A stretch of DNA of 63,734 nt, filler included, from Psammoneis japonica (taxonomy: Eukaryota): the NCBI GenBank assembly GCA_008632985.1. It is 3 parts of 3 records of this genome, joined end to end, with 100 filler letters (N's around TTAATTAATTAA, not from the genome) between each part and the next. Parts side by side here need not be neighbours in the genome. Positions count along the whole stretch, not along the records: positions 22,468 to 45,046 come from QPGO01000439.1; 2 more parts are not named here. One strand, written 5' to 3'. Shown here one piece after another: positions 1-63,734 of the stretch; position 1 is the first letter of the stretch; each line of letters starts with the position of its first letter. Both the position numbers and the translations under genes were made by a program. The notes under the pieces are model-generated. The model worked only from the letters and a program-made list of their open reading frames with translations, searched no databases and was not told the origin of the DNA.

Positions 1-2320
1 TGCAAAAAGCGGCGACTGTCTCGTTGGACGATGCGGAGGTCACAACTGTCATCAACGTTGCTGTCGTTTTTGCCTCACTGGCTTCAACAAACTGGATGAC
101 CCATGGATTGAATGTGAGTTTGTCCAAGGACTGGATCTCCACCAAGTGCAAACTAAGGCCAACGACGACAACAGATCAGACAAAGAAAGGAAGCACTGGT
201 TGGGCATCTTGCATTGCCTCAAGCAACACAACGCACCTGCCAGCTGTCTTTTTGAGGCAGACTTTGGCACACAACCACACGGCGTCACCCTTGCAACAGC
301 CAGCGACATGATGCATCTCCTTGAAAATGGCACCTTGAAAAGGGTGATCAACTCATTTGTAGACAGCATGACACATGTGGTCGCAAGTGAGGTGGACAGC
401 ATGGTGGAAAGGATTTTCAGCAATCACCGGTCAACTTGCAAAGAATCCTTTTTGCGAACAAACTTCAAAGGAGGAGCAACGTCGCTTGCCTTCCTCAACT
501 CTCACCACTGGGCTGGAATGGCTTTTGTTTTCTACCTTCTTCTGTTGACCAGCAAGGGACGAAACGCATGTGAGCCATGCTTCCTTGACGAGGACGCAGA
601 CGGACCCATTGTTCCAGAGAATCGCAAGACACCCAAAGTGAACTTTGAGAGTTGCTGCCAACCCAGTGAGTGCTTGGACTCTGACGATGAAAGGTCGGAG
701 GAGTCCAAAGAGGGTGACTGGGACGAAAATGAGGATGAGAAAGAGGAGAGTGAGGCTGAGGATGGTGACGACAACCAAAAAAAGAAAAAACACAAGGGAA
801 CAAGACTTGGCTGCAGTGTCCGGCAATTCATTCAATTGCTCGAGGACCTTCTTGTCTTCCGCGCATGGCACAGGCCAGGCCATCCACCCATCACAAGCGT
901 CACTCCCAGTTCATCTGTTCAGAAAACAAACAAGAAAATCCGTCTCCTCATTGACCGGACGGGATGGTGCAATTCATCCCGCGAACAGAAGGATGCGGAT
1001 GGAAGCTTCAAAAGCTTCATGAAACACTCCATCTCCTGGTGTTTCTTTGTTGTCACCAACATGCGATGAACTTTGACGCAGGGTTGGGGGAATGTCTCTT
1101 GAAAGACTTTTTCAAGCTGCCGTCATCTGCTGCACAACAACGCAACCTCGACAGTTTTCTCAAGCACGACGTGTGGAGGACCAAATGAGGCTCAACGCCA
1201 CAATTTCAGCTGATGGTCGGATTTTGTCAACTGGGAAAAAGGAATCATCAAGAGTCAGGACGGACAATCACATGGTGGGAGGAAGTGCGTTCACTCTCAC
1301 CTGCAGCCGAGGGATCGGCGCTGTGACGTTTGAGTGGAACAGCTTGCATGCTCATTGCCAAGTTCATCCTGTGTTGCCAAACTTCATGTCGGAAAAGTGG
1401 GAGGATTGTGTTGGTGAAGACAGTGAAAGTGCACACCTGACTTGCAAGACAGAGTTTTGCAATGCAAGCGGGAGGGACACATGCCGTGCACACCCCGATT
1501 GCAAAAGCAAAGGACCATGGCATGACTTTGCCTGTGTGACCTTCGGCACACGAAACGGCAATCAACAGTTTCCCTCCCGTTTGCTGTGTTTCTTCGAACA
1601 GGAAGACACAGGATCAATTTTTGCAGTGGTCCACCCAACTGCTCATCAAGCTGACCAGAGAACCATGAGGCAAGACGCGTTCCAGCCCCAGGTGGGAGCT
1701 CGCAGTGCTGACGTGTGACACAAATGATTTTTGTCATCCGTCGCATGTTTCACACGTACATTTCTGCGTGTCACATTTAAAAAAAAATGTCCAGACTTGC
1801 TGTTTTGCGAAGCCCCAGACGTTTTATGCAACAAATTCATAGAAACAATGATGCGCCAGTTGCATTCTTCAATGTCTGAAGAATGCAACTGGCTGAGCAA
1901 AAAATGATGTGCTTCAATCATGGGCGAGTTTGTGCGTTCGCAAAATTGCCTCATTTTCTGATGGCGATCATTGACATTTTAATTGCTGTGTGATTTTGCT
2001 GCGGTGCTCGCACGCAGAATTCTGCGGGCCCAATGTCACACGGATTCCCACCTGCATCTGGAACGCGTCACAACGGCATCAGCATGCAGACTTGGTCAGT
2101 CGCTGGCAGCTTGATCACAAATGAAACATTTGGCTTTCAACGCCTGAGAAGACTCTGCACTCACCCAAGTCACGTGTTGTCCCTGTTGAAGCAATTGGGG
2201 ACAATGTTTTGGTTTATGAAGAATGTCCAGGAGCAGTGGAAGCGCAAGAAAAGGCCCGATTTGTTTGGGCCACACAGGACAGAAGGAAGTGTTGGTCAGA
2301 TTTGTTTCTAAAATGGGACG
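1..2320 (+). pseudogene. Plavaka-like (CMC/CACTA-related) transposase, 3' part, frameshifted and MITE-interrupted
   Basis: Near-identical to 11117-13440. Motifs GWKLQKLHE, NFDAGLGECLLK and RAHPDCKSKGPWHDFA are split over frames. Confidence 0.75.
1674..2069 (+). mobile_element. ~395 bp MITE, GACGCG family, copy 1
   Basis: TIRs gacgcgttccagccccaggtggga / tcccacctgcatctggaacgcgtc. Flanks gcaa/acaa (4-bp TSD with one CpG-type change). Removing it restores the frame MRQRHQHADLVSRWQL. Confidence 0.92.
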
Positions 2321-2334
2321 CGTGTGTCAATCTG

Positions 2335-3395
2335 TCATTCACTCACAGTGATTTCCCAACTGTTTCTTGAAAACATGATGAGTTTGTTCTCTTCAGAATT
2401 GGCAAAGTCTTTGTGGTGCACGTGAAGCAGTGCGGCACGAGTGCCTTCCATTGCTTTCGTTCTGATGCTTTGTGCCAAAAACGAAATCCAATCCAATTCT
2501 TCCATTGCATCCTCCTCCAAAGGGACAATGACAAAATCACTGTGCCTCCCCTCACATGAGCAATCAGTCATGCGATCAAATGCGCAGGTTGCCTCACTGA
2601 CACACCCAACAAAACGCTTGATGTAATTACGACGAGTCGTTTCCTGCTTCATTTTTGGACATTGTCTCCGCAGTTTCCTGTCCTTTTCATCGTCCCAATG
2701 AAAAGGACAGGACCCTCGACCCAAGTCCCTCCTTTTCTTGATTGTTTCCAAGATCCAACCGTCAACCTTCCTCGGCGTTAATTCAAAGAACTCCAATTCG
2801 TCACACCACCACAACCTGCAAGGTGCGTCTCGCTCTGCTTGTCGCTCGAACAAATTCGCCAGCTTCCTTGCATCAAACACGACGCCCTTTCGGTCCACAA
2901 CCAGTTTGTGCACATCTCCTGAACCGTTGTCCAATGCGAGTGGTCTGCAATTCCCGCTGTTGTCCATTCCACATGTGGGCAAGCTGATGGTTGAATCCCT
3001 GCTCAATGAATCAACATCTTGCTTGTCAATCGCCAGACGAAACTCGCCCTCCCTTGACCCAGCTGCAAACTCATCAATCAGCTCATTGCTTGGTTTGTTT
3101 GACCAACCGTTTGCCGCATGCTGTTCTCCCTGCCTCTCCGGGTGCATTGCCAGCAAGTTCCAATGCTGGCGTGTTTTGTGAGCATTCCTCGCTCGCTCGA
3201 CAATCCAACTTGAACGCTCGTCCTTGTCGTGAATGGAGAACATGGCCTGTGCAGCGTGCATGTGTTCCCTCACTTCCCTGCTCCATTCATGCATGTTCTC
3301 ATGGACCCGGCTCATGATTTTGTATTTGGTTTCCGACAGTTCCTTCCATTTCTCCTTGATGGTCTGCTCATCTCTTTCCATGCAATGGAAGCCAT
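2335..3395 (-). pseudogene. Transposon accessory ORF of unknown function, internally deleted copy
   Basis: Same protein as 13453-14811 minus ~100 codons. Almost no Tyr. Tail-to-tail with the transposase. Confidence 0.55.
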
Positions 3396-4534
3396 GGTGC
3401 AAATGAAGGTGACTTGCACGGCTGTGGCACGATGACAGAGAGGCAACCGACAGGTCACGCGGCGCCATGGTTGCTGTTCCAACACCAAAAAATCTGGTTT
3501 CTGTAGAAATGCACCAGAGTGGTGTGTGGGAGAAGTTGCATGCGCGCCTGGTGCAATTTGGAGTTTTAAACACAAAAACCTGCCAGACGTGTGTGTGACT
3601 TCTCCCAGGGAAATCCCACGTGAGATCATGCCGGGAAAGGGCAATGTGGAGTGTAGAATTGATGGAAGAAAATGTTGTGCGGAACAGCATCAGGAGAAAG
3701 GGTGCATGTGCTGGAAAACAACATGGATTTCTACATGCGCGTTGAGGCACGTGAAAAACACGTGGGTGCCTTCAAGTGACGCATGCGAACAATCACAAAG
3801 AAACATTCGGAAATGGAGACAGCATGGAGAGAAGTCAGAAACATGGATCCAAAACAAGTGACACCCAACAGAAAAAACAACAACAACAACAACAAGAGAT
3901 GAAGGCGACGGTGACGGGATTGATGAAAAAGAAGGATTCGGGTGGAAAGACACTGGAGACGGTGAAAACAGGCGGCGCCAAGACAAGGAAGGAAGAGAAA
4001 AATGGGACGGGCAAAATGAAGAAAGAGAAAAAGAAGCCGATGACAACACGTCAAGAGGGGAGCAGCGATGCGATTCAGCATTTCGAGGGACCTCTTCCTC
4101 TCGATTGTGTTCACCCAAATGCAAGACATGCAGTGTGGCTTTTTTGGAACGGCCACGAGGAAACATCCAATGCGGCAGCGGCATGTTTGAAATTCTTGCA
4201 AGAGAGCAGACAAGACATGTGGAATGAAGAGGACGATGCGGACAACCAGGCTGATTGAAGCACAGTTGTTGATTGAACAATTGGTGCACACTTTGCATGA
4301 TGAAAATTGCGTTGCATGCAATTGCAATGTTTGGCTTGTCGTTAAAGATCGTCAGTTGTTGTGAAAAAGGCAGAGCATGAAAATTAAAAAGCGTCTGTGT
4401 TCAAACATGAAGAACAGCATGAGATCAATGATCGACCAAATGACAAAAACCGTTGTGTGCAGACAAGCAAATTTCGTGACATGGCAACACAATTTTGTCA
4501 TGCATGCAGACATTACGATGTCGTGCACTCTGAT

Positions 4535-5520
4535 GACGGAAATGTTGGAAAACACGAAAATGCGGAAATGCGGGAAAACATGAAAAGGCAGAAATGCAGA
4601 AAAATGCAAAAAGACAAAAATGTGGGAAAAGACGGAAATGTGGGAAAACACGAAAGACGGAAATGCGGAAAAATGCGAAAAGACGGAAATGCGGAAAAAC
4701 ACAAAAATGCGGGAAAACACGAAAATGCAGAAATGCAGGAAAACATGAAAACAACGCATTCCAGATGCGGGCGGGAATCCGTGTGACATGGGCCCATGGA
4801 ATTCTGCGTGCAAGCTCCGCAGCAAAATTGTCAAGTGATTGGTGCGTCAATGATCGCCAACAGAAAATGAGGCAATTTTGCGATCGCACAAACTCACCCA
4901 TGATTGATGCACATCATTTTTTGCTTGGCGTGGTGCATTCTTCAGACATTGAAGAATGTGCTGGGCACATTGATGTTCCCACAATTTTGTCAAACAAAGC
5001 ATCTGGGGTTTCGCAAAACGCGAGTCTGGGACAATTTTTTTGAAGATCACACGCAGAAATGTGCGCCTGAAACATGCGACGGATGACAAAAAACAATTTT
5101 CTCACACGTCAGCACTGCGAGCTCCCACCCAGGGCTGGAATGCGTCAAACACAGAAATGAGGGAAAACAGGAAAACATGGAAATGTGGGAAAACACGGAA
5201 ACACAGAAATGCAGGAAAACACGAAAATGCGGAAATGCAGGAAAACACAAAAACATGGAAATGTTGGAAAACATGAAAATGCGGAAATGCAGGAAAACAT
5301 GAAAAGACGGAAATGCGGAAAAATGCAAAAAGACAAAAATGTGGGAAAAGACGGAAATGCAGACAAATGCAAAAAGACGGAAATGTGGGAAAAGACGGAA
5401 ATGCGGGAAAACACAAAAATGCAGAAATGTGGGAAAACATGAAAACACAGAAATGTGGGAAAACATGAAAATGCGGAAACACGGGAAAACACACAAACAC
5501 GGAAATGTGGGAAAACATGA
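4535..5520. repeat. Degenerate purine-rich minisatellite (~9-bp subunits such as gaaaatgcg/gaaatgcgg/gaaaacacg), subterminal in the duplicated block
   Basis: Directly visible tandem variants, interrupted by MITE copy 2. Confidence 0.9.
4753..5146 (-). mobile_element. GACGCG-family MITE copy 2, opposite orientation to copy 1
   Basis: Ends aacgcattccagatgcgggcggga / tcccacccagggctggaatgcgtc. TSD aaac at 4749-4752 and 5147-5150. Confidence 0.9.
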
Positions 5521-5625
5521 AAACCCTCACAACACACACCGTCCACATGACCAAACCTTGGCTGCAACCATTTGCACAATCATTCTCGACAATCCTTTGC
5601 TGTTTCTTTCCACCAAAACACCAAA

Positions 5626-7499
5626 ATGGAAATGCCACAGTCCAAAAACAAGGCTGAAGAAGCAATTGCCTGTCCCTGTTGCCATCGCTCCTTCCACCAG
5701 CGCATGCTCGGTCACTTAAATCGCAATCCACAATGTCTCTCTGTCGCTCGCGAATTGTCAAACTTGGCGTCACAAGGTGCATCGGTGAAAGCTTCATGAA
5801 ACACTCCATCTCCCAGCGTTTCTTCGCCATTGCCGACATGCGATGAACTTTGATGCAGGGTTGGGGGAATGTCTCTTGAAAGATTTTTTCAAGCTGCCAT
5901 CATCTGCTGCACAACAACGCAACCTCGACAGTTTTCTTGAGCAAGTCGTGTCGCGCATGGAGGACCAAATGAGGCTCAACGCCGCAATTTCAGCTGATGG
6001 TTGGATTTTGCCAACTGGGAAAAAGGAATCATCAAGAGTCAGGACGGACAATCGCCTTTGTCTTTTGCCTTCTGTTGCTTGCAAAGGAGGGTTGCATGGT
6101 CTGCGCACCCTGCTTCAGCAAAGAAGACGCGGAGGAACCTTCACTTCCCTTGGGTGGTTGCATCCCAAAATTCAGAATGGATGGAATCTACACGCCTCAA
6201 GAGTGCAGCCCGGAGGATGATTGCCAGGCAGCAGTTGATCTAGATGACAGAGAAGACACAGCAGCCAACAAATGAGACGCTGACCGTTCTGTTGAAAACA
6301 ACAACAACAACTCAGACAATGAAGGAGAGGGCAAGTGCAAGAGAGCCAACAAAAAGAGAATCCCAGTTGGGTGCAGCGTTTGCCAGCATGTGAAGCTGCT
6401 TGAAGACATGCTTGCATTCCGTGCATGGCACAAGCTGGGTGACCCTCCTTCAGACAGAAACAACCTTCAAAAGATTGCAAAAAAAATTCGTTTGCTTGTC
6501 GCTCGTGTGGTCCATTTCTCCCCAAGGCACAAGGGTGCTGGTTGGAAGCTGCAAAAACTCCATGAATTGATCCATTTGCCCACTTTCCTGTTCTTCTGCC
6601 GTCATGCCATGAACTTCAATGCTGGTCCAGGCGAGCCCTTGTTGAAGGATTTTTTCAAATTGCCAGCCGTGATGGCTCAACAGCGCAGCTTTGATGTCTT
6701 CTTGGGCCAGGCTGCATCTCGCATGGAAGACCAAATGATGGTTCACTGAGCCATCTCCGCCAATCCATGGATTGCAAACAAGTTGGATTGCTAAATGCGT
6801 GCGGCGGGCGATGCGGCCAATCACCGTCTGGGTGGTTCCTCATGCGTGTTGAAGTGCAATGCTTCGAACAAGGCTGTTTGTTCCTGTGGAAGGGAAAACA
6901 AAAGCATTGTCAGGTGCACCCTGTTCTCCTCAAATTTGCAGGGAAAAAAGTGGAAGGAATGTGTTGGTGATGGAGAGAACCAGACAAAAAGCATTCTTTG
7001 CAAAACCGAGCATTGCAACAAAAACGGCATCGACACTCACCGCGCGCACCCGGACTGTGACAGTGAAGGCGCCATTCATGACTGGGCAAATGCAAATTTT
7101 GGAACTCATTGCGGTGATTTGTTCTTCCCTTCACGACTTCATTCTTTCTTTCAAAGATTGAGCGATGGTGAGTCATTTGCAGTTGTGCATCCTTGCACTT
7201 GCCAGGCAGACAAGCACACCATGGTGGAACGCATGCAACACACCGACCTTGTCAGTCAATGGCAATTGGATCAAGTCAAAAACCAAGAGTTGTCCACACG
7301 CAAAAAAGCCGTGCATGCTCCAAAACTGCACTTGGTTCCAATCGAGGCGGTCGGTGAAAAATTGCAGGTGTGCAAGGAACAGCCGGGAAATGCAGTCACA
7401 CGAGAAGACAAAGCATGTTTGGACAGTTCAAGACAGGAGAAAAACATGGGCGGCCAAGTTTCACAACAGCAGTTGATGGACATGATCGATGATTGGTGA
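5626..7499 (+). pseudogene. Mosaic of Plavaka-like transposase fragments: N-terminal Zn finger, a third copy of an internal segment, and the 3' half of a diverged paralogue
   Basis: CPCCHRSFHQRMLGHLNRNPQC. 5788-6052 matches 1011-1270. 6390-7440 carries GWKLQKLHELIH, NFNAGPGEPLLK and HRAHPDCDSEGAIHDWA. Confidence 0.7.
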
Positions 7500-7996
7500 C
7501 TGCAAACAGTGCTTTGCACTTCAAAACAGTGTCACAGCATGCCTTTGGAACATGTGCAGTTTCGGAAACAGATGAAAAAACCCTCATCACTCACCTGATT
7601 TGTGCAGTTGACAAGACCACAAGAATTGAAGGAGTCAGCTTCATTCGTCAATGTGCAGGTCCAGAAACCACAGGGGCCACGGGTCAAGGTGGGTCTGCCA
7701 ATTGGGCATGCTCATCAGAGTGCACAAAGTGTTAAAAATGTGCAGATTTGCATGATGAAAATTTGTCAAAACATTGCAAAAAATCATTGCGACACAATTA
7801 AAGGCCAACCTCTGGTTGCAAGTTTGGTGCACCAACTTGCAATGACTCATTGAGAACTGTGCATGCCATTTTTCACCATGTCCACATCACTGTTTCTGCC
7901 TCCACCTTGTTGCCACATGCCAATGCATGATTGCATTGCCACACAATCCTTGGTTTGTAAATTTTCGCAAGGATCATTTTAAACAAGAAAATCATT

Positions 7997-9420
7997 TCAT
8001 TGGTCAAGGCAATCCCTCGTCATGTCTGCAGTGCAATGACTGAGTGCCATGTTAACTGTGCGCACATTTTCTTGCTGCAACTCTCTCAAACCAAGCCAAT
8101 GATCATCATCGGACTCGTCTCCATCGGACTCGTCTCCTCCGTTGTCCGTTTTGCCTTTTGTCCCTTCCTCCTGCTCATCGTCATCACCATTGTCGTCCCT
8201 GCTGCTCTCCACCATTGGGCTGTTCATTGCCTTCACCTTCTCCACATCACCGGTCGGTGCTTCCTTCTTCTTCTTTTTTGCTTCTTTGGACTTTTTGCAC
8301 TTGCTTTTCTTGATCTCCGCATGCCTCTTTTCAAACTCCTTGCCCTCCTTGGAGTCTCTGTCTTTCATCACCTCTTTGCACAAATCGTTGAACAGATTGA
8401 ATCCCTCGTCTCCCCAAGACACTCGTTGTTTCTTTGGCTTCATGTGCCAAGGGGCAGGCCTTGTTTCTTCGGGCTCCATTTCCTCACCCAATTCTTCCAC
8501 CGCCTCCTCCTTGTTCCTGCGTGCCCACACCTGCCAACAACTCTTCATGGCTGACAGTGCCAAAGCTTCGTTGCTGACCACAAACAACTGTGAGACCTGT
8601 GCGTTCCCAGTTTTGACGGTCTTGCTCCATGCCTGCTTTTGCTTGGTTTGAGGTAGCATGTGATCACAGAACCACTTGCATGCCTGCTTGTTCCTTTTTT
8701 ACCGCCGGTGACAGTGTCTGGGCCAAACGGATCCCATGTCGGCACAAACGGGATGTCATTCTCTTCATTCTTGTCACGGCTTGATTTGTTCCTGCCTTGC
8801 TTTTTCCTCCTGACTGCCGCCTTGAGTTTCTTTTCTTTTTCCTTTCCCTCTTCCTCAGTGACAACGCCCATGTAGACAAAGCATCACCGCAATCTTCTTG
8901 TGAGATGCGCGCAACTCTGAATCACACACATTGGTCACTTGGCACGGGCCATTGCCTCCACCCCAACAGCCAAACACACCGTGTTTCTGCAATTGTCAAT
9001 TTGCCTTTTTGCCGCCTTTTTTGCCCATTCCTCCCAAGTTCCTGACCAATTTGAAGTGTCCATGTTGCCACCAGCAATCTGTTTCTTGACAAACATTGAG
9101 ACGCTCCCATTGCTTGCCAATTCTGATGGACTGAGAAACTTCACCTGTGGAAAGAGATCATTTCTAGCCACCTTCTCTGCTTCTGATTTCAATGCACCAT
9201 GCGCTGCCTGCGCACCTGCTCTCTTCAACACTGCCTGAAGTCTCGGGCTCATTTGCTCAACAGTCTCATTTTTCTTTCTCTTCTTTGCCGGTGGTGCTGG
9301 AGACCACATCTTGATCTTTTCACAGCAACAATGAGAGGAGTGGTGCTGTTCGACAGTGCAACCGTCGTTTGGGTCGTGTTGAGACAGCCAGGCACTCCAT
9401 TTTTCTCTGTGACATTGCAT
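7997..9420 (-). pseudogene. Transposon accessory protein (basic, NLS-like N-terminus, acidic tail), frameshifted
   Basis: PPAKKRKK, LFPQVKF, VSNEALAL..W..W and SWGDEGFNLFNDL resemble ORFs that accompany Plavaka/CMC-like transposases (from recall). TA-depleted. Divergent from the 9756 transposase. Confidence 0.55.
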
Positions 9421-9755
9421 GAATTGTTGTCAGCAATGTTGAAATTTGAAAATGTGTTTGTGTGTAACAACGAATGGCCCAACTTGCTTTTCATGTGGCT
9501 GTCATTGCGTTTCAACGGAGACGACATTTCGCATTTTGACAGCAAATAAAAAGTGCAACATTCATTGTGAATGCCAGATAAAAAATCAAAATGCAGACAT
9601 GTCACACCCACAAGAATCATCCAAATCTGGAAGACAATGTAATGTTTGCCAATTTCTCACCATTTTTTTGCGTGTTGTTCTTCTTTTCCCTTCTCATCCA
9701 CAAGACAAGGATGACGAGCATGAGTCTTGATGAAGGCCCTGTCAATGTTGTCTGA

Positions 9756-12700
9756 TTGACAATGGACAGAAACTTTCTTCTCTGTCCCAGTTGTGGCCAA
9801 AGTTTTTTGCGAATGGCCTGCCATTGGAGATGCTCACCGACGTGTTGCTCAGTTGCCCAAGAGTTGCAAACCCAAGATCTGGTCCCAGATCAAAGCGACA
9901 TTCCTGCCACAATTGAGGGGCCACCCGAAGAAAGCGGCAGTTCTTCCTCTTCGTCCTCTGATGATGACGAATCCCATCTGAGGCGATCTGCTTGCAGCCG
10001 ATTCCCAAGATCTTCAACGAGTGATCCGAGCAGCAGCCCCTTGTTCCCCTCCCAGGATGACGCACCGTACGGAATGGACGACATGTCCTCCATTTCATCA
10101 AACCACAGCATGCATGGAGTTGAGCTTTTGGCAATGAATGATTTGGATGTTGGCGGTGGTCAATCCTTTGCTGCAGTGTTGGACGTGACAATGGAGGAGG
10201 AAGAGGACACCCACGATGAGGATCAACGTTTGGGGACCAGGTGTGACACTCCTGCAGAAGAGGCCTTGGCTTCTGCTCCCTCTTTGACAAATCTTAACGG
10301 AGCTTGTGCAGAGTTGTGCAAGAAGATCATGGACACACATGGTGCTCCCCTGGAATTGTGCGATTGCATTGTTGATTTCATTGAGAGGCACACTGGCAAC
10401 AGCAACATCAAGCTTGGTGCAGTTCTGCCAAGGAGAAAAAAGTTGATGCGCACCTCAACTAATCATTTCCCTCTTCCACCCAGCGAGTCTATTCCTGTCA
10501 CTCTAGAAACCAAAAATTTCAAAGCCAGTTTGCCAAAACGAGTGTCAGTGCCAAGATGGGATTTCACAAAGGTTTGGGAACAGCTTTCGCTCGATCCTCA
10601 CCTGTGGTGCAGCCGAGAGAACATGGCCGATCCAGACAATCCTTTTGGGAAGTGCAAAGCGAAGGGACCGGATGACAAGTGCCTTTTGGCGGGTGAGTGG
10701 CACAGGCGTAGTTACGAAGAACGGATGACTGACCCAGAGAAACAATTTCTCGAGTGCAATGTCATTTACCTCGACAAGACTGGTGGGACACAAGGGATGG
10801 GATCACACTGCGGAGAACCAGTGATCATGACCTCTGCGCATGTTGCCTTCAACAAATGGTCGGACAAGAGTGTCTGGAAACCACTTGGTTGTCTCCCGGA
10901 TTTGGAAAAGATGTCGTCATCTGCGGCAAAGAACATCTCAAACAATCGCAAGGCGGAGAAGGGACGCTCGTCAAGAGACCACCACACTTGCTTGCATGTC
11001 ATTTTGGAGCCACTTTTGGAAGTCATGAGAAAAGGAGGCATGAAAACATGCGTGCGACGAGGGGATGAGATGCGATGCCCACACGCAACCCCGCTGATCA
11101 TTCTGATCATGGGAGATGCAAAAAGCGGCGACTGTCTCGTTGGACGATGCGGAGGTCACAACTGTCATCAACGTTGCTGTCGTTTTTGCCTCACTGGCTT
11201 CAACAAACTGGACGACCCATGGATTGAATGCGAGTTTGTCCGAGGACTGGATCTCCACCAAGTGCAAACTAAGGCCAACGACGACAACAGATCAGACAAA
11301 GAAAGGAAGCACTGGTTGGGCATCTTGCATTGCCTCAAGCAACACAACGCACCTGCCAACTGTCTTTTTGAGGCAGACTTTGGCACACAACCACACGGCG
11401 TCACCCTTGCAACAGCCAGCAACATGATGCATCTCCTTGAAAATGGCACCTTGAAAAGGGTGATCAACTCATTTGTAGACAGCATGACACCTGTGGTCGC
11501 AAGTGAGGTGGACAGCATGGTGGAAAGGATTTTCAGCAATCACCGGTCAACTTGCAAAGAATCCTTTTTGCGAACAAACTTCAAAGGAGGAGCAACGTCG
11601 CTTGCCTTCCTCAACTCTCACCACTGGGCTGGAATGGCTTTTGTTTTCTACCTTCTTCTGTTGACCAGCAAGGGACGAAATGCATGTGAGTCATGCTTCC
11701 TTGACGAGGACGCAGACAAACCCATTGTTCCAGAGAATCGCAAGACACCCAAAGTTGACTTTGAGAGTTGCTGCCAACCCAGTGAGTGCTTGGACTCTGA
11801 CGATGAAAGGTCGGAGGAGTCCAAAGAGGGTGACTGGGACGAAAATGAGGATGAGAAAGAGGAGAGTGAGGCTGAGGATGGTGACGACAACCAAAAAAAG
11901 AAAAAACACAAGGGAAAAAGACTTGGCTGCAGTGTCCGGCAATTCATTCAATTGCTCGAGGACCTTCTTGTCTTCCGCGCATGGCACAGGCCAGGCGATC
12001 CACCCATCACAAGCGTCACTCCCAGTTCATCTGTTTAGAAAACAAACAAGAAAATCCATCTCCTCATTGACCGGACGGGATGGTGCAATTCGTCCCGCGA
12101 ACAGAAGGATGCGGGTGGAAGCTTCAAAAGCTTCATGAAACACTCCATCTCCTGGTGTTTCTTTGTTGTCACCAACATGCGATGAACTTTGACGCAGGGT
12201 TAGGGGAATGTCTCTTGAAAGACTTTTTCAAGCTGCCATCATCTGCCGCACAACAACGCAACCTCGACAGTTTTCTCAAGCATGACGTGTGGAGGACCAA
12301 ATGAGGCTCAACGCCACAATTTCAGCTGATGGTTGGATTTTGCCAACTGGGAAAAAGGAATCATCAAGAGTCAGGATGGACAATCACATGGTGGGAGGAA
12401 GTGCGTTCACTCTCACCTGCAGCCGAGGGATTGGTGCTGTGACGTTTGAGTGGAACAGCTTGCATGCTCGTTGCCAAGTTCATCCTGTGTTGCCAAACTT
12501 CATGTCGGAAAAGTGGGAGGATTGTGTTGGTGAAGACAGTGAAAGTGCACACCTGACTTGCAAGACAGAGTTTTGCAATGCAAGCGGGAGGGACACATGC
12601 CGTGCGCACCCCGATTGCAAAAGCGAAGGACCATGGCATGACTTTGCCTGTGTGACCTTCGGCACACGAAACGGCAATCAACAGTTTCCCTCCCGTTTGC

Positions 12701-13440
12701 TGTGTTTCTTCGAACAGGAAGACACAAGATCAATTTTTGCAGTGGTCCACCCAACTGCTCATCAAGCTGACCAGAGAACCATGAGGCAAGACGCGTTCCA
12801 GCCCCAGGTGGGAGCTCGCAGTGCTGACGTGTGACACAAATGATTTTTGTCATCCGTCGCATGTTTCGCACGCACATTTCTGCGTGTCACATTTAAAAAA
12901 AAAATGTCCAGACTTGCTGTTTTGCGAAGCCCCAGACGTTTTATGCAACAAATTTATAGAAACAATGATGCGCCAGCTGCATTTTTCAATGTCTGAAGAA
13001 TGCAACTGGCTGAGTAAAAAATGATGTGCTTCAATCATGGGCGAGTTTGTGCGTTCGCAAAATTGCCTCATTTTCTGTTTGGCGATCATTGACATTTTAA
13101 TTGCCGTGTGATTTTGCTGTGGTGCTCGCACGCAGAATTCTACGGGCCCAATGTCACACGGATTCCCACCTGCGTCTGGAACGCGTCGCAACGGCATCAG
13201 CATGCAGACTTGGTCAGTCGCTGGCAGCTTGATCACAAATGAAACAACTGGCTTTCAACACCTGAGAAGACTCTGCACTCACCCAAGTCACGTGTTGTCC
13301 CTGTCGAAGCAATTGGGGACAATGTTTTGGTTTATGAAGAATGTCCAGGAGCAGTGGAAGCGCAAGAAAAGGCCCGATTTGTTTGGGCCACACAGGACAG
13401 AAGGAAGTGTTGGTCAGATTTGTTTCTAAAATGGGACGCG
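9756..13440 (+). pseudogene. Plavaka-like transposase, near full length, inactivated
   Basis: 760-aa ORF with N-terminal CxxC..H..C, IYLDKT, EPVIMT, WKPLGCLPDL, RDHHTCLHVILEPL, IMGDAKSGDCLVGR and CRFC. Then a stop, frameshifts and a MITE. Confidence 0.8.
12790..13187 (+). mobile_element. GACGCG-family MITE copy 3
   Basis: TIRs as copy 1. Perfect TSD gcaa at 12786-12789 and 13188-13191. Confidence 0.93.
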
Positions 13441-13452
13441 TGTGTCAATCTG

Positions 13453-14811
13453 TCATTCACTCACAGTGATTTCCCAACTGTTTCTTGAAAACATGATGAG
13501 TTTGTTCCTTTCAGAATTGGCAAAGTCTTTGTGGTGCACGTGAAGCAGTGCGGCACGAGTGCCTTCCATTGCTTTCGTTCTGATGCTTCGTGCCGAAAAC
13601 GAAATCCAATCCAATTCTTCCATTGCATCCTCCTCTAAAGGGACAATGACAAAATCGCTGTGCCTCCCCTCACATGAGCAATCAGTCATGCAATCAAACG
13701 CGCAGGTTGCCTCACTGACACACCCAACAAAACGCTTGATGTAATTACGACGAGTCGTTTCCTGCTTCATTTTTGGACATTGTCTCCGCAGTTTCCTGTC
13801 CTTTTCATCGTCCCAATGAAAAGGACAGGACCCCCGACCCAAGTCCCTCCTTTTCTTGATTGTTTCCAAGATCCAACCGTCAACCTTCCTTGGCGTTAAT
13901 TCAAAGAACTCCAATTCGTCACACCACCACAACCTGCAAGGTGCGTCTCGCTCTGCTTGTCGCTCGAACAAATTCGCCAGCTTCCTTGCATCAAACACGA
14001 CGCCCTTTTGGTCCATGACCAGTTTGCACACATCTCCTGAACCGTTGTCCAATGCGAGTGGCACGCAATTCCCGCTGTTGTCCATTCCACATGTGGGCAA
14101 GCTGATGGTTGAATCCCCACTTGATGAGTCAACATCTTGCTTGTCAATCGCCAGACGAAACTCGCCCTCCCTTGATCCAGCTGCAAACTCATCAATCAGC
14201 TCATCGCTTGGTTTGTTCAACCAACCGTTTGCCGCATGCTGTTCTCCCTGCCTCTCCGGGTGCGTTGCCAGCAAGTTCCAATGCTGGCATGTTTTGTGAG
14301 CATTCCTTGCTCGCTCGATGATCCAACTTGAATGCTCGTCCTTGTCGTGAATGGAGAACATGGCCTGTGCAGCGTGCATGTGTTCCCTCACTTCCCTGCT
14401 CCATTCATGCATGTTCTCATGGACCCGGCTCATGATTTTGTATTTGGTTTCCGACAGTTCCTTCCATTTCTCCTTGATGGTCTGCTCATCTCTTTCCATG
14501 ATCATCAAATGAATCTCCCAAATTTCTTCGACATCTGTGGGCTCTACGCCCAAGTCACCGCGTGTGACTTTGCTGTGCGAGCAGATTAAATGACACATGT
14601 CCATGCAGTCTCTTCGCAAGCAGGGGTTCTTGGATGGTTCCTTCCTCCCGGTGCCCAACCAGCGACCTGGCTCTTTTTTAGCTGCGCGGTGGTCCGCCAA
14701 AATCTCTTCCTCTTTTGCTTCTTTTCCTTTGCTCTCCACCTCGGCCAGTTTCCTCCAGCAGTCATCAGGCCAGCGTGCCAGCAACGTGTCGTTTTGGACA
14801 ATGGAAGCCAT
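13453..14811 (-). pseudogene. Transposon accessory ORF of unknown function (~450 aa from MASIVQNDTLL)
   Basis: Long ORF in the track (13453..15060). Trp/charged-rich and Tyr-poor. Lies inside the duplicated block. Confidence 0.55.
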
Positions 14812-15954
14812 GGTGCAACTGAAGGTGACTTGCACGGCTGTGGCACAATGACAGAGAGGCGACCGACAGGTCACGCGGCGCCATGGTTGCTGTTCCAACA
14901 CCAAAAAATCTGGTTTCTGTAGAAATGCACCAGAGTGGTGTGTGGGAGAAGTTGCATGTGCGCCTGGTGCGATTTGGAGTTTTAAACACAAAAACCTGCC
15001 AGACGCGTGTGCAACTTCTCCCAGGGAAATCCTGCGTGAGATCACACCGGGAAAGGGCAATGCGGAGTGTAGAGTTGATGGAAGAAAATGTTGTGCAGAA
15101 CAGCATCAGGAGAAAGGGTGTGTGTGCTGGAAAACAACATGGATTTCTACATGCGCGTTGAGGCATGTGAAAAACACGTGGGTGCCTTCAAGTGACGCAT
15201 GCGAACAATCACAAAGAAACATTCGGAAATGGAGACAGCATGGAGAGAAGTCAGAAACATGGATCCAAAACAAAGTGACACCCAACAGAAAAAAAAACAA
15301 CAACAACAACAAGAGATGAAGGCGACGGCAACGGGATTGATGAAAAAGAAGGATTCGGATGGAAAGACACCAGAGACGGTGAAAACAGGTGGCGCCAAGA
15401 CGAGGAAGGAAGAGAAAAATGGGACGGGCAAAATGAAGAAAGAGAAAAAGAAGCCGACGACAACACGTCAAGAGGGGAGCAGCTGTGCGATTCAGCGTTT
15501 CGAGGGACCTCTTCCTCTCGATTGTGGTCACCCAAATGCAAGACATGCAGTGTGGCTTTTTTGGAACGGCGACGAGGAAACATCCAACGCGGCAGCGGCA
15601 TGTTTGAAATTCTTGCAAGAGAGTGGACAAGACATGTGGAATGAAGAGGACGATGCGGACGACCAGGCCAATTGAAGCACAGTTGTTGACTGAACAATTG
15701 GTGCACACTTTGCATGATGAAAATTGCATTGCATGCAATTGCAATGTTTGCCTTGTCGTTAAAGATTGTCAGTTGTTGTGAAAAAGGCAGAGCACAAAAA
15801 TTAAAAAGCATCTGTGTTCAAACACGAAGAACAGCATGAGATCAATGATCAGCCAAATGACAAAAACCGTTGTGTGCAGACAAGCAAATTTTGTGACATG
15901 GCAGCACAATTTCATCATGCATGCAGACATCACAATGTCGTGCACTCTGATGAC

Positions 15955-16920
15955 GGAAATGTTGGAAAACACGAAAATGCAGAAATGCGGGAAAACATGA
16001 AAAGACGGAAATGCAGAAAAATGCAAAAAGACAAAAATGTGGGAAAAGACGGAAATGTGGGAAAACACGAAAGATGGAAATGCGGAAAAATGCAAAAAGA
16101 CGGAAATGTGGGAAAACACGAAAATGCAGAAATGCAGGAAAACATGAAAACAACGCGTTCCTGATGCGGGCGGGAATCCGTGTGACATGGGCCCATGGAA
16201 TTCTGCGTGCAAGCTCCGCAGCAAAATTGTCAAGTGATTGGTGTGCAAATGATCGCCAACAGAAAATGAGGCAATTTTGCGAGTGCACAAACTCACCCAT
16301 GATTGAAGCACATCATTTTTTGCTTGGCGTGGTGCATTCTTCAGACATTGAAGAATGTGCTGGGTGCATTGATGTTCCCACAATTTCGTCAAACAAAGCG
16401 TCTGGGGTTTCGCAAAACGTGAGTCTGGGACAATTTTTTTGAAGATCACACGCAGAAATGTGCGTGCGAAACATGCGACGGATGACAAAAAACAATTTTC
16501 TCACATGTCAGCACTGCGAGCTCCCACCCAGGGCTGGAATGCGTCAAACACAGAAATGAGGGAAAACAGGAAAACATGGAAATGCGGGAAAACACGGAAA
16601 CACAGAAATGCAGGAAAACACGAAAATGCGGAAATGCAGGAAAACACAAAAACACGGAAATGTTGGAAAACACGAAAATGCGGAAATGCGGGAAAACATG
16701 AAAAGACGGAAATGCAGAAAAATGCAAAAAGACAAAAATGTGGGAAAAGACGGAAATGCGGACAAATGCAAAAAGACGGAAATGTGGGAAAAGACGGAAA
16801 TGCGGGAAAACACAAAAATGCAGAAATGCGGGAAAACATGAAAACACAGAAATGCGGGAAAACATGAAAATGCGGAAACACGGGAAAACACACAAACACG
16901 GAAATGTGGGAAAACATGAA
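15955..16920. repeat. Purine-rich minisatellite, copy B
   Basis: Same units as 4535-5520. Confidence 0.9.
16152..16545 (-). mobile_element. GACGCG-family MITE copy 4
   Basis: Duplicate of copy 2. TSD aaac on both sides. Confidence 0.9.
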
Positions 16921-18379
16921 AACCCTCACAACACACACATTGAAGGGAGATGAGCTGAAGATCTTGATTCAGCTGGTTTGTCCAAATGCCGGTTTGTCAG
17001 GGAAGAGCATTGAAGTGAAGAAGAAGGAGCTTGAGAAGCGGAACGTCACAAAAGAACATCTCGACTCCATTTGCACTCAGAAAAGGCGTGATCTCGATGA
17101 CCTCAAAGCAAAGCTTCAGGGCTCTTCGGCTGACAGTGATTCGGACAATGAAGACCAAGAAGAGTTGGCCCAAATGTGCAATCGTCTGCATCATCTAGAC
17201 TGAGAACCAAATTTCGTCAACTTTTTGTGAGGAGAAATGTGTCAAGTGATTTTTGACAAACGACCTCGCAACGAAAGAATGTTGCACTCATGGCAGAGAC
17301 GTCCGTTTGGTGACTGCTGTTTTCTTGTCGAAACGGTTGATTGTGCGGCGCCAGCTGTCTGCTCAACCCACTTGCACCAAGCCACGCAGAAAAATCGCGC
17401 AGCGGAAATCCAGTGGGCGACAATTCTGCAGAAAGCTGCGATGCCTGGTGCGACAAAAGGAGAATTGGGTTGAGTGATCATCAATCTATTTTTGTGCCAG
17501 AGCCTGCGTGATTCTACGCCTGACATCATGATCACTTCAGAGATGGGAATCCCCTGCACAGTGTGTGTCTCTCTCTTGCTCTTATCTTGGGACTTTTTCT
17601 TTGAATTTGTTGCATGGCGGAGGCGCACGGGGGGCGCGCGGGGCGGATGGTGGGGCAAGGATGATGTCATCTTTACTTGTTGTTAAGGTAATCGCAGAAC
17701 GAAGGGGTGAAGGCACGACAATTTGATTTTTCAGGATTTTTCTACTGTACGAGAAACGCGTAGCGCGCTACGCGCCTCGTCGCCAACAATCGGCGACGTG
17801 ACGGTGGTGCGTTGTCGTAACGATGGCGATGACAGCGACGTGTCCCAGAGTCTTTTGTCGTTATAGACATTTAGTTTATTATGTTTACGAACGTATCCAG
17901 TCATGAAATTCCCCGCGAGCAACCTCCATTAGAGCGCAAAACGTCATACCAATAAGGAGCTCTGTTTTTCGACCGTCGTTTTATGCATTCGATTATCGAA
18001 CGATTATGAGTTTGTCCGGGGGACTTTCTTTACATATATGTGTCCTGCATAGTGTAATTGATTAATGTATTAAGTGCCTATCGCAAAGTCGTCCTCTATC
18101 AGCGTCTGAAAATTGTCATCGTCATCGTCGGCGTCGACGGCAATTTGTCGCGCAAATCGCAAAAAATGCACGACTGTCGTCTGTCTGACATTGCGCTATT
18201 GTGCGCTCGTTGTGCGCATACCTTAAGAAAAAAGTTCTTAGCTGACGTCGTTTGTCCAATCAGATTTCCATACCGCCGTTATGACCGCACTTACCATATT
18301 ACCGCAGATACGTATTCTGCCAGTCGAGACAAAAAGACGAAGGCAAAACACTTGCCATTACCGCAATGGAAACACAGCA

Positions 18380-20956
18380 ATGACGGGAAGAAGTAGATGC
18401 AAATTTCCACTCTGCCTGACTTTGATTCTTCTTTTCTTGTTTGCAAGAACTACTGCCTCGGATCAACACGGCCGGTCCCTTGAAAATGAAGAGGGGATGA
18501 ATTGTCACGGGAACTCAAATAAGCAAGCACAAACGATCCACTCAGCAGCGCTTCGAGAAACAACTGTTACTTCCGAACGATCGCTTGATCCAAGTGCACC
18601 ATCTTCGATAACACCTACGATCTCGGCAATACCTTTGACGACAAGAAAAACCTTACCTTCAGCTACAGAATCAATAAAGACGTTGGCAGGAACGCCAGCT
18701 TCTACCTTGAACCCAAGTTCCAAGCCGACGCCATTGCCAAATACTTATCCTCCAACTTTGTTGCCCAAAACTGCTAGTCCAACCGAACAGTTGCCACCAA
18801 CGATCCAGCCCACCGCGACGACGACTCCTGGCCCAACGCCAGATCCGACATTTGAACCGACAGCGCCACCGACGAGTGCTCAATTGACATCGAATCCGAC
18901 GCTTCAAGCTGCCCAAGCGACAGAAAGTCCAACCCCGCTCCCATCTCTGCCTCCTACGCTTGGTTCTCTACCAACTATTCAGCCTACAGCGACTCCAACA
19001 GCAGCGCCAACGACAAAATCACCAACCTCTCGTCCATTTGCTGGAGAAGATGTAACTGCTATCCCGAACGTGGCAAGCCCGTCTAAACCGCCTAGTTTTG
19101 CTACTTCAGAACCAACGCAGATGGTTGTATCAACCCCTCCACCTACAAGCGCCCCAACTGTAGCTCCGTCAACTCAGCCGCCTGTTTCATTTCAGCCTAC
19201 TCTTCAAGTTGAAACTGCAACCCCGACTTCAAGCCCAACACCCAGTCCAACTGAGGAGGATACTCCGAATCCAACTGCACCACTAACAAGCGCCACTCCT
19301 ACGCCAACAGACATACCCCCATCAACATCTGAGCCTACACCAAATCCATCACCAGCGCCAACAACTGCATCACCATCGACGCCGGTACCAACTACGACGA
19401 CGACTCAGAGTCCGACCGCAAGCCCAACAACTTATAGTCCGGAGCCAACAGCTACCAGCCCTAATCCGACACCAAATCCCTCAGCAAGATCGACCGCGAG
19501 GCCTTCAAATACCACTCTACCGCCCACCCGAAGGTCCACTCCGCAACCTACCCGTCAGCCGACATTGCTTCCTTCTAGTCCCCAAGATGGGACTTCGTCG
19601 CCAACGCAACGATCAACCTCGAGACCCAGTCCAAATCCGACTCGGAGGCCCACAGGTCGACCTACCCGCCAGCCAACGGTGTCTCCGACTGCCCCCCAGG
19701 ATGAGATTGTATCGTCAAACCCAACGCGACGACCAACCCGCAGATCCACACCAAATCCGACTCGGAGGCCCACACCACGACCCACCCGCCAGCCATCGCT
19801 GCCTCCTTCTGTGCTCCAAGAAACGCCGCGACCCACAGCAGGGTTATCATTAAATCCAACAAGAAGTCCAACGCCTGGTCCACTCGTAGCTTCATCAAGC
19901 CCTACCCAATCTCCCTCGTCGTCACCTCAGCCAACTTTTCGACCATCACAGTCCCCGTCGTCAACACCCGGATCCTCGGTGGCTCCTACCGTTTCCGTAG
20001 TTATTGATGAAGGCCTTGTCTCTTTGTGTCTAAGCAACCCTGCAACTGAACAGTCAACATCATCTTCGAGAAGACTGGAGATTTCCTATGCCATGCGCCT
20101 CATTGAAGGATCTGATCCCGAGCGTGTGCTTGAGACTGTACATGACACATTCCAGGCTACATTTTCGGTGTATGTCTGTAATTATGGGAAGGTAGAAATG
20201 CAGCGTGTCAACAATTGCGTTGATTTCCTGTCGTCGGAGTATTCACCGTCGCCGTCCTTTTTACCAGCATCGTGTTCGCTCGGCACTGAAGATTGCTATC
20301 TTGTCAACACTGATTTTGGAGTAACATACGTTGGCGATCCTGTTCTTGATACCGTTTTGGTCACGTCACTCGGGCCATACTTTATTGAGCAAATGAGTAA
20401 TGACAGGCAACTCGAAAAGAGTCAACTCGAAAACAGTCACCCAAATATCACCGATCTTGAGTTTCGTGGTTTTGTCAATGTGGGCAGTACAAACTCGGGC
20501 CCTCCTGAAGCCAACAAGAATAGTTCTTCCCAAGATGATGACGGTCCAGGTACTATTGGGATTCTACTGATTACCATTGCCTGTACAGGGGCGGTCGGGG
20601 TGCTGATTGGTTTTATCGTTCTTCTCCGCCGCCAACAAACAGCTGCGAGGCGAGATAATGATGACCTCGATATATTGAACGAGCTTACTATTTGCAACGA
20701 GCTTAATGCTTGCAACGAGCCCAGTGAACCCCAACAAGCGGTTGAGGGATTTGAAGGGACGATTGAAGTGCCCCGTGATCCACCTGAAGACATATCTTCC
20801 TTGGGCGAATCCGGGCGAAAACCACAGTCTATAGCCAGCATTATTGACGGTGACGCGCCCAAAGAGAATGGGAATGGCCATAACGTTCAAGACGACGCAG
20901 CTGTTACTTCGGAGGATTTGATAGCATCTGCCGAGGATGAAATTAAAATGGAATAA
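18380..20956 (+). CDS. Mucin-like Pro/Thr/Ser-rich type I membrane protein
   Basis: Uninterrupted ORF with normal TA content. Signal peptide MTGRSRCKFPLCLTLILLFLFARTTA, RSL and RRL motifs, PTxxPT and PTRRPT repeats, Cys-containing domain, TM helix IGILLITIACTGAVGVLIGFIVLL-RR, acidic tail. Start chosen at the ATG preceding the signal peptide. Confidence 0.85.
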   Translation: MTGRSRCKFPLCLTLILLFLFARTTASDQHGRSLENEEGMNCHGNSNKQAQTIHSAALRETTVTSERSLDPSAPSSITPTISAIPLTTRKTLPSATESIKTLAGTPASTLNPSSKPTPLPNTYPPTLLPKTASPTEQLPPTIQPTATTTPGPTPDPTFEPTAPPTSAQLTSNPTLQAAQATESPTPLPSLPPTLGSLPTIQPTATPTAAPTTKSPTSRPFAGEDVTAIPNVASPSKPPSFATSEPTQMVVSTPPPTSAPTVAPSTQPPVSFQPTLQVETATPTSSPTPSPTEEDTPNPTAPLTSATPTPTDIPPSTSEPTPNPSPAPTTASPSTPVPTTTTTQSPTASPTTYSPEPTATSPNPTPNPSARSTARPSNTTLPPTRRSTPQPTRQPTLLPSSPQDGTSSPTQRSTSRPSPNPTRRPTGRPTRQPTVSPTAPQDEIVSSNPTRRPTRRSTPNPTRRPTPRPTRQPSLPPSVLQETPRPTAGLSLNPTRSPTPGPLVASSSPTQSPSSSPQPTFRPSQSPSSTPGSSVAPTVSVVIDEGLVSLCLSNPATEQSTSSSRRLEISYAMRLIEGSDPERVLETVHDTFQATFSVYVCNYGKVEMQRVNNCVDFLSSEYSPSPSFLPASCSLGTEDCYLVNTDFGVTYVGDPVLDTVLVTSLGPYFIEQMSNDRQLEKSQLENSHPNITDLEFRGFVNVGSTNSGPPEANKNSSSQDDDGPGTIGILLITIACTGAVGVLIGFIVLLRRQQTAARRDNDDLDILNELTICNELNACNEPSEPQQAVEGFEGTIEVPRDPPEDISSLGESGRKPQSIASIIDGDAPKENGNGHNVQDDAAVTSEDLIASAEDEIKME

Positions 20957-21597
20957 AATGGCTAGTTAACGTAGAAGAATGCGCCGTACTTTAAAGTGCA
21001 AATGTCAAGCATTCCTGCATGACCGTACATCATGATTTCAGTCGGTTTTTAGGCTTGCACCCCTGCGGAGCAGAATGGCAACATAAGTCAACAACAAGGA
21101 CAACTCCGTGTAGTAGGGGAGACTGAGAAGAGAGTAAGGTAAGTTTAGTCAGAGCCTTATAGAACCATAGTTCCTTATTGCGAGAGGAAGGAGACTCTAG
21201 CTAGCTACTGCTGGTAGAGATAGTCTGTTACTACTCTCAGTAGAGACTCTCTTGTGTCTCTCTAGTCCCGAGGGAGGATTAGGAATGGCGCTACGAGAGC
21301 CAATCAGAATTCAGCATTTGGGATTTCTACTTAGGGGAGACCCTCGGAAAGTCGAGGACTTTCCGGCTGGTTAATTGACACTTTTTTGGAAAATCTGACG
21401 CAATCACTTGGGGACGAGGAGGTTGAGACAACTCTCCAAAAGCAGACACCGGAATCAGAATGATGTGGAGACCGACTGTCATCTTCCTTTCGCGCCACGG
21501 AAAATCACAACAACACAGACTTCTCACGCGATGAGAAAAATTCTCTCACAAAAAAAAAACCACGAGAGAGAAAAGTGCAATCTCTGCTGGTGCTTCG

Positions 21598-22367
21598 ATG
21601 ATGACAGATGCAACGGAAGAATCTGCTCCAACAAAAGAGGCCAAAGAGCGGCAGCTGCATCCTTTCTTTAGAAACATGGGCACTCAATCCCAGAAATGCA
21701 AAGGCTCCATTAAAACGAGCAAAAGCCAAGCGCACACACGCCAGAAGCGGACGCATCAGAGCAATTTTAGTGGGTGCAAGGTGGCAAGAGTAGACGACGG
21801 AACGAAGAAATGCAAGAGATGTGAGAGAGGTCCTACATGTCATCATGGCCATGATCCCACATGCAAATTTTCAATGAGGTGCTCGCAAGTGAACGTCACC
21901 AAAGCTGCCATGGATGCAGAGCGATGCGATGAAGAGCTGCACGAAACGAACAACACGATTCCGGCTGCCCCAGTTGAGGGAGTTTCGACCATGCGAGACC
22001 ATTTTGGAGCACAGAGACCTGAAGCTCGAGTCACATTGCCTCCTCCAGGTGTTTCCAATGTTTGCAAGCCGGTGAATTCGGGGGTGGCTGGTGCTGCAGG
22101 CCCTGTGGAGCACATGGAGAATGCTTGCAAGGCGGCCGCCATTACAAAATTTTCAGTTGAGACTTTGAAACAAGAGATTCGAGCAAGATTAAAAGAATGC
22201 GAGAACTCCGAGGAGAGGACAAAGTGCCCGGCTGCAGTGAGTGCTCTCATCAGCTGTCTGTTGGACTCTGTCAAGCCCAGATTCGAGCAAGGCAGCAACA
22301 AGTGTCCTGTGGCTGCAGCAAAAAGTGTCAAGCTCAACGAGATGCTGGAGCTTGAGGATGAAACTTT
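21598..22367 (+). pseudogene. Unclassified transposon-like ORF with a Cys/His cluster, truncated by a gap
   Basis: CKRCERGPTCHHGHDPTC. Tyr-free and TA-depleted like the other repeats. Confidence 0.4.
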
Positions 22368-22467
22368 NNNNNNNNNNNNNNNNNNNNNNNNNNNNNNNNN
22401 NNNNNNNNNNNTTAATTAATTAANNNNNNNNNNNNNNNNNNNNNNNNNNNNNNNNNNNNNNNNNNNN
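22368..22467. other. Assembly join: N-run with artificial TTAATTAATTAA six-frame stop linker (22412-22423)
   Basis: Identical linker centred in a 100-base gap, repeated at 45091-45102. Confidence 0.95.
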
Positions 22468-22649
22468 CACTCCCATCACTGCAGACACCCTTGGGAAAAA
22501 GTTGAAAGATGCTGAGACTGTTTGCAGGAGGAGATGCCACTTGCAGGGTTCCCACAGCACAGACACCACTGGGGCAGAGGGAGAGGCCACACCTGAGTGT
22601 GGCCAAGTGTTTGTGGAGTTTTTTTTTGGCACCAAGAGAACCAGTCAAG

Positions 22650-25600
22650 CTTCTCCTCCTCCCATTGTCAATCCACCAACACTGAGACTGCAGGAGCCAA
22701 TGGGATCAGGTGTGTGCATGAGGCAAGCGTTTGCGCATGTCATTTTTTGCAGTTTCTCTCACAACAATCTGTGACCTCTTGCAAGGCTGGAACAAAGCAC
22801 AGTTGGAGCAATGGCTCCTCTTGGCAAGCCTGGACAGGTGCTCTGGTGGGTGACCACTCATGGCACCTCTGCTGGTTCCTTGTTTGCAGCATTGCAGGAC
22901 ATTGGCCATGGCCTTGACCAATGTTTGCCTTTTTTATCCTGCTCAATGGCCACACTGTTCTCACACATCTCTGGCATGTTCCGCATTGGCTCAGCTGCGC
23001 CGGGATGAAATTCCACCCAGTTACACTCAGCAAACTGGCTCTCATTGAAGATTGTTTCAGTGCCATCAAACACTGGTGCAGACCTTGAGTGAGCCTTCAA
23101 GCATGCAAAAACATGGAGCACCTCATCCTGGTGTCCTGCTCTTGGTGCTGCAAGGTGGGATGGCACAAGAGAGATGGCAACAAAGATGTCAATCTATCCC
23201 AGCTCTGCTGCCAGCCACCCAAGCACCCCAATGGGACCTTGCAGCAGCCAGCCATTTTGGCACTCAACTCTGGTGAACTGTCCAGTTCAGGTCTGCATCC
23301 CAAGCTCAAGGGTGTCAACACCTTTGTCAAAAGATGCCTGTCAGTCTTCCCAAGCTCTGGTCCAATGTCTGCCAATGCCCTCTTGACATGCAAGTCAGAA
23401 GACACAGCCCAGTGTGTCTTGCCATCCTCCTCAGACAGCTGATGTTTTCTAATTTGTGCTCCCAGGTGCTCTTCCAGTTTGCAGACACTTCCGTCCTTCC
23501 ACATGTGCCCAGAGCTCATGCAATCCATGAATTTCTTGGGGTCATGTGAGATGCATGACAAATTGTCCATGCATGCAAGCACATGTTCCCAGTGCGTGAA
23601 GCCATCCAGCTCAACTGCAGGTCACATCCAGACATCTGGATCTGCTTTGCATGATTCAAAAACAGCATCATGCAAAGTTGTTGCCATGTGCTCCCAAATC
23701 GTGCACTTGACAATTTAAGACCATACAAGGCATGGACTGCAACAACTTGCCTTCCAACATTGTGCTTGCCAAACTCCAATGTGGCAGCAGCACAGCACTT
23801 CTCCTTGGCACGGGCATCCAGACAGGCATTCTGAACATCTGCGCTCAAGACCTTCAGGTCATTCAGAGCTGCAACAGTGAAAGGCATGCCAACACTGTTG
23901 CATGACACCACACCAGAACAGGTTGACTCTTTTGGTGGATCAGTCTGATGCACCAAGCCTCAAATCTTGCTTTGCATTGGAGAGTGCTCTTGATGTCAAA
24001 GATCACACAACAATCAATGTGTTTTCACCCAACCAGCTCAACTTTGTCATCTTGGAACTCAAATGCAGGCATGATGTTGCAGTTCCTTCTTGATTGCTTT
24101 GAACCAAAAGTCAGTCTCTGTTTTGTTGTCCATCTCTGAGGTTCCTTGACAGATTTGGGCAGCTCAATTCCAAACTTGTTCACACATTTCCAGCAATGTG
24201 ACTTGACCTTCTTCAAAATCCTGGTCCTGCAATGCAAGATGTCTTGGACCCACCAATTAAAAGCTGGTTTGCTGGCTGCTTTGTTTGCTGCAGCATGCTC
24301 AGCAACCTCCACTGGGTCAGATTCCTTCAAATCCTTAAGGGGAACCCACCAGGACATCATCCCATCCTTCCACTTGACCTGTGGACTGGGTCCCACCCTG
24401 CGGTCATCATCCCAGGCACACATCATCCAGACTTGGTTGTCACAAGCCCGTCATCAGCCTTCAATGGCACGAGCATTGCTTGAGTGATCAACTGTCTCCT
24501 TTGTCATCTGATGCAAGTTGCCTTCCAAATCAATCTGTGCAAAGAGGTTCTCCACAATTGCGTTGGCCATGGACCTGTTGGGAAATTCAACATCACAAAT
24601 CCTTGAATCTAAGACTGAGTTGTCATTAATTTCTTGCACCTGTGGGAACACCATTGCCATGATGCTTGTGGGCAATGACCCTGGCATGGGTCAACTCACC
24701 TCCTTGTGGCAGCACAACTTTGGCAGAGCATGGCATTTGTCCAACCCCTCCGGGGCATGCTTGTTGGCTTCTGGGTGAGTTGAGTCTAAATCCATGGGGG
24801 GTCTGCAGCATTGTTCTAATCACCATCAATCAAGTCATCAGGGGTGTCATGGAACTCAGCTTCTGCGAGTCCTCATCCAGGTCACCCAGTTGTTTAAACA
24901 AAGCCTGGTTGACCAATGCCAGGTTCACCTTGATGCAGCTGGGGTTTTAAGGTCATCCTCTGGCATGGCCTGCAGCTCCTTCCGGATGATGGCCTGCCAG
25001 ATTCTGGCAAAATGATGGGTGCCACATTGTTGGTGTAGTTGTTGGTGACTCTGAGCCAGCAACTGATGCACTTCTTTTCTTGTTGTGGAAACTGTGCCAC
25101 AAGCATGCAGTGGCACACAGGTTGACACCAATCAAAGAGGGAGGGAGACAAGACATCAGTTGCAGAACCAAAGATCTCCTCCAACACACATTCTCCCATC
25201 TCTGACACATTGGAGGCTGTTAAGAGCTGGGTGGCACACACCCATTGGGCACAGCAGGTCCAAAATGTTGTTCCAGCGCAGAGTCACATGGACCCATTTC
25301 TTCAACTCATGAATCAATGCTTTGGCGGACACCTCCTGATGCATCCAGCATTCTTTGCAAATCTTTTTCTCTGCCATTTCTGGCATGTTGTCTGACACAA
25401 GGGTTTGTGGGACACCCACGTCATGCATGATTGACGTGACAGCATTGGGTGGTCCCACTGCTTCCTTTTCTGAGGATGGAACATGCCTTGCTCTCTTCGA
25501 CTGGCAAAGACACCACCTCCCATCTTGCCACAGATTGACCCAACCTGTGAGAACATTTGGTCCATCAGAGGCTGCAACATGGTGGTGTTCAATTTTCTTT

Positions 25601-25700
25601 GTGTAATTTGTGCCAATCAATGTCATGCATGTCAATCTTTTGTTTAGAATTTTTGCATGTAAAAGCAATTGACACACTGCCTTTAACAGATGCATTTTAT
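22650..25700 (-). mobile_element. Highly degenerate Ty1/copia retrotransposon pol (diatom CoDi-like)
   Basis: VKWKDG..WVPLKDLKESDPVEVAEHA..PAFNWWV; TDPPKESTCSGVVS..AALNDLKVLSADVQNACL..ALYGLK; RT core read as VLACMDNL (canonical VLVYVDDL). Confidence 0.88.
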
Positions 25701-26339
25701 GTGGACACCTTGCACATGCCCCACCGCAGTGTCTGGCACATCCTCTGCACCCAAGTCACCCCCATGCAAATTTCCTGCCTTGTTTTTCCAGCACCTCCCA
25801 GAATTTCAGTGCATGGCTCTCTGCCCGGCTTTTGGCACTCATTCTACATGAGCAATCATCTGCACATTTCACAACAGTGCATCCTCTCCCCAAACTGCAT
25901 TTGACCTGAGCATGTGCTGTCATGATCCACGTGTGTTCTACGTGAATCACAACTGACCTCTTGCCATGGCGGTCAACAACTTTACCCCGTCCCACAATGA
26001 GGTCGACCCTGATCCTTTCTTCCAATTTCCTGATGAGGTTGATTTTGATGACATGGAATGTTTTGCCAATGGTTTTGGAATGGAGTTGTTTGGTCCCAAG
26101 CTCAAAAGCACAACTGCAATGCGTGCATCCAAAAAGCAGTTTTTGGAGACAATGAAATGGACTCCCTCTCCGCAATTTCTCGCTCTTCCCTTCCTTTGCC
26201 ACAAGCCAAAGTTGTGTCGAATTCCACATGTTGCGGAAGTCATCCACACCAACAACATTGTCAGGAAAACTCTTGGATGCCCTTGCGTTTGGTCTTGCAT
26301 TAAGACTTGTGGTTGGTCCCTCAAGAAATCCTGCACATG

Positions 26340-27551
26340 CTGAAAGGTGTAGAGACAAAGGAGAAGTCGGTAACTTTCTCGGTGTCAAGATCGAAAAGCT
26401 CTCCGAGGGTTGATTTCTGCTCACTCAACCCGGTCTAATTGACAAGGTCCCACGTGCCGCACAGATGCAGGATTGCAATGGAGCATCTGCTCCAGCTCTG
26501 CCTGCCCCTGTTGGTGCCGACACGGACGGCCCACCTTTTGATGAACCTGCGATCATCGCTCAGTTGTTGGAATGTTGATGCACTTGGCAGCGAACAGCCA
26601 GCCAGACATTGCACATGCCACACATCAAGCAGCTCGATTTTCGTTTGCACCTCAAGCATCCCATGCTGCTGCAGTGAAGCGGATGCTCTGACACCTCAAA
26701 GCCACTGCTGCTGAAGGTCTCATTCTCAAGCCTGCGCAAGATCATCGAGTTGATTGTTGTGTTGATTCTGACTTAATGGGGTCATTTGGTGTGGAAGATG
26801 GTCAAGACCAGTTTCTGTCAAGTCAGGACTGGACACCTTGTCTACTGCGCCGGCTGCCCGCTTGTCTGGGTGTCCAAGCTGCAGACTCTTGCAGCATTGT
26901 CGACTGTGGAAGCGGAATGTGTCACACTTTCTCAAGCTGTGCGCGATCTCATCCCCATTCGTGAAGTTTTCAAGGAGCTCAACCACCACGCACTCGGAAA
27001 GTCTGGCCGCCAAAACCCTGTCACGACTCACTCCAAGGCTTTTGAGCTCGCAAACCAAGGCACCGATGACTCGCCTGTTGAGCAGAATGTCCTGCCTGCG
27101 TCCGTTGTGTACAAAGATAACTCCGCGTGCCTCAAGTTCGCATGCATGCCCAAGTTGTCTCCGCGAACCAAACACATCGGTGTCCCGCACCACTGGTTTA
27201 GGACCAAAGTCGAACAATTGGAGATCGACATCCAACCTGTCAGCACTCTAGAGCAACTGGCCAATCAGTTCACAAAGGGACTGCGGACCGATGAGTTCTG
27301 CACTGCTGGAAAGGCTCTCATGGGCTGGCAAGCTCTCTCGGTTGAGAGGGAGAGTCACGACTCAACGTCATTCTGGTCGCATCTCACGACTGCAACCCAG
27401 ACTCAGATTTTCTCTTCAAAAAACAGCTCATCACAAAATCGATTCAAACAGAAGCAATGACATTCGTTGTAATTTTCTGGACAACGACTTTGAACAAAGC
27501 GTCTGTTTGCCTCTGTTGCCATTCATGTTGCTGCCAACCTCCGAGGTCTCA
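26340..27551 (+). mobile_element. Second Ty1/copia fragment: RT end, RNase H, PPT and probable 3' LTR
   Basis: GEVGNFLGVKI..LTQPGLIDK; CVDSD; GCPLVWVSKLQT..ALSTVEAEC; DNSAC; PRTKHIGVPHHWFR; LANQFTKGL..LMGW; PPT gagagggag at ~27344-27352. The LTR end is uncertain. Confidence 0.88.
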
Positions 27552-28827
27552 TCCATCCTGCCAGCTGCAGGACTGCATCTCGACTGTCAACCGCGTTTGT
27601 TCGAGTCCCATGTTGAACTTGCGATTGTCACATGCGCACCTCGTGCAGCACAAAATGAGACAAGAACATCTGCGCATTGGTGCGCACTCACTTGCTTGCG
27701 GATGGAAACTGCTGTCACCGGTGTGGGTGGGGACGCCATGGAAATCACGCAGGTGCCACATTTTTAGAAAAACCAACCTCATTGCCCAAATGGACCATGG
27801 CGGTTGAGGTAACGGCCAAGGATCCCACCAAGCCCCATTTTGCCGCGTGCGCTCTTGGGCCAACAAACTGCACAGGTTCAATTTCTCTGTCGTTCTAAGA
27901 GCCGTTTGCCAGAAATGTGACCTGTCGATTTGCCGAGTTGGACCTTGATGACGATGATGGGCAAGAGTTGGACTGCTGGCATTGCTCAAGGGATGACAGG
28001 GAATTTACACAGAGCAGGAAGGGTGACAAAAAGGTAGACTTCATCATGCAGCACTTGAAAATGTGGCTCAATTTTGCCGTGAAAACGGCGTGGATCATTG
28101 TGCTGGGTTGATTTTTACACGGCGAAGCACAGCAAAAGTGAGAACAACACCATTTCTCGTTCTCTCCAACTGCACAGTCAGGTGACTTGGCAGACACATT
28201 GTTGGAGACGTGAGAGCTTCTGCTTTTAATGTTGGTCACCGTTGGGATCTCACAAAAGCCGCAACAACACTCCAAAACTGCAAACGACAGAGCTGGGCAT
28301 GGGGAAGTGGTCATGTCAGTTGGCCCAGGTGAGTGCACCACCGTTCCAAAACTCCTTGAGTTCCCCTTGTGACCCAGCTGCAATTGCAGAGGCCACATCT
28401 TCAAAACTTCTTCACTCATGCTTGCCACTCTGTGCGTTCTCCATCAGAGCGCGCAATGCAGTGATCATCACACATCTTTTCATTGTGATTTTTGTTCCTT
28501 TCATGGACAATTTTTTTATGGTTTCAAACCTCATTAGTTGTGTAGCTGGCAATGACATGTCAACCATGATAGATTGACATTTTTTGCTGTGGGATCAGAC
28601 CCCCCCTCCCCATGAGAAAAAATGTTTCACCATGAAACAGGGGCACGTTTTCCCTGTGAGAGTGCCCACCCTCTGTCCCTGCAAAACCTGTAAATTAAAA
28701 TCATTTGCATTGCACCATGAACATTCTATTTTGTTGTTTACATTTAAATTAAATGACGCCGATGGAGACAACACCCTGGAGTCTGCAGCAGTTGCAGCTC
28801 ACTTTCTTCAAGTGCCACTGCTTGCAG

Positions 28828-29470
28828 CCACCTTGTCATTTGCCAAAAAAGTGCAGAATGCGTTGTGAGAGTACAATGTGGATGAACTAACACCACCAAC
28901 AGGAACAGCAACATAGACTTGCCGGTGCATCCGGCACGCGCCGATTCTGGAGCAGGTGAGTTTGTAGCAGCTGCTGCAGTTCTCTTTCTTGAAGAGCCAC
29001 TGCCAGCACTGGCAGCCACCTTGTTCATTGTCGAACGGTGCAGAAAACATTGTGAGAGTACAACAAAGATGAACCAACCACAACCAATGGAGACGTCAAT
29101 GTGCAGACTTGCCTGTGTGTCCAGCGCCGCTGATTCCGGACCAGGTGAAGTGACACTGCTCTGATCCACCTTGTTCATTGCAAAGAAGTGCAAAATGCTT
29201 TGTGAGAGTGTACAGGACAACAACAGCAACCAATTGAAACCGCAACATGGACTTGCTGGTGCATCTGCCGTGGCCAATTCGGTCTTCTGCCGCCGGTTCC
29301 CGACCCCGCGAAGCCGATTCAGGACCATGTGAAGCAACATTGCTCTGATCCACCTTGTTCAGTGCAAAGAAATGTGTGACACTTTGTGAGAGTGTGTGGG
29401 ACAACAACAGCAACCAATTGAAACCTCAATGTAGACTTGCAGGTGCATCCGCCGCCGCGCCGATTCGGGA
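28828..29470. repeat. Four diverged ~150-190 bp tandem units
   Basis: Units start ccaccttgt(t)ca at ~28828, 29017, 29166 and 29351 and share tgtgagagt...acttgc..gtgcatc. A further pair lies at ~29640-29940. Confidence 0.7.
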
Positions 29471-30935
29471 GCTTCTGCTGCCGGTTCCCGACCCATCGAC
29501 ATGGAATTGGCAGCTGCTGCGGTTGTTGCAGTCACCCCCCTGCTGCTCTTGACCACAAACAGCGGAGAGACTTGGGAAGCCTTTAAAAATGAGCCCAACA
29601 ACTCAGGCAACCTCCAATGGGTTGCCTCCCCACTCTCTGCCTCTGCAGTCTTTCTGGATCTGGACACAGAAGTTGGAGAAGATGGATGCAACATAAGTGA
29701 ACACATCAAAAACAAATGAAGCTCTTTTTGTGCGTGCCTTCTTTGAAGAGTGTCATACATGGTAAAGAACTTTTCACATGTGTGATTCTGAGAGCTGCAG
29801 GAACAAGCACCGCCTGCAGTCTTTCTGGGTCTGGACACAGAAATTCGAGAAGACGGATGTGTTGTCAGCAAATGTGTCAAAAACCAACGAACCTCTTTTT
29901 GTACATGCCTTGTTTGGACAGTGTAATTCACGGCAACTTATGATGATTCTGGATGCAAAACTCTGACATGCGTGATTATAACAATGCTGCAGAAAAGTGA
30001 GTTTGTGACTTGCGTGCACACAACACACAACAACACGCCAGCAGCTCAGCATTCTGGACGCGGTAGATTCGTGACAGCACACTCGCGATCACAAAATTCA
30101 AGCTGCGCCCGAATAAAACCCCATCTTGACCAAAGAAGGATGGCAGGCATCACNNNNNNNNNNNNNNNNNNNNNNNNNNNNNNNNNNNNNNNNNNNNNNN
30201 NNNNNNNNNNNNNNNNNNNNNNNNNNNNNNNNNNNNNNNNNNNNNNNNNNNNNNNNNNNNNNNNNNNNNNNNNNNNNNNNNNNNNNNNNNNNNNNNNNNN
30301 NNNNNNNNNNNNNNNNNNNNNNNNNNNNNNNNNNNNNNNNNNNNNNNNNNNNNNNNNNNNNNNNNNNNNNNNNNNNNNNNNNNNNNNNNNNNNNNNNNNN
30401 NNNNNNNNNNNNNNNNNNNNNNNNNNNNNNNNNNNNNNNNNNNNNNNNNNNNNNNNNNNNNNNNNNNNNNNNNNNNNNNNNNNNNNNNNNNNNNNNNNNN
30501 NNNNNNNNNNNNNNNNNNNNNNNNNNNNNNNNNNNNNNNNNNNNNNNNNNNNNNNNNNNNNNNNNNNNNNNNNNNNNNNNNNNNNNNNNNNNNNNNNNNN
30601 NNNNNNNNNNNNNNNNNNNNNNNNNNNNNNNNNNNNNNNNNNNNNNNNNNNNNNNNNNNNNNNNNNNNNNNNNNNNNNNNNNNNNNNNNNNNNNNNNNNN
30701 NNNNNNNNNNNNNNNNNNNNNNNNNNNNNNNNNNNNNNNNNNNNNNNNNNNNNNNNNNNNNNNNNNNNNNNNNNNNNNNNNNNNNNNNNNNNNNNNNNNN
30801 NNNNNNNNNNNNNNNNNNNNNNNNNNNNNNNNNNNNNNNNNNNNNNNNNNNNNNNNNNNNNNNNNNNNNNNNNNNNNNNNNNNNNNNNNNNNNNNNNNNN
30901 NNNNNNNNNNNNNNNNNNNNNNNNNNNNNNNNNNN

Positions 30936-33532
30936 TCCCTCCCTTTCCATGTTTTGGGCTTGCATCAATCAAACCACGTTCAATCAAGACTTGCAGCAAT
31001 CCTTTGGGCTTGCCCACCCAACCAGGCACCATCTTCGGAACGGTCTTCTTTGTAGGAATGCCGGCTTTTTCGCAATCATCTTGCAAATCCTTTTTGGTTG
31101 TACCCTTGAGAACCGCACAGCTTGCATCATTTTGCTTCAGATCATTTTCTAGCTCTTCTCTGAGCTTGTCAACGGTCTTGATTTCGCTCGTCACGATGTC
31201 GTGCTTTCGTCGCTGTCGTTCTTCCGGAGCCATGAGGCCCTTCGTCTTCCTCCTGGAATGCCATTGCTTGTGTCTCACCACTTTGCAATCTGTGAGCATT
31301 GTCATGCTGTCCAATGCATTTGTCTGTGAGCCTGCTTGCTCTCATTTTGTATTTCCCACCCCAGCCCAGGTTCATCTTGTTAACCGACAAGCCGTCCTCC
31401 CTCTGCTTCGCATGGCCTGCCGAGTGATCAAAGAAAAATGCGTGCTCAAATTCTGGACACATTTCATCCAACACATCAACACAGTCTTCCAACTGTGTCA
31501 CCATGTGATTGTAGTTCCAACAGCCTTCGTCGTTGGAGCCGCACTCGAATTTCACCAGGAATGGGCTCTTCTCCAAGTCCTTCTTGTTGCTTGATTTCCT
31601 GGCTTCCTTTGCTGCTTCCTCGTCACTGCACTTGGTTCCACTTCTCTTTTCATTGACTTGCTTGAGCAGCTCCTTGTCGAGCTCACGCAACAAACCAAAC
31701 TTGCGAGATGTGAACAGAGACAGCATGGCACCTGGACCTTCGTCTTTCGGGACAAGAGCCGTCTTGCCATTGGGTCCCACCCACACCTTCTTACTCAACA
31801 GGAACTGTTTGTAGATGGCCTCATCTTGTCCCCACATGACAACAGGCTTTTCACCAGTGGGAAAGCGGAAACTCAGACAGCCGTCATGCTGCCTTGCATT
31901 CAAGTCGTCCGATTGCGCAATCACATCACGGAAACCGCTGTAGTCGTCCACATGAAACTCGACAAACACATTACCATCACGAGTGAATGCAGAGCTTTCA
32001 CCCCGACGCGGAACCAATGATTGGTTCATGAGCTCGGTCGCCTCGTCCAAGGGCAATTGAATCCACCGGCAGCACCTCTTCTCCAACTCAAGATGCTCCT
32101 TTGTAAACTTCTTGCGACACGACTTTGTGGCGGGCTTCTTGTGACCATCGACACAAAATCCTTTCATTCTGTTTGTGTGTCTAAATCCCAGGAGACGCAT
32201 CCAGCGTGCTGTTGTGGAAATAGAAAGTGAACGGAGTTTATGCTGTTTAAGAAACAAACTCTTGGTTTCTTCCTCAGCAGCTTCCTCTTCTGCACTAAGC
32301 GCGGGAGACTCACCCACAGAATCCACAGCTTGTTCAAAGTCTTCGTCATCCACCACCACGACGTCTTTCTTTGCATTTAGCATGAGAGCCAGTGTGATTT
32401 TTTGGTGGAGGTGCTCGTGCATCAATTCGACCAACAGTTCCTTCAAGTTTTTGATTGCATGTCGAGCAAAAGCATTCTTAACCTCAGGATTCTCGCTGAA
32501 GAAGGATGGAAGCTGTTGTTTGCCTCGGTTGTGGCTTTGAGGAAAGTGATCACCGGCGTCGGCCAAACGACGATGCCACCGCTGAACCGTCTGCCAGTTG
32601 GACACAGCCGTGATGCCATCTTCTTTCAGTCCAGTGACAGCATGTTGACAACACTCACCCCAACTCATGTTGCCTTCAATCTCATTTCCTTCACCTTTGA
32701 GATTGTCAAGCGCCGTCTGAAGCGCCACCATGATGCACAGCGCACGATGCCTCATGGCAACCTTCTCACAGTCGGCAGTCACATTGTTGTCATCCTGATC
32801 AGGCAACACAGATTTGCATCCTTGGGCATGGTTGACAACAGCTGATAGAATGTTGATTCCATCTTGTGCAGCCGCCTTTACATTGACATCAGATGGGTGA
32901 ACAGAGGGTGGAGCAAAGATGCGACGGGCTCGGGTGGAATCCCAACAGTCGAATTGTGGTAGATTGTCTTGCCTGGCAGACTCCAAATCTTCAATGGACA
33001 TGTTGTCATTTTCATTTTCATTTGAAGTGCGTTGCTTTTTCTTTGCTCGCCGTGCCTTCTCCATGTTCTGGATGTCGGGATCCGTCTCCGAATGCTCTGT
33101 GAGCATTTCTGCTCGTCGCACTGAGTCTCTCCCAATTTGCTTCCGGACTGCCCCACTTTGCAGCCAAGCTTCAACACTGTCATTCCCAGTTGTTGGAGGA
33201 CAAAGAAATCGGCTAGGAACCCCAGCAGCAACAAGAAAGAATGTGTGGTTTCCTCGTTTGCCATCAATCTGACAACTGCATTCTGTCTTGTGCAGACTCA
33301 CGCCATCGCCGACAATGTTGTTTGTTGTTGTCACGTTTGACACTCCAGCTTGGTTTTTGTGTGTCTTCTTTGTCTCTCTGCCCATCACACGGAGATCCTC
33401 ATTGGAAAAACCAAATTTAGCATTGCAATGTTCTGCCCAGAGGTCCACCGGCATCCAACAGCTATGAAGACGCTTGTCCCTGAAGACGAGTTGCACGTGC
33501 TTGGCAACGAATGAATTTCTGACGTCGCTCAT
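30936..33532 (-). pseudogene. Large DDE transposase, probably IS630/Tc1-mariner-related, frameshifted and running into the gap
   Basis: GFCVDGHKK, GQDEAIYKQ, PKDEGPGAMLS, EGCWN, FFFDHSAGHAK..DGL..MN..WGGK, then GWVGKPKGLLQVLIERG in the next frame. Confidence 0.72.
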
Positions 33533-33777
33533 TGTGATTTTTTATGTTGCGGGGTAGAGGGGGCTTCACTGATGTTTGTAGAAGGTCGCTCTATGCCGCA
33601 ACATGAAAAGTCATGGGTTTTGGGACAATGGTGAGCATCATCGTCGAGCGACCGGGTGCGTGATGATTCTCATGCTTTTTGTTTTCCCGCCAACAAAATG
33701 AAGTTCAACTTGGTGACGTGTTGTGCCAATTGCGCAGAAATCTGCTCCAAATTTCTGAGAGACGAATCCAGTCAATG

Positions 33778-34557
33778 GGATCTGTCACAACGAAAGTTGT
33801 GAAAACCGATTCTCAAAAATCCGGGTGCCGATTCTTAAGAATCTGATTTCCGTTGAACGCAAAATTCGAGCTCGACGTGCGTGCTCAACGGATGATTCAC
33901 AAGTTCCGCCGTCCTGTTTTCTTAAGAATCGAAGTTCGATTCTTGAGAACAGCTGTCACTGATTCTCATGAAAACTCCCAGTGTGTCATTCATTCACTGG
34001 TTTAAAATTACAACATCACGCACATTCAATCATTGAAGAATGCATGTGAATGTAAAGCGATTTTCGCACCGACTTCGAAGCTGTGAACGACAATGGCGTC
34101 TTCGACGCAAGAAGCAACACCATTCAAGACATTGCGATAAATGCTTCAACCTTGTTCGACATCACTTAGTTGCAACACTTGTGAGAGTCTCACTGTGCTT
34201 TGAAAGCCGCTCTGGAGTCGAAAAAACCGTCAAAACACTCGTGCGCCGATGTTGTTGTTGTGCTCTTTCAACCGAAAAAGCAATGAAGAAGCCAACTCTT
34301 CTCAGATTTTTCGATTCATTAACATGTGAGCCATTGAGATGCAACACATGGTTGATTGTTGGGACTGTTGATTGACTTCTCGTGACAATGATCGCCATTT
34401 TGACTTTGGATTCATGTGACAGATTTTTCACAAGAATTCCCTTTTCACAAGATTCCAATTCGTGGCACGAGCTCCGATTCTCAAGAATCGATTTTCACAA
34501 GATTCGGTCTCTGATTCTCAAGAATCGTCGATTCTCAAGAATTGTCGCAACAGATCC
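33778..34557. mobile_element. ~780 bp MITE with subterminal GATTCTTAAGAATC palindromes
   Basis: Ends ggatctgtcacaac / gtcgcaacagatcc. Flanks atg/acg (possible 3-bp TSD). Palindrome is perfect at 33830-33843, with several variants near both ends. Confidence 0.7.
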
Positions 34558-37500
34558 ACGTGAATCATAACAGCACGCGCTCTCGTTTTTCAAACTTTGG
34601 GGTGAGGGTGCACTGTTGTGAAATGTGTGGAAAATTGCACATGCAAACATGTGCTGAAAACGCCGTAGACCAACGGGCTGTGCAAAAGTGAAGAAAAATG
34701 AAGGTGGGTCACGTGCGTGCGTGAAGTGCTGCAGACTGCACACGTGCAAAGACACACACACGTGAGTGAGGAGGACAAAGTTAAAACCAAGTTCAAATTG
34801 ATTGTGTACGATCAAAAGGAAACCAAACCATGCACAACAAAAAATAGATTTTGATCCTAATTTAAATAAACATCACATGCATTTGATTGAAGCTTGTGCA
34901 AGAAAAGTTAACGAGACATCAGATAAAATGCAAAAAACAGTTTCATTTTGTCAAGCACTTTTGCTGGCATTTTTTAAGTTCTGCTTGTTGACAATTTTAA
35001 CAATGCACACTCAAAATTTTACAAAGGAAAGTGGAAACCACTGCATTGCTGCCTCTGATGTCCTGTGATCATCTGGCACACTTTTCGCTGTGAAAACTTT
35101 CCATGTCACAGAACAGCATTGTTTTGAAACATGTCAGGCTCCTTTGCATTTTTTACATGAAAGTCTTGTCAACACACAGTCAGCTTTTTGATCAACATGT
35201 TCCCTTTTTTCACCTCACTTGTGCAAACATCTTGCGCACAAGGACACACAGTGATGTGTGCTTCAGTCATGTCAATCAAGCTTCTGTTGTGTGTCAATTG
35301 TGTGCTGTTGCATGCCTCACTTCATCAATCAATTGCGGTTGCATGCATGGTGCATTGCAGACCTCAAGGAACAGAACAAACTGGCCTGTGGTGCTGCCAA
35401 ACTAAATCAAGACCCTGCTGCACTCCACCCACAATCATTCAGAAATGGAGCCCATTGGCACACGCACCCCGTTGAGGGTTGTGAATTGGTCACACCCTTT
35501 TGAGGGCTGCTCTTTTTGGCTTTCAACCAACACCCCTCTGACCCAAGTTCCCAAGCTTTTGTGTGCACATCTGTCCTCTGTGCACAAAGATTGCACTTTT
35601 CTGTGTAAGTTCCTGTTGATGGTTTCTGCTTGGAATTCTGCACAAAATTTGTGCCGAAAACTTGTCACCATGACAAATCCTCTGCTGCCACAGGCCAGCC
35701 ATGCCGGTGACCCTCAGCCAGATCCACCACCTGATGTTGATGATGCTCCACCCACTCCCACCAGAGCTGGATCCGGAAAACCCAAAAGCACCATGCTCAA
35801 AGAGATTGCCGTCCGTTTTGAATTGACCTCATCGGACGACAACACATCCACGGTGTCAGCCATGGGTCATGCCACAATCCTCAATGCTCTCCAACAGAAA
35901 GCCTCACAAGATCCGTTGATGAATCAGATGACAATTGTGTTGAACCGTGGTCTTAAAACACCCAAAATCAACGTTGTCGAGTTGACTTCCGGTCTCACTC
36001 ATTCTCAACATTTCGTCGTGCACTGCATGGGTGGATCACGCCGTTGTTCTCCAATGTTTGTCATTGCACACAGAATCCGCACATCCTTGTCAATTGCCAA
36101 TGTCAGGAATGTCCCTTTCATCAACAAAGCATTGAAAGACAATGGCACCCACATGCACCACCACCACTGGGACGAGACCATCGTTGATTTGGCACAAGTG
36201 GCTCCACTTGTTGACCCACTCCCAAAGCATTGCCCCAAAGATGTGGCTCAAAAATTGTCAATGGTCCTTCTCCCTCAACGCAGCCGCTTAAAATTGCCTG
36301 TCAGGTTGGCAGTTCAGTCGGCTTCATCACTGGCAGATCAATCTCTTCGGACTAATTTCCATGCCATCGAAACTCCCCATGATCAAGCAAAAGATGTGAT
36401 TCACGCCTCATTGGAGGTGTTGAAAGAACATCCTCTTGCGTTGGTCTTGTCCCGCTGGCGTCATTTGCAACCAGAAGCTTTTGACAAAGCAGCCCACAAA
36501 CAACATAAAACGAGTGCCAAGACCCACATCACACCGGCATTGCATCACATTGAAGCCCACTTTTTGCCTGACAGGTGCAATTAAAGAGGTGCCAGGAGTC
36601 CTGGACGTGGTCCCATTGAAGAAACCATCCATTGTCCAGAGGTGCGACATTCTTGTGGACAAGGATTTGTTCCATCAAGCCAAGCACTGCATTGCAGAAC
36701 ATCTTCCAGAGTGGTTTGAAGCCATTGCAGCAGAGGCAGGCATCCCTGATGCCCAACCCAAACCCATGATCCCTGGCATTGGTGATGACATGTCAGACAG
36801 GGTTCAATCCATCTCTTCCACAAGCATTCAGAGTTGGGCGTCTCTAGACATTTCAGACATTTCTCCAGCAGCTTCCATCGCTCCTCCTCAATCAACAGAA
36901 TCCAAAGGTCCTCCAGTCCCAAAAAGTGTCGGAGTGAATGCAGGTTTTCCCATGCATTCCCAGGTGTTGCAGAATGAGCCTGGAGCAGTCATCCCTGGTG
37001 CCATCCCCATGTCGGATGTGATGAACCAGTCTGCGTAAATCGCCAAATTACAACAGCTTGTTTGTCAAAACCAACAAGAACAAGAAAAACGTTTTGCAGC
37101 CCTAGAACGGAAGCACCAAGAATCAATTGCGGCGCTGTCCACCCAGTCACAGCAAGCAGTGGCCACACAATTACAAACCACTCTCACAGCCCAGCTGCAA
37201 ACGACGATTCAAGAGACGTTTGCATCTGTGGTTCCAAACACACCAGTTTCTCCTCAGCGCAAGAAGCAAGCTGTGTTGGTCCCTGCAGCCCCCTCCTCTC
37301 ATCATCCTCCCAGGGATGCAACTGTGACAGACACGGATGACTCAGATTTTCTTTGAGGCAGGCCCAGTTGTCTCACCTGCCTCCACTGCATGATGCAGAC
37401 GCAAGTCTTCAAAAGCCTTCCTTCAAGGAAGCGCGGCCTCCGAATGAGGGGTGATGCCCCTTCGTCTGCAGTTAATCCCACTGCACAGCAGTGGACCCAG

Positions 37501-40500
37501 TTGTTGTCAGGAAGATGTCACGCCCCTCCCTCCACTGCCATTGACTGCACCAGATTGTCTTCGAATGACCCTGTTGGTGATCCACTGCTCCCCAAATTGT
37601 CTGGACACACAAGATTGTGTGCGTTCAACACCAATGGCTGTTCATTTGATCACCGTGGTGGCGACATTATAATGATTGTGCACAAGTGGCCACAGAAATT
37701 CAAGCTGATGTCACAGGCATCTCTGAGACATGTTCAGACACTGCACAATTCCAAGTTTGGCACAGCTGCACGGCAGCGGCAACAAGAGGCTTGTGTCATG
37801 GCAGAATCACCTGTTTGTCATCAAAGACTCCCTTCTCCACTCCTTGTGAACCAGGTGGCACCGCTGTCACATCTTGCAACTCTCTGTCCGCGAGGTGTTG
37901 AGCACAATGCAAAGATCCATTGGGTTGCTGGTCCATGCAGATCTTTGATGGAAAGCACGGCCAACAGGTCATGTTTGTTTTGTGTTGCAGAGTGTGTTCT
38001 AACTCGTTGTCCATTGCAGGCAAAACAACTGCATGTGCTCAACAAGTGGCGCTTCTCCATCAACAAGGCCAAGCAAATCCAGATCCCCGGTGAGTGTTCT
38101 GCACCGATCTGACACGCATTCTTGAGCACTTTTGAGATGAGCCAAATCGGGAAGTGATTCTGGCAGGCAATTTTAACACAGACTTCCGTGACGATTCCGA
38201 CACTCTCGCATCTGTGGCCCAACGATTCAACATGTCGGACGCCATGCATCACAAGCATGAAGACCTTGATTTTTCTGCCTGTGTGCAAGGCTCCAGATGT
38301 TTGGATTGTGTGCCAGTGACCCCCGGTGCTTTAGCAGCGGTGCGGCACTGTGGATGTGAACCATTCAGCTGTTGCATGTCTTTGGATCACCGTGCCCATT
38401 TCGTGGATTTTGACACAGTTGCCCTGTTCGGCAGTCCGTCAGTTGATTCATCAAGACCAAAGTTCAGTGATCTCCAAGCATTGTCTCCTAAACATGTCAC
38501 CATGTGTCTTGAAGCAATGGATCCCTTGACCACCAGTAGAAACATTCTGGATCGTGCAACAGCCTTGTTTCAATCTGACACTCCTGACCACAGCCTTGCT
38601 GAGCAACTCAACCGTGACATGACCCAATTCTCCCTGGCAGCAGCCAAGCAATGCAAACGTCACAAAGAGCCAGAATGGTCCATCAAACTCACCGATCTTT
38701 GGAAACAAGTTTTTGCATTGTCCCGAATGATGTCAATGTTCCGCAATCGCAAGGATGTGGTGCCTTTGGTTCTTCAAGAGAAATGTAAAATCTCTTCTTC
38801 CTTTCTCCTTCCCACAACAATCCAAGAATGTTCTGCTGCTTTGCGCTGTGCTAGATCCAAGTGCCGACAGATCGCAGAGAGAGCCAGAAACACCGTGATT
38901 CTGAATGAGACACAAAAATTGCAGAACTGGAGCTAGAAGGTGCCAAAGCGTCAAAAGCTCAGGCCAAAATTCTTTGCAATGTGCGATGTGCAGAAGAGAC
39001 CAAGAGAGTCTTTAGAAAGATTAACGCATGCAAGGCCAAGGAGGACTCCAGTGTTAAGACTGTTCAAGTGCCAGTGAATCCTCATGACAACCCAAAGACT
39101 TGCGAGCATTGGATGACAGTGGAAGCTCCGGACGACGTCGAAGCAGCACTTCAGTCCAGGAATCAACGTCATTTTGGCCAGGCCAAAGGTGCACCGCTGA
39201 CTGTCCCGTCCTTGTCAGTGGACCTGGGGTGCAAAGGTGACACCATTGTGGCAGAACTTGTTTTGGACGGAGAATGTGACACCAGTCAGTTGAACCATGC
39301 GACCTTGTCACTTGTCCAGCATCTTCGTCGTCACACACCTCCAACGGTGAACAATTGTCTCTCATCCACCGCATTGCTGTCTAAATTGAAAACGTGGTCA
39401 GAAGCAACGTCCACCTTGCTGAAATCAGGATCACATCTTGGATGTTGGAAGGCATTGTGTGCACCTCATTCACACTCTAAAGCTCAAGACACTCAAGGCA
39501 ATCCGACCCCGAAGAGATCACTCCTTGACCAGGTTCAGCAAATGTCGCTCATGATTCAACTGCATCTCATTAACTGCACATTGAAATGGGGACATTCACA
39601 TGACCGCTGGAAAGACATCATCAATGTGATGACATTCAAAGAGCCAGGCAACAACAAAATGCACCGCCTGCGCGTGATTCACATCTGCAAAGCAGATTTT
39701 CAAATCATCACGAGCACAAAGTGGCGAGAACTGGCACAACACATGGAGCACCACCGGATGTGTGACCCAGGAATTTATGGCTGCCACTCTTTCCTCTCTG
39801 CCCAGACTCCTGTGTTTCTTGAAAACCTGATGCCAGAAATGTCCCGAGCTTCCAGAAAGATGACACTGACAAGCGACGATGATTTCACCTCATGCTTTGA
39901 CAAGAATGTCCCTGCAATCATTGGACTTTGTTCCCGGAGTGACGGAGTGGATTCACATGTGGTCAAAGTTAAAATAGATGCCTTGCATCACGCCAGACAC
40001 TGGCTGCGCACCTTGCTGGGATTGGCCCAGCGGAGTCATTCCCACACGGACGATTCCCCCCTCTGCGGCACCGGTCAAGGCAGCGGCAATTTTCCGTGGC
40101 ACTGGAACACCCTTTGCAGCCATTTGTTCAACATTTTTGATGCCAAAGCAACAGGAGCATGCTTCAAAACTCCTGATGGCTGATTCTTCATCCACGTGCA
40201 CAATCGAGGATGTGCAGACGACACGTCCAAACAAGTCAATGACTTCCGTGCCAGTCTCCTCAACCTTCAACTCTTGACCTGTTGTTCTCATCACAACAGG
40301 ATGATCAACTCTGGTGTGATTTGCTGGACGCAGTGCAGCACAAACTCGAGTCACCCAAGTGCTTCTTTCTCATGTGGTCGAGTGGGATTTCACCAAGTGC
40401 GGCGAGCCATGCATTCGTCCACATCATGAAGACCTTGACACTGAGATCTTCTCCGCCGACTGGCCCACTTCCCGTTCAAGCACACAACTTGTAGCATGCG

Positions 40501-41217
40501 CACTGTGTCACATGTGCACAAAAGGGCAATTGCACATCCAGCCGTTGTTCACACTGGTGACATGCAAGCATGTGTGCCGCAACACCCCCCTTCAAACTGA
40601 TGTCAGGATCTTCACGAAGCACACTGGTTTGCATCACATTCAGAGGTGGATGTTTTCTAGTTGTCAGTGTCAGGTGTGCATGTTTGTGTGTTTTCATTGT
40701 GCATTACAACTGTCAGTGCAATCGCCGGAGAGGTGTCTCCTGTGCCTGTCGGGATGCTTTTATGTGTATTTTGTTCAATTTGTGAACTTGTTTGTGTTGT
40801 TAGTAAGGCTACTCTGTTAGGCGTCTCGTACCCTGTTGGCTTCTCGTACCCTGGTTGGAAGGCATGTTTTGTACGCTCCTCTTGCGCAGACATTTTCTGC
40901 ATGTTAGTTAGGCTGTTATAGGCGTTTGCCCCCCCTGCGTTACCGTGAACTTTTTGCATGAATCAAGGTGTCGAACCTGCGACCACTGTTCTCTGGAGTC
41001 GCCTCAAATCTGTTGAAAGTCGAAGCTGTCCCGTCGCGCTCGTGCGTGCAGGCGCGGTGCGTCTGGTTCCCACGAACGACTCTGGTGAAATGGACATTTT
41101 CGTAGGCTGCAACACATGTCCGTCGAATACATTTAAATTGCCCTTTTCTTCTATATACACATACAATGACAGATGTTGCACATTAATTTTACGGTCACAA
41201 CTCAACGGACAACCGAC

Positions 41218-41792
41218 TTTCAACAAAAAGTTGTTGAAAGTTAGATCTTTCAACAAAAAAGTTGTTGAAAGTTAGATCTTTCAACAAAAAAGTTGTTGAA
41301 AGTTAGAGCTTTCAACAAAAATCTGTTGAAAGTTAGATCTTTCAACAAAAACCTGTTGAAAGTTAGATCTTTCAACAAAAACCTGTTGAAAGTTAGATCT
41401 TTCAACAAAAACCTGTTGAAAGTTAGATCTTTCAACAAAAACCTGTTGAAAGTTAGATCTTTCAACAAAAACCTGTTGAAAGTTAGATCTTTCAACAAAA
41501 ACCTGTTGAAAGTTAGATCTTTCAACAAAAACCTGTTGAAAGTTAGATCTTTCAACAAAAACCTGTTGAAAGTTAGATCTTTCAACAAAAACCTGTTGAA
41601 AGTTAGATCTTTCAACAAAAACCTGTTGAAAGTTAGATCTTTCAACAAAAACCTGTTGAAAGTTAGATCTTTCAACAAAAACCTGTTGAAAGTTAGATCT
41701 TTCAACAAAAACCTGTTGAAAGTTAGATCTTTCAACAAAAACCTGTTGAAAGTTAGATCTTTCAACAAAAACCTGTTGAAAGCAAGCTTTCA
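41218..41792. repeat. 30-bp tandem array (ttcaacaaaaacctgttgaaagttagatct), about 19 units
   Basis: Most units identical. Each contains the inverted pair TTCAACA/TGTTGAA. Confidence 0.97.
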
Positions 41793-43054
41793 ACAGAATT
41801 CTCTTGAAAGTCGGTATTTTCAACAGCTCTTTCATCCTAAGACGGACAACAAGGTTCACCAGGGTGGTTTTGAGATTGTCTGCTTGGCGGCACATGCTGG
41901 GGACTTTTTTGAGAACAAGTGTGAGGCCCAGGTGGTTTCTGACTCTGACATCCTCATGACGGTGCCGTCCGCACCCCACTCGCACCACCACGAATGCGAG
42001 CGCTTTCACCATAACGCAAAGGTGCTGTGTGATGCATGCCACCAGACGGAAACACCGCACAGCAAGCTGACCACCAAACTCCGTGAAGACGAGAAACACG
42101 GTCGTGGATGCTGACATTTCATCTTGCGATTCCCAGCGCCTCTCAAGCTTACTGGCCGTTACCACTCCAAAGAGGATGGCTGTCTCAAGCCACATTGGGT
42201 GCCAGTGGAGGGTGAACCGTTTGTCCATAAGGAGGAGACACGTGTCAGGGTCACTGACAACATTGTTTTTGGGGTTGCAATCCAGTCGGGTGACACAAAA
42301 GTCAAAGATCGTGACGAGAACAGCTGGAGCCATGCATGCCTTGCCAACACCACCAAGAGCGGCTTGAAGTTGGCCTAGCAGTTCAGTGCTGGTTCAGGTT
42401 TTAGCAGTTTAACAATTTATGGTGCTGGTTTCAAAGTTTGTGGAGGCAGTTTCAGAGTGCACAATGGCAGTTTCAGAACATTCGTCAGCAGCAGTTTCAG
42501 AATTCTTCATTTCTTGAAATTAGTTGTCCCCAGCAGTGGAGCACCTTCGATGGCTCCAAGTGAGCTGCCTTCTGATGCGCCGGTGCACCAATCAAAGCTG
42601 AACCGCGCAGTGAACCACCTTCCAGTTCCGAGTCTGAGTCCCAACATGCTGCATCTTGCGCACCACGTGTGGCACCAACCTGCATCCTTCGTGCACGCTT
42701 TTCCAAATTCGAAATTGCTTCGAGGTTTCAAACAAAACAGAAATCCACAATTCTCAATGACACACAATGGGACCAACCCAGTGGGATGCATTGTGCATTT
42801 TTTCCCAATTGTGAAAAAAGAAACGGGGAATGCGGTTTAAGCGTCATTGAGACATCACGCCGTAAAGTGGGACACCGTCGGCTCGCTTCATTGTGTTGGC
42901 TGCTGCGCAAAGTTCCAAAGTGGGAATTCCACTGCCGATGCTGCAGTGGGGCCCCACTGCAGAGGGCCCCTGTGTCGGCAATGTGTTTCGTGGATGTCTT
43001 AGATGACGTCGCTTGTCCAATCAGATTTTCGTGCCGCCGTTGTGAATTGTTGAT

Positions 43055-43222
43055 TGAAAGTTGTTGAAAGTTACGTCTTTCAACAAAAAGTTGTTGAAAG
43101 TTGCGTCTTTCAACAAAAAGTTGTTGAAAGTTGCGTCTTTCAACAAAAAAGTGTTGAAAGTTAACGACTTTCAACAAAAAGTTGTTGAAAGTTGACGACT
43201 TTCAACAAAAAGTTGTTGAAAG
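43055..43222. repeat. Related 30-bp array, about 5 units, at the other end of the TIR element
   Basis: gttgttgaaagttgcgtctttcaacaaaaa variants. Confidence 0.9.
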
Positions 43223-45046
43223 TTATTTGGCGATAAACGCTGCAATGACTTTCTTGTTATCGAAAACTAAAAAATTGTGTGAGAGAACCCATCCGTTTCT
43301 CGATTGCAATTGTTCATCGCGTGTGTGTGTTGTGGGCAATAGACTGAATTTTGTGCAGTCCAATTCGCTGACTGTGTCGTTGTGCGGACATTGCAAAATG
43401 TCACAAAATTATACAAGAATGAAGCATTTCAATTTGAGTCGTAGTTTCAACAATTTTGAGGCGACTCCCTGGGCTCGGGGCTGTGCCACAGAGGCAAGCG
43501 AATCAATGCTCATAACCTGTCATGTGCACACAAAAGGGCGATTGCACATCCAACCGTTGTTCACACTGGTGACATGCAAGCACATGTGCCACAACACACT
43601 GCACAAAACTCTTGGACACTGCATGGCTCCAATCGGTTCCCAGAAGACCCAATTGAAGAAACTCCAACACAAGAGTGATGCTGCGGCCCTCTTCCTTAGA
43701 TCCTGTCACTTCAATCACATTGAAACATGGAGATGCCACCACGCTTGCTGCCTTTCTTCGATGACTTGCATTTTTCCAAACTCAACCTTCCTTCCCAAAG
43801 AGTTGCTTGCAGTTCAACAGAAAGCCATGGGAATTATTTTTGCCAAATGTGGGTGCAATCAAAGTGCAAAAAGATTCATCTTGTGCGGTCCCCAAGCCCT
43901 GGGAGGCAGAGGTTTTCGATCATTGGATGCAGAGCAAGGCGTTGCTCAACTGCAAATGTCACTGAAGCATTCCAGAGGAGTCACCAAATTAAATCTGGGA
44001 GAGGATCAACCACACAAACTGCTGCACATTGCAGTGTCATGGATCCAACTGAACTCAGAAACGGAGAAAGCTTTCTGTGGGATGCAGGTGCAGAACTCCC
44101 GCATGTGGAATCTTGTTGGTTTGCCTCCGTTCATGTTTTTCTCCACACAGAATTCAAGGAAAAGCACATTTGACTCATTCCGGCATTTTTCCCTTCAACG
44201 TGATGACAATCAGTGCATCATGGACATTGTGCTCCAGTCCCAACTCTTCTCTCACAGAGAAGTCAGATGGATGAATTGCTGTCGACTGCATGTTCAGTGT
44301 TGTCAGTGTCTGACATTGCTCTTGCAGATGGCTTGACATTGGAGGCTACGAAAACAGCAGGAGACCCGTTGCTTCAGAGCAACTCCAGCTCCTTGAACAA
44401 CGTTGAACAGCAAAAACCAGGAACAAGAGCCTGGACCACGTGGCGCAAGTTCTGTGCCTCTCTGTGTCGTTCGGCATCACACACTCTCAAGGAACCTCTT
44501 GGCAATTGGTCAGTGCCTCCATCTCAGATGTGCATGCAAGCCTCAGCACACTTCTCTCCTTCTGAAGAGCAACTGTGTGTTAGATCAACCAACGGATGTC
44601 AAATTTTTCAAGTGAATGGCATGAGGACCAACTCTGTCACAGAGTTGGAGACAGTTCCGGCCCCGTCTGAAGAGTCTTTTCCGGCAGAACTGTCAACAAC
44701 AGAAGATGGTTGATGGGCATTTGCTCCCACACTTCATCATCAGACTTCCTGAGCTCCAGGATCCCAGACATGTTCCAAGACAAACTGCACTTGCTGGGCC
44801 AGTGGAAAGAGAAGTTGTTTGACCAACTGGACTTTCACTCACCACCGCAAATGCCAATCCAATGTTTTGTGTCATCAAAGTTAACAGCTGGCAGTGATGG
44901 ATCCATCAAAGATGGAGCTGCCTTTGGGTAGACAATCACCCTGGACGGTGCACCACTGGTGGATTGTGCAGGACCAGTCTTTGGCAGAAGACCGTCATCA
45001 TGCCGGGCAGAGGCTTGTGGCATTTTGTCCCTCCTTCAATTCATTT

Positions 45047-45146
45047 NNNNNNNNNNNNNNNNNNNNNNNNNNNNNNNNNNNNNNNNNNNNTTAATTAATT
45101 AANNNNNNNNNNNNNNNNNNNNNNNNNNNNNNNNNNNNNNNNNNNN
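45047..45146. other. Assembly join with TTAATTAATTAA linker (45091-45102)
   Basis: Same construct as at 22412. Confidence 0.95.
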
Positions 45147-45816
45147 GTCGAGGAAAACCAAACTAAAGAGGAGGATCCGCATGCAAAGTATCTTGGTAAC
45201 TCACAGCCACTCGTCGCTAGTACAATTAAGGAGACGCTTGAAGATGTTCTATTTGCCATCCGAGAAATCTTGCTGTGTTGTGTTGGACACAATCGAAGCC
45301 GAGTCTCGATTGAAAATGGTTGCTGTCTTTGCTGTCCGAGATCCGAAAAAAATGTCTGTAGTAGTCTTTCTATAATTGGTGGTCTCTTATTACGGTGCTC
45401 TCTCCAGCGACGTAGACGCTTCACCTGATGGAGCTTTGCCGTCAAGGATACTATACGAAAACTAGAAATGCCGCTCACTCAAAGCGCCCAGCAAACGGCT
45501 TCATCAAAAGCAGCAAAGCTAAGGCCGTGTTTGAAAATAATTCTTACTGATGACATTTAGCGATTCCGGTAGAAAACACGTACTATGTATATAGAAAACC
45601 TAATGATAGAATTCATCATGTGGAAAGGTGACAAGGAACGTGACAGTTTCCTCCTTTCGCAGTTATGCCTGTGGAAAACAAAATCCAACTCATTGTACGA
45701 GCATCGATCTACCACGTGCACAGGCACGGATCGTTATGAATTCACCGAAAGACTGAACGAGAATGAATTCTTTCTTCAGGCAGCATTCCCTTCTTGGATT
45801 CTATTTTGCAAATAAA

Positions 45817-48659
45817 TTAGGAATGAAAGACACGACTTCGCATTTTACCACCTTTACCACCCTTGCTGGATGTAGAAGACGTAGGCTTTGCGATGCTTGA
45901 AGAGAAGCCGGATTTTGCATTTCCTCCCTTGCTCTTGGCGGAGGAATAAGCAGCAGATCCTGAAGACGGTTTTGGTTTTAATCCATTCTTTCCGCCCTTG
46001 CCCTTGGAGGAGGAACCGGAGGATCCCTTCTTTCCTCCCTTACTTTTCGAAGAAGAGCCGGAGGATCCCTTCTTTCCTCCCTTACTTTTCGAAGAGGAGC
46101 TCGAGGATCCCTTCTTTCCTCCCTTACCCTTGGAGGAGGACGATTCCTTCTTTCCGCCCTTGCTCCTGGAGGAGGACGAACCCTTCTTTCCGCCCTTGCT
46201 CTTGGAGGAGGACGAACCTTCTTTCCGCCTTTACTCTTCGAGGAGGACGAACCCTTCTTTCCGCCCTTTGATCTGCCCTTGCTCTTCAAGGAGGATGAAC
46301 TTTTCTTTCCTCCCTTGCTCTTTGAGGATGATCCTCCCTTACTTCCCTTGCCTGGTGGCTTCGGCGAAGGTACAGGCGGCTTTGTAGGCTTAGGTGTCGG
46401 AGCAGGAGTCGGCTCAGGTGATGGTTCAGGCGTCGGCTCAGGTGTCGGAGAAGGAGTGGGCTCAGGTGTCGGAGCTGGTGATGCCGGTGGCTTTGGTGAC
46501 GGAGCTGATCCGCCCTTGCTCTTCGACGATCCGCCCTTGCTTGGAGGTTTAGGTGAAGGTGCAGGCGTTGGGACTGGTGTCGGAGCTGGTGTTGCTGGTG
46601 GCTTCGTCGACGGCGCAGGAGTCGGAGCAGGAGTGGGCTCAGGCGTTGGAGCAGGAGTGGGCTCAGGCGTCGGAGCAGGAGTGGGATTAGGTGTCGGAGC
46701 AGGTGTTGCTGGTGGCTTTGGCGACGGCGCTGGAGGCTTTGGCGAAGGGGACGGAGGCTTCGGAGCTGGTGACGGGGGCTTTGGAGACGGTGACGGGGGC
46801 TTAGGCGTCGAATCAGGTGTTGGCGAAGGCGTTGGAGAAGAAGTAGGAACAGACGTCGGGGCAGATGTTGGCGCAGGCGTGGGGGCTTTTGATGGCTCTG
46901 GTGATGGCTTAATTGTTGGAGCTTGTGTAGCAGGTGGCTTCGGCGAAGGCGACGGGGGCTTTGGAGACGGTGACGGTGGCTTCGGCGAAGGCGACGGCGG
47001 CTTCGGAGACGGTGACGGTGGTTTTGGTGAAGGTGATGGGGGCTTGGGCGGACAAGGACCCGGTGATGGCGGCTTTGGCGAAGGGGACGGGGGCTTTGGC
47101 GACGGTGATGGCGGTCTTGGTGCTTTCGTTGGAGCGTCAGTGGCCGGGGTGGTGGCTCCACAGAAGGTGCCAGAGTTTCCGGAGGCGGTGCAAAGGCGAT
47201 GGAGGTTTCGGCGAGGGCGACGGGGGCTTAGGCGAAGGAGATGGTGGCCTTGGGTACTTTGTTGGAGAAAGAGTTGCCGGAGGAGGTGGTGAAGGTGATG
47301 GAGGTTTTGGCGAAGGAGACGGTGGCATTGGGTACTTTGTTGGAGCATGAGTTGCCGGTGGCTTCGGAGAGGGCGACGGGGGCTTGGGCGAAGGTGACGG
47401 GGGCTTTGGGTACTTTGTTGGAGCCGCAGTTGCAGGAGGTTCTGGTTTTGCAGTGGGAGCTACCGGAGGCTTTGGAGAAGGTGACGGAGGCTTTGGGGAA
47501 GGCTTGGGATATTTTGTTGGCGGAAACGTCGGCGCTTTCGTTGGGGGTTTTGACGGAGAGTAATCGGTTCAGGAGGCGTAGTTGGAGATGCCGTTGGCGA
47601 CACGGTTGGCTCCAGAGTAGGAACAACAGTCGGTACAATGGTAATAACTTTATCTGGTGCCGACGGGGCGGGTGTGGGGGGCGGTGACGGCTGCCTCGTC
47701 GGACTGATTGTAATAACCTGTTCTGGTGCCGACGGCGCAGGAGTCGGAGGTGGGGTAGGTGTTGGCGTCGGAGGCGGCGACGGTTGCCTCGTCGGACTGC
47801 TGGTAATGACCTGATCTGGTGCCGACGGCGCAGGAGTCGGAGGTGGTGTAGGTGTGGGCGTCGGGGGCGGCGACGGTTGCCTCGTCGGACTGCTTGTAAT
47901 AACCTGATCTGGTGCCGACGGCGCAGGAGTCGGAGGTGGAGTAGGTGTTGGCGTCGGAGGCGGCGACGGTTGCCTCGTCGGACTGCTTGTAATAACCTGA
48001 TCTGGTGCCGACGGCGCAGGAGTCGGAGGTGGAGTAGGTGTGGGCGTCGGAGGCGGCACTTGATCGGTTGGTGACACTGTTGGGACTACGGTAATAACTG
48101 GATCTGGCGCCGACGGCGCGGGTGTCGGAGGCGGAGTCGGTGCGGATGTCAGAGGCGGAGTCGGACGGGGAGTAGGAGGCGGCGTCGGACTGGGTGTAGG
48201 AGGCGGCGTCGGATTGGATGTAGGGGATATGGTAATAACTGGATCTGGCGCCGACGGTGCGGGTGTCGGAGGTGGCGTTGGGGACGTAGACGGTGATGGC
48301 GTCTGGACTGTGGGCTCAGGACTCGGCGGTGGTGTTGGCGATGTAGTCGGGCTGAGTGTCGGGGAAGGTGTTGGCACAGGCGTGGGTGAAGGAGTAGGAC
48401 CAGCTGTAGGCGACAGAGTCTTAACCGGTTCAGGCGTAGTTGGAGAGGGAGTTGGCCACCTGAAGACAAGGCCGGGGGATTTCGTCGGCGCACAGGTTGT
48501 GGTGTCAATCAGGAGCTCTCTATCTCCCTTACGGAGATGAAATCCTTTTGGGCTTCTTAGAACCTCAAACGCACGACGAAGGATTTTACTGTAGAAGTGT
48601 TCATATGCTGCCGCCTGCGGTGCTACATAAATTAGGAACAGCACAGTTGCAATCCGCAT
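45817..48659 (-). CDS. Secreted Pro/Thr- and Lys/Ser-rich repetitive protein (silaffin/cell-wall-like), paralogue 1; apparent frameshifts in the repeats
   Basis: Signal peptide [21 protein letters not shown] motif, PTPPPTP and KPPSPSP repeats, [10 protein letters not shown] tail ending [16 protein letters not shown] (TAA 45817-45819). Normal TA content. Confidence 0.78.
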
Positions 48660-49364
48660 CGTTTCTTTCACAAGTTACTATCACAAGGCTCGACGAAGAG
48701 GATCTTATCACGTTGTGCGATTGGGTCACAGAGCTTTTGCGTGGATAGTTTGAGTGTTTGTGATCTTTACCAATCCCGAGATATGGAACGCTGATTTGCG
48801 CCGCCCCATCAGGTTCACGTAGGCGTGAAACGAAGTGAGTTCTTTGGCTGGCAAAAAATGTGAGCGGGTCTTGTTGCCGATTTTCAGATGGCAAAATGTG
48901 GTTTGTGTCGTGGAAAATAAATTTATGTTTGTATTCAGAACTAACGTTCCCAATTTCAGGGTACTGTCAATCCTCTTTTATNNNNNNNNNNNNNNNNNNN
49001 NNNNNNNNNNNNNNNNNNNNNNNNNNNNNNNNNNNNNNNNNNNNNNNNNNNNNNNNNNNNNNNNNNNNNNNNNNNNNNNNNNNNNNNNNNNNNNNNNNNN
49101 NNNNNNNNNNNNNNNNNNNNNNNNNNNNNNNNNNNNNNNNNNNNNNNNNNNNNNNNNNNNNNNNNNNNNNNNNNNNNNNNNNNNNNNNNNNNNNNNNNNN
49201 NATGCCCGTGGGCAACAAAATCCAACGTACGCGCATCGAATCTACCACGGTCAGTACGAGTTGAGCTCAAGAAAAAACTCTGACTCGTTAGATTTCATTG
49301 AAAGACTGAAACGAGATTTTTTTTCAAACAGCATTCGCTACTTGGATTCTCTTGTTCAAATCAT

Positions 49365-52300
49365 TTAGGAATGAAAGACCCGACTTCTCATTTTTCCACC
49401 TTTGCCACCCTTGCTGGATGCCGAAGACGGAGGCTTCGCGATGCTTGAAGAGAAGCTAGATTTTGAATGTCCACCCTTGCTCTTGGCAGATGAATAAGTA
49501 GCAGATCCCGAAGACGGTGTAGGTTTGAATCCCATCTTTCCTTCCTTGTCCTTGGAGGAGGAGCCGTAGGATCCCTTCTTTACTCCCTTGCTCTTGGAAG
49601 AAGAGCCCGAGGATCCCTTCTTTTCTCCCTTACCCTTGGAGGAGGACGATCCCTTCTTTCCGCCCTTGTTCTTGGAGGAGGACGAACCCTTCTTTCCGCC
49701 TTTACTTTTAGAGGAGGACGAACCCTTCTTTCCGCCCTTGCTCTTCGAGGAGGATGAACCTTTCTTTCCTCCCTTGCTCTTTGAGGATGATCCTCCCTTG
49801 CTCCCCTTGCTCGGTGGCTTCGGCGAAGGTGCAGGCGGCTTTGTAGGCTTGGGTGTCGGAGCAGAGTGGGAGCTGGTGTTGGCTCATGGGTCGGAGCAGG
49901 AGTGGGCTCAGGTGTCGGCTCATGCGTCGGAGCAGGAGTGGGCTCAGGTGTTGGCTCAGGCGTCGGAGATGGAGTGGGCTCGGGTGTCGGAGCTGGTGAT
50001 GCCGGCGGCTTTGGTGACGGCGCTGACCCGCCCTTGCTCTTGGAGGACGAGCCACCCTTGCCGCCCTTGCTCTTCGACGATCCACCTTCTTTCCGCCCTT
50101 GCTCTTGGAGGAAGACGAACCCTTCTTTCCGCCCTTGGATCCGCCCTTACTCTTCGAGGAGGATGAACCTTTCTTACCTCCCTTGCTCTTTGAGGATGAT
50201 CCTCCCTTGCTTCCCTTGCTCGGTGGCTTCGGCGAAGGTGCAGGCGGCTTTGTAGGCGTGGGTGTCGGAGCAGGAGTGGGAGCTGGTGTTGGCTCAGGCG
50301 TCGGAGCAGGAGTGGGCTCAGGCGTTGGAGCAGGAGTGGGCTCAGGCGTTGGAGCAGGAGTGGGCTCAGGTGTCGGAGCAGGAGTGGGATTAGGTGTCGG
50401 AGCAGGTGTTGCTGGTGGCTTTGGCGACGGCGCTGGAGGCTTTGGCGAAGGGGACGGAGGCTTAGGCGCTGGTGACGGGGGCTTTGGAGACGGTGACGGG
50501 GGCTTAGGCGTCGGATCAGGTGTTGGCGAATGCGTTGGAGAAGAAGTAGGAACAGACGTCGGTGCAGATGTTGGCGCAGGCGTGGGGGCTTTTGATGGCT
50601 CTGGCGATGGCTTAAGGGTTGGTGCTTGTGTAGCAGGTGGCTTCGGCGAAGGCGACGGGGGCTTTGGAGACGGTGATGGTGGCTTTGGCGAAGTCGACGG
50701 CGGCTTCGGAGACGGCGATGGCGGCTTCGGAGACGGTGATGGCGGCTTCGGAGACGGTGATGGCGGCTTCGGAGATGGCGACGGAGGCTTCGGCGGACAA
50801 GGACCCGGTGATGGCGGCTTTGGCGACGGTGGCGGCGGCTTCGGTGATGGTGACGGTGGCTTTGGCGACGGCTTCGGTGCTTTCGTTGGAGCCTCAGTTG
50901 CCGGAGGTGGTGGCTCCACAGAAGGTGCCGCAGTTGCAGGAGGCGGCGGAGAAGGCGACGGAGGTTTCGGCAAAGGTGACGGGGGCTTTGGCGAAGGTGA
51001 TGGCGGCATTGGGTAAGTTGTTGGAGAAAGAGTTGCCGGAGGCGGTGGAGGTTTCGGCGAAGGTGACGGGGGCTTAGGCGAAGGTGAAGGTGGCATTGGG
51101 GATTGTGTTGGAGAAAGAGTTGCCGGAGGAGGTGGTGAAGGTGGTTGAGGTTTCGGCGAAGGTGACGGTGGCTTGGGCGACGGTGGCATTGGGTACTTTG
51201 TTGGAGCGTGAGTTGCCGGTGGCTTCGGAGAGGGCGACGGGGGCTTGGGCGAAGGTGACGGGGGCTTTGGGTACTGTGTTGGAGTTGCAGTTGCAGGAGG
51301 TTCTGTTTGGCAGTCGGAGCTACCGGAGGCTTCGGAGAAGGTGACGGAGGCTTTGGTGAAGGTGACGGGGGCTTTGGGTACTTCGTTGGAGTCGCAGTTG
51401 CAGGAGGTTCTGGTTTGGCAGTCGGAGCTACCGGAGGCTTCGGAGAAGGTGACGGAGGCTTTGGCGAAGGTGACGGGGGCTTTGGGTACTTCGTTGGAGT
51501 CGCAGTTGCAGGAGGCTCTGGTTTGGCAGTCGGAGCTACCGGAGGCTTCGGAGAAGGTGACGGAGGCTTTGGCGAAGGCTTGGGATATTTTGTTGGCGGA
51601 AACGTCGGCGCTTTCGTTGGGGGTTTCGCCGGGGGAGTAATCGGTTCAGGAGGCTTAGTTGGAGATGCCGTTGGCGAAGGAGGGGTAATTGGCGCGGGTG
51701 GCGTGGTTGGAGATGCCGTTGGCGAAGGAGGAGTGATTGGTGCGGGTGGTGCAGTTGGAGATGCCGTTGGTGAAGGAGGGGTAATTGGTGCAGGTGGCGT
51801 AGTGGGTGGCAGCGTCGGGCGGGGTTGAGGCGGTGGGGTATCGGGTTGATCGGTTGGCGACAAGGTTGGCTCCAGAGTAGGAACAACAGTCGGCACAACG
51901 GTAATAACTGCATCTGGTGCCGACGGAGCGGGTGTCGGTGGCGGCGACGGCTGCCTCGTCGGATTGCTTGTAATGACCTGATCTGGTGCCGACGGCGCAG
52001 GAGTCGGAGGTGGAGTAGGTGTGGGCGTCGGGGGCGGCGACGGTTGCCGCGTCGGACTGCTTGTAATAACCTGATCTGGTGCCGACGGCGCAGGAGTCGG
52101 AGGTGGTGTAGGTGTGGGCGTCGGGGGCGGCNGTTGGAGTGGGTGTAGGAGGCGGCGTCGGAGTGGGTGTAGGGATGGGGTAAGTAACTTGATCTGGCGC
52201 CGACGGTGCGGGCGTCGGAGCGGCACTGGTGGCGGTGTCGGACCCGGTTGTGGTGGTGGGGTTTCGGGTTGATCGGTTGGTGACACGGTCGGCTCCAGAG

Positions 52301-54142
52301 TAGGAACAACAGTCGGCCCTACGGTAATAATTTCATCGGGTGCAGACGGGGCGGGTGTCGGAGGAGGACTGGGAGTAGTAGGCGGCGTCGGACTGGGTGT
52401 AGGAGGCGGTGTCGGACTGGATGTAGGGGATACGGTAATAACTGGATCTGGCGCCGACGGTGCGGGTGTCGGAGGCGGAGTCGGTGCGGATGTCGTGGGC
52501 GGCGTCGGACTGGGAGTAGTAGGCGGCGTCGGACTGGGTGTAGGAGGCGGTGTCGGACTGGATGTAGGGGATACGGTAATAACTGGATCTGGCGCCGACG
52601 GTGCGGGTGTCGGAGGCGGAGTCGGTGCAGATGTCGGAGGCGGCGTCGGACTGGGAGTAGGAGGCGGCGTCGGATTGGATGTAGGGGATACGGTAATAAC
52701 TGGATCTGGCGCCGACGGTCGGGGTCGGAGGTGGCGTTGGGGATGTAGACGGTGTTGGTGTCTGGGCTGTTGGCTCCGGACTCGGCGGTGGCGTTGGTGA
52801 TGTAGTTGGGCTGAGTGTCGGGGAAGGTGTAGGCACCAGGCGTGGGAAACAGGTGATGTCGGAGCTGGCGTTGGGGACGAAGACGGTGGTGGCGTCTGTG
52901 TGTTGGCTCCGGACTTGGAGGTGGCGTCGGCGAAGTAGTTGGGCTGAGTGTCACAATAGGTTCTCCCGCGGTTGGAGTAGGTGTCGGCCCCGGCGTCGGC
53001 GAAGGAGTAGGAACAGGTGTTGGTGGTGGTGTGGCCAACGGGTTTGTGACAAACTCGTATACCGCAGTATCCTCGCAAAGTTCGCCAGTAGGGAGAGGTA
53101 GCGCCTCAGCCACAATTTCCGTCCTATAGGTTGACGCGACGCACACGTCGATGGTTTCCGTGTTGGAAACATTACCTTTCTGCCCTGTCGATAGAGGGTT
53201 GGGAAGAAACTGGCCGACAAGGCTGGTGCTGTTCCCATCCCTAGTTTCGTCCAACGTGACCACTCTGATGGGCGTAGACCCCGTATTCTCGACAAAGTAG
53301 GTAACTGAAATGCTGGTAAGGCAGTCTTTGGATGCGCCTCCAACGTCACAGCCCTTCAGATGTAAACTGGCAAGCTCATCGTTGAGGCGCAGTGGGGCTG
53401 TTCCAGCAGCATTGAATGTAATCGTTTGGCCTCCTACCGTACAATTCATGACTGTGGGGAGTGCAGATGAACCCCGGAGATTTGAAACAGCATTTCCAGG
53501 CATCACACCAGACTCACTCGCAAAGCTATTGCCATTTTCATCAATGCAACTAATGTCCACGTCACTTGAAGGAGTATCGCCAGAGCAAGAAAATTCGCTG
53601 CCCTGGGATTGCTTTGAAGCACTGCAGGCGGTTGGCTGGTACACAAAGGTTAGGTCGGTCACAGGGGCACCGGTGAAGCACTGGCCATCCGGTTGAGCAA
53701 TGTTATCGCAGTCGACCGAGGTATCGTCCGTGAGTGTACAGCTGATGGTAGCCTGAACATGGAACAACGAGAAACATGGATAAGTTAGGGGTGCACGTAG
53801 AACTGTCAATAATCAGCGAGTACTTACTTCAGCAATACATTCAAGTCTTTCGGTTGGACTTGGGGTCGGTGATGGAGTAGGACCAGCTGTTGGCGACAGA
53901 GTCTCAACCGGTTCAGGCGTAGTTGGAGAGGGAGTTGGGAACCTGAAGATAAGGCCGGGAGATTTCGTCGGCGCACAGGTTGTGGTGTCAATCAGGAGCT
54001 CTCTATCTCCCTTACGGAGATGAAATCCTTTTGGGCTTCCCAGAATCTCAGAGGCACGACGAAGGATTTTACTGTAGAAGCGTTCATCTGCAGCCGCGTG
54101 CGGTGCTACAGATATCAGGAGCAGCACAGCTGCAATCCGCAT
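49365..54142 (-). CDS. Paralogue 2 of the same secreted protein, with an extra Cys-rich globular domain and one intron
   Basis: [18 protein letters not shown] and the same N- and C-termini. GT-AG intron 53753-53827 joins ECIAE to ATISCTL in frame. Frameshifts and an n in the repeats suggest sequence error. Confidence 0.78.
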
Positions 54143-55122
54143 CGTTTCTCTTTCAAGTCACTAATCACTAACACAAGGCTCGAGAAGGACCTTATCACGA
54201 AGTTCTTTTGGGTCGCTGAGCTGTTGCGAGGAAAATGTGAGTGTTTTTGATCTTTACCAATCCCGAGATATGGAACGCTGAGGTGCGCCGCCACATCGGG
54301 TTCACGTAGAGTAATACGAAGGAAAGTTCTTTGGTTAGCAAAAATGTGAGCGGGTCTTGTTGCCGAGTTTTTTTGAACCCGGTTTCATGATGAATAATTT
54401 TTTTCTCGATACTAAAATGAGTTAGCATCGCAAACGTGTGGTTTGTGTCATGGAAAATAAATAAATAAACCCTATAAAGGTATTTAGGTTTTTTTGTCTA
54501 TGTTGGCTAATACTTGAATATGAATATAATTAAAAGTATATATATGTTTGAAAGTCTATCATTTGATCGCGCTATCACATCCACAAGCTTTCACATTCAA
54601 TTGAATTTTTTAATTTTTATTTCGAGTCGTGTGATGGACCCTCCGTTGAATGTCAAGTGTTATTCAAAGTAACAATGACTGTTTTTGAAGATATACCAAT
54701 CCCGGATGGTCGGCTTGGCTTTCCTCGTTGTCGGAGTGGCGCACTCCAATCGTGACTTCCTGCGTCAGCACTATTTTCCTGCGCGCCATCACCATTTCCC
54801 AGTGGCTGTGACGGATGTCACTTGAAATGTGCTGATAAATGGGGCACATGCAAGAATGCTCAGGCATCAAACGTCACATGATCAGGCATTGTTCACATGT
54901 GGTGTGCGAGGGCAAGAATGTCAACCTTGGTCTCTCTGTGGAGGGTGTTGAGGACAGACACTCCTGACATGTTCACTTGGATGAACGAACTTGAGCAGGG
55001 TTAAAATCCTTGCATCGAGTCCCACAGTCAACTTCGATGCGACACACATGCAGGATTTTTTGTGCAAGTTTGGCTTGGCATTTTTTGAGTCTTACGAGGA
55101 ACAGTGAGATTGTTGCCACAAC

Positions 55123-55519
55123 GACGCGTTCCAGCCCCAGGTGGGACTCCGTGTGACATTGGGCCCGTGGAATTCCACGTGTGAGCTCAATTGTAAAATT
55201 GTTGAGCAATGAACATGTGAATGATTGCCAACAGAAAAAGAGGCAATTTTGCAAACGCATCTCCTCCTCCACACTTTGAGCACATTCTTTGCGCAGCATG
55301 CCCGGGTGTGTTTTCAGACACCAAAGAACATGCCCAGCGCACTTTTGTTGTCACAAATGCAGACAACAGAAAGCCTTTGGCTTCACAAAACAGGCAGTGT
55401 GGAACAAATTTTTGTGATGGAACATGCAGAAATGCACGTGCGAAACATGCGACGGATGATGAAAAACAACCATGTCACAGCTCAGCAGTGCGAGGTCCCA
55501 CCTGGAGCTGGAACGCATC
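55123..55519 (-). mobile_element. GACGCG-family MITE copy 5 (TA-converted)
   Basis: gacgcgttccagccccaggtggga ... tcccacctggagctggaacgcatc. TSD not clean. Confidence 0.88.
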
Positions 55520-56202
55520 GACGACATTGCTGCGCTCTTGCTCAAATTGGCGCTTTTCATGCAGAAACAGCCCAAGTTTTGAGACATGGTTTCCCAAGTC
55601 ACACTTGTGCATCCAAAGCTCCTGGTGGCCTTTGTCAATTCAGCCCCCATGGGTCCTGCCGCAACAGCTTTTTTGGCGCCACCAAGACAGCAGATGTGTG
55701 AGATGACAGGGCTCTCCTCTGACAAAATCAGCACAACCAATTTTCTGTTGACTGTGACACAAACTTTGTCCAAGAGCTCTCTCTCTCTCTCTCTCTTTCT
55801 TGAACAAATGATCAAAATTTCCATCAAATGTGACAAACAAATGGCGCTGGCAGCTGAGGTGAAGCCACTTGATCGGGCACAATTTGTCCAGCTGTTTCAG
55901 CAAACAGCAGGCACAACAACATTGGCCGAAGTCAAGAAAATGAGATTTTTGCAGTGGCTTCATCAGTGGCTAGCTGCTGTTGTTGATGTGTGGTGAGCTT
56001 TTGTGTTGGAACGATCAGAGGGGCAAGGGACAGGCGATTTGAGTCGACTGATTAATTTGATGTCAAGTCACCACGCTGTCTCTCTCTCTTTCTTTTTTTC
56101 TCTCTCTCTCTCTCTCTCTCTCTTGAATGAATGAGTGAATGAATTGGCACACTCTCTTTCTTTGTCTGGACAGGAGTTTGCAACAGGGTGTGGTCCTGCA
56201 CA

Positions 56203-56595
56203 GACGCGTTCCAGCCCCAGGTGGGACTCCGTGTGACATTGGGCCCGTAGAATTCTACGTGCGAGCTCCGTAGTACGAGAATTTAATTAATGGATATATT
56301 TGTCTTCAACATCAAATAAATGGCCAAGTTTGTGGTACAATTATGCCTGTTACCACTTGACGTTTTTCCAAATGCGCCTGCCCTACGCGATTCTTAAGAC
56401 ATTATAGAATCGCGCTGTAACAAAAAAAAATGTCAAAAGTTGTTGGACGGATCGCTCAATAAGTGTACCGTAAAATGACACAAAATGTCGAAAAAATCAC
56501 GTAGAAATCTACGTGCGCGACATACGACGTGATTCAAAAAACTATCGATGTCACAGTTCAGTAGTACGAGGTCCCACCTAGACCTGGAACGCGTC
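56203..56595 (-). mobile_element. GACGCG-family MITE copy 6 (young, TA-retaining)
   Basis: gacgcgttccag...ctggaacgcgtc. Perfect TSD caca at 56199-56202 and 56596-56599. Abundant TA. Confidence 0.93.
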
Positions 56596-59500
56596 CACAG
56601 CAGCAGTGACAGACACAGCCATGTGATGAAATAGCGTCAAGGGAAATTGCTTGCTTTCTTTCAAAACAGTGAACTGGGGGGCTCATTGCAAGAGTTGCAC
56701 ATGCAACATGTTTTCAGCTCCTCTCCTGCTCTTGGTTGTTGATCAGCTGTGCTTCTGTGCACATCAAACATCCAAAAAAAAGGCCTGGAGACAAGACTGA
56801 TTTTGTCAAAAATGCAAGGGTTTCTCAAAGGTGTGGACAAGTCTCCATGAACTGCAAAGCCAAAAATTCATGTCCACATGGCTCACCTGTTTGCATGGCT
56901 TCACACCAAAAAAATCAAAAACAAGCAGCTGATCCATCACTCACAATCCAGGCAACATCCTGGGGTGTGCCAACAATTTGATCTTGTTTCAAGTGCATTG
57001 AAGAGCCCTCCATGGTTGCCGCACTTGTTGGTGTTTGCATGTCAAAATTGCACACACCTTTTCCATTGCTTTTGTTTCAAAGTGAGCTCAGTCAGGTCTG
57101 TCAGTGCACAGCCCCAGAAGATTCTCCTAACTCACATCAAGTTGAGCCACTCCATGTTGCTTGGCACAACCAGTTGCTGGATGATCCATTTCCCACACGC
57201 TGACAGATGAAAGGTGCTTTGGTTGTCGAGTGGGGTCAAATCCTTTCAAGTGCACCTGAATGGATCTGCTTGCATTGGGACACATCCTTTCAAGCCACAC
57301 ACAGCCATGTCAAGCACACAAGAGAACCCGCACGTGTTCTGCATGGCTCACAAGAAACACCCAAGTTTTGACTCCACAGCATGCACCGTGAGCCTTTGGA
57401 ACACATCGGATGCAGAAGCAGCCAGTGATGACATGAACTTTTTTAAGCATGCCATGTGTCAAAAGCGGCCATGCCATGCACAAGGTGGATGTTGGCACCA
57501 AGCATTGTGCTGGCACCTTGGTGGACAATGAGACCTGCAAGATGGGCATCTTTTGGACCAGGAAAAGGGGCTTGAGTGGCAAGGTGATGATTTGGCTTTG
57601 CTTCAAGGATGACTCTGCCAATGAAGCCCACTGGAACAATGCCCGCATGGTGTCTCTCACAAGTTTTTTTTCAGTGGGAGCTGTTGTGTGAAGCAACAGC
57701 TGAGTGTGCAGCTGATCTGCACAGCATCATTTGCTGCAGTTTTGCAAGAGTTGCTGCACACAATTTTGCATTTGTCAACACCAGTTTGTGACAAAACATC
57801 TCAGTGTTTAAATTGGGGAGCTCAATTGACAACCAAATCATTTGTGTTGGCCAGCAGAGCAAAGTTGAAAGCACCGCCAGCTGACAGATTGGTGAGCACC
57901 CCTCATTCATGATTGAGCCTGGGGAGGACATTGGTGGAAATGACAGCTTTGGTCAAGCAAAAGCAAGCTGCAACAAACAAGCACCTTTTCCAACCTTTTG
58001 TGACCACATCAAAGACTCGCAAGGTCTGCTGCACAGAGAGCACCGTTGAGGGTGAGAGCAGCCCACATCATTGAGTCATGTGATGGGCCATCCACTGCAT
58101 GTCTCAACTCCAACACAAAGTGCAGCAAACATGGTGGCATTTCAAATGAGTGCCTGCCCTGGATGTCATTGTGTCCAAGTGATGCACTCCAGTCCTGGTG
58201 TGCCAGCATTGTTTGAAATGTGCCAACCAATGTGGTGCATGCAAAAAATCTCTGGCAGCAACAGACAAGGCAGCTTTGCAATGAAGCTCAACTGAGCTTG
58301 GGGTTGTTGTTGCAAGAGAGAAGTGTGGTGTCTGACCGCTGCTCCTCTTGGCGGATGGATGGCGAGCTGCTCCACTGCACACTGGCACAAATGTTTTTGA
58401 TTTGAAAAAAAAGCCCTCAAGGTGCACAGCTGCACTAGCCCAAAATCATGCTTTTTGCCAAAGAAGGTGCTGGCAAATCCATGTGCCACAGCACCAAAGC
58501 TCACACTCACTGAGCATGCTGCATGACTTCATGCAACAAAAAAGCCAAAACAAACAATTGGCTTCTCACCCACAATCTCAGCAAAGCACCCCATGACAAG
58601 CCAATGGTTGGTCTTGCATCATCAAAAAAGGGGCATGAGCAAAAACCATCCAGTCTTTCTTTGGTGCTTGCTTCAAAGTGAGCTCAGCCACCCCTGTCAG
58701 CATGTGGCTGGCCTTGACTCTGGTTGCCCCCTGCACACCAACAACCCAAGCCACTGCACGCCAGTTTCTGGCCCACCCCTTTCCCAGACATTGAAGAGTG
58801 AAGGCTCTCTCTGTCACATCACAGCCTCCTGCTGCAGCCAGGGCATGATGGTCAGTTGCTCTCTTTCTGCCAAAGAAATGGCATGTTTCACATTTCTTGC
58901 ACTCATCAGTGCACGACTTTTGGAGCCACGCCCCCCCCCCCCCCCCCCTGGCAGAAAAGGATGCTTTGCAGCCAATGTGCTGTTTCAAAAATGAGAGACT
59001 TGAGGTTGGAAAGGGAAAAAAGGAAAGGATCAAAATGGCATGCCTGGCAAATGCAACAAATCCACTCTTGATCCTTGAAGACCCCTGGAGCCTGGAGGCA
59101 TTTGCTTTCACCCTGCACACATCACTGCACAGAAAAGGGTGGTGGCTGTGAAAGTGCACAAAAACAAGCCAAAAGAGAGGAGGCTGTGAAACACCAATGC
59201 AAAACAATCATGAAGAAGAAGCTGTGCTTGCAGAGAGCAGCGGCATGCACTGCTCTGCTTGGACATTCTGTTTCTGCATGATTAAAAGTCAACAACAATG
59301 ACTTGTTCCCACTTTTTTGCTTTCTCTTTTTGCTTTTTGTTGTTGGCATTCCACATGCTCAAGAGGCAACAACACTGCTGATGGGACTGCGTATGAGGGG
59401 CCCAGTCGATTGTAAAATCTGGGAGAGCTCGCCGCACAATTGATCCCTGCAATTACAATCGAGTCATGAATGACGACATTATGCACGACCAAAGCACTGA

Positions 59501-60105
59501 CAAAATGAAGAGGAGCTGCTTGGCTGACAGTGCGTGCAATGCATGGTTTTCTTCAGCGAAAGTGACATTGGGGCAGAGCGAACGCTTCATCTCTAGATGG
59601 GACAGCTACGCACGAAGCGTTTGACACTAAAGAAATTTTCCGTCACTGCGTATGTTACTGTCAGTCGATGTCACTATCGGACTTAAGCATTGCTTGCACA
59701 AGGATGGCGGTTTCAAGGACGACCAATAGATGATGTCGGGGCTCCGTTTGTCATTTGAGAGTAATGTAGTGCCCGTTGTCTTCAACCCTTGACGAAACAT
59801 ACAAATTTTGAACCGACACAGGCGATATCTTTTAAAAAGAGTGATGGTGCGAGTAGCAAAGAAGCAAAAGATTATCGGGATGCGTTCAGTTTTTCTCCTT
59901 CTTCCATACTCACTCTATCTATCCAAGACGTTACTCACTCATGAAATGCAGTTAGCGTCTCGTTGTTTGTTTGAATATAGGATGGTATGACCGTCTTCTT
60001 GGACTAGGAATCCAGTTTTGTATCTGGAACAGGATGTGTATCCAATGATATCTCGAAGCACCCAACGGTTGCTGCTCAAAGCAGTTAAACGACAAAGAAA
60101 AACCT

Positions 60106-62022
60106 CTAGGCGATACGGATAGTATGGGTGCAAAATCGTTCCAATTGTTCGTCGGAGTGTGTCACGAGAATGACAGGAATACCAGAATCAACGAGGGTCG
60201 TTTCCACCAATGATGAAGTTTTCTTGTCGAGTGCTCCCATGGATTCATCCAAGAGCAGAACTGTTGGTTTCAACGATAGGGCAATTGCAAGTGAGGCACG
60301 CTGTGCTTCCCCTCCCGATAAGGTAGACCAAGATTGATCCAAGGCGCTTGGATGTAAGCTCCACTGGATGCAATACTGGTCGGGACAAGGGGTGTTATCT
60401 TTCTCATTCTTCATTCGTCGGCTTTTGTAGCCAAGTACTTCGTTGAAAAACATTCTTGGAGTTCCACCGAGCGTTGGTTTATCCTGTGGTAACCAAGATA
60501 CCATGGATCGCCATTGGGCAAGACTATAGCTAGGCGAAACAGCACCGTTCAAAGAGATTTGCTTGTCATTTGTACCACTGAATACCTCAAACGCAGCAAG
60601 AGTTCTCAATAGCTGCGTCTTCCCTGATCCACTTGGGCCCATAACTCCGATACGGTCGCCATGAAAAAGATTGAATGAAACAGTTCGATGGTCGCGATGC
60701 CCGACCTTGACTTTGAGTTCTTTAACCTCCAAAACCGGCATATCTCTGCGGTCTTTTTTATCCGGCGTGCTCATCTCCATCGCCTTTATGGTGGGAGAAT
60801 TCTCGAATGAAGGTACTGACAAGCTCCCCGTTGAAGCCTTGGGTGAGTTCAGTCGAGTGTGTTTAGGATCTGCTGATAATCGAATACCGACAATCGATGC
60901 TACAAGTCGCCAGATGTAAGCTGATGGTGATTTGTCGCGGCTTATTGTGCCTTGATCTTGTGCTTGTTTGCCGCCCGTGTTTATTGAATAAAGTCGAGTC
61001 AGAGTGAGTGTTTCGCTAGCAAACATTTCGCGCTTAACCAATTGACAAAGGACAAGAACCATTGCGCAGGCACTGGTGGTAATGAAAAATAAAATCATGA
61101 CTTGGTATGCCGCCGCTTGATGCGGCGACTGTCCCGCCAATATTTGCCCCGACATCATGCCAGGCATGTGTACAATACCCGTAATGGAAAGAGAGTTGAT
61201 GGCGGGTGTTAGAGCGGACGTCAGAGCTGTCCGCACATGTGGTAACGCCGCCTCATCCGACGACGCACCACGAGCCAAGCGCAGTTCGATCTGATCTCTT
61301 CGAAGGGCGAATTCCTTTGTAAGCGAATCCGCAGCTAAACTAGCAGCTGATAAGGTATTACCAAATATCATTCCAGATATCGGGATAACGGTTCTTGGTT
61401 GAAACCAGGGATCGAGATTTCCCAATACATTCCACAGCAATGCAAGTCCCAGTACCGATAGCCCACCGGATAGTACAGAAACTACCAAGTGCTTGCTCAA
61501 CGCGGGATAGGAATACTCAACGCGCATATACGATTCATAGGCTGCAATTATTCCCACTCCAATAATCCATGACATGACAATGGCAGGATTGGTTGTTCCA
61601 AACAGTCTCGTGAGTATCAACGACCCCACCAGATAGAGTTGAAGCGCACACCGACCGCATGCAATCATAATCTGAACCGACAGCCGCTTCAGTCCTGCAA
61701 TTCTCATTCCTACACCACCAACCGATAAAGCCATACAAGCAGCGATTCCGAGCTTTTTCAATTCAAGTGGATGAGCTTGTGTTATTGGTGACGGAGAAGC
61801 AGCAGACGAAGCAGCAGACGCGGGAGACTTTGCCAGAATGAACCACGAAAGAATCATAGCCATTACGAAGTATATTTTTCTTCTCTGCTTTCTCGGTTCT
61901 CTATTCGCATTGGTCTTGAAGATACTGAATGGCCGTCGTCCAACGTCTCTCGTGTGTATGGTTCGATTGATGCGGTTGTTTTCTTCTGGACATTGTATGT
62001 TTGACTTTGCCAATGTCGACAT
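60106..62022 (-). CDS. Fused UPF0014 (FetB/YbbM, STAR2/ALS3-like) permease + ABC ATPase (FetA/STAR1-like)
   Basis: PWFQPRTVIPISGMIFGN, GIVHMPGMMSGQILAGQSP..AAAYQ; Walker A GPSGSGKT, signature LSGGEAQR, Walker B LLLDE, H-loop VTH. The true start may lie further upstream. Confidence 0.9.
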   Translation of the reverse strand: MSTLAKSNIQCPEENNRINRTIHTRDVGRRPFSIFKTNANREPRKQRRKIYFVMAMILSWFILAKSPASAASSAASPSPITQAHPLELKKLGIAACMALSVGGVGMRIAGLKRLSVQIMIACGRCALQLYLVGSLILTRLFGTTNPAIVMSWIIGVGIIAAYESYMRVEYSYPALSKHLVVSVLSGGLSVLGLALLWNVLGNLDPWFQPRTVIPISGMIFGNTLSAASLAADSLTKEFALRRDQIELRLARGASSDEAALPHVRTALTSALTPAINSLSITGIVHMPGMMSGQILAGQSPHQAAAYQVMILFFITTSACAMVLVLCQLVKREMFASETLTLTRLYSINTGGKQAQDQGTISRDKSPSAYIWRLVASIVGIRLSADPKHTRLNSPKASTGSLSVPSFENSPTIKAMEMSTPDKKDRRDMPVLEVKELKVKVGHRDHRTVSFNLFHGDRIGVMGPSGSGKTQLLRTLAAFEVFSGTNDKQISLNGAVSPSYSLAQWRSMVSWLPQDKPTLGGTPRMFFNEVLGYKSRRMKNEKDNTPCPDQYCIQWSLHPSALDQSWSTLSGGEAQRASLAIALSLKPTVLLLDESMGALDKKTSSLVETTLVDSGIPVILVTHSDEQLERFCTHTIRIA

Positions 62023-62465
62023 GACAATGTTCTGCTCTGTTTGAAACTAGAAACTGCAATATTTTGACGAGGCTCCCAAAAGATGGGGCAGATAAAGGCC
62101 TCCGCTTGATTAGCCAGGCACCAGCAACAGCAACCTGTCATCAACATGCGTTGATAATGCCGTAAAGATGAGCATGGTGCTCTCTTCATTTTTCTTCAAT
62201 TTTTTGTATTTTTTGTGCGTGAAGATCATCATCGATCGACGGCCGGCGGCCGCGCTGTCGCCTTGCTATGGTTTTCGAATCGAGCTCCCATTGTTTTAAA
62301 AAAAATCGATCTCGTGCACGCGGAACAGCCCACCGCATCATCGCGCACACAACATCACATCACATCCGCATCGTCCATCGCACACGGCATGACGATCACG
62401 ATCACATCGCATCATCCATCACATCCTCAATCTGCGGCGCCATCATCAAACCACCAAACAAGACA

Positions 62466-63507
62466 ATGAGGTTGCGTTCAGTGTTTATACGTCTTCTTTC
62501 ATGTGTTCCCGCCCTAGTTGCATCACTTAATGTTTCACCATCTGCTTATGGTGGGAAGAGTATCAGCAGAAGAGATGCATTCGTTCGTACGAGCTCTGCT
62601 GCTGTTGCTGTTGGAAGCGGTGTTCTTTTACCAAATCATGACAACAGAGCAATAGCGGCATCTCCCTCTACAACAACTACTACGCTGGAGGGCGGCTACG
62701 AGTTTCCGTTGGCGAGTTTTGGACTGCAGATCTATGACGACGACAAGGCATACAAGCTGACTCGAACAGCTCTGGAGGTGGGATATCGAAACTTTTTTGC
62801 ATCTGTTCTGGCTGGCAACCAACGTGGCTTTGCCAAGGCAGTTCGAGATTCTGGAATTGACCGATCTGAAATATTTATTTCTGGATCCGTGGTTTCCAAT
62901 CGTGTGCAAGGATTTGATGCGGCTTACAAGGCTACAACGAAGGGATGGAAACAGAACCTCGAGGCGTTTGCTGTGGGTGGTATTGACTATCTTGATCAAA
63001 TCATGTTGGATTATCCCGGGCCGGACTGCGATTCCATTCGTGGACAGTGGAAAGCATTTCAGGATATGCACAATCAGAAACTTACAAGGACTCTTTCTAT
63101 ATCCAACTTTTCACCCAAACAAATCGATTGTATTCTGGAGGACCCGGCTCTCCAAGTCAAGCCTGTCGTGAATCAATTGCCGCTTTCGGTAGCATACCAT
63201 CCTGGTGGNGGGGCTCAAAAGCATTGTACAGGAGAACAAGAAACGAGGTGTACTGGTACAAGCTTGGGCTCCTTTGGGAGGGAGTCTAGGAGGGAGATTT
63301 ACTTCGCAAATGAAAGCAAAATGCGCAGACATTGGGAAAGCCTATGATAAAAGTGGAGCTCAAGTCGCGTTGCGTTGGATTGTCCAGAACGGCGCCTCCT
63401 TTACCACGCAAAGCAAGAAGAAGGATCACTTTATCGAAAACCTACAAGTGTTTGACTTTCAGCTATCACCTGATGAAATGGCACTTTTGGATGGACTTGC
63501 TTCCTGA
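62466..63507 (+). CDS. Aldo/keto reductase family protein with signal/transit leader; frameshift at the ambiguous base ~63209
   Basis: ALEVGYRNF, DRSEIFI, DYLDQIMLDYP, LSISNFS, KPVVNQL, then VQAWAPLG, AQVALRWIVQ and ENLQVFDFQLS in the next frame. Confidence 0.9.
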
Positions 63508-63734
63508 GAGACAAGTAAGAATGCTTGCTGCTAAAGAGTATTCTCAAACACCGAGGCGTCGCCACCGCTTTAAAGCTTTCATAGCATACTCGTAGCTTTT
63601 GTATCTCTGCTGAATTGATTCATTAGCCAAGCCAAAATGCTATTGCGTTACTGCTTTAGGTATAAAAGAGTTCCGATTGGCGGCATCATTACCTTCGACT
63701 ACTGCACAAATAATGCTACGTATTCACCTCACCG

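Follow-up and report, generated by a model that had tools for sequence, protein, structure and literature searches.

The window, by which we mean the whole 63,734-nucleotide stretch of DNA analysed here, is divided between gene-bearing host DNA and blocks that are strongly depleted in the dinucleotide TA. Three host blocks are untouched. The first (17700-21300, TA observed/expected ratio (O/E) 0.6-0.7) carries an 891-aa ORF at 18281-20956, in the second (45147-54650) GC-rich genes form a tandem family, one member of which has DUF7467, and the third (59700-63734) holds a minus-strand gene for a UPF0014-ABC fusion (60106-62022) and a plus-strand aldo-keto reductase (about 62.6-63.5 kb). The host genes of the window are intronless, single open frames, and the best relative of the ABC fusion has at most 47% identity in a protein collection that includes eukprot, mmetsp and uniref. 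Three ORFs looked for there as exact sequences are absent, and the closest Atlas cluster consists mostly of diatoms. Gaps and single N calls occur in the assembly, and at one of them a gene frame is broken. The depleted DNA comprises block 1 (1-17400), which is nested or duplicated transposon-like DNA with a TA O/E of 0.00-0.13 per kb and CA/TG at 1.47-1.81; block 2 (21400-45046), with a TA O/E of 0.06-0.30 and gaps at 22368-22467 and 30154-30935; block 3a (54750-56150), with 0-3 TA per 200 bp versus 11-16 expected; and block 3b (56620-59400), depleted of both TA (O/E 0.02-0.04) and CpG (0.13-0.17). A 30-bp tandem array at 41217-41811 (19.8 units, 97% alike) keeps one TA per unit, in TTAG context.

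The mobile elements that can be recognized in this DNA are a transposase and a family of MITEs. The 760-aa ORF at 9756-12038 (plus strand) is a hypermutated but open transposase, tentatively KDZ/Plavaka-like: it has 913 homologues at E ≤ 1e-3, 93 of them at ≤ 1e-30 and the best at E = 1e-125, none bearing a name, together with a weak match to Pfam Plavaka (19 bits, under the 26.3-bit cut-off). A 787-aa open frame at 31169-33532 (minus strand) gave no detectable relatives in a homologue search. The first-pass annotation had called both transposases, which is borne out for the 760-aa ORF and not for the 787-aa one. It had also reported that TA was nearly absent from all transposon classes, Copia and LINE included. 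This holds for the KDZ-like transposase and for the MITEs with the exception of one normal copy, described below, while no Copia/LINE, reverse-transcriptase or integrase domain was found in 127 ORF queries to Pfam, some of them overlapping. Pfam searches of the ORFs of block 2 returned no domain of any kind. For 22-45 kb and 56.6-59.4 kb, the bulk of the depleted DNA, "transposon-like" is a label, and mobility is established for the MITEs and the KDZ-like transposase only.

Pooled over 44,347 bases of depleted DNA, TA occurs 324 times against 2,990 expected (O/E 0.11), compared with an O/E of 0.65 in 16.9 kb of pooled gene and host-spacer DNA. The proposed difference between repeat-like DNA and genes is thus upheld, and the genes do not share equally in the loss. 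In 1-kb windows, TA O/E is 0.00-0.15 at 1-17 kb, 0.06-0.30 at 22-45 kb and 0.02-0.06 at 55, 57 and 58 kb, versus 0.29-1.22 in the gene blocks (17.7-21.3, 45.1-54.65 and 59.7-63.7 kb); it is at or below 0.43 in 47 of the 61 scorable windows. O/E values for the entire window are 0.25 for TA, 1.47 for TG, 1.46 for CA, 0.71 for CG, 1.29 for AA and 0.88 for AT. Within the depleted pool, CA stands at 1.54 and TG at 1.65, and since AA (1.28) and AT (0.84) are retained, the loss is specific to TA, as had been suggested. The codons of seven depleted ORFs follow the same pattern, with ATA used 3 times versus ATG 110, GTA 3 versus GTG 84, TTA 8 versus TTG 129, and TAY 15 versus TGY 152 and CAY 185. Both strands are affected equally, with a local TG-CA skew variance 0.92 of the binomial value (145 windows of 300 bp).

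The transitions between TA-depleted and normal DNA are sharp, with edges 100-300 bp wide. At the right edge of block 1 (17.4-17.7 kb) TA climbs from 1 to 12 per 200 bp, and at the left edge of block 2 (21.3-21.4 kb) it drops from 13 to 3 to 0. The host non-coding DNA at 54,300-54,700 is normal (15-23 TA per 200 bp versus 21-25 expected), so the dividing line is not that between coding and non-coding sequence. For the TG and CA bases, whose confirmation in raw reads was envisaged in the first-pass annotation, there is support at contig level: Logan contigs from run X1, possibly the same sample as the window, match the TA-free stretch 57199-58238 (2 TA in 1,040 bases) with 11 differing letters and 5 gaps, and also cover 59014-60081. 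No TpA bias is seen among the 40 of 159 X1 differences listed, which are mostly paralogue cross-mapping. The assembly gaps and N calls could be taken to favour a sequencing or assembly artefact, but this has next to no probability given that the depletion starts and stops over 100-300 bp, next to genes of normal composition and on either side of an intact MITE, and that separately built contigs, albeit possibly of the window's own sample, show the same TA-free sequence.

A second process has acted on much of the same DNA, where CpG is depleted as well (O/E 0.07-1.04 per kb). Its trace is clearest in a segmental duplication whose copies, at 1-5539 and 11117-16938 (both plus strand), share 97.6% and 95.2% identity and are both TA-depleted. 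They differ by 165 substitutions, 147 of which are transitions; by dinucleotide, 80 differences are CG versus TG/CA, 17 TG versus CA and 8 TA versus TG/CA, this last, unpolarised number being about that expected from ordinary transitions at 1,090 CA/TG sites, with only 2 of the 8 polarised. In a separate count, changes affect 18 of 105 CpG positions versus 6 of 176 others. An ordinary decay of CpG to TpG/CpA, most plausibly that of methylated cytosine, runs independently in this DNA. It is very improbable that such decay (5mC>T) alone made the CA/TG surplus in elements that were TA-poor from the outset, despite the 80 CG differences between the duplicates and a CG O/E as low as 0.07-0.2 in some blocks. 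The mass balance of the depleted DNA shows a CA+TG surplus of +3,282, a TA deficit of -2,666 and a CpG deficit of -1,110; the last covers only one third of the surplus, so the TA deficit is needed as a second source. The two depletions are also uncorrelated (Spearman 0.20, p = 0.21, 42 depleted 1-kb windows), and TA O/E falls to 0.00 in a window where CG O/E is 1.04. CpG decay does not account for the TA loss.

The direction of the change can be read from four MITE copies with common terminal inverted repeats. Copies A (1674-2069, plus strand; duplicate A2 at 12790-13187) and C (55123-55519, minus strand; summed contig depth about 43,000) are TA-poor, and copy B (4754-5146, minus strand; duplicate B2 at 16149-16545) lacks TA in its aligned ends. 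Copy D (56203-56595, minus strand), which is flanked by a perfect 4-bp duplication, CACA, has normal TA and CG, with 14 TA observed versus 14.8 expected per 200 bp, although it sits within TA-free DNA. The presence of this TA-intact family member is a further argument against CpG decay as the sole cause. We polarised the changes with D over 180 aligned positions at the element ends, the D interior being not alignable. The 11 TA sites of D have, in A, B and C together (n = 33), become TG 14 times and CA 13 times, with 2 TA retained and 4 other outcomes, and all three TA remaining in A, A2 or C coincide with TA in D. A>G is found at 14 of 33 A after T versus 4 of 77 other A, and T>C at 13 of 33 T before A versus 10 of 111 other T. 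Pooled, the changes reach 27 of 66 in TpA context versus 14 of 188 at other A/T (odds ratio 8.6, p = 3e-9, a value that is too optimistic because A, B and C are not fully independent and D is a single TA-intact reference). The direction TA to TG/CA is thus demonstrated inside the window, and A-to-G change is enriched after T, as had been predicted. At four sites (columns 30, 99, 367 and 375) one copy carries TG and another CA, so the hits there fell independently, after insertion. A and A2 differ at two D-TA sites, one duplicate retaining TA, and therefore the process was active after the 97.6%-identical duplication.

The footprint extends to the protein encoded by the transposase. The earlier estimate of about 4 Tyr in each long ORF was exact: the 760-aa ORF has 4 Tyr in 760 residues, with 4.9% Cys and 3.8% His, and the 787-aa ORF 4 in 787, with 2.8% Cys and 4.1% His. 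Tyr makes up 0.5% of the 760-aa ORF versus a median of 2.9% in 150 homologues among the matches listed. Tyr is shared by half or more of the homologues in 5 columns, and in these the ORF has His (CAC) in 3, Tyr in 1 and Arg in 1; Tyr reaches 30% or more in 12 columns, and in these it has His in 4, Cys in 3, Tyr in 2 and other residues in 3. Control columns are kept, with Trp in 4/4, Cys in 4/4, Asp in 13/14 and Gly in 15/18. The concern that the element consensus is itself TA-free is countered, for what the window contains, both by copy D and by these homologues, which have Tyr where His or Cys stands here, and the same columns again speak against CpG decay as the only source.

One could instead suppose that the transposons evolved TA avoidance by selection, for example to evade a host nuclease that reads TA or RNA signals rich in TA, and that TA-free masters multiplied. 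Identical outcomes in A, B and C at 4 of the 11 former TA sites do imply that an already mutated copy multiplied, and both the 760-aa and 787-aa frames are open, when the chance of no stop over 760 codons is about 4e-10 (local stop density 0.0286). Open frames, however, are expected anyway from a process that cannot make stops: TAA>TGA remains a stop, while TAA/TAG>CAA/CAG/TGG loses one, and no sense codon can become a stop. Such a process would disable elements by missense (Tyr>His/Cys) and leave the frames open. Moreover, Tyr columns that are 84-91% conserved are His, which resembles damage more than adaptation, non-coding MITE DNA is equally affected, and copies differ in TG versus CA at the same site. 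We consider selection for TA avoidance unlikely.

Taken together, these results suggest that transposon-like DNA in the window has been nearly saturated by a DNA-level process that changes TpA, and almost nothing else, to TpG/CpA, a reading to which we assign a probability of roughly 0.85. As the first-pass annotation had it, the change is at the DNA level, falls equally on both strands and is restricted to transposon-like DNA, adjacent genes and host spacers being spared. The process would act on defined blocks while sparing genes and host spacers a few hundred bases away, and it may run in episodes and serve in host defence.

With regard to chemistry, the process would amount to A>G on either strand or, equally, T>C. 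Our tentative preference is for deamination of the adenine at TpA by an ADAT2/TadA-type enzyme; no candidate enzyme is encoded within the 63.7-kb window. The same outcome may possibly have arisen from a modified T (e.g., hydroxylated) at TpA that mispairs with G, or from WA-biased error-prone repair synthesis in silenced chromatin. T>C on one strand is indistinguishable from A>G on the other, the two being equally frequent (13/33 and 14/33), and in fungi an association has been drawn between KDZ-class transposons and base-modifying enzymes of the TET/JBP type. A polymerase-eta-type WA bias, on the other hand, would be expected to wear down AA as well, and AA is in excess here (1.28). A>G clusters are also known in retroelements, a point in favour of ADAR-like A-to-I editing of transposon transcripts that is then fixed by reverse transcription. 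A U before the edited A is, moreover, usually favoured by ADAR, according to the discussion in a recent preprint (bioRxiv 10.64898/2026.01.13.699255). This route is nonetheless highly unlikely, as the elements seen to be affected, MITEs and a DNA transposon, have no RNA stage, no reverse-transcriptase domain was found in the Pfam ORF queries, the strands are equal at the 300-bp scale (skew variance 0.92), unlike the strand-coordinated clusters expected of such editing, and AA, at 1.28, is not depleted.

A high copy number seems insufficient by itself to set off the process. The bins of MITE copies C and D lie at several-hundred-fold depth, that of D reaching a summed contig depth of about 80,000 (single-copy DNA, about 55), and yet D is unmutated. 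Conversely, 56.9-59.4 kb is TA-free at a single-copy contig depth of 54-64 (at least 90% likeness). The description of the process as repeat-targeted, in the sense of a RIP-like trigger by duplications over a threshold length, is not supported: the 5.5-kb duplicates are depleted, but so is single-copy DNA, and the 393-bp MITE D of an abundant family is intact. What marks the blocks may be a cue like small RNA or chromatin and not copy number.

Several known systems share features with the process. Fungal RIP likewise makes transitions at one dinucleotide in mobile DNA, on both strands, sparing genes and leaving a skewed dinucleotide signature. Its direction is opposite: in Neurospora and other fungi RIP makes TpA from CpA and hence stop codons, whereas the present process destroys TpA and makes no stops, and the RIP signature of C>T at CpA with a high TpA/ApT index is absent (TA O/E 0.11, CA 1.54). 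Deaminase restriction by APOBEC or ADAR also inactivates viral or mobile nucleic acid, through clusters of transitions that share a fixed adjacent base. APOBEC, however, gives C>T on retroelement DNA, and ADAR targets double-stranded RNA without requiring a preceding T, whereas in the present case the changes are in the DNA of non-retro elements. The decay of CpG in methylated transposons is at work in these blocks too and supplies the chief class of differences between the young duplicates, but it cannot remove TA and does not track its loss.

The closest counterpart comes from Bigelowiella natans, in which TpA-only A/T-to-G/C hypermutation affecting integrated viruses is described by Mettrop et al., who propose an ADAT2-type deaminase and also draw the comparison with RIP (bioRxiv 10.64898/2026.01.13.699255); the earlier statement that no such system had been described is superseded by this 2026 preprint. 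According to the sections of the preprint considered here, new mutations there are A>G or T>C in 210/211 and 20/20 cases, all GC-biased ones lying on TpA, and direct measurement puts the rate about 1000-fold over background, in some lines only. The process ran in clonal mutation-accumulation lines, so a sexual stage is not needed there, and TpA-poor coding sequences are enriched in DDE and reverse-transcriptase domains. The two cases agree in that only TpA>TpG/CpA is seen, on both strands, in foreign or mobile DNA beside a normal genome, with little TpA and much CpA+TpG as the long-term footprint. In the present DNA, 32 of 61 1-kb windows fall within both of the preprint's cut-offs, A>G/T>C falls on TpA (27/66 versus 14/188, with 27 of 33 TA fates being TG/CA), and the loss is confined to mobile DNA (0.11 versus 0.65), in so far as mobility is proven, which it is for the MITEs and the KDZ-like transposase. 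These findings support the notion that the process would be of the same kind. The text of the preprint contains neither "CpG" nor "MITE", and the sections considered give no flanking-base rule. The B. natans footprint is milder, with a Rho TpA of 0.45 in the active viral region versus an O/E of 0.11 here, and new mutations were measured there, whereas ours is a footprint in sequence. The transposon evidence there is Pfam enrichment; here it comes from MITEs and a DNA transposon, and includes the comparison of family members polarised by copy D. The host is probably not B. natans but a different alga, poor in introns, in which case the window would provide a second case of the process, with clearer evidence from transposons.

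Over the whole window (63,734 bases, G+C ∼50%), the observed/expected ratio (O/E) of TA is 0.25, with TG at 1.47, CA at 1.46, and CG at 0.71; AA (1.29) and AT (0.88) are ordinary. When computed along 1-kb windows, TA O/E is 0.00–0.15 at 1–17 kb, 0.06–0.30 at 22–45 kb, and 0.02–0.06 at 55, 57, and 58 kb, and it ranges from 0.29 to 1.22 in three blocks with ordinary genes (17700–21300, 45147–54650, and 59700–63734). Segments were pooled as depleted or host according to these profiles. The depleted pool (44,347 bases in the blocks 1–17400, 21400–45046, 54750–56150, and 56620–59400) contains 324 TA where 2,990 are expected (O/E 0.11), with CA at 1.54, TG at 1.65, and CG at 0.57, versus 615 TA where 952 are expected in the 16,918 bases of host DNA (O/E 0.65; CA 1.06, TG 1.02, CG 0.97). 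A TA O/E of 0.43 or less is found in 47 of 61 scorable 1-kb windows, 32 of which also show CA+TG of at least 1.52, the pair of cut-offs given in the preprint of Mettrop et al. on TpA hypermutation in Bigelowiella natans (bioRxiv 10.64898/2026.01.13.699255). Both filler joins between parts (22368–22467 and 45047–45146) read 44 N, 12 bases, and 44 N.

The edges of the depleted blocks are abrupt, with successive TA counts per 200 bp of 13, 3, and 0 at 21.2–21.4 kb and of 18, 7, and 2 at 54.5–54.7 kb. Host noncoding DNA at 54.3–54.7 kb keeps normal TA, and the contrast is therefore not one of coding versus noncoding DNA. These results bear out several claims of the first-pass annotation, namely, that TA is nearly absent from transposon-like DNA and normal in genes, that genes do not share the loss, that AA and AT stay abundant, and that two long open reading frames (ORFs) hold about four Tyr each; the exact counts are 4 in the 760-aa ORF and 4 in the 787-aa ORF. 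The TA-free stretch at 57199–58238 (2 TA in 1,040 bases) is reproduced, with 11 other letters and 5 gaps, by contigs built separately from a public sequencing run, X1. Because this run perhaps derives from the window's own sample, the match eliminates an assembler artifact as the source of the loss and does not count as independent biology. The sequencing runs listed were three, all from a single sample and study, with no RNA holder. Differences between contigs and window (40 listed of 159) reflect mostly cross-mapping among the 46–50 kb paralogues and MITEs and yield no usable mutation spectrum.

For the 760-aa frame at 9756–12038 (+), 913 homologues were found (best E = 1e-125), the top ones without names; from this similarity and a sub-threshold Plavaka match, the frame is called a KDZ/Plavaka-like transposase. 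That Plavaka match is the only one that Pfam returned for 127 ORF submissions (some overlapping) from depleted DNA, 20 of which were searched down to E = 0.1; with one weak match from so many submissions, domain searches evidently fail on such DNA, which matters for annotation. These submissions revealed neither a reverse transcriptase nor an integrase nor any other Copia/LINE domain, leaving the earlier "Copia" and "LINE" labels unconfirmed. For the 787-aa ORF (31169–33532, −), 7,999 scored candidates yielded no homologue; it neither resembles the 760-aa ORF nor has a relative in viral_contigs, so a viral origin of the depleted blocks, like that described in the preprint, gained no support. 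The idea that the long frames are a byproduct of missing TAA and TAG was considered and dropped: depleted DNA has 0.0286 stops per codon versus 0.0318 in host DNA, a density kept near the host level by an enrichment of TGA, and the chance of a 760-codon open frame is ∼4e-10. Five consecutive same-strand open frames of 200–400 aa in TA-free DNA at 35445–40183 (+), without Pfam matches, look like one long coding region with frameshifts.

The depleted DNA also holds a young duplication (segments 1–5539 and 11117–16938, 97.6% and 95.2% identical), and a MITE of ∼395 bp with terminal inverted repeats is present six times in the window. Its terminal repeat was found at 10 metagenomic loci, all without further BLAST similarity to the window, and these were discarded as chance matches. 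Summed contig depth reaches 42,000–80,000 over 55.05–56.9 kb versus ∼55 in neighboring DNA, which puts the MITE families there at hundreds of copies or more. The adjoining 56.9–59.4 kb is TA-free, yet contigs of ≥90% likeness cover it at the depth of single-copy DNA. A 30-bp unit, which contains an inverted repeat (CTTTCAACA...TGTTGAAAG), forms arrays at 41217–41811 (19.8 copies) and 43057–43225 (5.6 copies); one TA is kept per unit, in the context TTAG or TTAC. A scan of the window gave no Rfam matches and no tRNA genes.

Among the host genes, a tandem GC-rich (60–65%) low-complexity family occupies 45700–54400 on the minus strand; its members are 64–80% alike and one carries DUF7467, and an Atlas search with that protein was without result. 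This family is repeated, yet its TA is kept (O/E 0.29–1.22). At 60106–62022 (−), a single frame fuses a UPF0014 membrane domain to an ABC ATPase (FetB/FetA-like). In searches whose sources include eukprot, mmetsp, and uniref, its best relatives are metagenome proteins 46–47% identical, with none above 47%; the relatives are mostly unnamed metagenome proteins, the only source-named eukaryotic match is a diatom (37%), and the closest Atlas cluster is diatom-dominated. The 891-aa ORF matches only low-complexity PT-repeat sequences, and the exact sequences of three ORFs were absent from the protein collection searched. An aldo-keto reductase gene at ∼62.6–63.5 kb has a frame break that coincides with a single N at 63209, likely an assembly error rather than a sign of a pseudogene. 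Each host gene (891, 638, and ∼330 codons) runs as one open frame, with only the lone N breaking that of the reductase; B. natans genes have several introns each. These frames, the distant relatives of the fusion, the diatom-dominated cluster, and the three absent ORFs argue against B. natans as the source, which we consider unlikely.

Four lines of evidence (mass balance, a MITE family, the transposase, and codon usage) agree that the direction of change is TA to TG/CA. In the depleted pool, the CA+TG surplus of +3,282 stands against a CpG deficit of only −1,110 and a TA deficit of −2,666. The MITE family contains an unmutated member, copy D (56203–56595, −, 393 bp), which has normal CG and normal TA (14 per 200 bp, with 14.8 expected); it sits in TA-free surroundings and carries a perfect 4-bp flanking duplication, CACA. 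Copy D looks like a young insertion, and its family, at a contig depth roughly 1,400 times single-copy, is possibly active. It aligns to the other copies by the element ends only (180 D positions), its interior being unalignable. Taking D as the ancestral state, the 11 TA in its aligned ends have 33 fates in copies A (1674–2069), B (4754–5146, −), and C (55123–55519, −): TG 14, CA 13, TA 2, and other 4. All three TA left in A, its duplicate A2 (12790–13187), or C coincide with TA in D. Against D, A>G affects 14 of 33 A after T versus 4 of 77 other A, the enrichment entailed by the A>G process at TpA that the first-pass annotation proposed, and T>C affects 13 of 33 T before A versus 10 of 111 other T. 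Combined, 27 of 66 positions in TpA context changed versus 14 of 188 others (odds ratio 8.6, p = 3e-9, an optimistic value since the copies are partly nonindependent). At four TA sites of D, one copy has TG and another CA, so the hits there were independent and followed insertion; at four other sites, A, B, and C share one outcome, which indicates that an already mutated copy also multiplied and that the three are not fully independent. Mutated and unmutated members of one family 700 bp apart thus give the direction without outside data.

The transposase tells the same story at the protein level. Homologues of the 760-aa ORF were compared by stacked BLASTP pairs. Tyr is present in at least half of them in five columns, and there the ORF has His (CAC) three times, Tyr once, and Arg once; over the 12 columns in which Tyr reaches at least 30%, its residues are His 4, Cys 3, Tyr 2, and other 3. 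Other conserved residues are retained (Trp 4/4, Cys 4/4, Asp 13/14, Gly 15/18), and Tyr content is 0.5% versus a median of 2.9% among the 150 homologues listed. In the codons of seven depleted frames, ATA occurs 3 times versus 110 for ATG, GTA 3 versus 84 for GTG, TTA 8 versus 129 for TTG, and TAY 15 versus 152 for TGY and 185 for CAY. We place the probability of a TpA>TpG/CpA mutational process in DNA at about 0.85.

The process strikes both strands equally, locally as well as overall, as proposed earlier: the variance of the TG-minus-CA skew is 0.92 of binomial (145 windows of 300 bp) versus 5.8 in genes, and no strand-coordinated tracts were found by this skew in depleted DNA. It was still active recently: at two TA sites of D, only one of the young duplicates A and A2 keeps TA. 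The large duplicates show six other TA versus TG/CA differences, which are unpolarized and were not counted as recent activity because about as many would be expected from ordinary transitions at their 1,090 CA/TG sites. TTAA accounts for 69 of the 324 TA that survive in depleted DNA (host DNA, 22 of 615) and ATAT for 1 of 324 (host DNA, 34 of 615), and all ten strand-symmetric TA contexts match a simple additive order. These survivors, which give an order and no rates, suggest that loss would be fastest by next base in the order T > C > G > A (strand-symmetrically, preceding A, G, C, T). Because of the genetic code, such a process can turn no sense codon into a stop; it recodes frames (Tyr to His or Cys) and leaves them open.

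CpG decay in the depleted DNA is a separate, ordinary process, independent of TA loss. Between the large duplicates, 80 dinucleotide differences are CG versus TG/CA, and CpG positions changed in 18 of 105 cases versus 6 of 176 other positions. Over 42 depleted windows, TA and CG O/E are uncorrelated (Spearman 0.20, p = 0.21), and TA can be 0.00 where CG is 1.04. CpG O/E is 0.07–0.3 in the TA-free stretches 22000–26000, 35000–38000, 44000–45000, and 56600–59400 and ∼1.0 at 4–6, 16–17, and 33–35 kb, which points to cytosine methylation confined to some elements or to differing ages.

Genes 300–900 bp from the block edges are untouched, and the aim is therefore precise. The DNA-level TpA>TpG/CpA change on mobile DNA claimed by the first-pass annotation stands on the MITE, transposase, and mass-balance evidence; its repeat-induced character, its enzyme, and its role in defense are candidate features. 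The aim is not simply copy number: D is intact although its family is abundant. On the simplest reading, D would have inserted once its surroundings had been processed, which would mean an episodic process or the loss of the mark from a block that is finished. This reading fits the preprint, in which hypermutation is described in some experimental lines only (bioRxiv 10.64898/2026.01.13.699255).

The end state visible here consists of tens of kilobases at ∼1/10 of the expected TA, recoded open frames, and sharp gene edges. We see even odds for a reading in which the window comes from a lineage other than the chlorarachniophyte B. natans, probably an intron-poor stramenopile-like alga, and the process would then be a widespread eukaryotic genome defense under which old transposon copies end up saturated and free of TA. 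It would be aimed by something other than copy number, follow a flanking rule (TA before a pyrimidine first, TTAA last), and act episodically, since an intact young MITE sits in a finished block. If the organism indeed differs, the process extends further across the phylogeny than has been reported, and a simple TA and CA+TG scan would then detect it in any assembly. Adenine deamination is a tentative candidate for the chemistry, at somewhat less than even chances. The enzyme behind the process would be a natural TpA-specific DNA editor of adenine (or thymine).

For mobile DNA, the targeted hypermutation known so far is chiefly C>T editing, by fungal RIP and APOBEC. The direction here is the inverse of RIP, and whereas RIP leaves genes riddled with stops, the TpA process creates no new ones. 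The first-pass annotation knew of no description of such a system; the preprint already has the mechanism and a candidate enzyme, an ADAT2-type adenine deaminase proposed by its authors, and was the only description of TpA hypermutation that a full-text literature search gave. It first reported a natural TpA-removing DNA process in 2026, in two viruses integrated into the genome of a single alga. According to the preprint, the mutation rate of these B. natans regions is ∼1000 times that of the remaining genome, new mutations are A>G or T>C in 210 of 211 and 20 of 20 cases, and all GC-biased new mutations are stated to lie at TpA. The genome is described as having 124 TpA-poor, CpA+TpG-rich clusters, and DDE and reverse-transcriptase domains are overrepresented among its TpA-poor coding sequences, which for transposons amounts to statistical hints (bioRxiv 10.64898/2026.01.13.699255). 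Our analysis adds proof on a DNA transposon and MITEs, a polarized within-family comparison, coexisting CpG decay, a flanking-base rule, and an intact young insertion. Compared with a Rho of 0.45 in the active viral region of B. natans (bioRxiv 10.64898/2026.01.13.699255), the O/E of 0.11 found here represents the saturated end state.

Follow-up and report, generated by a model that had tools for sequence, protein, structure and literature searches.

A process that changes TpA dinucleotides to TpG or CpA has rewritten a LINE, now dead, in the alga Psammoneis japonica. In motif C of the reverse transcriptase (RT) encoded by this copy, the same process turned GTA into GCA and most likely TAT into TGT, and the death of the copy is the work of many lesions together. 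The element lies within the window, which is the whole 63,734-nucleotide stretch of P. japonica DNA that was analysed (GCA_008632985.1), and in which positions 22,468-45,046 are from QPGO01000439.1.

In the proposed mechanism, the LINE would have inserted first, and the element together with the surrounding 22.6-kb contig piece would have been converted afterward. The conversion would be A:T to G:C at TpA on both DNA strands, with ordinary CpG decay in addition. For encoded proteins, the expected outcome is the removal of Tyr and the alteration of NTA codons (I to M or T, L to S or P, V to A) with no new stops, and the Asp pair of motif C would be spared. A candidate agent is DNA adenine deamination, as in a published proposal for Bigelowiella natans, and mispairing of a modified T may be another.

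TpA depletion along the window

Over the whole window, rho(TA) is 0.247 and rho(CA/TG) is 1.437, and the signal around the motif greatly exceeds what chance would give. The depletion is clustered in three tracts (1-17 kb, 22-45 kb and 55-59 kb), where rho(TA) is 0.0-0.2 and the values for TG and CA are 1.5-1.9; elsewhere rho(TA) is 0.5-0.7. The contig piece that carries the LINE (22468-45046) is TA-depleted throughout its 22.6 kb, with 228 TA dinucleotides versus 1417 expected, and its rho values are 0.16 for TA, 1.68 for TG, 1.65 for CA and 0.54 for CG. The 5' part of the LINE has 19 TA versus 185.5 expected (rho 0.10), and the 3' part has 7 versus 101. Counts of 278 for TG and 321 for CA indicate that both strands are affected, as do the changes of Tyr to Cys (10) and to His (5) described below. 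Genes outside the depleted tracts are spared: a UPF0014 and ABC transporter gene, an aldo/keto reductase gene and the gene for a DUF7467 protein are in tracts where rho(TA) is 0.5-0.7 or higher.

Sister contigs differ from the window at 375 places. At six of the 40 best-supported differences, the sister contigs retain TA and the window reads TG or CA; the opposite arrangement does not occur among the 40. CpG decay is a second process beside TpA conversion, and also feeds TG and CA; at nine of the same best 40 of 375 differences, CG in the sister contigs stands against TG or CA in the window.

A divergent non-LTR retrotransposon

The element is a dead non-LTR retrotransposon that is predicted to encode an APE-type endonuclease and an RT. 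Its 5' part is at 37555-40431 on the plus strand, as located by tblastn of four relatives (P0002, P0003, P0006 and P0011). This part includes a plus-strand region (about 37686-38885) that aligns to the endonuclease portion of relatives and, also on the plus strand, an RT region (38876-40246); its frame changes near 38880, 40250 and 40370. The 3' part (43530-45046, plus strand) has frame changes near 44297 and 44750, and ends where the contig ends, at 45046. A blastn comparison of 37-45 kb with the window found no second copy within it. At E<=0.001, the element has 2382 relatives (best 1e-106), which are metagenome proteins and are at most 43% identical to the copy. One of 10 relatives that were looked up is a marine-protist transcript record. 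No report of Ambal-type non-LTR elements of diatoms was found in the literature searched.

The endonuclease assignment is based on Exo_endo_phos matches in two relatives (P0003, 27.7 bits; P0006, 47.7 bits) that exceed the Pfam cut-off of 24.5, and on a match of the LINE family profile to the solved EEP enzyme 3teb (4.8e-05). The RT assignment draws on a predicted model of the intact relative P0005 (pLDDT 83.7), which matches human LINE-1 ORF2p (E of 1.4e-13) and R2 enzymes (about 2e-11). RVT_1 scores in relatives are 19.5 and 22.6 bits, below the Pfam cut-off of 29.6. When compared with solved structures, the full family profile found EEP endonucleases only, and the RT profile gave no credible match to solved RTs. 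Pfam found no RT or endonuclease match in nine frames from the window, a failure that the rewriting of the protein by the TA process explains. A word-based protein search with a 507-residue frame returned three matches at 35-38% identity, and a 148-residue piece containing the motif returned 10 candidates, none of which was scored.

RT motif C is found at 40208-40225 on the plus strand, where the sequence GGA TGT GCA GAC GAC ACA encodes G-C-A-D-D-T. Its frame is open from 38909 to 40429 except for a single TGA at 40181, and by tblastn it aligns with the RT portion of full-length relatives. In these alignments, G-C-A-D-D of the copy is opposite G-F-V-D-D, the family consensus. Within the predicted P0005 model, the Asp pair sits at the turn of a beta-hairpin formed by GFVDD. 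These observations are in agreement with a preliminary description of the site as the catalytic motif of a LINE RT. The 18 bases given there are those present, and its arithmetic is correct, in that TAT to TGT is a TA-to-TG change and GTA to GCA is a TA-to-CA change.

Protein-level signature of TpA conversion

Each Tyr codon begins with TA, so the process must remove Tyr. Cys (10 columns) or His (5 columns) has replaced Tyr at 15 of 17 conserved Tyr columns in the copy, versus 16 of 491 cells in 32 intact relatives (p=1.6e-18), a comparison that favours the relatives because the 32 that serve as the control also supplied the consensus. Changes of L to S or P (5/59 versus 13/1673) and of I to M or T (3/12 versus 9/344) are also enriched in the copy. 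Only one of the 1378 codons of the copy encodes Tyr (0.07%), versus 3.48% (2.36-4.85) in relatives, and Cys makes up 5.3% versus 1.9%. The copy differs from the consensus at 121 of 380 conserved columns. Of these differences, 29 fit TA to TG or CA, 20 fit CpG decay and 72 fit neither, and control rules fit 6-11 of the same 121.

According to the codon table, no sense codon becomes a stop when TA is changed to TG or CA, and the stops TAA and TAG disappear. The claims that the process would remove Tyr and change NTA codons, and that it would make no stops, unlike RIP, were thus well founded. The stops that are present in the copy derive from CpG decay. One such in-frame TGA (37899-37901, plus strand) is CGA in four sister contigs, and so is not a product of the TA process. 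A related idea, that TA-depleted DNA would have much longer open frames, was rejected: in a stop census, mean length was 33.7 versus 30.3 residues. This gain is small because TGA rises while TAA and TAG fall.

Origin of the motif C codons

The Ala codon GCA (40214-40216, plus strand) is, on the evidence of relatives and sister contigs, a GTA codon for Val that was converted by a TA-to-CA change. Val occupies this third place of the motif in 97 of 104 relatives and Ala in two, and seven sister contigs have T at 40215 (depth 348 of 851).

The preceding TGT codon for Cys (40211-40213, plus strand) was probably TAT, and would descend from a motif with Tyr, a variant that recurs in the family. An aromatic residue is found at this place in all 104 relatives (Phe in 99, Tyr in five, Cys in none), and the copy has Cys there with both Asp residues retained. 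The Tyr variants have five independent origins on the tree. As a prior for a Tyr precursor we took the plain frequencies, which are 5/104 among relatives and 3/21 in the tree neighbourhood of the copy. The change to Cys is the sole change among 14 conserved Phe columns of the copy; in those columns, the cells of relatives contain Cys in 1 of 385 cases and Tyr in 33 of 385. That both codons can be back-converted is weak evidence, because the same operation yields Tyr from any Cys codon, and because Ala is commonly encoded by GCA where DNA is rich in CA. Support for conversion of the motif comes instead from relatives and sister copies.

The preliminary description proposed YVDD as the precursor, and anticipated that Y to C or H would be enriched in comparison with relatives. 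The enrichment was found, and the GTA half of the proposal agrees with the Val codons of relatives and with the sister contigs. However, Tyr is not the usual family state, which is FVDD rather than YVDD. The finding named there as a refutation, FADD or CADD in intact relatives, is borne out by half, with Phe common at this place and Cys absent.

An alternative that we regard as unlikely, but the strongest of those considered, is that the precursor was FVDD, so that only the Val-to-Ala change is TA conversion and Phe to Cys is an unrelated T-to-G transversion in a decaying copy. FVDD is the motif in 99 of 104 relatives, and the nearest tree group of the copy, which is weakly supported, has Phe in all three members with data (P0002, P0152 and P0067). 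Of 75 metagenome loci, 73 have a Phe codon (TTC or TTT) at this place, a count that is not independent of the count in relatives because the 80 metagenome loci partly overlap the protein matches (L065 is P0050). The 72 differences of neither TA nor CpG type also leave room for such a transversion. However, a clean T-to-G change at the second codon position otherwise explains just one L-to-W change in the 92 conserved columns whose consensus residue has T at that position (L 59, F 14, I 12, V 5, M 2), and the window has G where other contigs have T at only 7 of the 375 variable places. Tyr to Cys, by contrast, occurs in 10 of 17 columns.

It is less probable still that Cys is native to the subfamily in this genome, or was fixed early in it, such that a master copy read C-V-D-D and only Val to Ala occurred here. 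Seven contigs have T at 40215, yet the best 40 of 375 variable places (depth down to 124.6) include none at 40211-40213. The lack of an alternative at 40212 in this set means that most sister copies may also read G there, in which case Cys either predates the decay of the copy or is native to its subfamily. Against a native Cys, none of the 104 relatives and none of the 75 loci carries Cys. Also, several sister contigs begin to match at 40206, near the site, the places at issue are the best 40 of 375, and conversion may have reached the sister contigs as well.

Lesions of the copy and order of events

Conversion from TAT and GTA thus remains our preferred reading of the two codons, but the preliminary description went too far in stating that it disabled the motif. 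The codons for both catalytic Asp residues are unchanged, and contain no TA that is open to the process. The motif change alone need not account for the death of the copy, because the Asp pair is intact, Ala is found in two of 104 relatives, and frameshifts and stops occur elsewhere. The copy is dead through its combined lesions. Of 17 conserved Tyr residues 15 are lost, the frame shifts four times or more, six stops interrupt it in frame (TGA five times, TAG once), and a 2.9-kb insertion divides the element. One of the five TGA codons (40181-40183, plus strand) is nine codons upstream of motif C.

The 2.9-kb insertion (40586-43520) splits the LINE, and lies between direct repeats of 75-77 bases on the plus strand (left copy, 40511-40585; right copy, 43521-43597) that are 91% identical. 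Its TA depletion is milder (rho 0.30), and it contains 30-base tandem arrays at 41212-41832 and 43057-43225. The two repeat copies differ at one dinucleotide, which is TG in one and CA in the other, and this implies that conversion came after the insertion.

This order of events bears on whether A-to-G changes could have been made on the RNA of the LINE by ADAR-like editing before reverse transcription, rather than on DNA after insertion. In favour of editing on RNA, RNA adenosine deaminases prefer A-to-G change beside a 5' U. ADAR1 is reported to restrict LINE-1 (PMC5224506). Nevertheless, editing of RNA is very improbable: T to C on the sense strand is frequent too (Y to H, 5; L to S or P, 4; V to A, 1), TA depletion is also present in the flanks and in the later insertion, and the difference between the repeat copies dates conversion to after that insertion. 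Finally, an account with no special process, in which the element decayed neutrally or was low in TA from the start, can be set aside almost entirely. In most genomes TpA falls a little short of expectation, and rho(TA) is 0.45-0.88 in 80 metagenome relatives, but the value of 0.10 is well under all 80, Tyr is nearly absent from the copy with Y to C or H strongly enriched, and TA persists in sister contigs at sites that read TG or CA in the window.

Implications

If TpA-directed A:T-to-G:C editing is a genome defence, it would be the mirror image of fungal RIP. The copy illustrates what such editing does to a protein, with Tyr falling from about 3.5% to 0.07%, Cys rising about threefold and no stops arising from the process. 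A search for reading frames without Tyr could therefore find hypermutated elements cheaply and with no need of alignment. In line with what is proposed for B. natans, we tentatively raise the possibility, on which we would place somewhat less than even weight, that the alga has a dedicated TpA-specific DNA editor that kills retrotransposons purely by missense. Such an editor would erase every Tyr, including the RT hairpin Tyr of Tyr-type copies, and would be chemically unable to write stops. Dead elements would then persist as Tyr-free frames rich in Cys and His, a marker of defence that might be sought across eukaryotes. The many intact relatives in the family also offer RTs in which F, Y and C at the aromatic place of motif C could be compared at the bench.

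Comparison with known systems

Like human LINE-1 ORF2p and R2, the element has an endonuclease followed by an RT, the predicted P0005 fold resembles theirs, and motif C of its relatives is an aromatic-x-D-D hairpin, with Cys at the aromatic place in this copy. Unlike these enzymes, its sequence is very divergent, with RVT_1 scores under the cut-off and no sequence match to solved RTs.

Editing by animal deaminases, as described for APOBEC on LTR elements (PMC4866542) and for ADAR1 (PMC5224506), also produces clustered transitions in retroelement copies that are ascribed to base deamination. The animal enzymes work on RNA or on single-stranded cDNA, and the pattern that they leave within the element is confined to one strand. 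In P. japonica, both strands are affected, as are the flanks and the later insertion.

RIP, in Neurospora and other ascomycetes, changes CpA to TpA and creates stops from CAA, CAG and TGG. As in RIP, region-wide transitions at one dinucleotide ruin repeated or mobile DNA and leave genes alone. However, the direction is opposite (TpA to CpA or TpG versus CpA to TpA), no stops are made, and TAA and TAG are removed. The window does not have the C:G-to-T:A change at CpA, creating TpA and stops, that belongs to RIP. RIP is named as a comparison in the preprint on B. natans (10.64898/2026.01.13.699255).

In the literature searched, a process that changes TpA to TpG or CpA is in print only for B. natans, an alga unrelated to P. 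japonica, in that 2026 preprint, which reports TpA hypermutation of integrated viral DNA (Mettrop et al., bioRxiv 10.64898/2026.01.13.699255). Searches by title and abstract opening found no report of TpA depletion in diatom transposable elements in that literature and, among the matches listed, none of A-to-G TpA hypermutation of retrotransposons. The preprint describes mutations solely at TpA, yielding TpG or CpA, that were measured live in mutation-accumulation lines with giant-virus and virophage inserts, the main region of which has rho(TpA) of 0.45. It also describes long-term loss of TpA with gain of CpA and TpG in clustered regions, reports that low-TpA coding sequences are enriched for the Pfam terms 'Reverse transcriptase' and 'Endonuclease-reverse transcriptase', and proposes DNA adenine deamination as the source of the signature. 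Its main text has no mention of tyrosine, stop codon or diatom. Unlike the case in B. natans, the signature in P. japonica is a fossil one, in a LINE, with rho of 0.10 and mixed with CpG decay. What the two organisms share is clustered TpA depletion coupled to gain of CpA and TpG, A:T-to-G:C change at TpA on either strand, and the sparing of genes.

A reverse transcriptase motif in a split LINE

Window positions 40208-40225 read GGA TGT GCA GAC GAC ACA, as the preliminary description had it, and are the catalytic motif of the reverse transcriptase (RT) of a LINE. The frame holding this motif is open from 38909 to 40429, interrupted only by a TGA at 40181. Neither it nor the eight other frames of the region has a Pfam match. 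With the 507-residue frame as query, an HMMER search recovers 2382 relatives at E<=0.001, the top one at E 1e-106 and 43% identity. Full-length relatives are 1900-2000 residues long, and contain an Exo_endo_phos endonuclease that passes the Pfam cut-off and a weak RVT_1 match that does not. P0020, a full-length relative of 2116 amino acids, was recorded in the transcriptome of a marine protist, which means that the LINE family has at least some transcribed members. When searched with tblastn, full-length relatives trace the element at 37555-40431 and, after a gap, at 43530-45045, with frame changes near 38880, 40250, 40370, 44297 and 44750. The 3' end coincides with the contig end, and no second copy was found within the window.

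The assignment of the site to a LINE catalytic motif is borne out by alignment and by structure. Against 32 relatives, the copy's G-C-A-D-D lies opposite G-F-V-D-D, and both Asp residues are invariant. Sequence-only searches of solved structures recovered the endonuclease and no RT. A structure model of P0005, an intact relative of 592 residues (25-row alignment, mean pLDDT 83.7), was matched by Foldseek to human LINE-1 ORF2p at E 1.4e-13, with R2 enzymes next. In this model, a V-G-F-V strand, a D-D turn and the following strand are predicted to form the hairpin expected for motif C.

Amino acid changes and stop codons

The LINE's seven frame pieces were aligned to a profile built from these 32 relatives, and 380 columns with at least 60% agreement among relatives were scored; one further column, a stop in the copy, was excluded. 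Conserved Tyr is replaced by Cys or His in 15/17 columns of the copy and in 16/491 cells of the relatives (p 1.6e-18, one-sided Fisher, relatives counted as cells), a comparison that favours the relatives because the same 32 built the consensus. Changes of Leu to Ser or Pro (5/59 versus 13/1673, p 2.4e-4) and of Ile to Met or Thr (3/12 versus 9/344, p 5.5e-3) are also raised; for Val to Ala the counts are 1/5 and 5/143 (p 0.19). The 17 Tyr columns hold one Tyr, ten Cys, five His and one Phe. Codon-border changes are raised as well (T>A 3/14, N>D 2/11, K>E 1/10). Altogether, 29 of 121 differences are compatible with conversion of TA to TG or CA, 20 with CpG decay (R>C/H/Q/W 7/26, D>N 5/26), and 6-11 with control rules. 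Tyr accounts for one of 1378 codons (0.07%) in the full conceptual translation versus 3.48% (2.36-4.85) in relatives, and Cys for 5.3% versus 1.9%. These counts confirm that the TA process and its amino acid signature are present on the LINE.

That this process makes no stops agrees with an enumeration of every codon with every neighbouring base under three mutation rules. Under TA conversion, no sense codon becomes a stop; TAA and TAG change to Gln, Trp or TGA. In contrast, a RIP-type rule creates stops from CAA, CAG and TGG, and CpG decay creates them from CGA. Stops fall only from 32.0 to 28.5 per 1000 triplets, because TGA rises, so the practical gain in frame length is small.

Sister copies and the precursor of the motif

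One sequencing run from the same organism contains 90% of the window's sampled words. Placing its contigs at 80% likeness yielded 191 contigs and 375 variable places, of which the best 40 were classified. Among these best 40 of 375, six pair TA in sister contigs with TG or CA in the window, and none has the reverse. Nine have CG in sister contigs against TG or CA in the window, five have the opposite arrangement, and the remaining 20 are other kinds of change. The in-frame TGA at 37899 is CGA in four sister contigs, and therefore arose by CpG decay. At 39443-39445, the window has TGT, relatives have His, and sister contigs have CGT (six) or TAT (four); variants of the CpG type and of the TA type coexist among copies at this single site.

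The preliminary description read the motif as YVDD converted to CADD. The second half of this reading stands: at 40215, one of the six TA cases, seven contigs have T (depth 348 of 851), so the Ala codon is a converted GTA. The first half must be set against the relatives. Among 104 spanning the motif, the aromatic place is Phe in 99, Tyr in five and Cys in none, and the next residue is Val in 97, Ile in three, Ala in two, and Phe and Leu in one each. In a partly overlapping set of metagenome loci, the motif is visible in 75/80 (TTC 39, TTT 34, TAT 2; Val codons GTC 25, GTT 24, GTG 14, GTA 9), and none of these loci is depleted in TA (rho, the observed/expected ratio, is 0.45-0.88). Trees place the copy, with weak support, beside three relatives (P0002, P0152 and P0067), all with Phe. 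Tyr arises five separate times, and occurs in 3/21 rows with data within the copy's 25-row neighbourhood. Given Phe in 99/104 relatives and in the tree neighbours, the family motif is FVDD.

Despite this family motif, a Tyr precursor (TAT to TGT) appears the better bet, and the change in the motif is probably Tyr to Cys. Rough odds are 0.05-0.14 x 0.59 for a route through Tyr versus about 0.9 x 0.01-0.03 for direct Phe to Cys, and frequency-based odds give roughly 0.5-0.9 for a Tyr precursor. Because no alternative letter at 40212 occurs among the best 40 of 375 variable places, our estimate was lowered to one that leans moderately toward Tyr. The same observation suggests that the Cys could be older than the copy's own decay, or native to its subfamily, and many sisters may read G there, but no Cys occurs in the 104 relatives. 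A direct Phe-to-Cys change, with no Tyr intermediate, would suit the FVDD motif and the Phe of the three tree neighbours; however, it is less likely than the Tyr route, because conserved Phe is otherwise unchanged in the copy (13/14 columns kept), and a single L>W is the only other clean T>G in 92 conserved columns with T in second position. Tyr, by contrast, became Cys in 10/17 columns. In relatives, conserved Phe columns have Cys in 1/385 cells and Tyr in 33/385.

The preliminary description also called the motif disabled by this conversion, which the data do not show. The codons of the two catalytic Asp (GAC GAC) are unchanged and, lacking TA, are out of reach of the TA process. Ala follows the aromatic place in the two relatives noted, and the LINE-1 FADD motif has it there too. 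The aromatic-to-Cys change is the sole plausible defect within the motif. The copy is dead on many counts, with 15 conserved Tyr lost, at least four frameshifts, five in-frame TGA, one TAG and a 2.9-kb insertion.

Strand, timing and extent of TA depletion

Both strands are changed inside the LINE (Y>C 10, Y>H 5; TG 278 versus CA 321). TA is observed 19 times versus 185.5 expected in the 5' part and seven versus 101 in the 3' part; depletion extends into the flanks and, less strongly, the insertion (68 versus 230). The insertion is flanked by a direct repeat of LINE sequence (40511-40585 and 43521-43597; 75-77 bases, 91% identical), unusually long for a target duplication. Between the repeat copies, one dinucleotide is TG versus CA and two places are CG versus CA, so both the TA process and CpG decay continued after insertion. 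Editing of the LINE RNA before integration is argued against by this later divergence and by the changes on both strands, in the flanks and in the insertion. Arrays of a 30-base unit occur at 41212-41832 (about 20 copies, 85-95% identity) and 43057-43225 (about five copies); the arrays partially match their own reverse complement (68%), and TA is higher there than in the surroundings (rho about 0.3).

Across the whole window, rho is 0.247 for TA, 1.437 for CA/TG and 0.69 for CG. A per-kilobase scan finds TA-poor tracts (rho 0.0-0.2) at 1-17 kb, 22-45 kb and 55-59 kb; the contig piece 22468-45046 has 228 TA versus 1417 expected. The remaining tracts are ordinary (rho about 0.5-0.7), and the genes recognized in them encode a UPF0014+ABC transporter, an aldo/keto reductase and a DUF7467 protein. 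Positions 22368-22467 and 45047-45146 are identical N44-TTAATTAATTAA-N44 linkers joining contigs, so the window consists of three or more contigs in a row, and the sharp switch from TA-poor to TA-normal sequence at 45 kb is a contig join and not a biological border. CpG is nearly absent (rho 0.10-0.25) at 22001-26000 and 57001-59000, where TA is 0.02-0.15, and is near 1.0 in TA-poor tracts elsewhere (for example, 4-6 kb and 16-17 kb); TA and CpG decay are therefore not tightly coupled. The region 46001-53000 has a high GC content (0.58-0.65) and a pronounced excess of G over C (skew +0.3 to +0.4), has one DUF7467 match, and on its minus strand has very long open frames, up to 1049 residues, without a Pfam hit.

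Relation to TpA hypermutation

Among the papers listed in literature searches, none described the TpA signature in a diatom or a LINE. A 2026 preprint on Bigelowiella natans reports this signature: silent integrated viral DNA is mutated only at TpA, to TpG or CpA, reverse-transcriptase Pfam families are over-represented among coding sequences low in TpA, and the proposed enzyme is an ADAT2-like adenine deaminase (bioRxiv 10.64898/2026.01.13.699255). The main text of that preprint says nothing of tyrosine, stop codons or diatoms. The LINE is a further instance of this recently reported phenomenon, and tyrosine erasure is a useful corollary of TpA hypermutation rather than a separate new system.

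Follow-up and report, generated by a model that had tools for sequence, protein, structure and literature searches.

CA/TG swaps between the terminal repeats of an LTR-like element within a TA-depleted chromosomal tract of a diatom-like genome

The two terminal repeats of an element in the Psammoneis japonica assembly GCA_008632985.1 carry CA in one copy and TG in the other at the same dinucleotides. Which process made these swaps, whether it acted before or after insertion, and which letters it acted upon are the questions that the locus raises. A preliminary description had proposed that the element is a TRIM and that its repeats diverged in chromosomal DNA by hits on opposite strands of an ancestral TA (or CG). 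The window analyzed here is the whole stretch of 63,734 nucleotides, filler included, in which three parts of this genome are joined, and all coordinates count along it.

Architecture and class of the element

A repeat search and ungapped comparison delimited two terminal direct repeats of 79 nt each, LTR1 and LTR2, spaced 3012 bp apart (Table 1). They bound an element of 3,091 bp with an interior of 2,933 bp. Same-orientation terminal direct repeats, TG...CA termini and a 5-bp target duplication, the features by which LTR retrotransposons are recognized, are all present. The chance of a 5-mer match such as the flanking CACTG in this tract is 0.0016. The termini read TGTCAC...GCAACA, with an exact TGT/ACA match that becomes a 6-nt inverted repeat in purine/pyrimidine code, although TGT...ACA termini weigh little because the genome is rich in CA and TG.

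Table 1 Features of the element and its borders, in coordinates of the whole window
Feature	Position	Strand	Details
Left target-site duplication copy, CACTG	40501..40505	+	direct reading; same as 43597-43601
LTR1 (5' terminal direct repeat), 79 nt, TGTCA...CAACA	40506..40584	+	TA 0, CG 2; CA and TG each 2.6-2.7 times expectation
Two CA/TG swap sites within a run of six YR dinucleotides	40511..40516	+	40511-12 CA vs TG; 40515-16 TG vs CA
Single CpG-type difference, LTR1 CA vs LTR2 CG (43539-40)	40527..40528	+	
Third CA/TG swap site, LTR1 TG vs LTR2 CA (43583-84)	40571..40572	+	
Single CpG-type difference, LTR1 CG vs LTR2 CA (43590-91)	40578..40579	+	
Start of internal region, mutated as heavily as flank	40585..40700	+	TA o/e 0.13, CG 0.17; first TGG at 40624
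Unmutated patch within element	40701..41216	+	TA o/e 0.73, CG 1.04; 24 TA in 516 bp; sharp edge at about 40705
30-bp tandem array, 19.8 copies, 97% matches	41217..41811	+	unit partly palindromic; one TA retained in 18 units
Mutated internal region without recognizable protein domain	41812..43056	+	TA o/e 0.17-0.22, CG 0.63-0.75
Module of about 50 nt (TGACGTC, CCAAT, former ATG)	42996..43046	+	homologous copy at 18235-18285, within an unmutated gene island
Second 30-bp tandem array, 5.6 copies	43057..43225	+	units vary TTACG / TTGCG and TTAACG / TTGACG (TA/TG)
LTR2 (3' terminal direct repeat), 79 nt	43518..43596	+	6 purines among the preceding 15 nt
Right target-site duplication copy, CACTG	43597..43601	+	same as 40501-40505

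The 79-nt repeat occurs twice within the window (blastn, word size 7), and a degenerate 45-nt LTR pattern matches twice there and never in 100 shuffles. When the element was compared by BLAST in purine/pyrimidine code with the two strands of the window, no third LTR copy emerged. Metagenome scans returned 0 matches with the 45-nt pattern, which allows any YR at each CA, TG or CG, and 0 with the two tandem-array units. Rfam and tRNA scans of the window were also empty. An upstream extension of the LTR to 40492 (11/14 matches) and an inverted 54-nt match at 40673-40726 were rejected as chance-level similarities of YR-periodic DNA, and a search around the unmutated patch gave no convincing hallmarks of a nested insertion.

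TRIMs are well below about 1.5 kb in total and have a short interior. The present element shares with TRIMs and other non-autonomous LTR retrotransposons the terminal direct repeats, the TG...CA ends, the 5-bp target duplication and the non-coding interior, but its length exceeds that of a TRIM, its LTRs are only 79 nt, and neither a primer-binding site (PBS) nor a polypurine tract (PPT) was found. The first TGG lies 40 nt past LTR1 rather than beside it, transitions could not mask a YRR start at the LTR1 junction, and the window contains no tRNA genes for comparison with a PBS. No PPT was found immediately before LTR2, and the closest stretch rich in purines stops 15 nt upstream; because transitions preserve purines, mutation cannot account for the missing tract. 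The TRIM label is therefore abandoned in favor of "non-autonomous LTR-like element". Most simply, it would be a non-autonomous LTR-type retroelement; with no PBS and no PPT found, it is the repeats, the TG...CA ends and the target duplication that suggest retrotransposition as its mode of insertion.

The repeats might instead be the relic of another kind of duplication: a non-LTR insertion may have produced an unusually long target duplication, or a 3,012-bp unit may have been duplicated in tandem with truncation. An element that lacks a PBS, a PPT and coding capacity would suit such an origin, as would repeats that are very short for LTRs and an LTR1 in the same mutational state as its flank. 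CACTG directly outside both repeats, TGT...ACA and the 6-nt inverted repeat nevertheless form a classical integrase footprint, and neither inner junction carries poly(A) or a simple repeat. We regard a relic as rather unlikely, and the mutational reading would be unaffected by it, the copies having been identical at their origin.

The terminal repeats differ by transitions

LTR1 and LTR2 are identical at 70 of 79 bases and, in purine/pyrimidine code, at 79 of 79. All 9 differing bases are transitions; 8 lie within CA, TG or CG dinucleotides, and 6 make up three CA/TG doublets. Random placement of 9 transitions on LTR1 produced at least three such doublets in a fraction of 0.00076 of 200,000 trials. 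Inspection of the sequence confirmed the starts given earlier, TGT-CA-CA-TG-TG-CA-CA for LTR1 and TGT-CA-TG-TG-CA-CA-CA for LTR2, as well as the later TG versus CA swap. The claim that the LTRs diverged by CA/TG swaps stands for these three doublets and is incomplete for the rest, as CA versus CG at 40528, CG versus CA at 40579 and G versus A at 40541 had gone unlisted. Two neighboring swap sites within 10 bp of LTR1 read CA and then TG, in agreement with the proposal that both strands were hit.

TA is almost absent from this DNA, with an observed/expected ratio (o/e) of 0-0.11 in LTR1, LTR2 and both flanks, and the CG o/e in the LTRs is 0.40-0.42. Each LTR contains 26 CA + TG dinucleotides, about 13 above the unmutated level, of which only three sites are discordant; some conversion within the LTRs may predate insertion.

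TA erasure and CpG decay across the window

The TA o/e per kb is 0.00-0.15 across most of 1-17 kb, 22-45 kb and 55-59 kb and mostly 0.4-0.7 (range 0.29-1.22) in gene islands. The TA-poor tracts have sharp edges, and their CA and TG o/e values are 1.3-2.2. The per-kb profile shows that TA depletion exceeds CG depletion by far in the same DNA, and in some tracts the TA o/e is 0.00 while the CG o/e is about 1.0. Unmutated DNA of the window holds 1184 CG versus 660 TA dinucleotides. Of all contexts, mutated tracts retain ATAT least often (1 occurrence versus 35 in islands). Flanking-base context does not separate a TA from a CG ancestor (log10 LR 0.3-0.4). At two of the three TA sites in the unmutated island copy of the 50-nt module, the copy in the element has TG.

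There are 97 ORFs of at least 150 aa in the whole window. Loss of TA deletes TAA and TAG stops, so long ORFs in TA-poor tracts are meaningless. TE domains were absent from the 20 long ORFs searched, and pentapeptide matches among long ORFs proved to be translations of tandem-array sequence.

One TA-poor tract extends from the flank across LTR1 and halts within the element near 40705. The duplication described below is not an LTR pair and has the same doublets. Because the tract spans the flank-LTR1 boundary and ends inside the element, and because doublets occur in DNA of this other origin, the conclusion is supported that the LTR changes were chromosomal and unlinked to reverse transcription. 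The earlier placement of the mutations in chromosomal DNA after insertion is upheld on the same two grounds.

Doublets in other duplicated DNA

A 5.5-kb segmental duplication (1-5539 / 11117-16938), which is not an LTR pair and was never reverse-transcribed, was used for comparison. Its copies have 165 differing bases, including 17 CA/TG doublets. Differences of the CG/TG (43) and CG/CA (37) types account for 80 dinucleotide sites, and TA/CA and TA/TG differences number 6 and 2. Sixteen of the 17 doublets fall in four bins at 2501-4500 (positions 2898-4496), whereas CG singles are evenly spread (Fisher p = 2.3e-5). Reading of the flanks places most of the doublets outside YR runs, as in ...CCA[CA/TG]ACC..., which means that genuine double substitutions are common in DNA of the window. 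The ORF at 13456-15105 on the minus strand of the duplication had no homologue in a near-length search at E <= 0.001.

A model in which doublets arise only from double hits at CpG predicted 4.15 doublets in the duplication versus 17 observed (P = 1.8e-6) and, given 1 conserved and 2 single CpG sites, 0.5 in the LTR pair versus 3 observed (P = 0.014). CpG double hits alone thus fall 4- to 6-fold short, a shortfall that presumes a uniform rate across CpGs and that a hypermutable CpG subclass would abolish. An origin from TA in turn requires two classes of TA in the duplication, where TA persists in both copies at 18 sites and in one copy at 8, and has gone from both at about 34.

Outgroup copies are available for one doublet of this young duplication, 4966/16365, and its ancestor was CG, the state of the three other copies. 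In the five-copy family, another copy keeps CG at 4 discordant sites and TA at 3; three of the four CG-type sites are robust by parsimony, and the three TA-type sites are equally explicable otherwise. TA, CA and TG occur together at 3 sites of the family, which are ambiguous by parsimony. CG is kept at 10, 8 and 5 sites in 3, 2 and 1 lineages, which predicts 0.4 unresolved discordant sites versus 11 seen.

Contigs from the public read run X1 were placed on 39900-41210 at 80% likeness (123 contigs; 18, 20, 40 and 45 by identity class). Transitions occur at 161 of 218 variant places. Among the variants listed, CA/TG doublets appear at 40394-95 and 40677-78 and none of the variants is within LTR1. 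Peaks of read depth over 40516-40603 are not interpretable as copy number.

Ancestral letters at the swap sites

Of the two ancestors proposed for the swaps, TA (or CG), TA gains from the near-complete erasure of TA and from the shortfall of the CpG model; against a TA origin throughout are the two CG/CA differences between the LTRs and the outgroup-resolved doublet. If CpG decay were the only process, all three swaps would have been CG at insertion, deamination of methyl-cytosine on the top strand would have given TG and on the bottom strand CA, and TpA would have played no part. The CG/CA differences, the 80 CG-type sites of the duplication, the CG ancestor of the resolved doublet and an LTR CG o/e of only 0.40-0.42 all speak for such decay, and CG methylation in diatoms is reported to target chiefly TEs (PMC9998398). 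The doublet counts in the LTR pair, the duplication and the five-copy family all exceed what it predicts, and the clustering of doublets is not shared by CG singles. Decay of CpG alone was set aside as the leading reading after the per-kb profile revealed how much more depleted TA is than CG, and we now consider it improbable. The likeliest state over the three swaps is a mixture of TA and CG ancestors, and a rough estimate of the TA:CG origin per swap site is 2:1. Judged from the one five-copy family, the genome-wide shares of TA- and CG-derived swaps would be about 70:30.

At the other extreme, the three swaps and the entire run after TGT would have been TA, so that the LTR began TGTTATATATATATAAAAGGG and a TATA-like promoter element was lost to the mutator. 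TA erasure is near complete in the LTR tract, ATAT is the context lost most thoroughly, and the unmutated patch of the element does contain a TA-rich YR run at 41152 (TA TA TA CA CA TA CA). Across the 12 unmutated YR runs of the window, however, TA makes up just 17 of 63 dinucleotides, which puts the probability of an all-TA run at a roughly estimated <1%. CpG decay competes at every site, and 4 of the 6 dinucleotides in the start run are the same in both LTRs. The back-conversion to TGT(TA)nAAAGGG offered in the preliminary description is unsupported because only 2 of the 6 dinucleotides are informative, and an all-TA start is hardly credible. The suggested destruction of promoter TATA boxes is likewise unsupported. 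Slippage would dispense with substitutions: the LTR start and the third site would differ through compensating 2-bp indels in a microsatellite-like CA/TG run. Both places lie within YR runs, a 2-bp shift preserves the purine/pyrimidine pattern, and gapped blastn pairs the LTRs at 90.9% over 77 columns with gaps. Four indels would be required with length kept exactly at two separate places, and the doublets of the duplication lie mostly outside such runs, which leaves slippage a highly unlikely source of the swaps.

Discussion

The account that we favor, and hold to be fairly probable as a whole, is an LTR-type insertion followed by TpA erasure and CpG decay of the chromosomal tract. Repeat-derived DNA of a diatom-like genome would have received a 3,091-bp non-coding element whose two 79-nt repeats were identical at that time. 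Two dinucleotide-specific transition processes, both yielding CpA/TpG, would then have acted on the tract. One would be a TpA-erasing A:T-to-G:C hypermutation that removed TA from most of the window and probably works like that of Bigelowiella natans; the other would be the ordinary decay of CpG, probably methylated. The footprints of both are present within the window, while the enzyme, the methylation of CpG and the ancestral letters are inferred. The three LTR swaps would be double hits, one per copy, and since each hit can fall on either strand, a site hit in both copies would read CA versus TG about half the time.

A broader proposition is that the diatom lineage has a dedicated, tract-bounded mutator of double-stranded chromosomal DNA, which we judge to be evenly poised. 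Such a mutator would convert TpA to TpG or CpA on either strand after integration, ignore element boundaries, spare TTA/TAA and outpace CpG decay, as suggested by the tracts that have lost all TA at a CG o/e near 1.0, and LTR pairs would serve as its clock. If the proposition is true, diatoms would be a second independent lineage with a DNA-editing genome defense; a TpA defense of this type has so far been measured in only one chlorarachniophyte and is chemically opposite to fungal RIP. LTR pairs offer a natural before/after experiment for a TpA mutator. Since in this genome the decay of TA and that of CG end in the same pair of dinucleotides, a CA versus TG swap cannot reveal its ancestor, and assigning swap counts to the TpA process takes outgroup copies.

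RIP in ascomycete fungi converts CpA to TpA and thereby enriches TA. Like the process proposed here, RIP is a hypermutation by transitions at specific dinucleotides; it disables repeated or foreign DNA and keeps to tracts with sharp borders. The two differ in direction, TA being erased and CA/TG enriched in the window, and tract position rather than duplication itself seems decisive here. In methyl-CpG decay, CA versus TG at one site is the textbook result of a double hit. CG/TG and CG/CA are the commonest differences between the paralogs, and two of the six differing LTR sites are CG/CA, in keeping with such decay; it leaves a TA o/e of 0-0.15 and the 4- to 6-fold doublet excess unexplained, and the methylation itself is presumptive here.

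The closest published case comes from B. natans (Mettrop et al., bioRxiv 10.64898/2026.01.13.699255, 2026 preprint). In its mutation-accumulation lines, A>G/T>C hypermutation restricted to TpA was measured in integrated DNA of giant viruses and virophages, and adenine deamination in the 5'-T-A context is the proposed cause; ADAT2/TadA-like deaminases were searched for in that organism. Both cases, on the preprint's description, combine TA depletion with CpA/TpG enrichment in clustered foreign or repeat tracts of chromosomal DNA. In B. natans TpA becomes TpG or CpA according to strand, and the same would hold here, a TA origin being conjectural at the three LTR swaps. The B. natans process was measured directly in lines of a chlorarachniophyte, whereas the present case is a footprint in a diatom-like genome. 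Depletion in the B. natans NCLDV region is reported as moderate (Rho TpA 0.45); erasure here is far more complete (o/e 0.00-0.15), extends over most of the window and is accompanied by loss of CpG.

Structure and class of the insertion

The 3,091-bp element carries 79-nt terminal direct repeats (LTR1 and LTR2) around an internal region of 2,933 bp. Both repeats start with TGT and end with ACA, and they are the only two copies within the window (blastn, word size 7). A degenerate 45-nt LTR pattern matches twice in the window and in none of 100 shuffles. Identical CACTG 5-mers flank the repeats, a match that has a probability of 0.0016 for two 5-mers of the tract. Together with the direct repeats and their TG..CA ends, the 5-bp duplication forms an integrase footprint, and the element is probably an LTR-type insertion.

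Features located in the window
Feature	Position	Strand	Description	Basis
LTR1	40506-40584		79-nt direct repeat	sequence reading, repeat finding, ungapped comparison
LTR2	43518-43596		79-nt direct repeat	sequence reading, repeat finding, ungapped comparison
Target-site duplication	40501-05 and 43597-601		CACTG, directly outside each 79-nt repeat	
Long 30-bp tandem array	41217-41811		19.8 copies, 97% matches	
Short 30-bp tandem array	43057-43225		5.6 copies	
ABC-transporter gene	60109-62046	-		

The preliminary description classed the insertion as a TRIM, a label that is not supported: its length exceeds the TRIM size definition, the first TGG lies 40 nt downstream of LTR1 and only 6 of the 15 nt directly before LTR2 are purines. 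Transitions cannot erase a purine tract, so the missing polypurine tract is not due to mutation. A safer designation is "non-autonomous LTR-like element". No protein domain was detected in the element ORFs tested, and pentapeptide matches were rejected as a domain because they are the translated tandem array. Rfam and tRNA searches across the window were negative. The unit of both 30-bp arrays contains an inverted repeat (CTTTCAACA...TGTTGAAAG), and single units related to it are present at 41006 and 41797. The long array retains TA in 18 units at 97% homogeneity, which implies either an expansion later than the mutation episode or protection.

Metagenome scans for other copies of the element gave no match. 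In one public sequencing run, 123 contigs align to 39900-41210, with transitions at 161 of 218 variant places, and reveal numerous diverged relatives of the flank, the LTR and the beginning of the interior. Among the variants listed for these contigs, CA/TG swaps (CA in one copy and TG in the other at the same dinucleotide) occur at 40394-95 and 40677-78, and no listed variant of any type lies inside LTR1.

Divergence of the terminal repeats

LTR1 and LTR2 are identical at 70 of 79 positions in an ungapped comparison, and all nine differences are transitions. Six of the nine form three adjacent swaps at 40511-12, 40515-16 and 40571-72, just as the preliminary description had reported, and three or more swaps arose from nine randomly placed transitions in a fraction of 0.00076 of 200,000 trials. 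Outside that earlier list are two CG/CA differences (LTR1 versus LTR2: CA versus CG at 40527-28, CG versus CA at 40578-79) and an A/G difference at 40541. The pattern is real and non-random. Slippage would produce it through compensating 2-bp shifts in pyrimidine-purine (YR) runs, seen as a gapped alignment, but ranks low because most of the 17 swaps in a segmental duplication of the window (1-5539 / 11117-16938) sit outside YR runs, with flanks judged by eye.

TA and CG erasure across the window

Observed/expected (o/e) ratios over the whole window are 0.25 for TA, 1.46 for CA, 1.47 for TG and 0.71 for CG. Across most of 1-17, 22-45 and 55-59 kb, the per-kb TA o/e ranges from 0.00 to 0.15, and CA and TG lie at 1.3-2.2; in the unmutated, gene-bearing islands at 17-21.5, 45-55 and 59-63.7 kb, TA o/e is mostly 0.4-0.7 (range 0.29-1.22). 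CG o/e within the TA-poor tracts extends from 0.10-0.12 at 23-25 kb (TA 0.08-0.12) up to 1.04 at 16-17 kb (TA 0.00). Since CG reaches about 1.0 where TA is 0.00, the loss of TA is more complete than that of CG and, we infer, faster. Judged by the contrast between 16001-17000 and 23001-25000, the erasure of TA and the loss of CpG seem to be separate processes differing in speed or age.

The 315 TAs surviving in 43 kb of TA-poor tracts (1-17000, 22000-45000, 55000-56000, 57000-59000) are context-biased. TTAA counts are 69 in the mutated tracts and 25 in 18 kb of islands; for ATAT they are 1 and 35. TA is retained about 3-4 times better with A after it or T before it than in other contexts, which hints that the mutator disfavours T-A-A. 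TA loss also removes TAA and TAG stop codons. There are 97 stop-to-stop ORFs of at least 150 aa in 64 kb, often overlapping across both strands; 17 of 20 long ORFs tested had no Pfam family, and a near-length search with one 550-aa ORF returned no homologue. A 760-codon ORF in mutated DNA (9756-12035) has a weak match to a Plavaka (CACTA-type) transposase (E 0.0009, below the curated cut-off). Inverted repeats of 400 bp are located at 1674-2068 / 4754-5146 and at 12790-13186 / 16153-16545.

The nearest Atlas cluster to the ABC-transporter gene is commonest in Bacillariophyta, which is a lead only. A G-rich, strongly GC-skewed island at 45700-53100 contains duplicated tandem-repeat arrays with units of 21, 24, 93 and 108 bp. 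Its minus strand has very long ORFs, up to 1,049 codons, that lack a Pfam match; the product may be a repetitive protein of the cell surface or of a structural kind, encoded in two diverged tandem copies.

Mutation of chromosomal DNA after insertion

TA o/e is 0.04 in the left flank (40000-40500), 0 in LTR1 and 0.13 on to 40700, and then rises to 0.73 (CG 1.04) at 40701-41216; the deeper interior is mutated again (TA 0.17-0.22). The mutated state thus runs from the flank through LTR1 to 40700 before stopping sharply, and the tract ignores the element boundary. Swaps also occur outside LTR pairs, in the 5.5-kb segmental duplication. Two consecutive swap sites of LTR1 that lie within 10 bp read CA and TG, so both strands of one copy were hit, a pattern that misfits the one-strand editing of a cDNA. 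These three observations bear out the earlier proposal that mutation occurred in DNA after integration. Post-integration mutation of both DNA strands is supported, and on firmer ground than LTR logic alone.

The interval 40701-41216 is a 516-bp, essentially unmutated patch that holds 24 TA. Its edge near 40705 is sharp, and the DNA on either side is heavily mutated. Within the patch are a tandem repeat with an 18-bp unit (40810-40858), a stretch rich in CG around 41030-41060 and, at 41152, a YR run rich in TA. A search for terminal repeats that would identify the patch as a later nested insertion found none.

Ancestry of the swaps

The palindromic YR steps TA and CG decay to the same two products, so a swap by itself leaves both as candidate ancestors; the preliminary description favoured TA and mentioned CG. 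Several results speak for TA. TA is nearly gone from the LTR tract and CG o/e in the LTRs is 0.4. A 50-nt module in the element (42996-43046) has TG at two of the three TA sites of its unmutated island homologue (18235-18285). The island module carries TGACGTC, CCAAT and a start ATG, and it extends from a short distance upstream of a 904-codon ORF (18242-20953) into that ORF; its ATG reads GTG in the element. The module represents either the captured 5' end of a gene or a promoter module that the two loci share.

Pure CpG decay, our first reading, was dropped on the per-kb TA profile. A one-rate CpG double-hit model expects 0.5 swaps in the LTRs versus 3 observed (P=0.014), 4.15 versus 17 in the duplication (P=1.8e-6) and 0.4 versus 11 unresolved discordant sites in a 400-bp family of five copies. 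Sixteen of the 17 duplication swaps fall in four bins at 2501-4500 (positions 2898-4496), and CG/TG and CG/CA singles are evenly spread (Fisher p=2.3e-5); this sub-tract may have lost TA only after the duplication. On the side of CG, the commonest duplication differences by far are CG/TG (43) and CG/CA (37), with 6 TA/CA and 2 TA/TG, and unmutated DNA of the window has more CG (1184) than TA (660). Discordant sites of the five-copy family keep CG in another copy in 4 cases, TA in 3, and 12 are unresolved; three of the four CG cases are robust by parsimony, one being the young-duplication swap 4966/16365, and those that keep TA are ambiguous. The two ancestries are not separated by flanking-base context. 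TAs of the duplication comprise 18 conserved in both copies, 8 single and about 34 inferred lost in both, and because these classes coexist, TA ancestry needs rate heterogeneity as much as CG ancestry does. CpG decay demonstrably acts together with TA loss. The duplicated copies are 95-98% identical (98.6-99.7% in purine/pyrimidine code).

Island frequencies give about 2.8 TA and 5.0 CG for 79 nt. If TA loss is taken as near-complete and the loss of CpG as 0.5-0.6 per copy, a value fitted to one conserved and two single CpG sites, our rough estimate is ~1.1-1.4 TA-derived and 0.5-0.9 CG-derived LTR swaps. On this approximate footing TA is the better guess at any single swap site. Descent of all three sites from TA is somewhat unlikely, their descent from CG throughout is very unlikely, and mixed TA and CG ancestry is likeliest. 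Neither the TGT(TA)nAAAGGG ancestor nor the destruction of promoter TATA boxes proposed earlier is supported. Of the six dinucleotides that follow TGT, only two distinguish LTR1 from LTR2, and the other four carry no evidence. An all-TA run there is improbable since TA makes up only 17 of 63 dinucleotides across 12 YR runs, each five or more dinucleotides long, in unmutated islands, and by rough estimate its chance is very small.

Comparison with known systems

CG methylation of transposable elements is documented in diatoms (PMC9998398), and the titles and abstract openings of the literature searched give no description of TpA erasure in this group. RIP acts in the direction opposite to the TA erasure seen here. 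The closest match is in Bigelowiella natans, where mutation-accumulation lines were used to measure hypermutation (A>G/T>C, at TpA only) in viral DNA that had integrated, and an ADAT2-like adenine deaminase was proposed (bioRxiv 10.64898/2026.01.13.699255).

Follow-up and report, generated by a model that had tools for sequence, protein, structure and literature searches.

Evidence for in-place conversion of TpA to TpG and CpA in transposon-derived domains, and a probably recent unconverted MITE insertion, in a Psammoneis japonica assembly

Introduction

Most known cases of directed hypermutation in mobile DNA are C→T changes (RIP, APOBEC). Only one report so far describes an A:T→G:C process that is restricted to TpA, a preprint of 2026 that rests on two viral inserts. 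Our literature search for this signature, in a collection that covers few subscription journals, returned only that preprint on the marine alga Bigelowiella natans and otherwise papers on RIP and viruses.

The window analysed here is a stretch of 63,734 nt, filler included, joined from three pieces of assembly GCA_008632985.1 (Psammoneis japonica). Within one short domain of this window lie two copies of a terminal inverted repeat (TIR) element, one rich in TpA and the other nearly devoid of it. This locus raises the question of which state is ancestral, where and by what process the other state arose, and why one copy differs from its surroundings.

Results

Six copies of a TIR element

A TIR element of ~395 bp is present six times in the window (Table 1). 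The TIR pattern GACGCGTTCCAG....AGGTGGGA was present at both element ends, and the terminal pattern matched the window at 10 places with up to 3 mismatches, compared with 0 in each of 100 shuffles. The terminal inverted repeats are ~24–30 nt long, the target site duplication (TSD) is 4 bp, and coding capacity is absent. A perfect 4-bp TSD was found in three of the four independent insertions (CACA, TTGC and AAAC), copy 5 being the exception; a 4-bp TSD of variable sequence presumably suits Sola or Ginger1, and not Tc1/mariner, PIF, hAT or piggyBac. Copy 2 was inserted within a 26-bp satellite. Because copies 1/3 and copies 2/4 both sit in a 5.5-kb duplication, the members of each pair are not independent, and the five old copies within the window amount to three independent old lineages for comparison. 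No autonomous partner with the same termini was detected within the window, the MITE terminus gave 0 matches against metagenome contigs, and copy 6 gave no match against phage records.

Copy 6 contains 27 TpA (TpA o/e 0.86), with o/e values of 1.51 for CpG, 0.85 for CpA and 1.22 for TpG. Its overall identity to the other copies is only 58–60%; good alignment is limited to ~80 nt at the left end and ~50–100 nt at the right end, and the interior aligns poorly, with 3–13 of ~20 matches per block over columns 96–315. Copy 6 is a separate subfamily from the other five copies, so that a comparison of young with old copies is valid at the termini only. The sequence-only reading had treated the set as young and old copies of one MITE, a description that stands for the termini and fails elsewhere.

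Table 1. Positions of the elements, domains and genes discussed, counted along the whole window
Feature	Position	Strand	Description
TpA-depleted domain	1-17300		o/e 0.00-0.13 per kb; holds copies 1-4 and both duplication copies
Copy 1	1674-2069	-	old, 5 TpA; TSD TTGT/TTGC; duplicate partner is copy 3
CA-versus-TG stretch	2898-4966		17 sites CA in one copy, TG in the other; partner 14016-16365
Copy 2	4753-5146	+	old, 0 TpA; TSD AAAC/AAAC; duplicate partner is copy 4
760-aa open frame	9756-12035	+	11 TpA, o/e 0.08; 4 Tyr; weak Plavaka (KDZ transposase) match, one strong homologue
Copy 3	12790-13187	-	old, 7 TpA; TSD TTGC/TTGC
Copy 4	16152-16545	+	old, 0 TpA; TSD AAAC/AAAC
Second assembly piece	22468-45046		TpA-poor throughout, o/e mostly 0.06-0.3
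790-aa open frame	31172-33541	-	21 TpA, o/e 0.14; 4 Tyr; large family without Pfam model
TpA-depleted domain	54840-59282		sharp edges; copies 5 and 6; single-copy in X1
Copy 5	55123-55519	+	old, converted, 1 TpA; TSD not recognisable (CAAC / GACG)
Left TSD of copy 6, CACA	56199-56202		right TSD copy at 56596-56599
Copy 6	56203-56595	+	393-bp TIR element; TpA-rich, unconverted, high-depth family member
TpA-normal gene island	59283-63734		holds UPF0014+ABC_tran gene and aldo/keto reductase
UPF0014+ABC_tran gene	60106-62022	-	in TpA-normal island
Aldo/keto reductase gene	62268-63504	+	in TpA-normal island

Loss of TpA among the copies

All strings quoted in the sequence-only reading were located in the sequence: GGGCCCGTAGAATTCTACG and CAGTAGTACGAGGTCCCACCTAGA in copy 6, GGGCCCGTGGAATTCCACG and CAGCAGTGCGAGGTCCCACCTGGA in copy 5 and, read on the + strand, CGCAGAATTCTACG in copy 3 and CGCAGAATTCTGCG in copy 1. 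Compared with the 27 TpA of copy 6, the other five copies contain 0–7 (1, 0, 0, 5 and 7). When the five copies were aligned at these 27 sites, the resulting 135 cells comprised TG 38, CA 39, TA 3 and other letters or gaps 55. TG and CA are about equally frequent at these sites among the window copies. The claim that one site resolves to TG or CA depending on the copy was borne out, both products being present at 8 sites. In ungapped cells TpA was retained in 3/125, compared with 29–66% for each of the other 15 dinucleotides. At the conserved termini, retention was 3/55 for TpA compared with 540/856 for the others (Fisher P 2e-18, with non-independent cells, since copies 1/3 and 2/4 are pairs).

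Over ~115 terminal nt, copies 5 and 6 differ at 9 positions by manual count, namely 5 at TpA, 2 at CpG and 2 elsewhere. The outcomes in copy 5 were TG at 6 and CA at 8 sites, interleaved along the element, indicating that both strands were hit in one copy. A CpG ancestor of these sites is excluded, because CG was found in only 1/135 cells at copy 6 TpA sites, while CpG was kept in 68/130 cells of the same MITE copies. At columns where all old copies agree (e.g. 288, 330, 351, 390 and 393), a subfamily difference and conversion leave the same pattern.

Depleted domains and gene islands

Depletion of TpA is domain-wise. Over 41.9 kb of depleted domains, o/e was 0.10 for TpA, 1.61 for TpG/CpA and 0.56 for CpG, with a GC content of 0.48; over 17.7 kb of gene islands, the corresponding o/e values were 0.63, 1.06 and 0.95. 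In the windows of 1–17 kb, TpA o/e was 0.00–0.13, TpG 1.49–2.25 and CpA 1.28–1.84, and likewise at 22–28 kb and 57–59 kb; here TpG and CpA were computed singly, unlike the combined Rho of the B. natans preprint. Single-copy flanking DNA showed a TpA o/e of ~0.05. The domain edges are sharp, at ~54.84 kb and ~59.28 kb. From the loss of TA and of CG, a gain of 31 TG per kb was predicted by manual arithmetic, and 34 were observed. CpG o/e falls to 0.1–0.3 in some stretches.

Mobile sequences in the depleted DNA include five MITE copies and two ORFs that look transposase-like, and ordinary genes are spared: the ABC and PT-rich genes have a TpA o/e of 0.62–0.64, and tandem paralogous genes that are 72–87% identical have kept their TpA. 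The origin of most depleted DNA is unrecognisable: once the gene islands and the frame of the 30-bp repeat are set aside, a weak Plavaka match was the sole family at E <= 0.001 in a scan of 85 frames. Repetition as such seems not to be the trigger, since depletion extends to DNA at single-copy depth in X1 and leaves the high-depth family of copy 6 untouched. The density of TAA and TAG was 4.5 per kb in depleted DNA, compared with 16.4, and 74 ORFs reach 150 aa or more in the 64 kb of the window. Because TAA and TAG are nearly missing from depleted DNA, long spurious or dead ORFs are common there, which is a warning for annotation.

The TpA-rich spots at 28.2–28.5 kb and 34.75–35.0 kb are possible further young insertions; neither a TIR nor a TSD was seen at these spots. 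Scanning the window for Rfam families and tRNAs gave no hits, and the DUF7467 protein of the window has no relatives in the protein collection. The best relatives of the ABC protein are 44–47% identical, the only named one being from Attheya (37%), and in the Atlas UPF0014+ABC forms a eukaryotic cluster that is most frequent in diatoms.

Sequence context of conversion

Among residual TpA, the share of TTAA was 0.238 compared with 0.038, and that of ATAT was 0 compared with 0.055. Survival of TpA was 0.08 for TAT, 0.12 for TAC, 0.18 for TAG and 0.36 for TAA, a preference for T-A-Y that comes from small counts set against a genic baseline. The product varied with the flanks: RTAR sites gave CA 12 and TG 2 times, and YTAY sites gave TG 7 and CA 5 times (P 0.04).

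Tyrosine loss in two open frames

The polarity proposed in the sequence-only reading, from TA to TG or CA, gained outgroup support from conserved TAY codons, as two ORFs, whose homologues are metagenome proteins, have lost Tyr, in part to Cys or His. In the 790-aa frame, 10 columns that are Tyr-conserved in 50 homologues held Tyr 1, Cys 3, His 2, Phe 3 and Ser 1, compared with other conserved residues kept in 121/139 columns (~87%; Fisher P 5e-7). The 760-aa frame, aligned with its single homologue (identity 240/587), kept 2 of the 18 Tyr of that homologue and had Cys at 3 and His at 3 others. Tyr content is 4/790 and 4/760, compared with 4.1% and 3.1% in the homologues.

The family of the 790-aa frame looks transposase-like, and an Atlas lead (0.94) points to DDE_3. 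No Pfam match was obtained in this ORF or its top 11 hits, and none was shared among 44 aligned members; a PDB profile search with the ORF gave nothing credible, and no flanking TIRs of it were found.

Conversion after the 5.5-kb duplication

The two duplication copies (1–5539 and 11117–16938) are 95–97.6% identical. At 17 sites, all within 2898–4966, one copy has CA and the other TG, compared with 2.4–4.1 expected from CpG decay (Poisson P 9e-10 to 2e-6). We infer the ancestral state of these 17 sites, and by outgroup site 4966 is CpG-derived. Between copy 1 and copy 3, four differences involve TpA, of which three are TA→TG/CA by outgroup on manual reading. Conversion went on in place after the local duplication. 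Among single differences between the duplicates in unambiguous context, 75/108 exchange CpG with TpG/CpA and 8 involve TpA; the latter are directionless by themselves. In the duplicated part of the 760-aa frame, 13 codon differences were found, with no Cys/His split at a Tyr of the homologue.

State and age of copy 6

The sequence-only reading had claimed a perfect TSD inside TpA-poor flanks, and both features were confirmed: the TSD is CACA/CACA (4 bp), and ~4.0 kb of flanks (54840–59282 minus copy 6) contain 10 TpA, compared with 27 in the 393 bp of the element. Its further claim, that copy 6 was probably inserted after the last mutagenic episode, is supported, recency being favoured by the joint 56198/56596 described below. 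The TSD is no guide to the age of copy 6, since old copies also have perfect 4-bp TSDs (TTGC in copy 3, AAAC in copies 2/4). For copy 6 itself, an ‘episode’ and a continuous slow process are inseparable.

In one contig of a public run (X1), 56198 is followed directly by 56596; this joint falls precisely on the 4-bp TSD and skips 397 bases, which correspond to the element plus one TSD. At this joint 5 letters fit either side, and the short side has 25 letters, under the bridging rule of 31; the empty-site contig also carries the flag ‘between: not known’. The sequencing runs behind the X1 comparison represent one sample, and contig gaps were not counted as absence. No empty-site joint for copy 5 was present among the X1 joints listed. 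Summed contig depth in X1 was 75,520–152,088 over copy 6 compared with ~45–70 in the flanks, depth not being equal to copy number. Among the X1 differences listed at a share of at least 10%, only a substitution at 56302 and a deletion of 3 nt fall inside copy 6; the copy 6 subfamily is probably abundant at present and homogeneous. Among the 40 listed of 108 window-versus-X1 differences, only three are TA→CA and one is CA→TA, and 2/10 residual TpA sites in 54.84–59.28 kb differ in X1. Copy 6 is probably missing from one haplotype or strain that was sequenced, and it looks young, inserted into an already converted domain after mutagenesis.

Discussion

In these data TpA is the ancestral state, its loss follows domains, and the two strands are used equally. 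We assign a probability of roughly 0.8 to the reading that a process converting TpA to TpG/CpA acted in place on discrete transposon-derived domains, and that copy 6 is a recent unconverted insertion. The event would be a transition from A:T to G:C at TpA, a palindrome in which either strand can be hit. Its targets would be discrete domains of transposon-derived, non-genic DNA, converted to near completion, with genes and their surroundings spared. Old TIR-element insertions would have been converted along with their surroundings, and copy 6 would have entered a converted domain so recently that it is still in the unconverted state. The most likely chemistry is deamination of the adenine at T-A-pyrimidine sites, in chromatin that is silenced and probably CpG-methylated; as to function, defence against mobile or foreign DNA is most likely. 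As TA→TG/CA creates no new in-frame stop, inactivation of genes would proceed by missense change only, e.g. by removal of Tyr.

Could the direction be the reverse, with RIP-like C→T change having turned CpA/TpG into TpA in the copy 6 family, and TG/CA being the unmutated state? Classical RIP makes exactly the changes CpA→TpA and TpG→TpA, the copies are few, and columns at which the old copies are unanimous are formally ambiguous. Nevertheless, the 8 sites with both TG and CA require a TA (or CG) intermediate, the single-copy flanking DNA, with its TpA o/e of ~0.05, is itself depleted, and conserved Tyr codons have become Cys/His in two ORFs relative to the homologues of other organisms. The CpG o/e of copy 6 (1.51), with ordinary CpA and TpG, and these outgroups together exclude a RIP-like origin of its TA, and we consider reverse polarity to be almost certainly wrong. 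RIP of the ascomycete type was likewise rejected as a candidate for the depleted domains, where TpA o/e is 0.10, GC is 0.48 and the polarity is reversed. An equally negligible chance is given to CpG decay alone, in which methylated CpG yields TpG/CpA, hence the TG/CA excess and the resolution to TG or CA, and low TpA is unrelated. In favour of decay are the 75/108 duplicate differences in unambiguous context and the lowered CpG o/e (0.56 in depleted domains, 0.1–0.3 in some stretches), and by MITE outgroups 9 of these changes are decay and 3 are gain on manual reading; it is, however, unable to remove TpA, only 1 of the 135 cells at copy 6 TpA sites is CG, it does not give Tyr→Cys/His, which requires TA→TG/CA, and the 17 discordant CA/TG sites exceed its expectation. 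CpG decay is a genuine second process in the depleted domains and no alternative to TpA conversion.

Selection against TpA (UpA), for RNA stability, nuclease sensitivity or DNA structure, is very improbable. Mild under-representation of TpA is general, as in the gene islands here (o/e 0.63), but the depleted DNA is non-genic and decaying by missense change; conserved Tyr of the catalytic region was lost while ~87% of the rest of the protein was kept, the opposite of selection for function, and the edges are domain-like with a TpA-normal recent insertion inside. ADAR prefers a 5′ U, which would suit an origin of the signature in ADAR- or APOBEC-like editing of RNA, cDNA or extrachromosomal DNA before integration, the elements having arrived TpA-poor. 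The B. natans preprint (bioRxiv 10.64898/2026.01.13.699255) notes this preference as well. We hold such pre-integration editing to be very unlikely as well: the elements are TIR/TSD DNA transposons, surrounding single-copy DNA is depleted equally, the duplicates diverged at the same sites after duplication, and hits on both strands are interleaved in one copy with no strand-coordinated runs. ADAR/APOBEC-type hyperediting was rejected on similar grounds, TG and CA alternating along the copies with balanced totals (38 versus 39). Less remote, though still unlikely, is a chemistry in which the thymine of TpA is modified instead (e.g. to 5-hydroxymethyluracil or a base-J-like form) and mispairs with G, giving T→C, seen as CpA or TpG depending on the strand. 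As TpA is palindromic, the base that was hit is not readable from sequence, and T-A-Y on one strand is R-T-A on the other. In the DNA of dinoflagellates, 5-hydroxymethyluracil occurs preferentially at TpA and TpC, which lends this chemistry some support. Against it, the sole experimental report of the signature prefers an adenine deaminase, as a hypothesis only.

If TpA conversion in place is correct, the window represents the end state of the process on transposons, with TpA nearly gone, Tyr codons lost and frames open, and insertions of differing age could be used as a clock for conversion. Testable leads are the preference of the enzyme for T-A-Y with TTAA resistant, and the targeting of domains that are also losing CpG. 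More tentatively, and with more doubt than conviction, we raise the possibility that the window comes from a second organism, other than B. natans, with a TpA-erasing, TTAA-sparing DNA adenine editor specific for T-A-pyrimidine, aimed at silenced CpG-methylated domains instead of repeats, and disabling mobile genes by missense only, through loss of Tyr in frames that stay open; these three properties would be new. On this reading, the probably very abundant MITE family of copy 6 would either post-date the last active phase or escape targeting. The basis for a second organism is that the genes are without evident introns, that no proteome or transcript-derived protein in the collection matches, and that the best protein relatives are diatom-like. 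If true, a ‘reverse RIP’ would be a wider eukaryotic genome defence.

Comparison with known systems

RIP, known from Neurospora and other ascomycetes, converts CpA/TpG to TpA, lowers GC and creates stop codons. The process described here and RIP are both forms of hypermutation by transition at specific dinucleotides, and in both, mobile DNA is degraded in place on both strands. The directions are opposite, since here TpA is destroyed, GC goes up and stops are impossible to create. CpG decay is similar in that a palindromic dinucleotide becomes TpG or CpA according to the strand hit, and here it affects the same domains; it differs in acting on CpG and in being far less complete (68/130 CpG compared with 3/125 TpA kept). 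As for the element itself, Repbase sorts MITEs, which are non-autonomous TIR DNA transposons, by termini and TSD (PMC4455052). With MITEs the element shares its length of ~395 bp, TIRs, a TSD and non-coding content, and it has high contig depth and a possible presence/absence polymorphism.

The closest known case is that of B. natans (Mettrop et al., 2026, bioRxiv 10.64898/2026.01.13.699255), for which the preprint describes de novo TpA→TpG/CpA mutations in mutation-accumulation lines, at a rate of ~1000 times background, in two integrated viral inserts that are only partly depleted (Rho TpA 0.45); it also has a set of 124 clusters. Both cases have TpA-confined transitions to TpG/CpA that are domain-wise and biased towards GC, a long-term signature of consecutive 1-kb windows poor in TpA and rich in CpA+TpG, and a link to domains of transposon type (DDE endonuclease, reverse transcriptase). 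They differ in that de novo mutations were seen in B. natans while here the process is deduced from sequence alone, and in that here transposon-derived and single-copy DNA is near-fully depleted (o/e ~0.05–0.1). The available text of that report makes no mention of trinucleotide context, stop-codon absence, co-located CpG decay or MITEs. The T-A-pyrimidine preference, the lack of new stops and the decay of CpG in the same domains are possible additions to the B. natans case.

TpA sites across six copies of an inverted-repeat element

The six copies of an approximately 395-bp element in the window have terminal inverted repeats GACGCGTTCCAG....AGGTGGGA, and the strings quoted from them in the sequence-only reading match the window exactly. 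Copy 6 contains 27 TpA (observed/expected ratio, o/e, 0.86), and the old copies 1, 2, 3, 4 and 5 contain 5, 0, 7, 0 and 1, respectively. At the 27 TpA sites of copy 6, the old copies (135 cells) showed TG in 38, CA in 39, TA in 3 and another state or a gap in 55. Both products were found at 8 of these sites, bearing out the proposal that one site resolves to TG or CA depending on the copy, at about equal frequency in the six window copies. This equal use of the two strands and the interleaving of TG and CA along single copies argue against strand-coordinated editing of a single-stranded intermediate. TpA was by far the worst-kept dinucleotide (3/125 cells; remaining 15 dinucleotides, 29-66%), and in the conserved termini it was kept in 3/55 cells versus 540/856 (P 2e-18; cells not independent).

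Copies 1/3 and 2/4 are partners within a 5.5-kb duplication (95-97.6% identical), so that the old copies represent three independent lineages. The overall identity of copy 6 to the other copies is 58-60%, with good alignment at the termini only; judged by its sequence, copy 6 is a separate subfamily with ends common to the other copies. By manual alignment count, copies 5 and 6 differ at 9 of approximately 115 terminal positions, namely 5 TpA (all converted), 2 CpG and 2 elsewhere, indicating that TpA conversion was complete at approximately 2% background divergence.

Features of the window
Feature	Position	Strand	Remark
Assembly pieces	1-22367, 22468-45046, 45147-63734
Linkers	22368-22467, 45047-45146		N44-TTAATTAATTAA-N44
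Copy 1	1674-2069	-
Copy 2	4753-5146	+
Copy 3	12790-13187	-
Copy 4	16152-16545	+
Copy 5	55123-55519	+
Copy 6	56203-56595	+	TSD CACA
5.5-kb duplication	1-5539, 11117-16938
26-bp satellite	4556-4743, 5147-5524, 15982-16150, 16546-16923		AAACACGGAAATGCGGGAAAACACGA
Segment in second duplicate	14501-14798		298 bp
760-codon ORF	9756-12035
790-aa ORF	31172-33541	-
Palindromic motif	33790-34530		upstream of 790-aa ORF
Similar motif	56400-56430		GATTCTTAAGACATTATAGAATCG, in copy 6
30-bp tandem array	41217-41811		19.8 copies, 97% matches
Related array	43057-43225		1.2 kb off
Pro/Thr/Ser-rich protein genes	45900-53900	-
	18242-20953	+
TpA-poor, CpG o/e 0.1-0.4	22500-26000, 35000-37000, 44000-45000, 57000-59000
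TpA-poor, CpG o/e ~0.9-1.0	4-6 kb, 16-17 kb
Region with X1 gaps	61414-63209

Direction of the change

CpG decay was weighed as a rival because a CG ancestor likewise yields TG or CA at one site. However, CG was present in just 1 of the 135 cells at the TpA sites of copy 6, and CpG was generally kept (68/130). Alternatively, the TpA of copy 6 might be the product of C to T mutation; no trace of this was seen in copy 6, in which CpG o/e is 1.51.

To settle polarity, we used the homologues of two transposase-like ORFs as outgroups. The 790-aa ORF lies in TpA-poor DNA, and its relatives at E <= 1e-3 number 2,522 (best 1.8e-84). Based on the 50 best-scoring of 150 listed among these relatives, 10 columns were at least 60% Tyr; at these the ORF has Tyr in 1, Cys in 3 (TGT/TGC), His in 2 (CAC/CAT), Phe in 3 and Ser in 1, whereas other conserved residues were retained in 121/139 columns (P 5e-7 versus Tyr). 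The 760-codon ORF, with a weak Plavaka match and a single homologue (E 1e-113), kept 2 of 18 aligned Tyr, with 3 changed to Cys and 3 to His, at an overall identity of 240/587. Tyr makes up 0.5% of both ORFs, compared with 4.1% and 3.1% in the respective homologues. Given this Tyr loss to Cys and His, the ancestral state is TA, as the sequence-only reading had held, and the changes are TA to TG and TA to CA.

By the genetic code, such conversion cannot give rise to new in-frame stops, because the sole stop product, TAA to TGA, starts from a stop; TAA and TAG themselves are lost through it. The density of TAA plus TAG was 4.5/kb in TpA-depleted DNA versus 16.4/kb in TpA-normal gene islands. The two dead transposase-like ORFs remain open throughout, and the ORF listing for the window includes 74 with a length of 150 aa or more.

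Timing relative to the duplication

The duplicates differ by 165 substitutions, of which 108 have unambiguous context: 75 CpG<>TpG/CpA (the main class), 8 TpA<>TpG/CpA, 10 transversions and 15 other transitions. A further 17 isolated sites have CA in one duplicate and TG in the other, all within 2898-4966 and none in 1-2800. From CpG decay, at a rate estimated from single differences between the duplicates, 2.4 such sites are expected in that stretch and 4.1 overall (Poisson P 9e-10 and 2e-6). On the simplest reading, approximately 35 convertible TpA would have been left there at duplication, each copy then being converted independently; the ancestral state at the 17 sites is inferred, and one is CpG-derived by outgroup. 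Copies 2 and 4, which adjoin this stretch, have nearly all TG/CA states in common, indicating that their conversion preceded the duplication. Taken together, these observations imply that conversion either came in two or more phases or went on over a single long period. Between copies 1 and 3, four differences involve TpA; in our reading of the alignment against the outgroup, three are TA to TG/CA and one is TG to TA.

The satellite borders copies 2 and 4 on both sides; their TSD, AAAC, lies within the satellite unit, and units differ at CG/TG/CA positions. The segment found in the second duplicate and not in the first is not TpA-rich, and no obvious TIR was seen in it.

Age of copy 6

A contig of the public sequencing run X1, at single-copy depth (51.9), joins 56198 to 56596, omitting 397 bases, that is, copy 6 plus one CACA, with 5 letters fitting either side. 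Its short side is 25 letters versus the 31 required by the bridging rule, and it was flagged 'between: not known'; 25+5 would fit k-1 of 31-mer contigs and a branch between filled and empty alleles. This empty-site contig also departs from the window at two neighbouring positions (56626, 56633), indicating that it comes from a different haplotype or strain; runs X1-X3 represent a single sample, possibly the source of the assembly itself. The proposed insertion of copy 6 after the mutagenesis is supported by this joint, and not by its perfect TSD, since perfect 4-bp TSDs occur at old copies too. Copy 6 looks young.

Summed contig depth was 75,520-152,088 in copy 6 versus approximately 45-70 in its flanks. 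Of the differences listed at a share of at least 10%, just two fall inside copy 6, a substitution and a 3-nt deletion, neither at TpA. The domain around copy 6 retains 10 TpA; among the differences listed, X1 has CA at two of these (55194, 57444) and TA at one site that is CA in the window (55662).

A palindromic motif, GATTCT(T/C)AAGAATCG, is repeated upstream of the 790-aa ORF and resembles one inside copy 6. It may be a common, putative transposase-binding motif linking the MITE to the element of this ORF; the two have no common termini.

Possible sequence preference and domains

Among residual TpA in depleted DNA, the share of TTAA was 0.238 versus 0.038 in gene islands, that of ATAT was 0 versus 0.055, and GTAT/ATAC stood at 0.18 of the baseline share. 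Survival was 0.08 for TAT, 0.12 for TAC, 0.18 for TAG and 0.36 for TAA, and TGC and TGT rose most among the products. In the element copies, RTAR gave 12 CA and 2 TG, and YTAY 7 TG and 5 CA (P 0.04; lineages partly dependent); the uninformative flanks gave 10 and 3 (RTAY) and 4 and 4 (YTAR). This dependence of the product on its flanks agrees with what a T-A-pyrimidine preference would give, and is a lead.

TpA o/e is 0.25 across the window, with a bimodal distribution. Depleted domains (41.9 kb) have o/e of 0.10 for TpA, 1.61 for TpG/CpA and 0.56 for CpG, compared with 0.63, 1.06 and 0.95 in gene islands (17.7 kb). Edges are sharp: TpA is dense until approximately 54.8 kb, numbers 10 over the following 4.0 kb without copy 6, and is dense again from 59,283. 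Repetition as such appears not to be the trigger, since the depleted DNA flanking copy 6 is at single-copy depth in X1, the tandem paralogous genes retain TpA and TpA is at normal levels in the high-depth family of copy 6.

Against the gene-island baseline, losses of 29.6/kb TA and 32.4/kb CG predict, by our arithmetic, a TG gain of 31/kb; 34 was observed. CpG, probably methylated, looks like a second hypermutable dinucleotide, uneven across the depleted domains. Each unit of the 30-bp array keeps a TpA, within GTTAGAT, in TpA-poor surroundings; the array is either young or in a context resistant to conversion.

Gene content and assembly

The linkers identify the window as concatenated separate scaffolds, one carrying copies 1-4 and another copies 5-6; other gaps are also present. 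Eukaryote-type genes, without evident introns, encode a UPF0014+ABC_tran fusion, an aldo/keto reductase and Pro/Thr-rich membrane proteins. In the protein collection, the closest relatives of the fusion are 44-47% identical and a diatom Attheya protein 37%, and no near-identical match was found there, transcriptome-assembly proteins included. The Pro/Thr/Ser-rich repeat proteins are encoded by a tandem paralogous pair and a third gene; one, for which no relatives were found in the protein collection, has an N-terminal DUF7467 domain, and the 904-aa protein has a membrane span at its C terminus. Towards the end of the window, the differences listed for an X1 contig include 15 gaps, among them 3- and 11-letter insertions (62266, 62327), which could be indel polymorphism in a gene or assembly error. 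The aldo/keto reductase frame is interrupted near N at 63209.

Comparison with known systems

Overall, the observation of the sequence-only reading was confirmed and its interpretation supported, with three caveats: the old lineages number three, copy 6 is a separate subfamily and the TSD does not date it. Inactivation here is by missense change only, unlike RIP. Full-text search for the TpA to TpG/CpA signature gave one report (Mettrop et al. 2026, bioRxiv 10.64898/2026.01.13.699255). According to the accessible part of this preprint, two viral inserts gained 231 mutations in B. natans mutation-accumulation lines, of which 230 were A to G or T to C, all at TpA, and were present in some lines only; TpA-poor clusters in that genome number 124 and are enriched in DDE endonuclease and reverse transcriptase domains, and the authors propose an ADAT2-like deaminase. 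The signature in the window matches. Beyond what that part of the preprint describes, the window adds MITEs, a near-complete end state, a possible trinucleotide rule, the absence of new stops and CpG decay in depleted domains. On this comparison, the kind of system is already known from one recent preprint, and the window represents a further case of it or else a new lineage, with some new detail.
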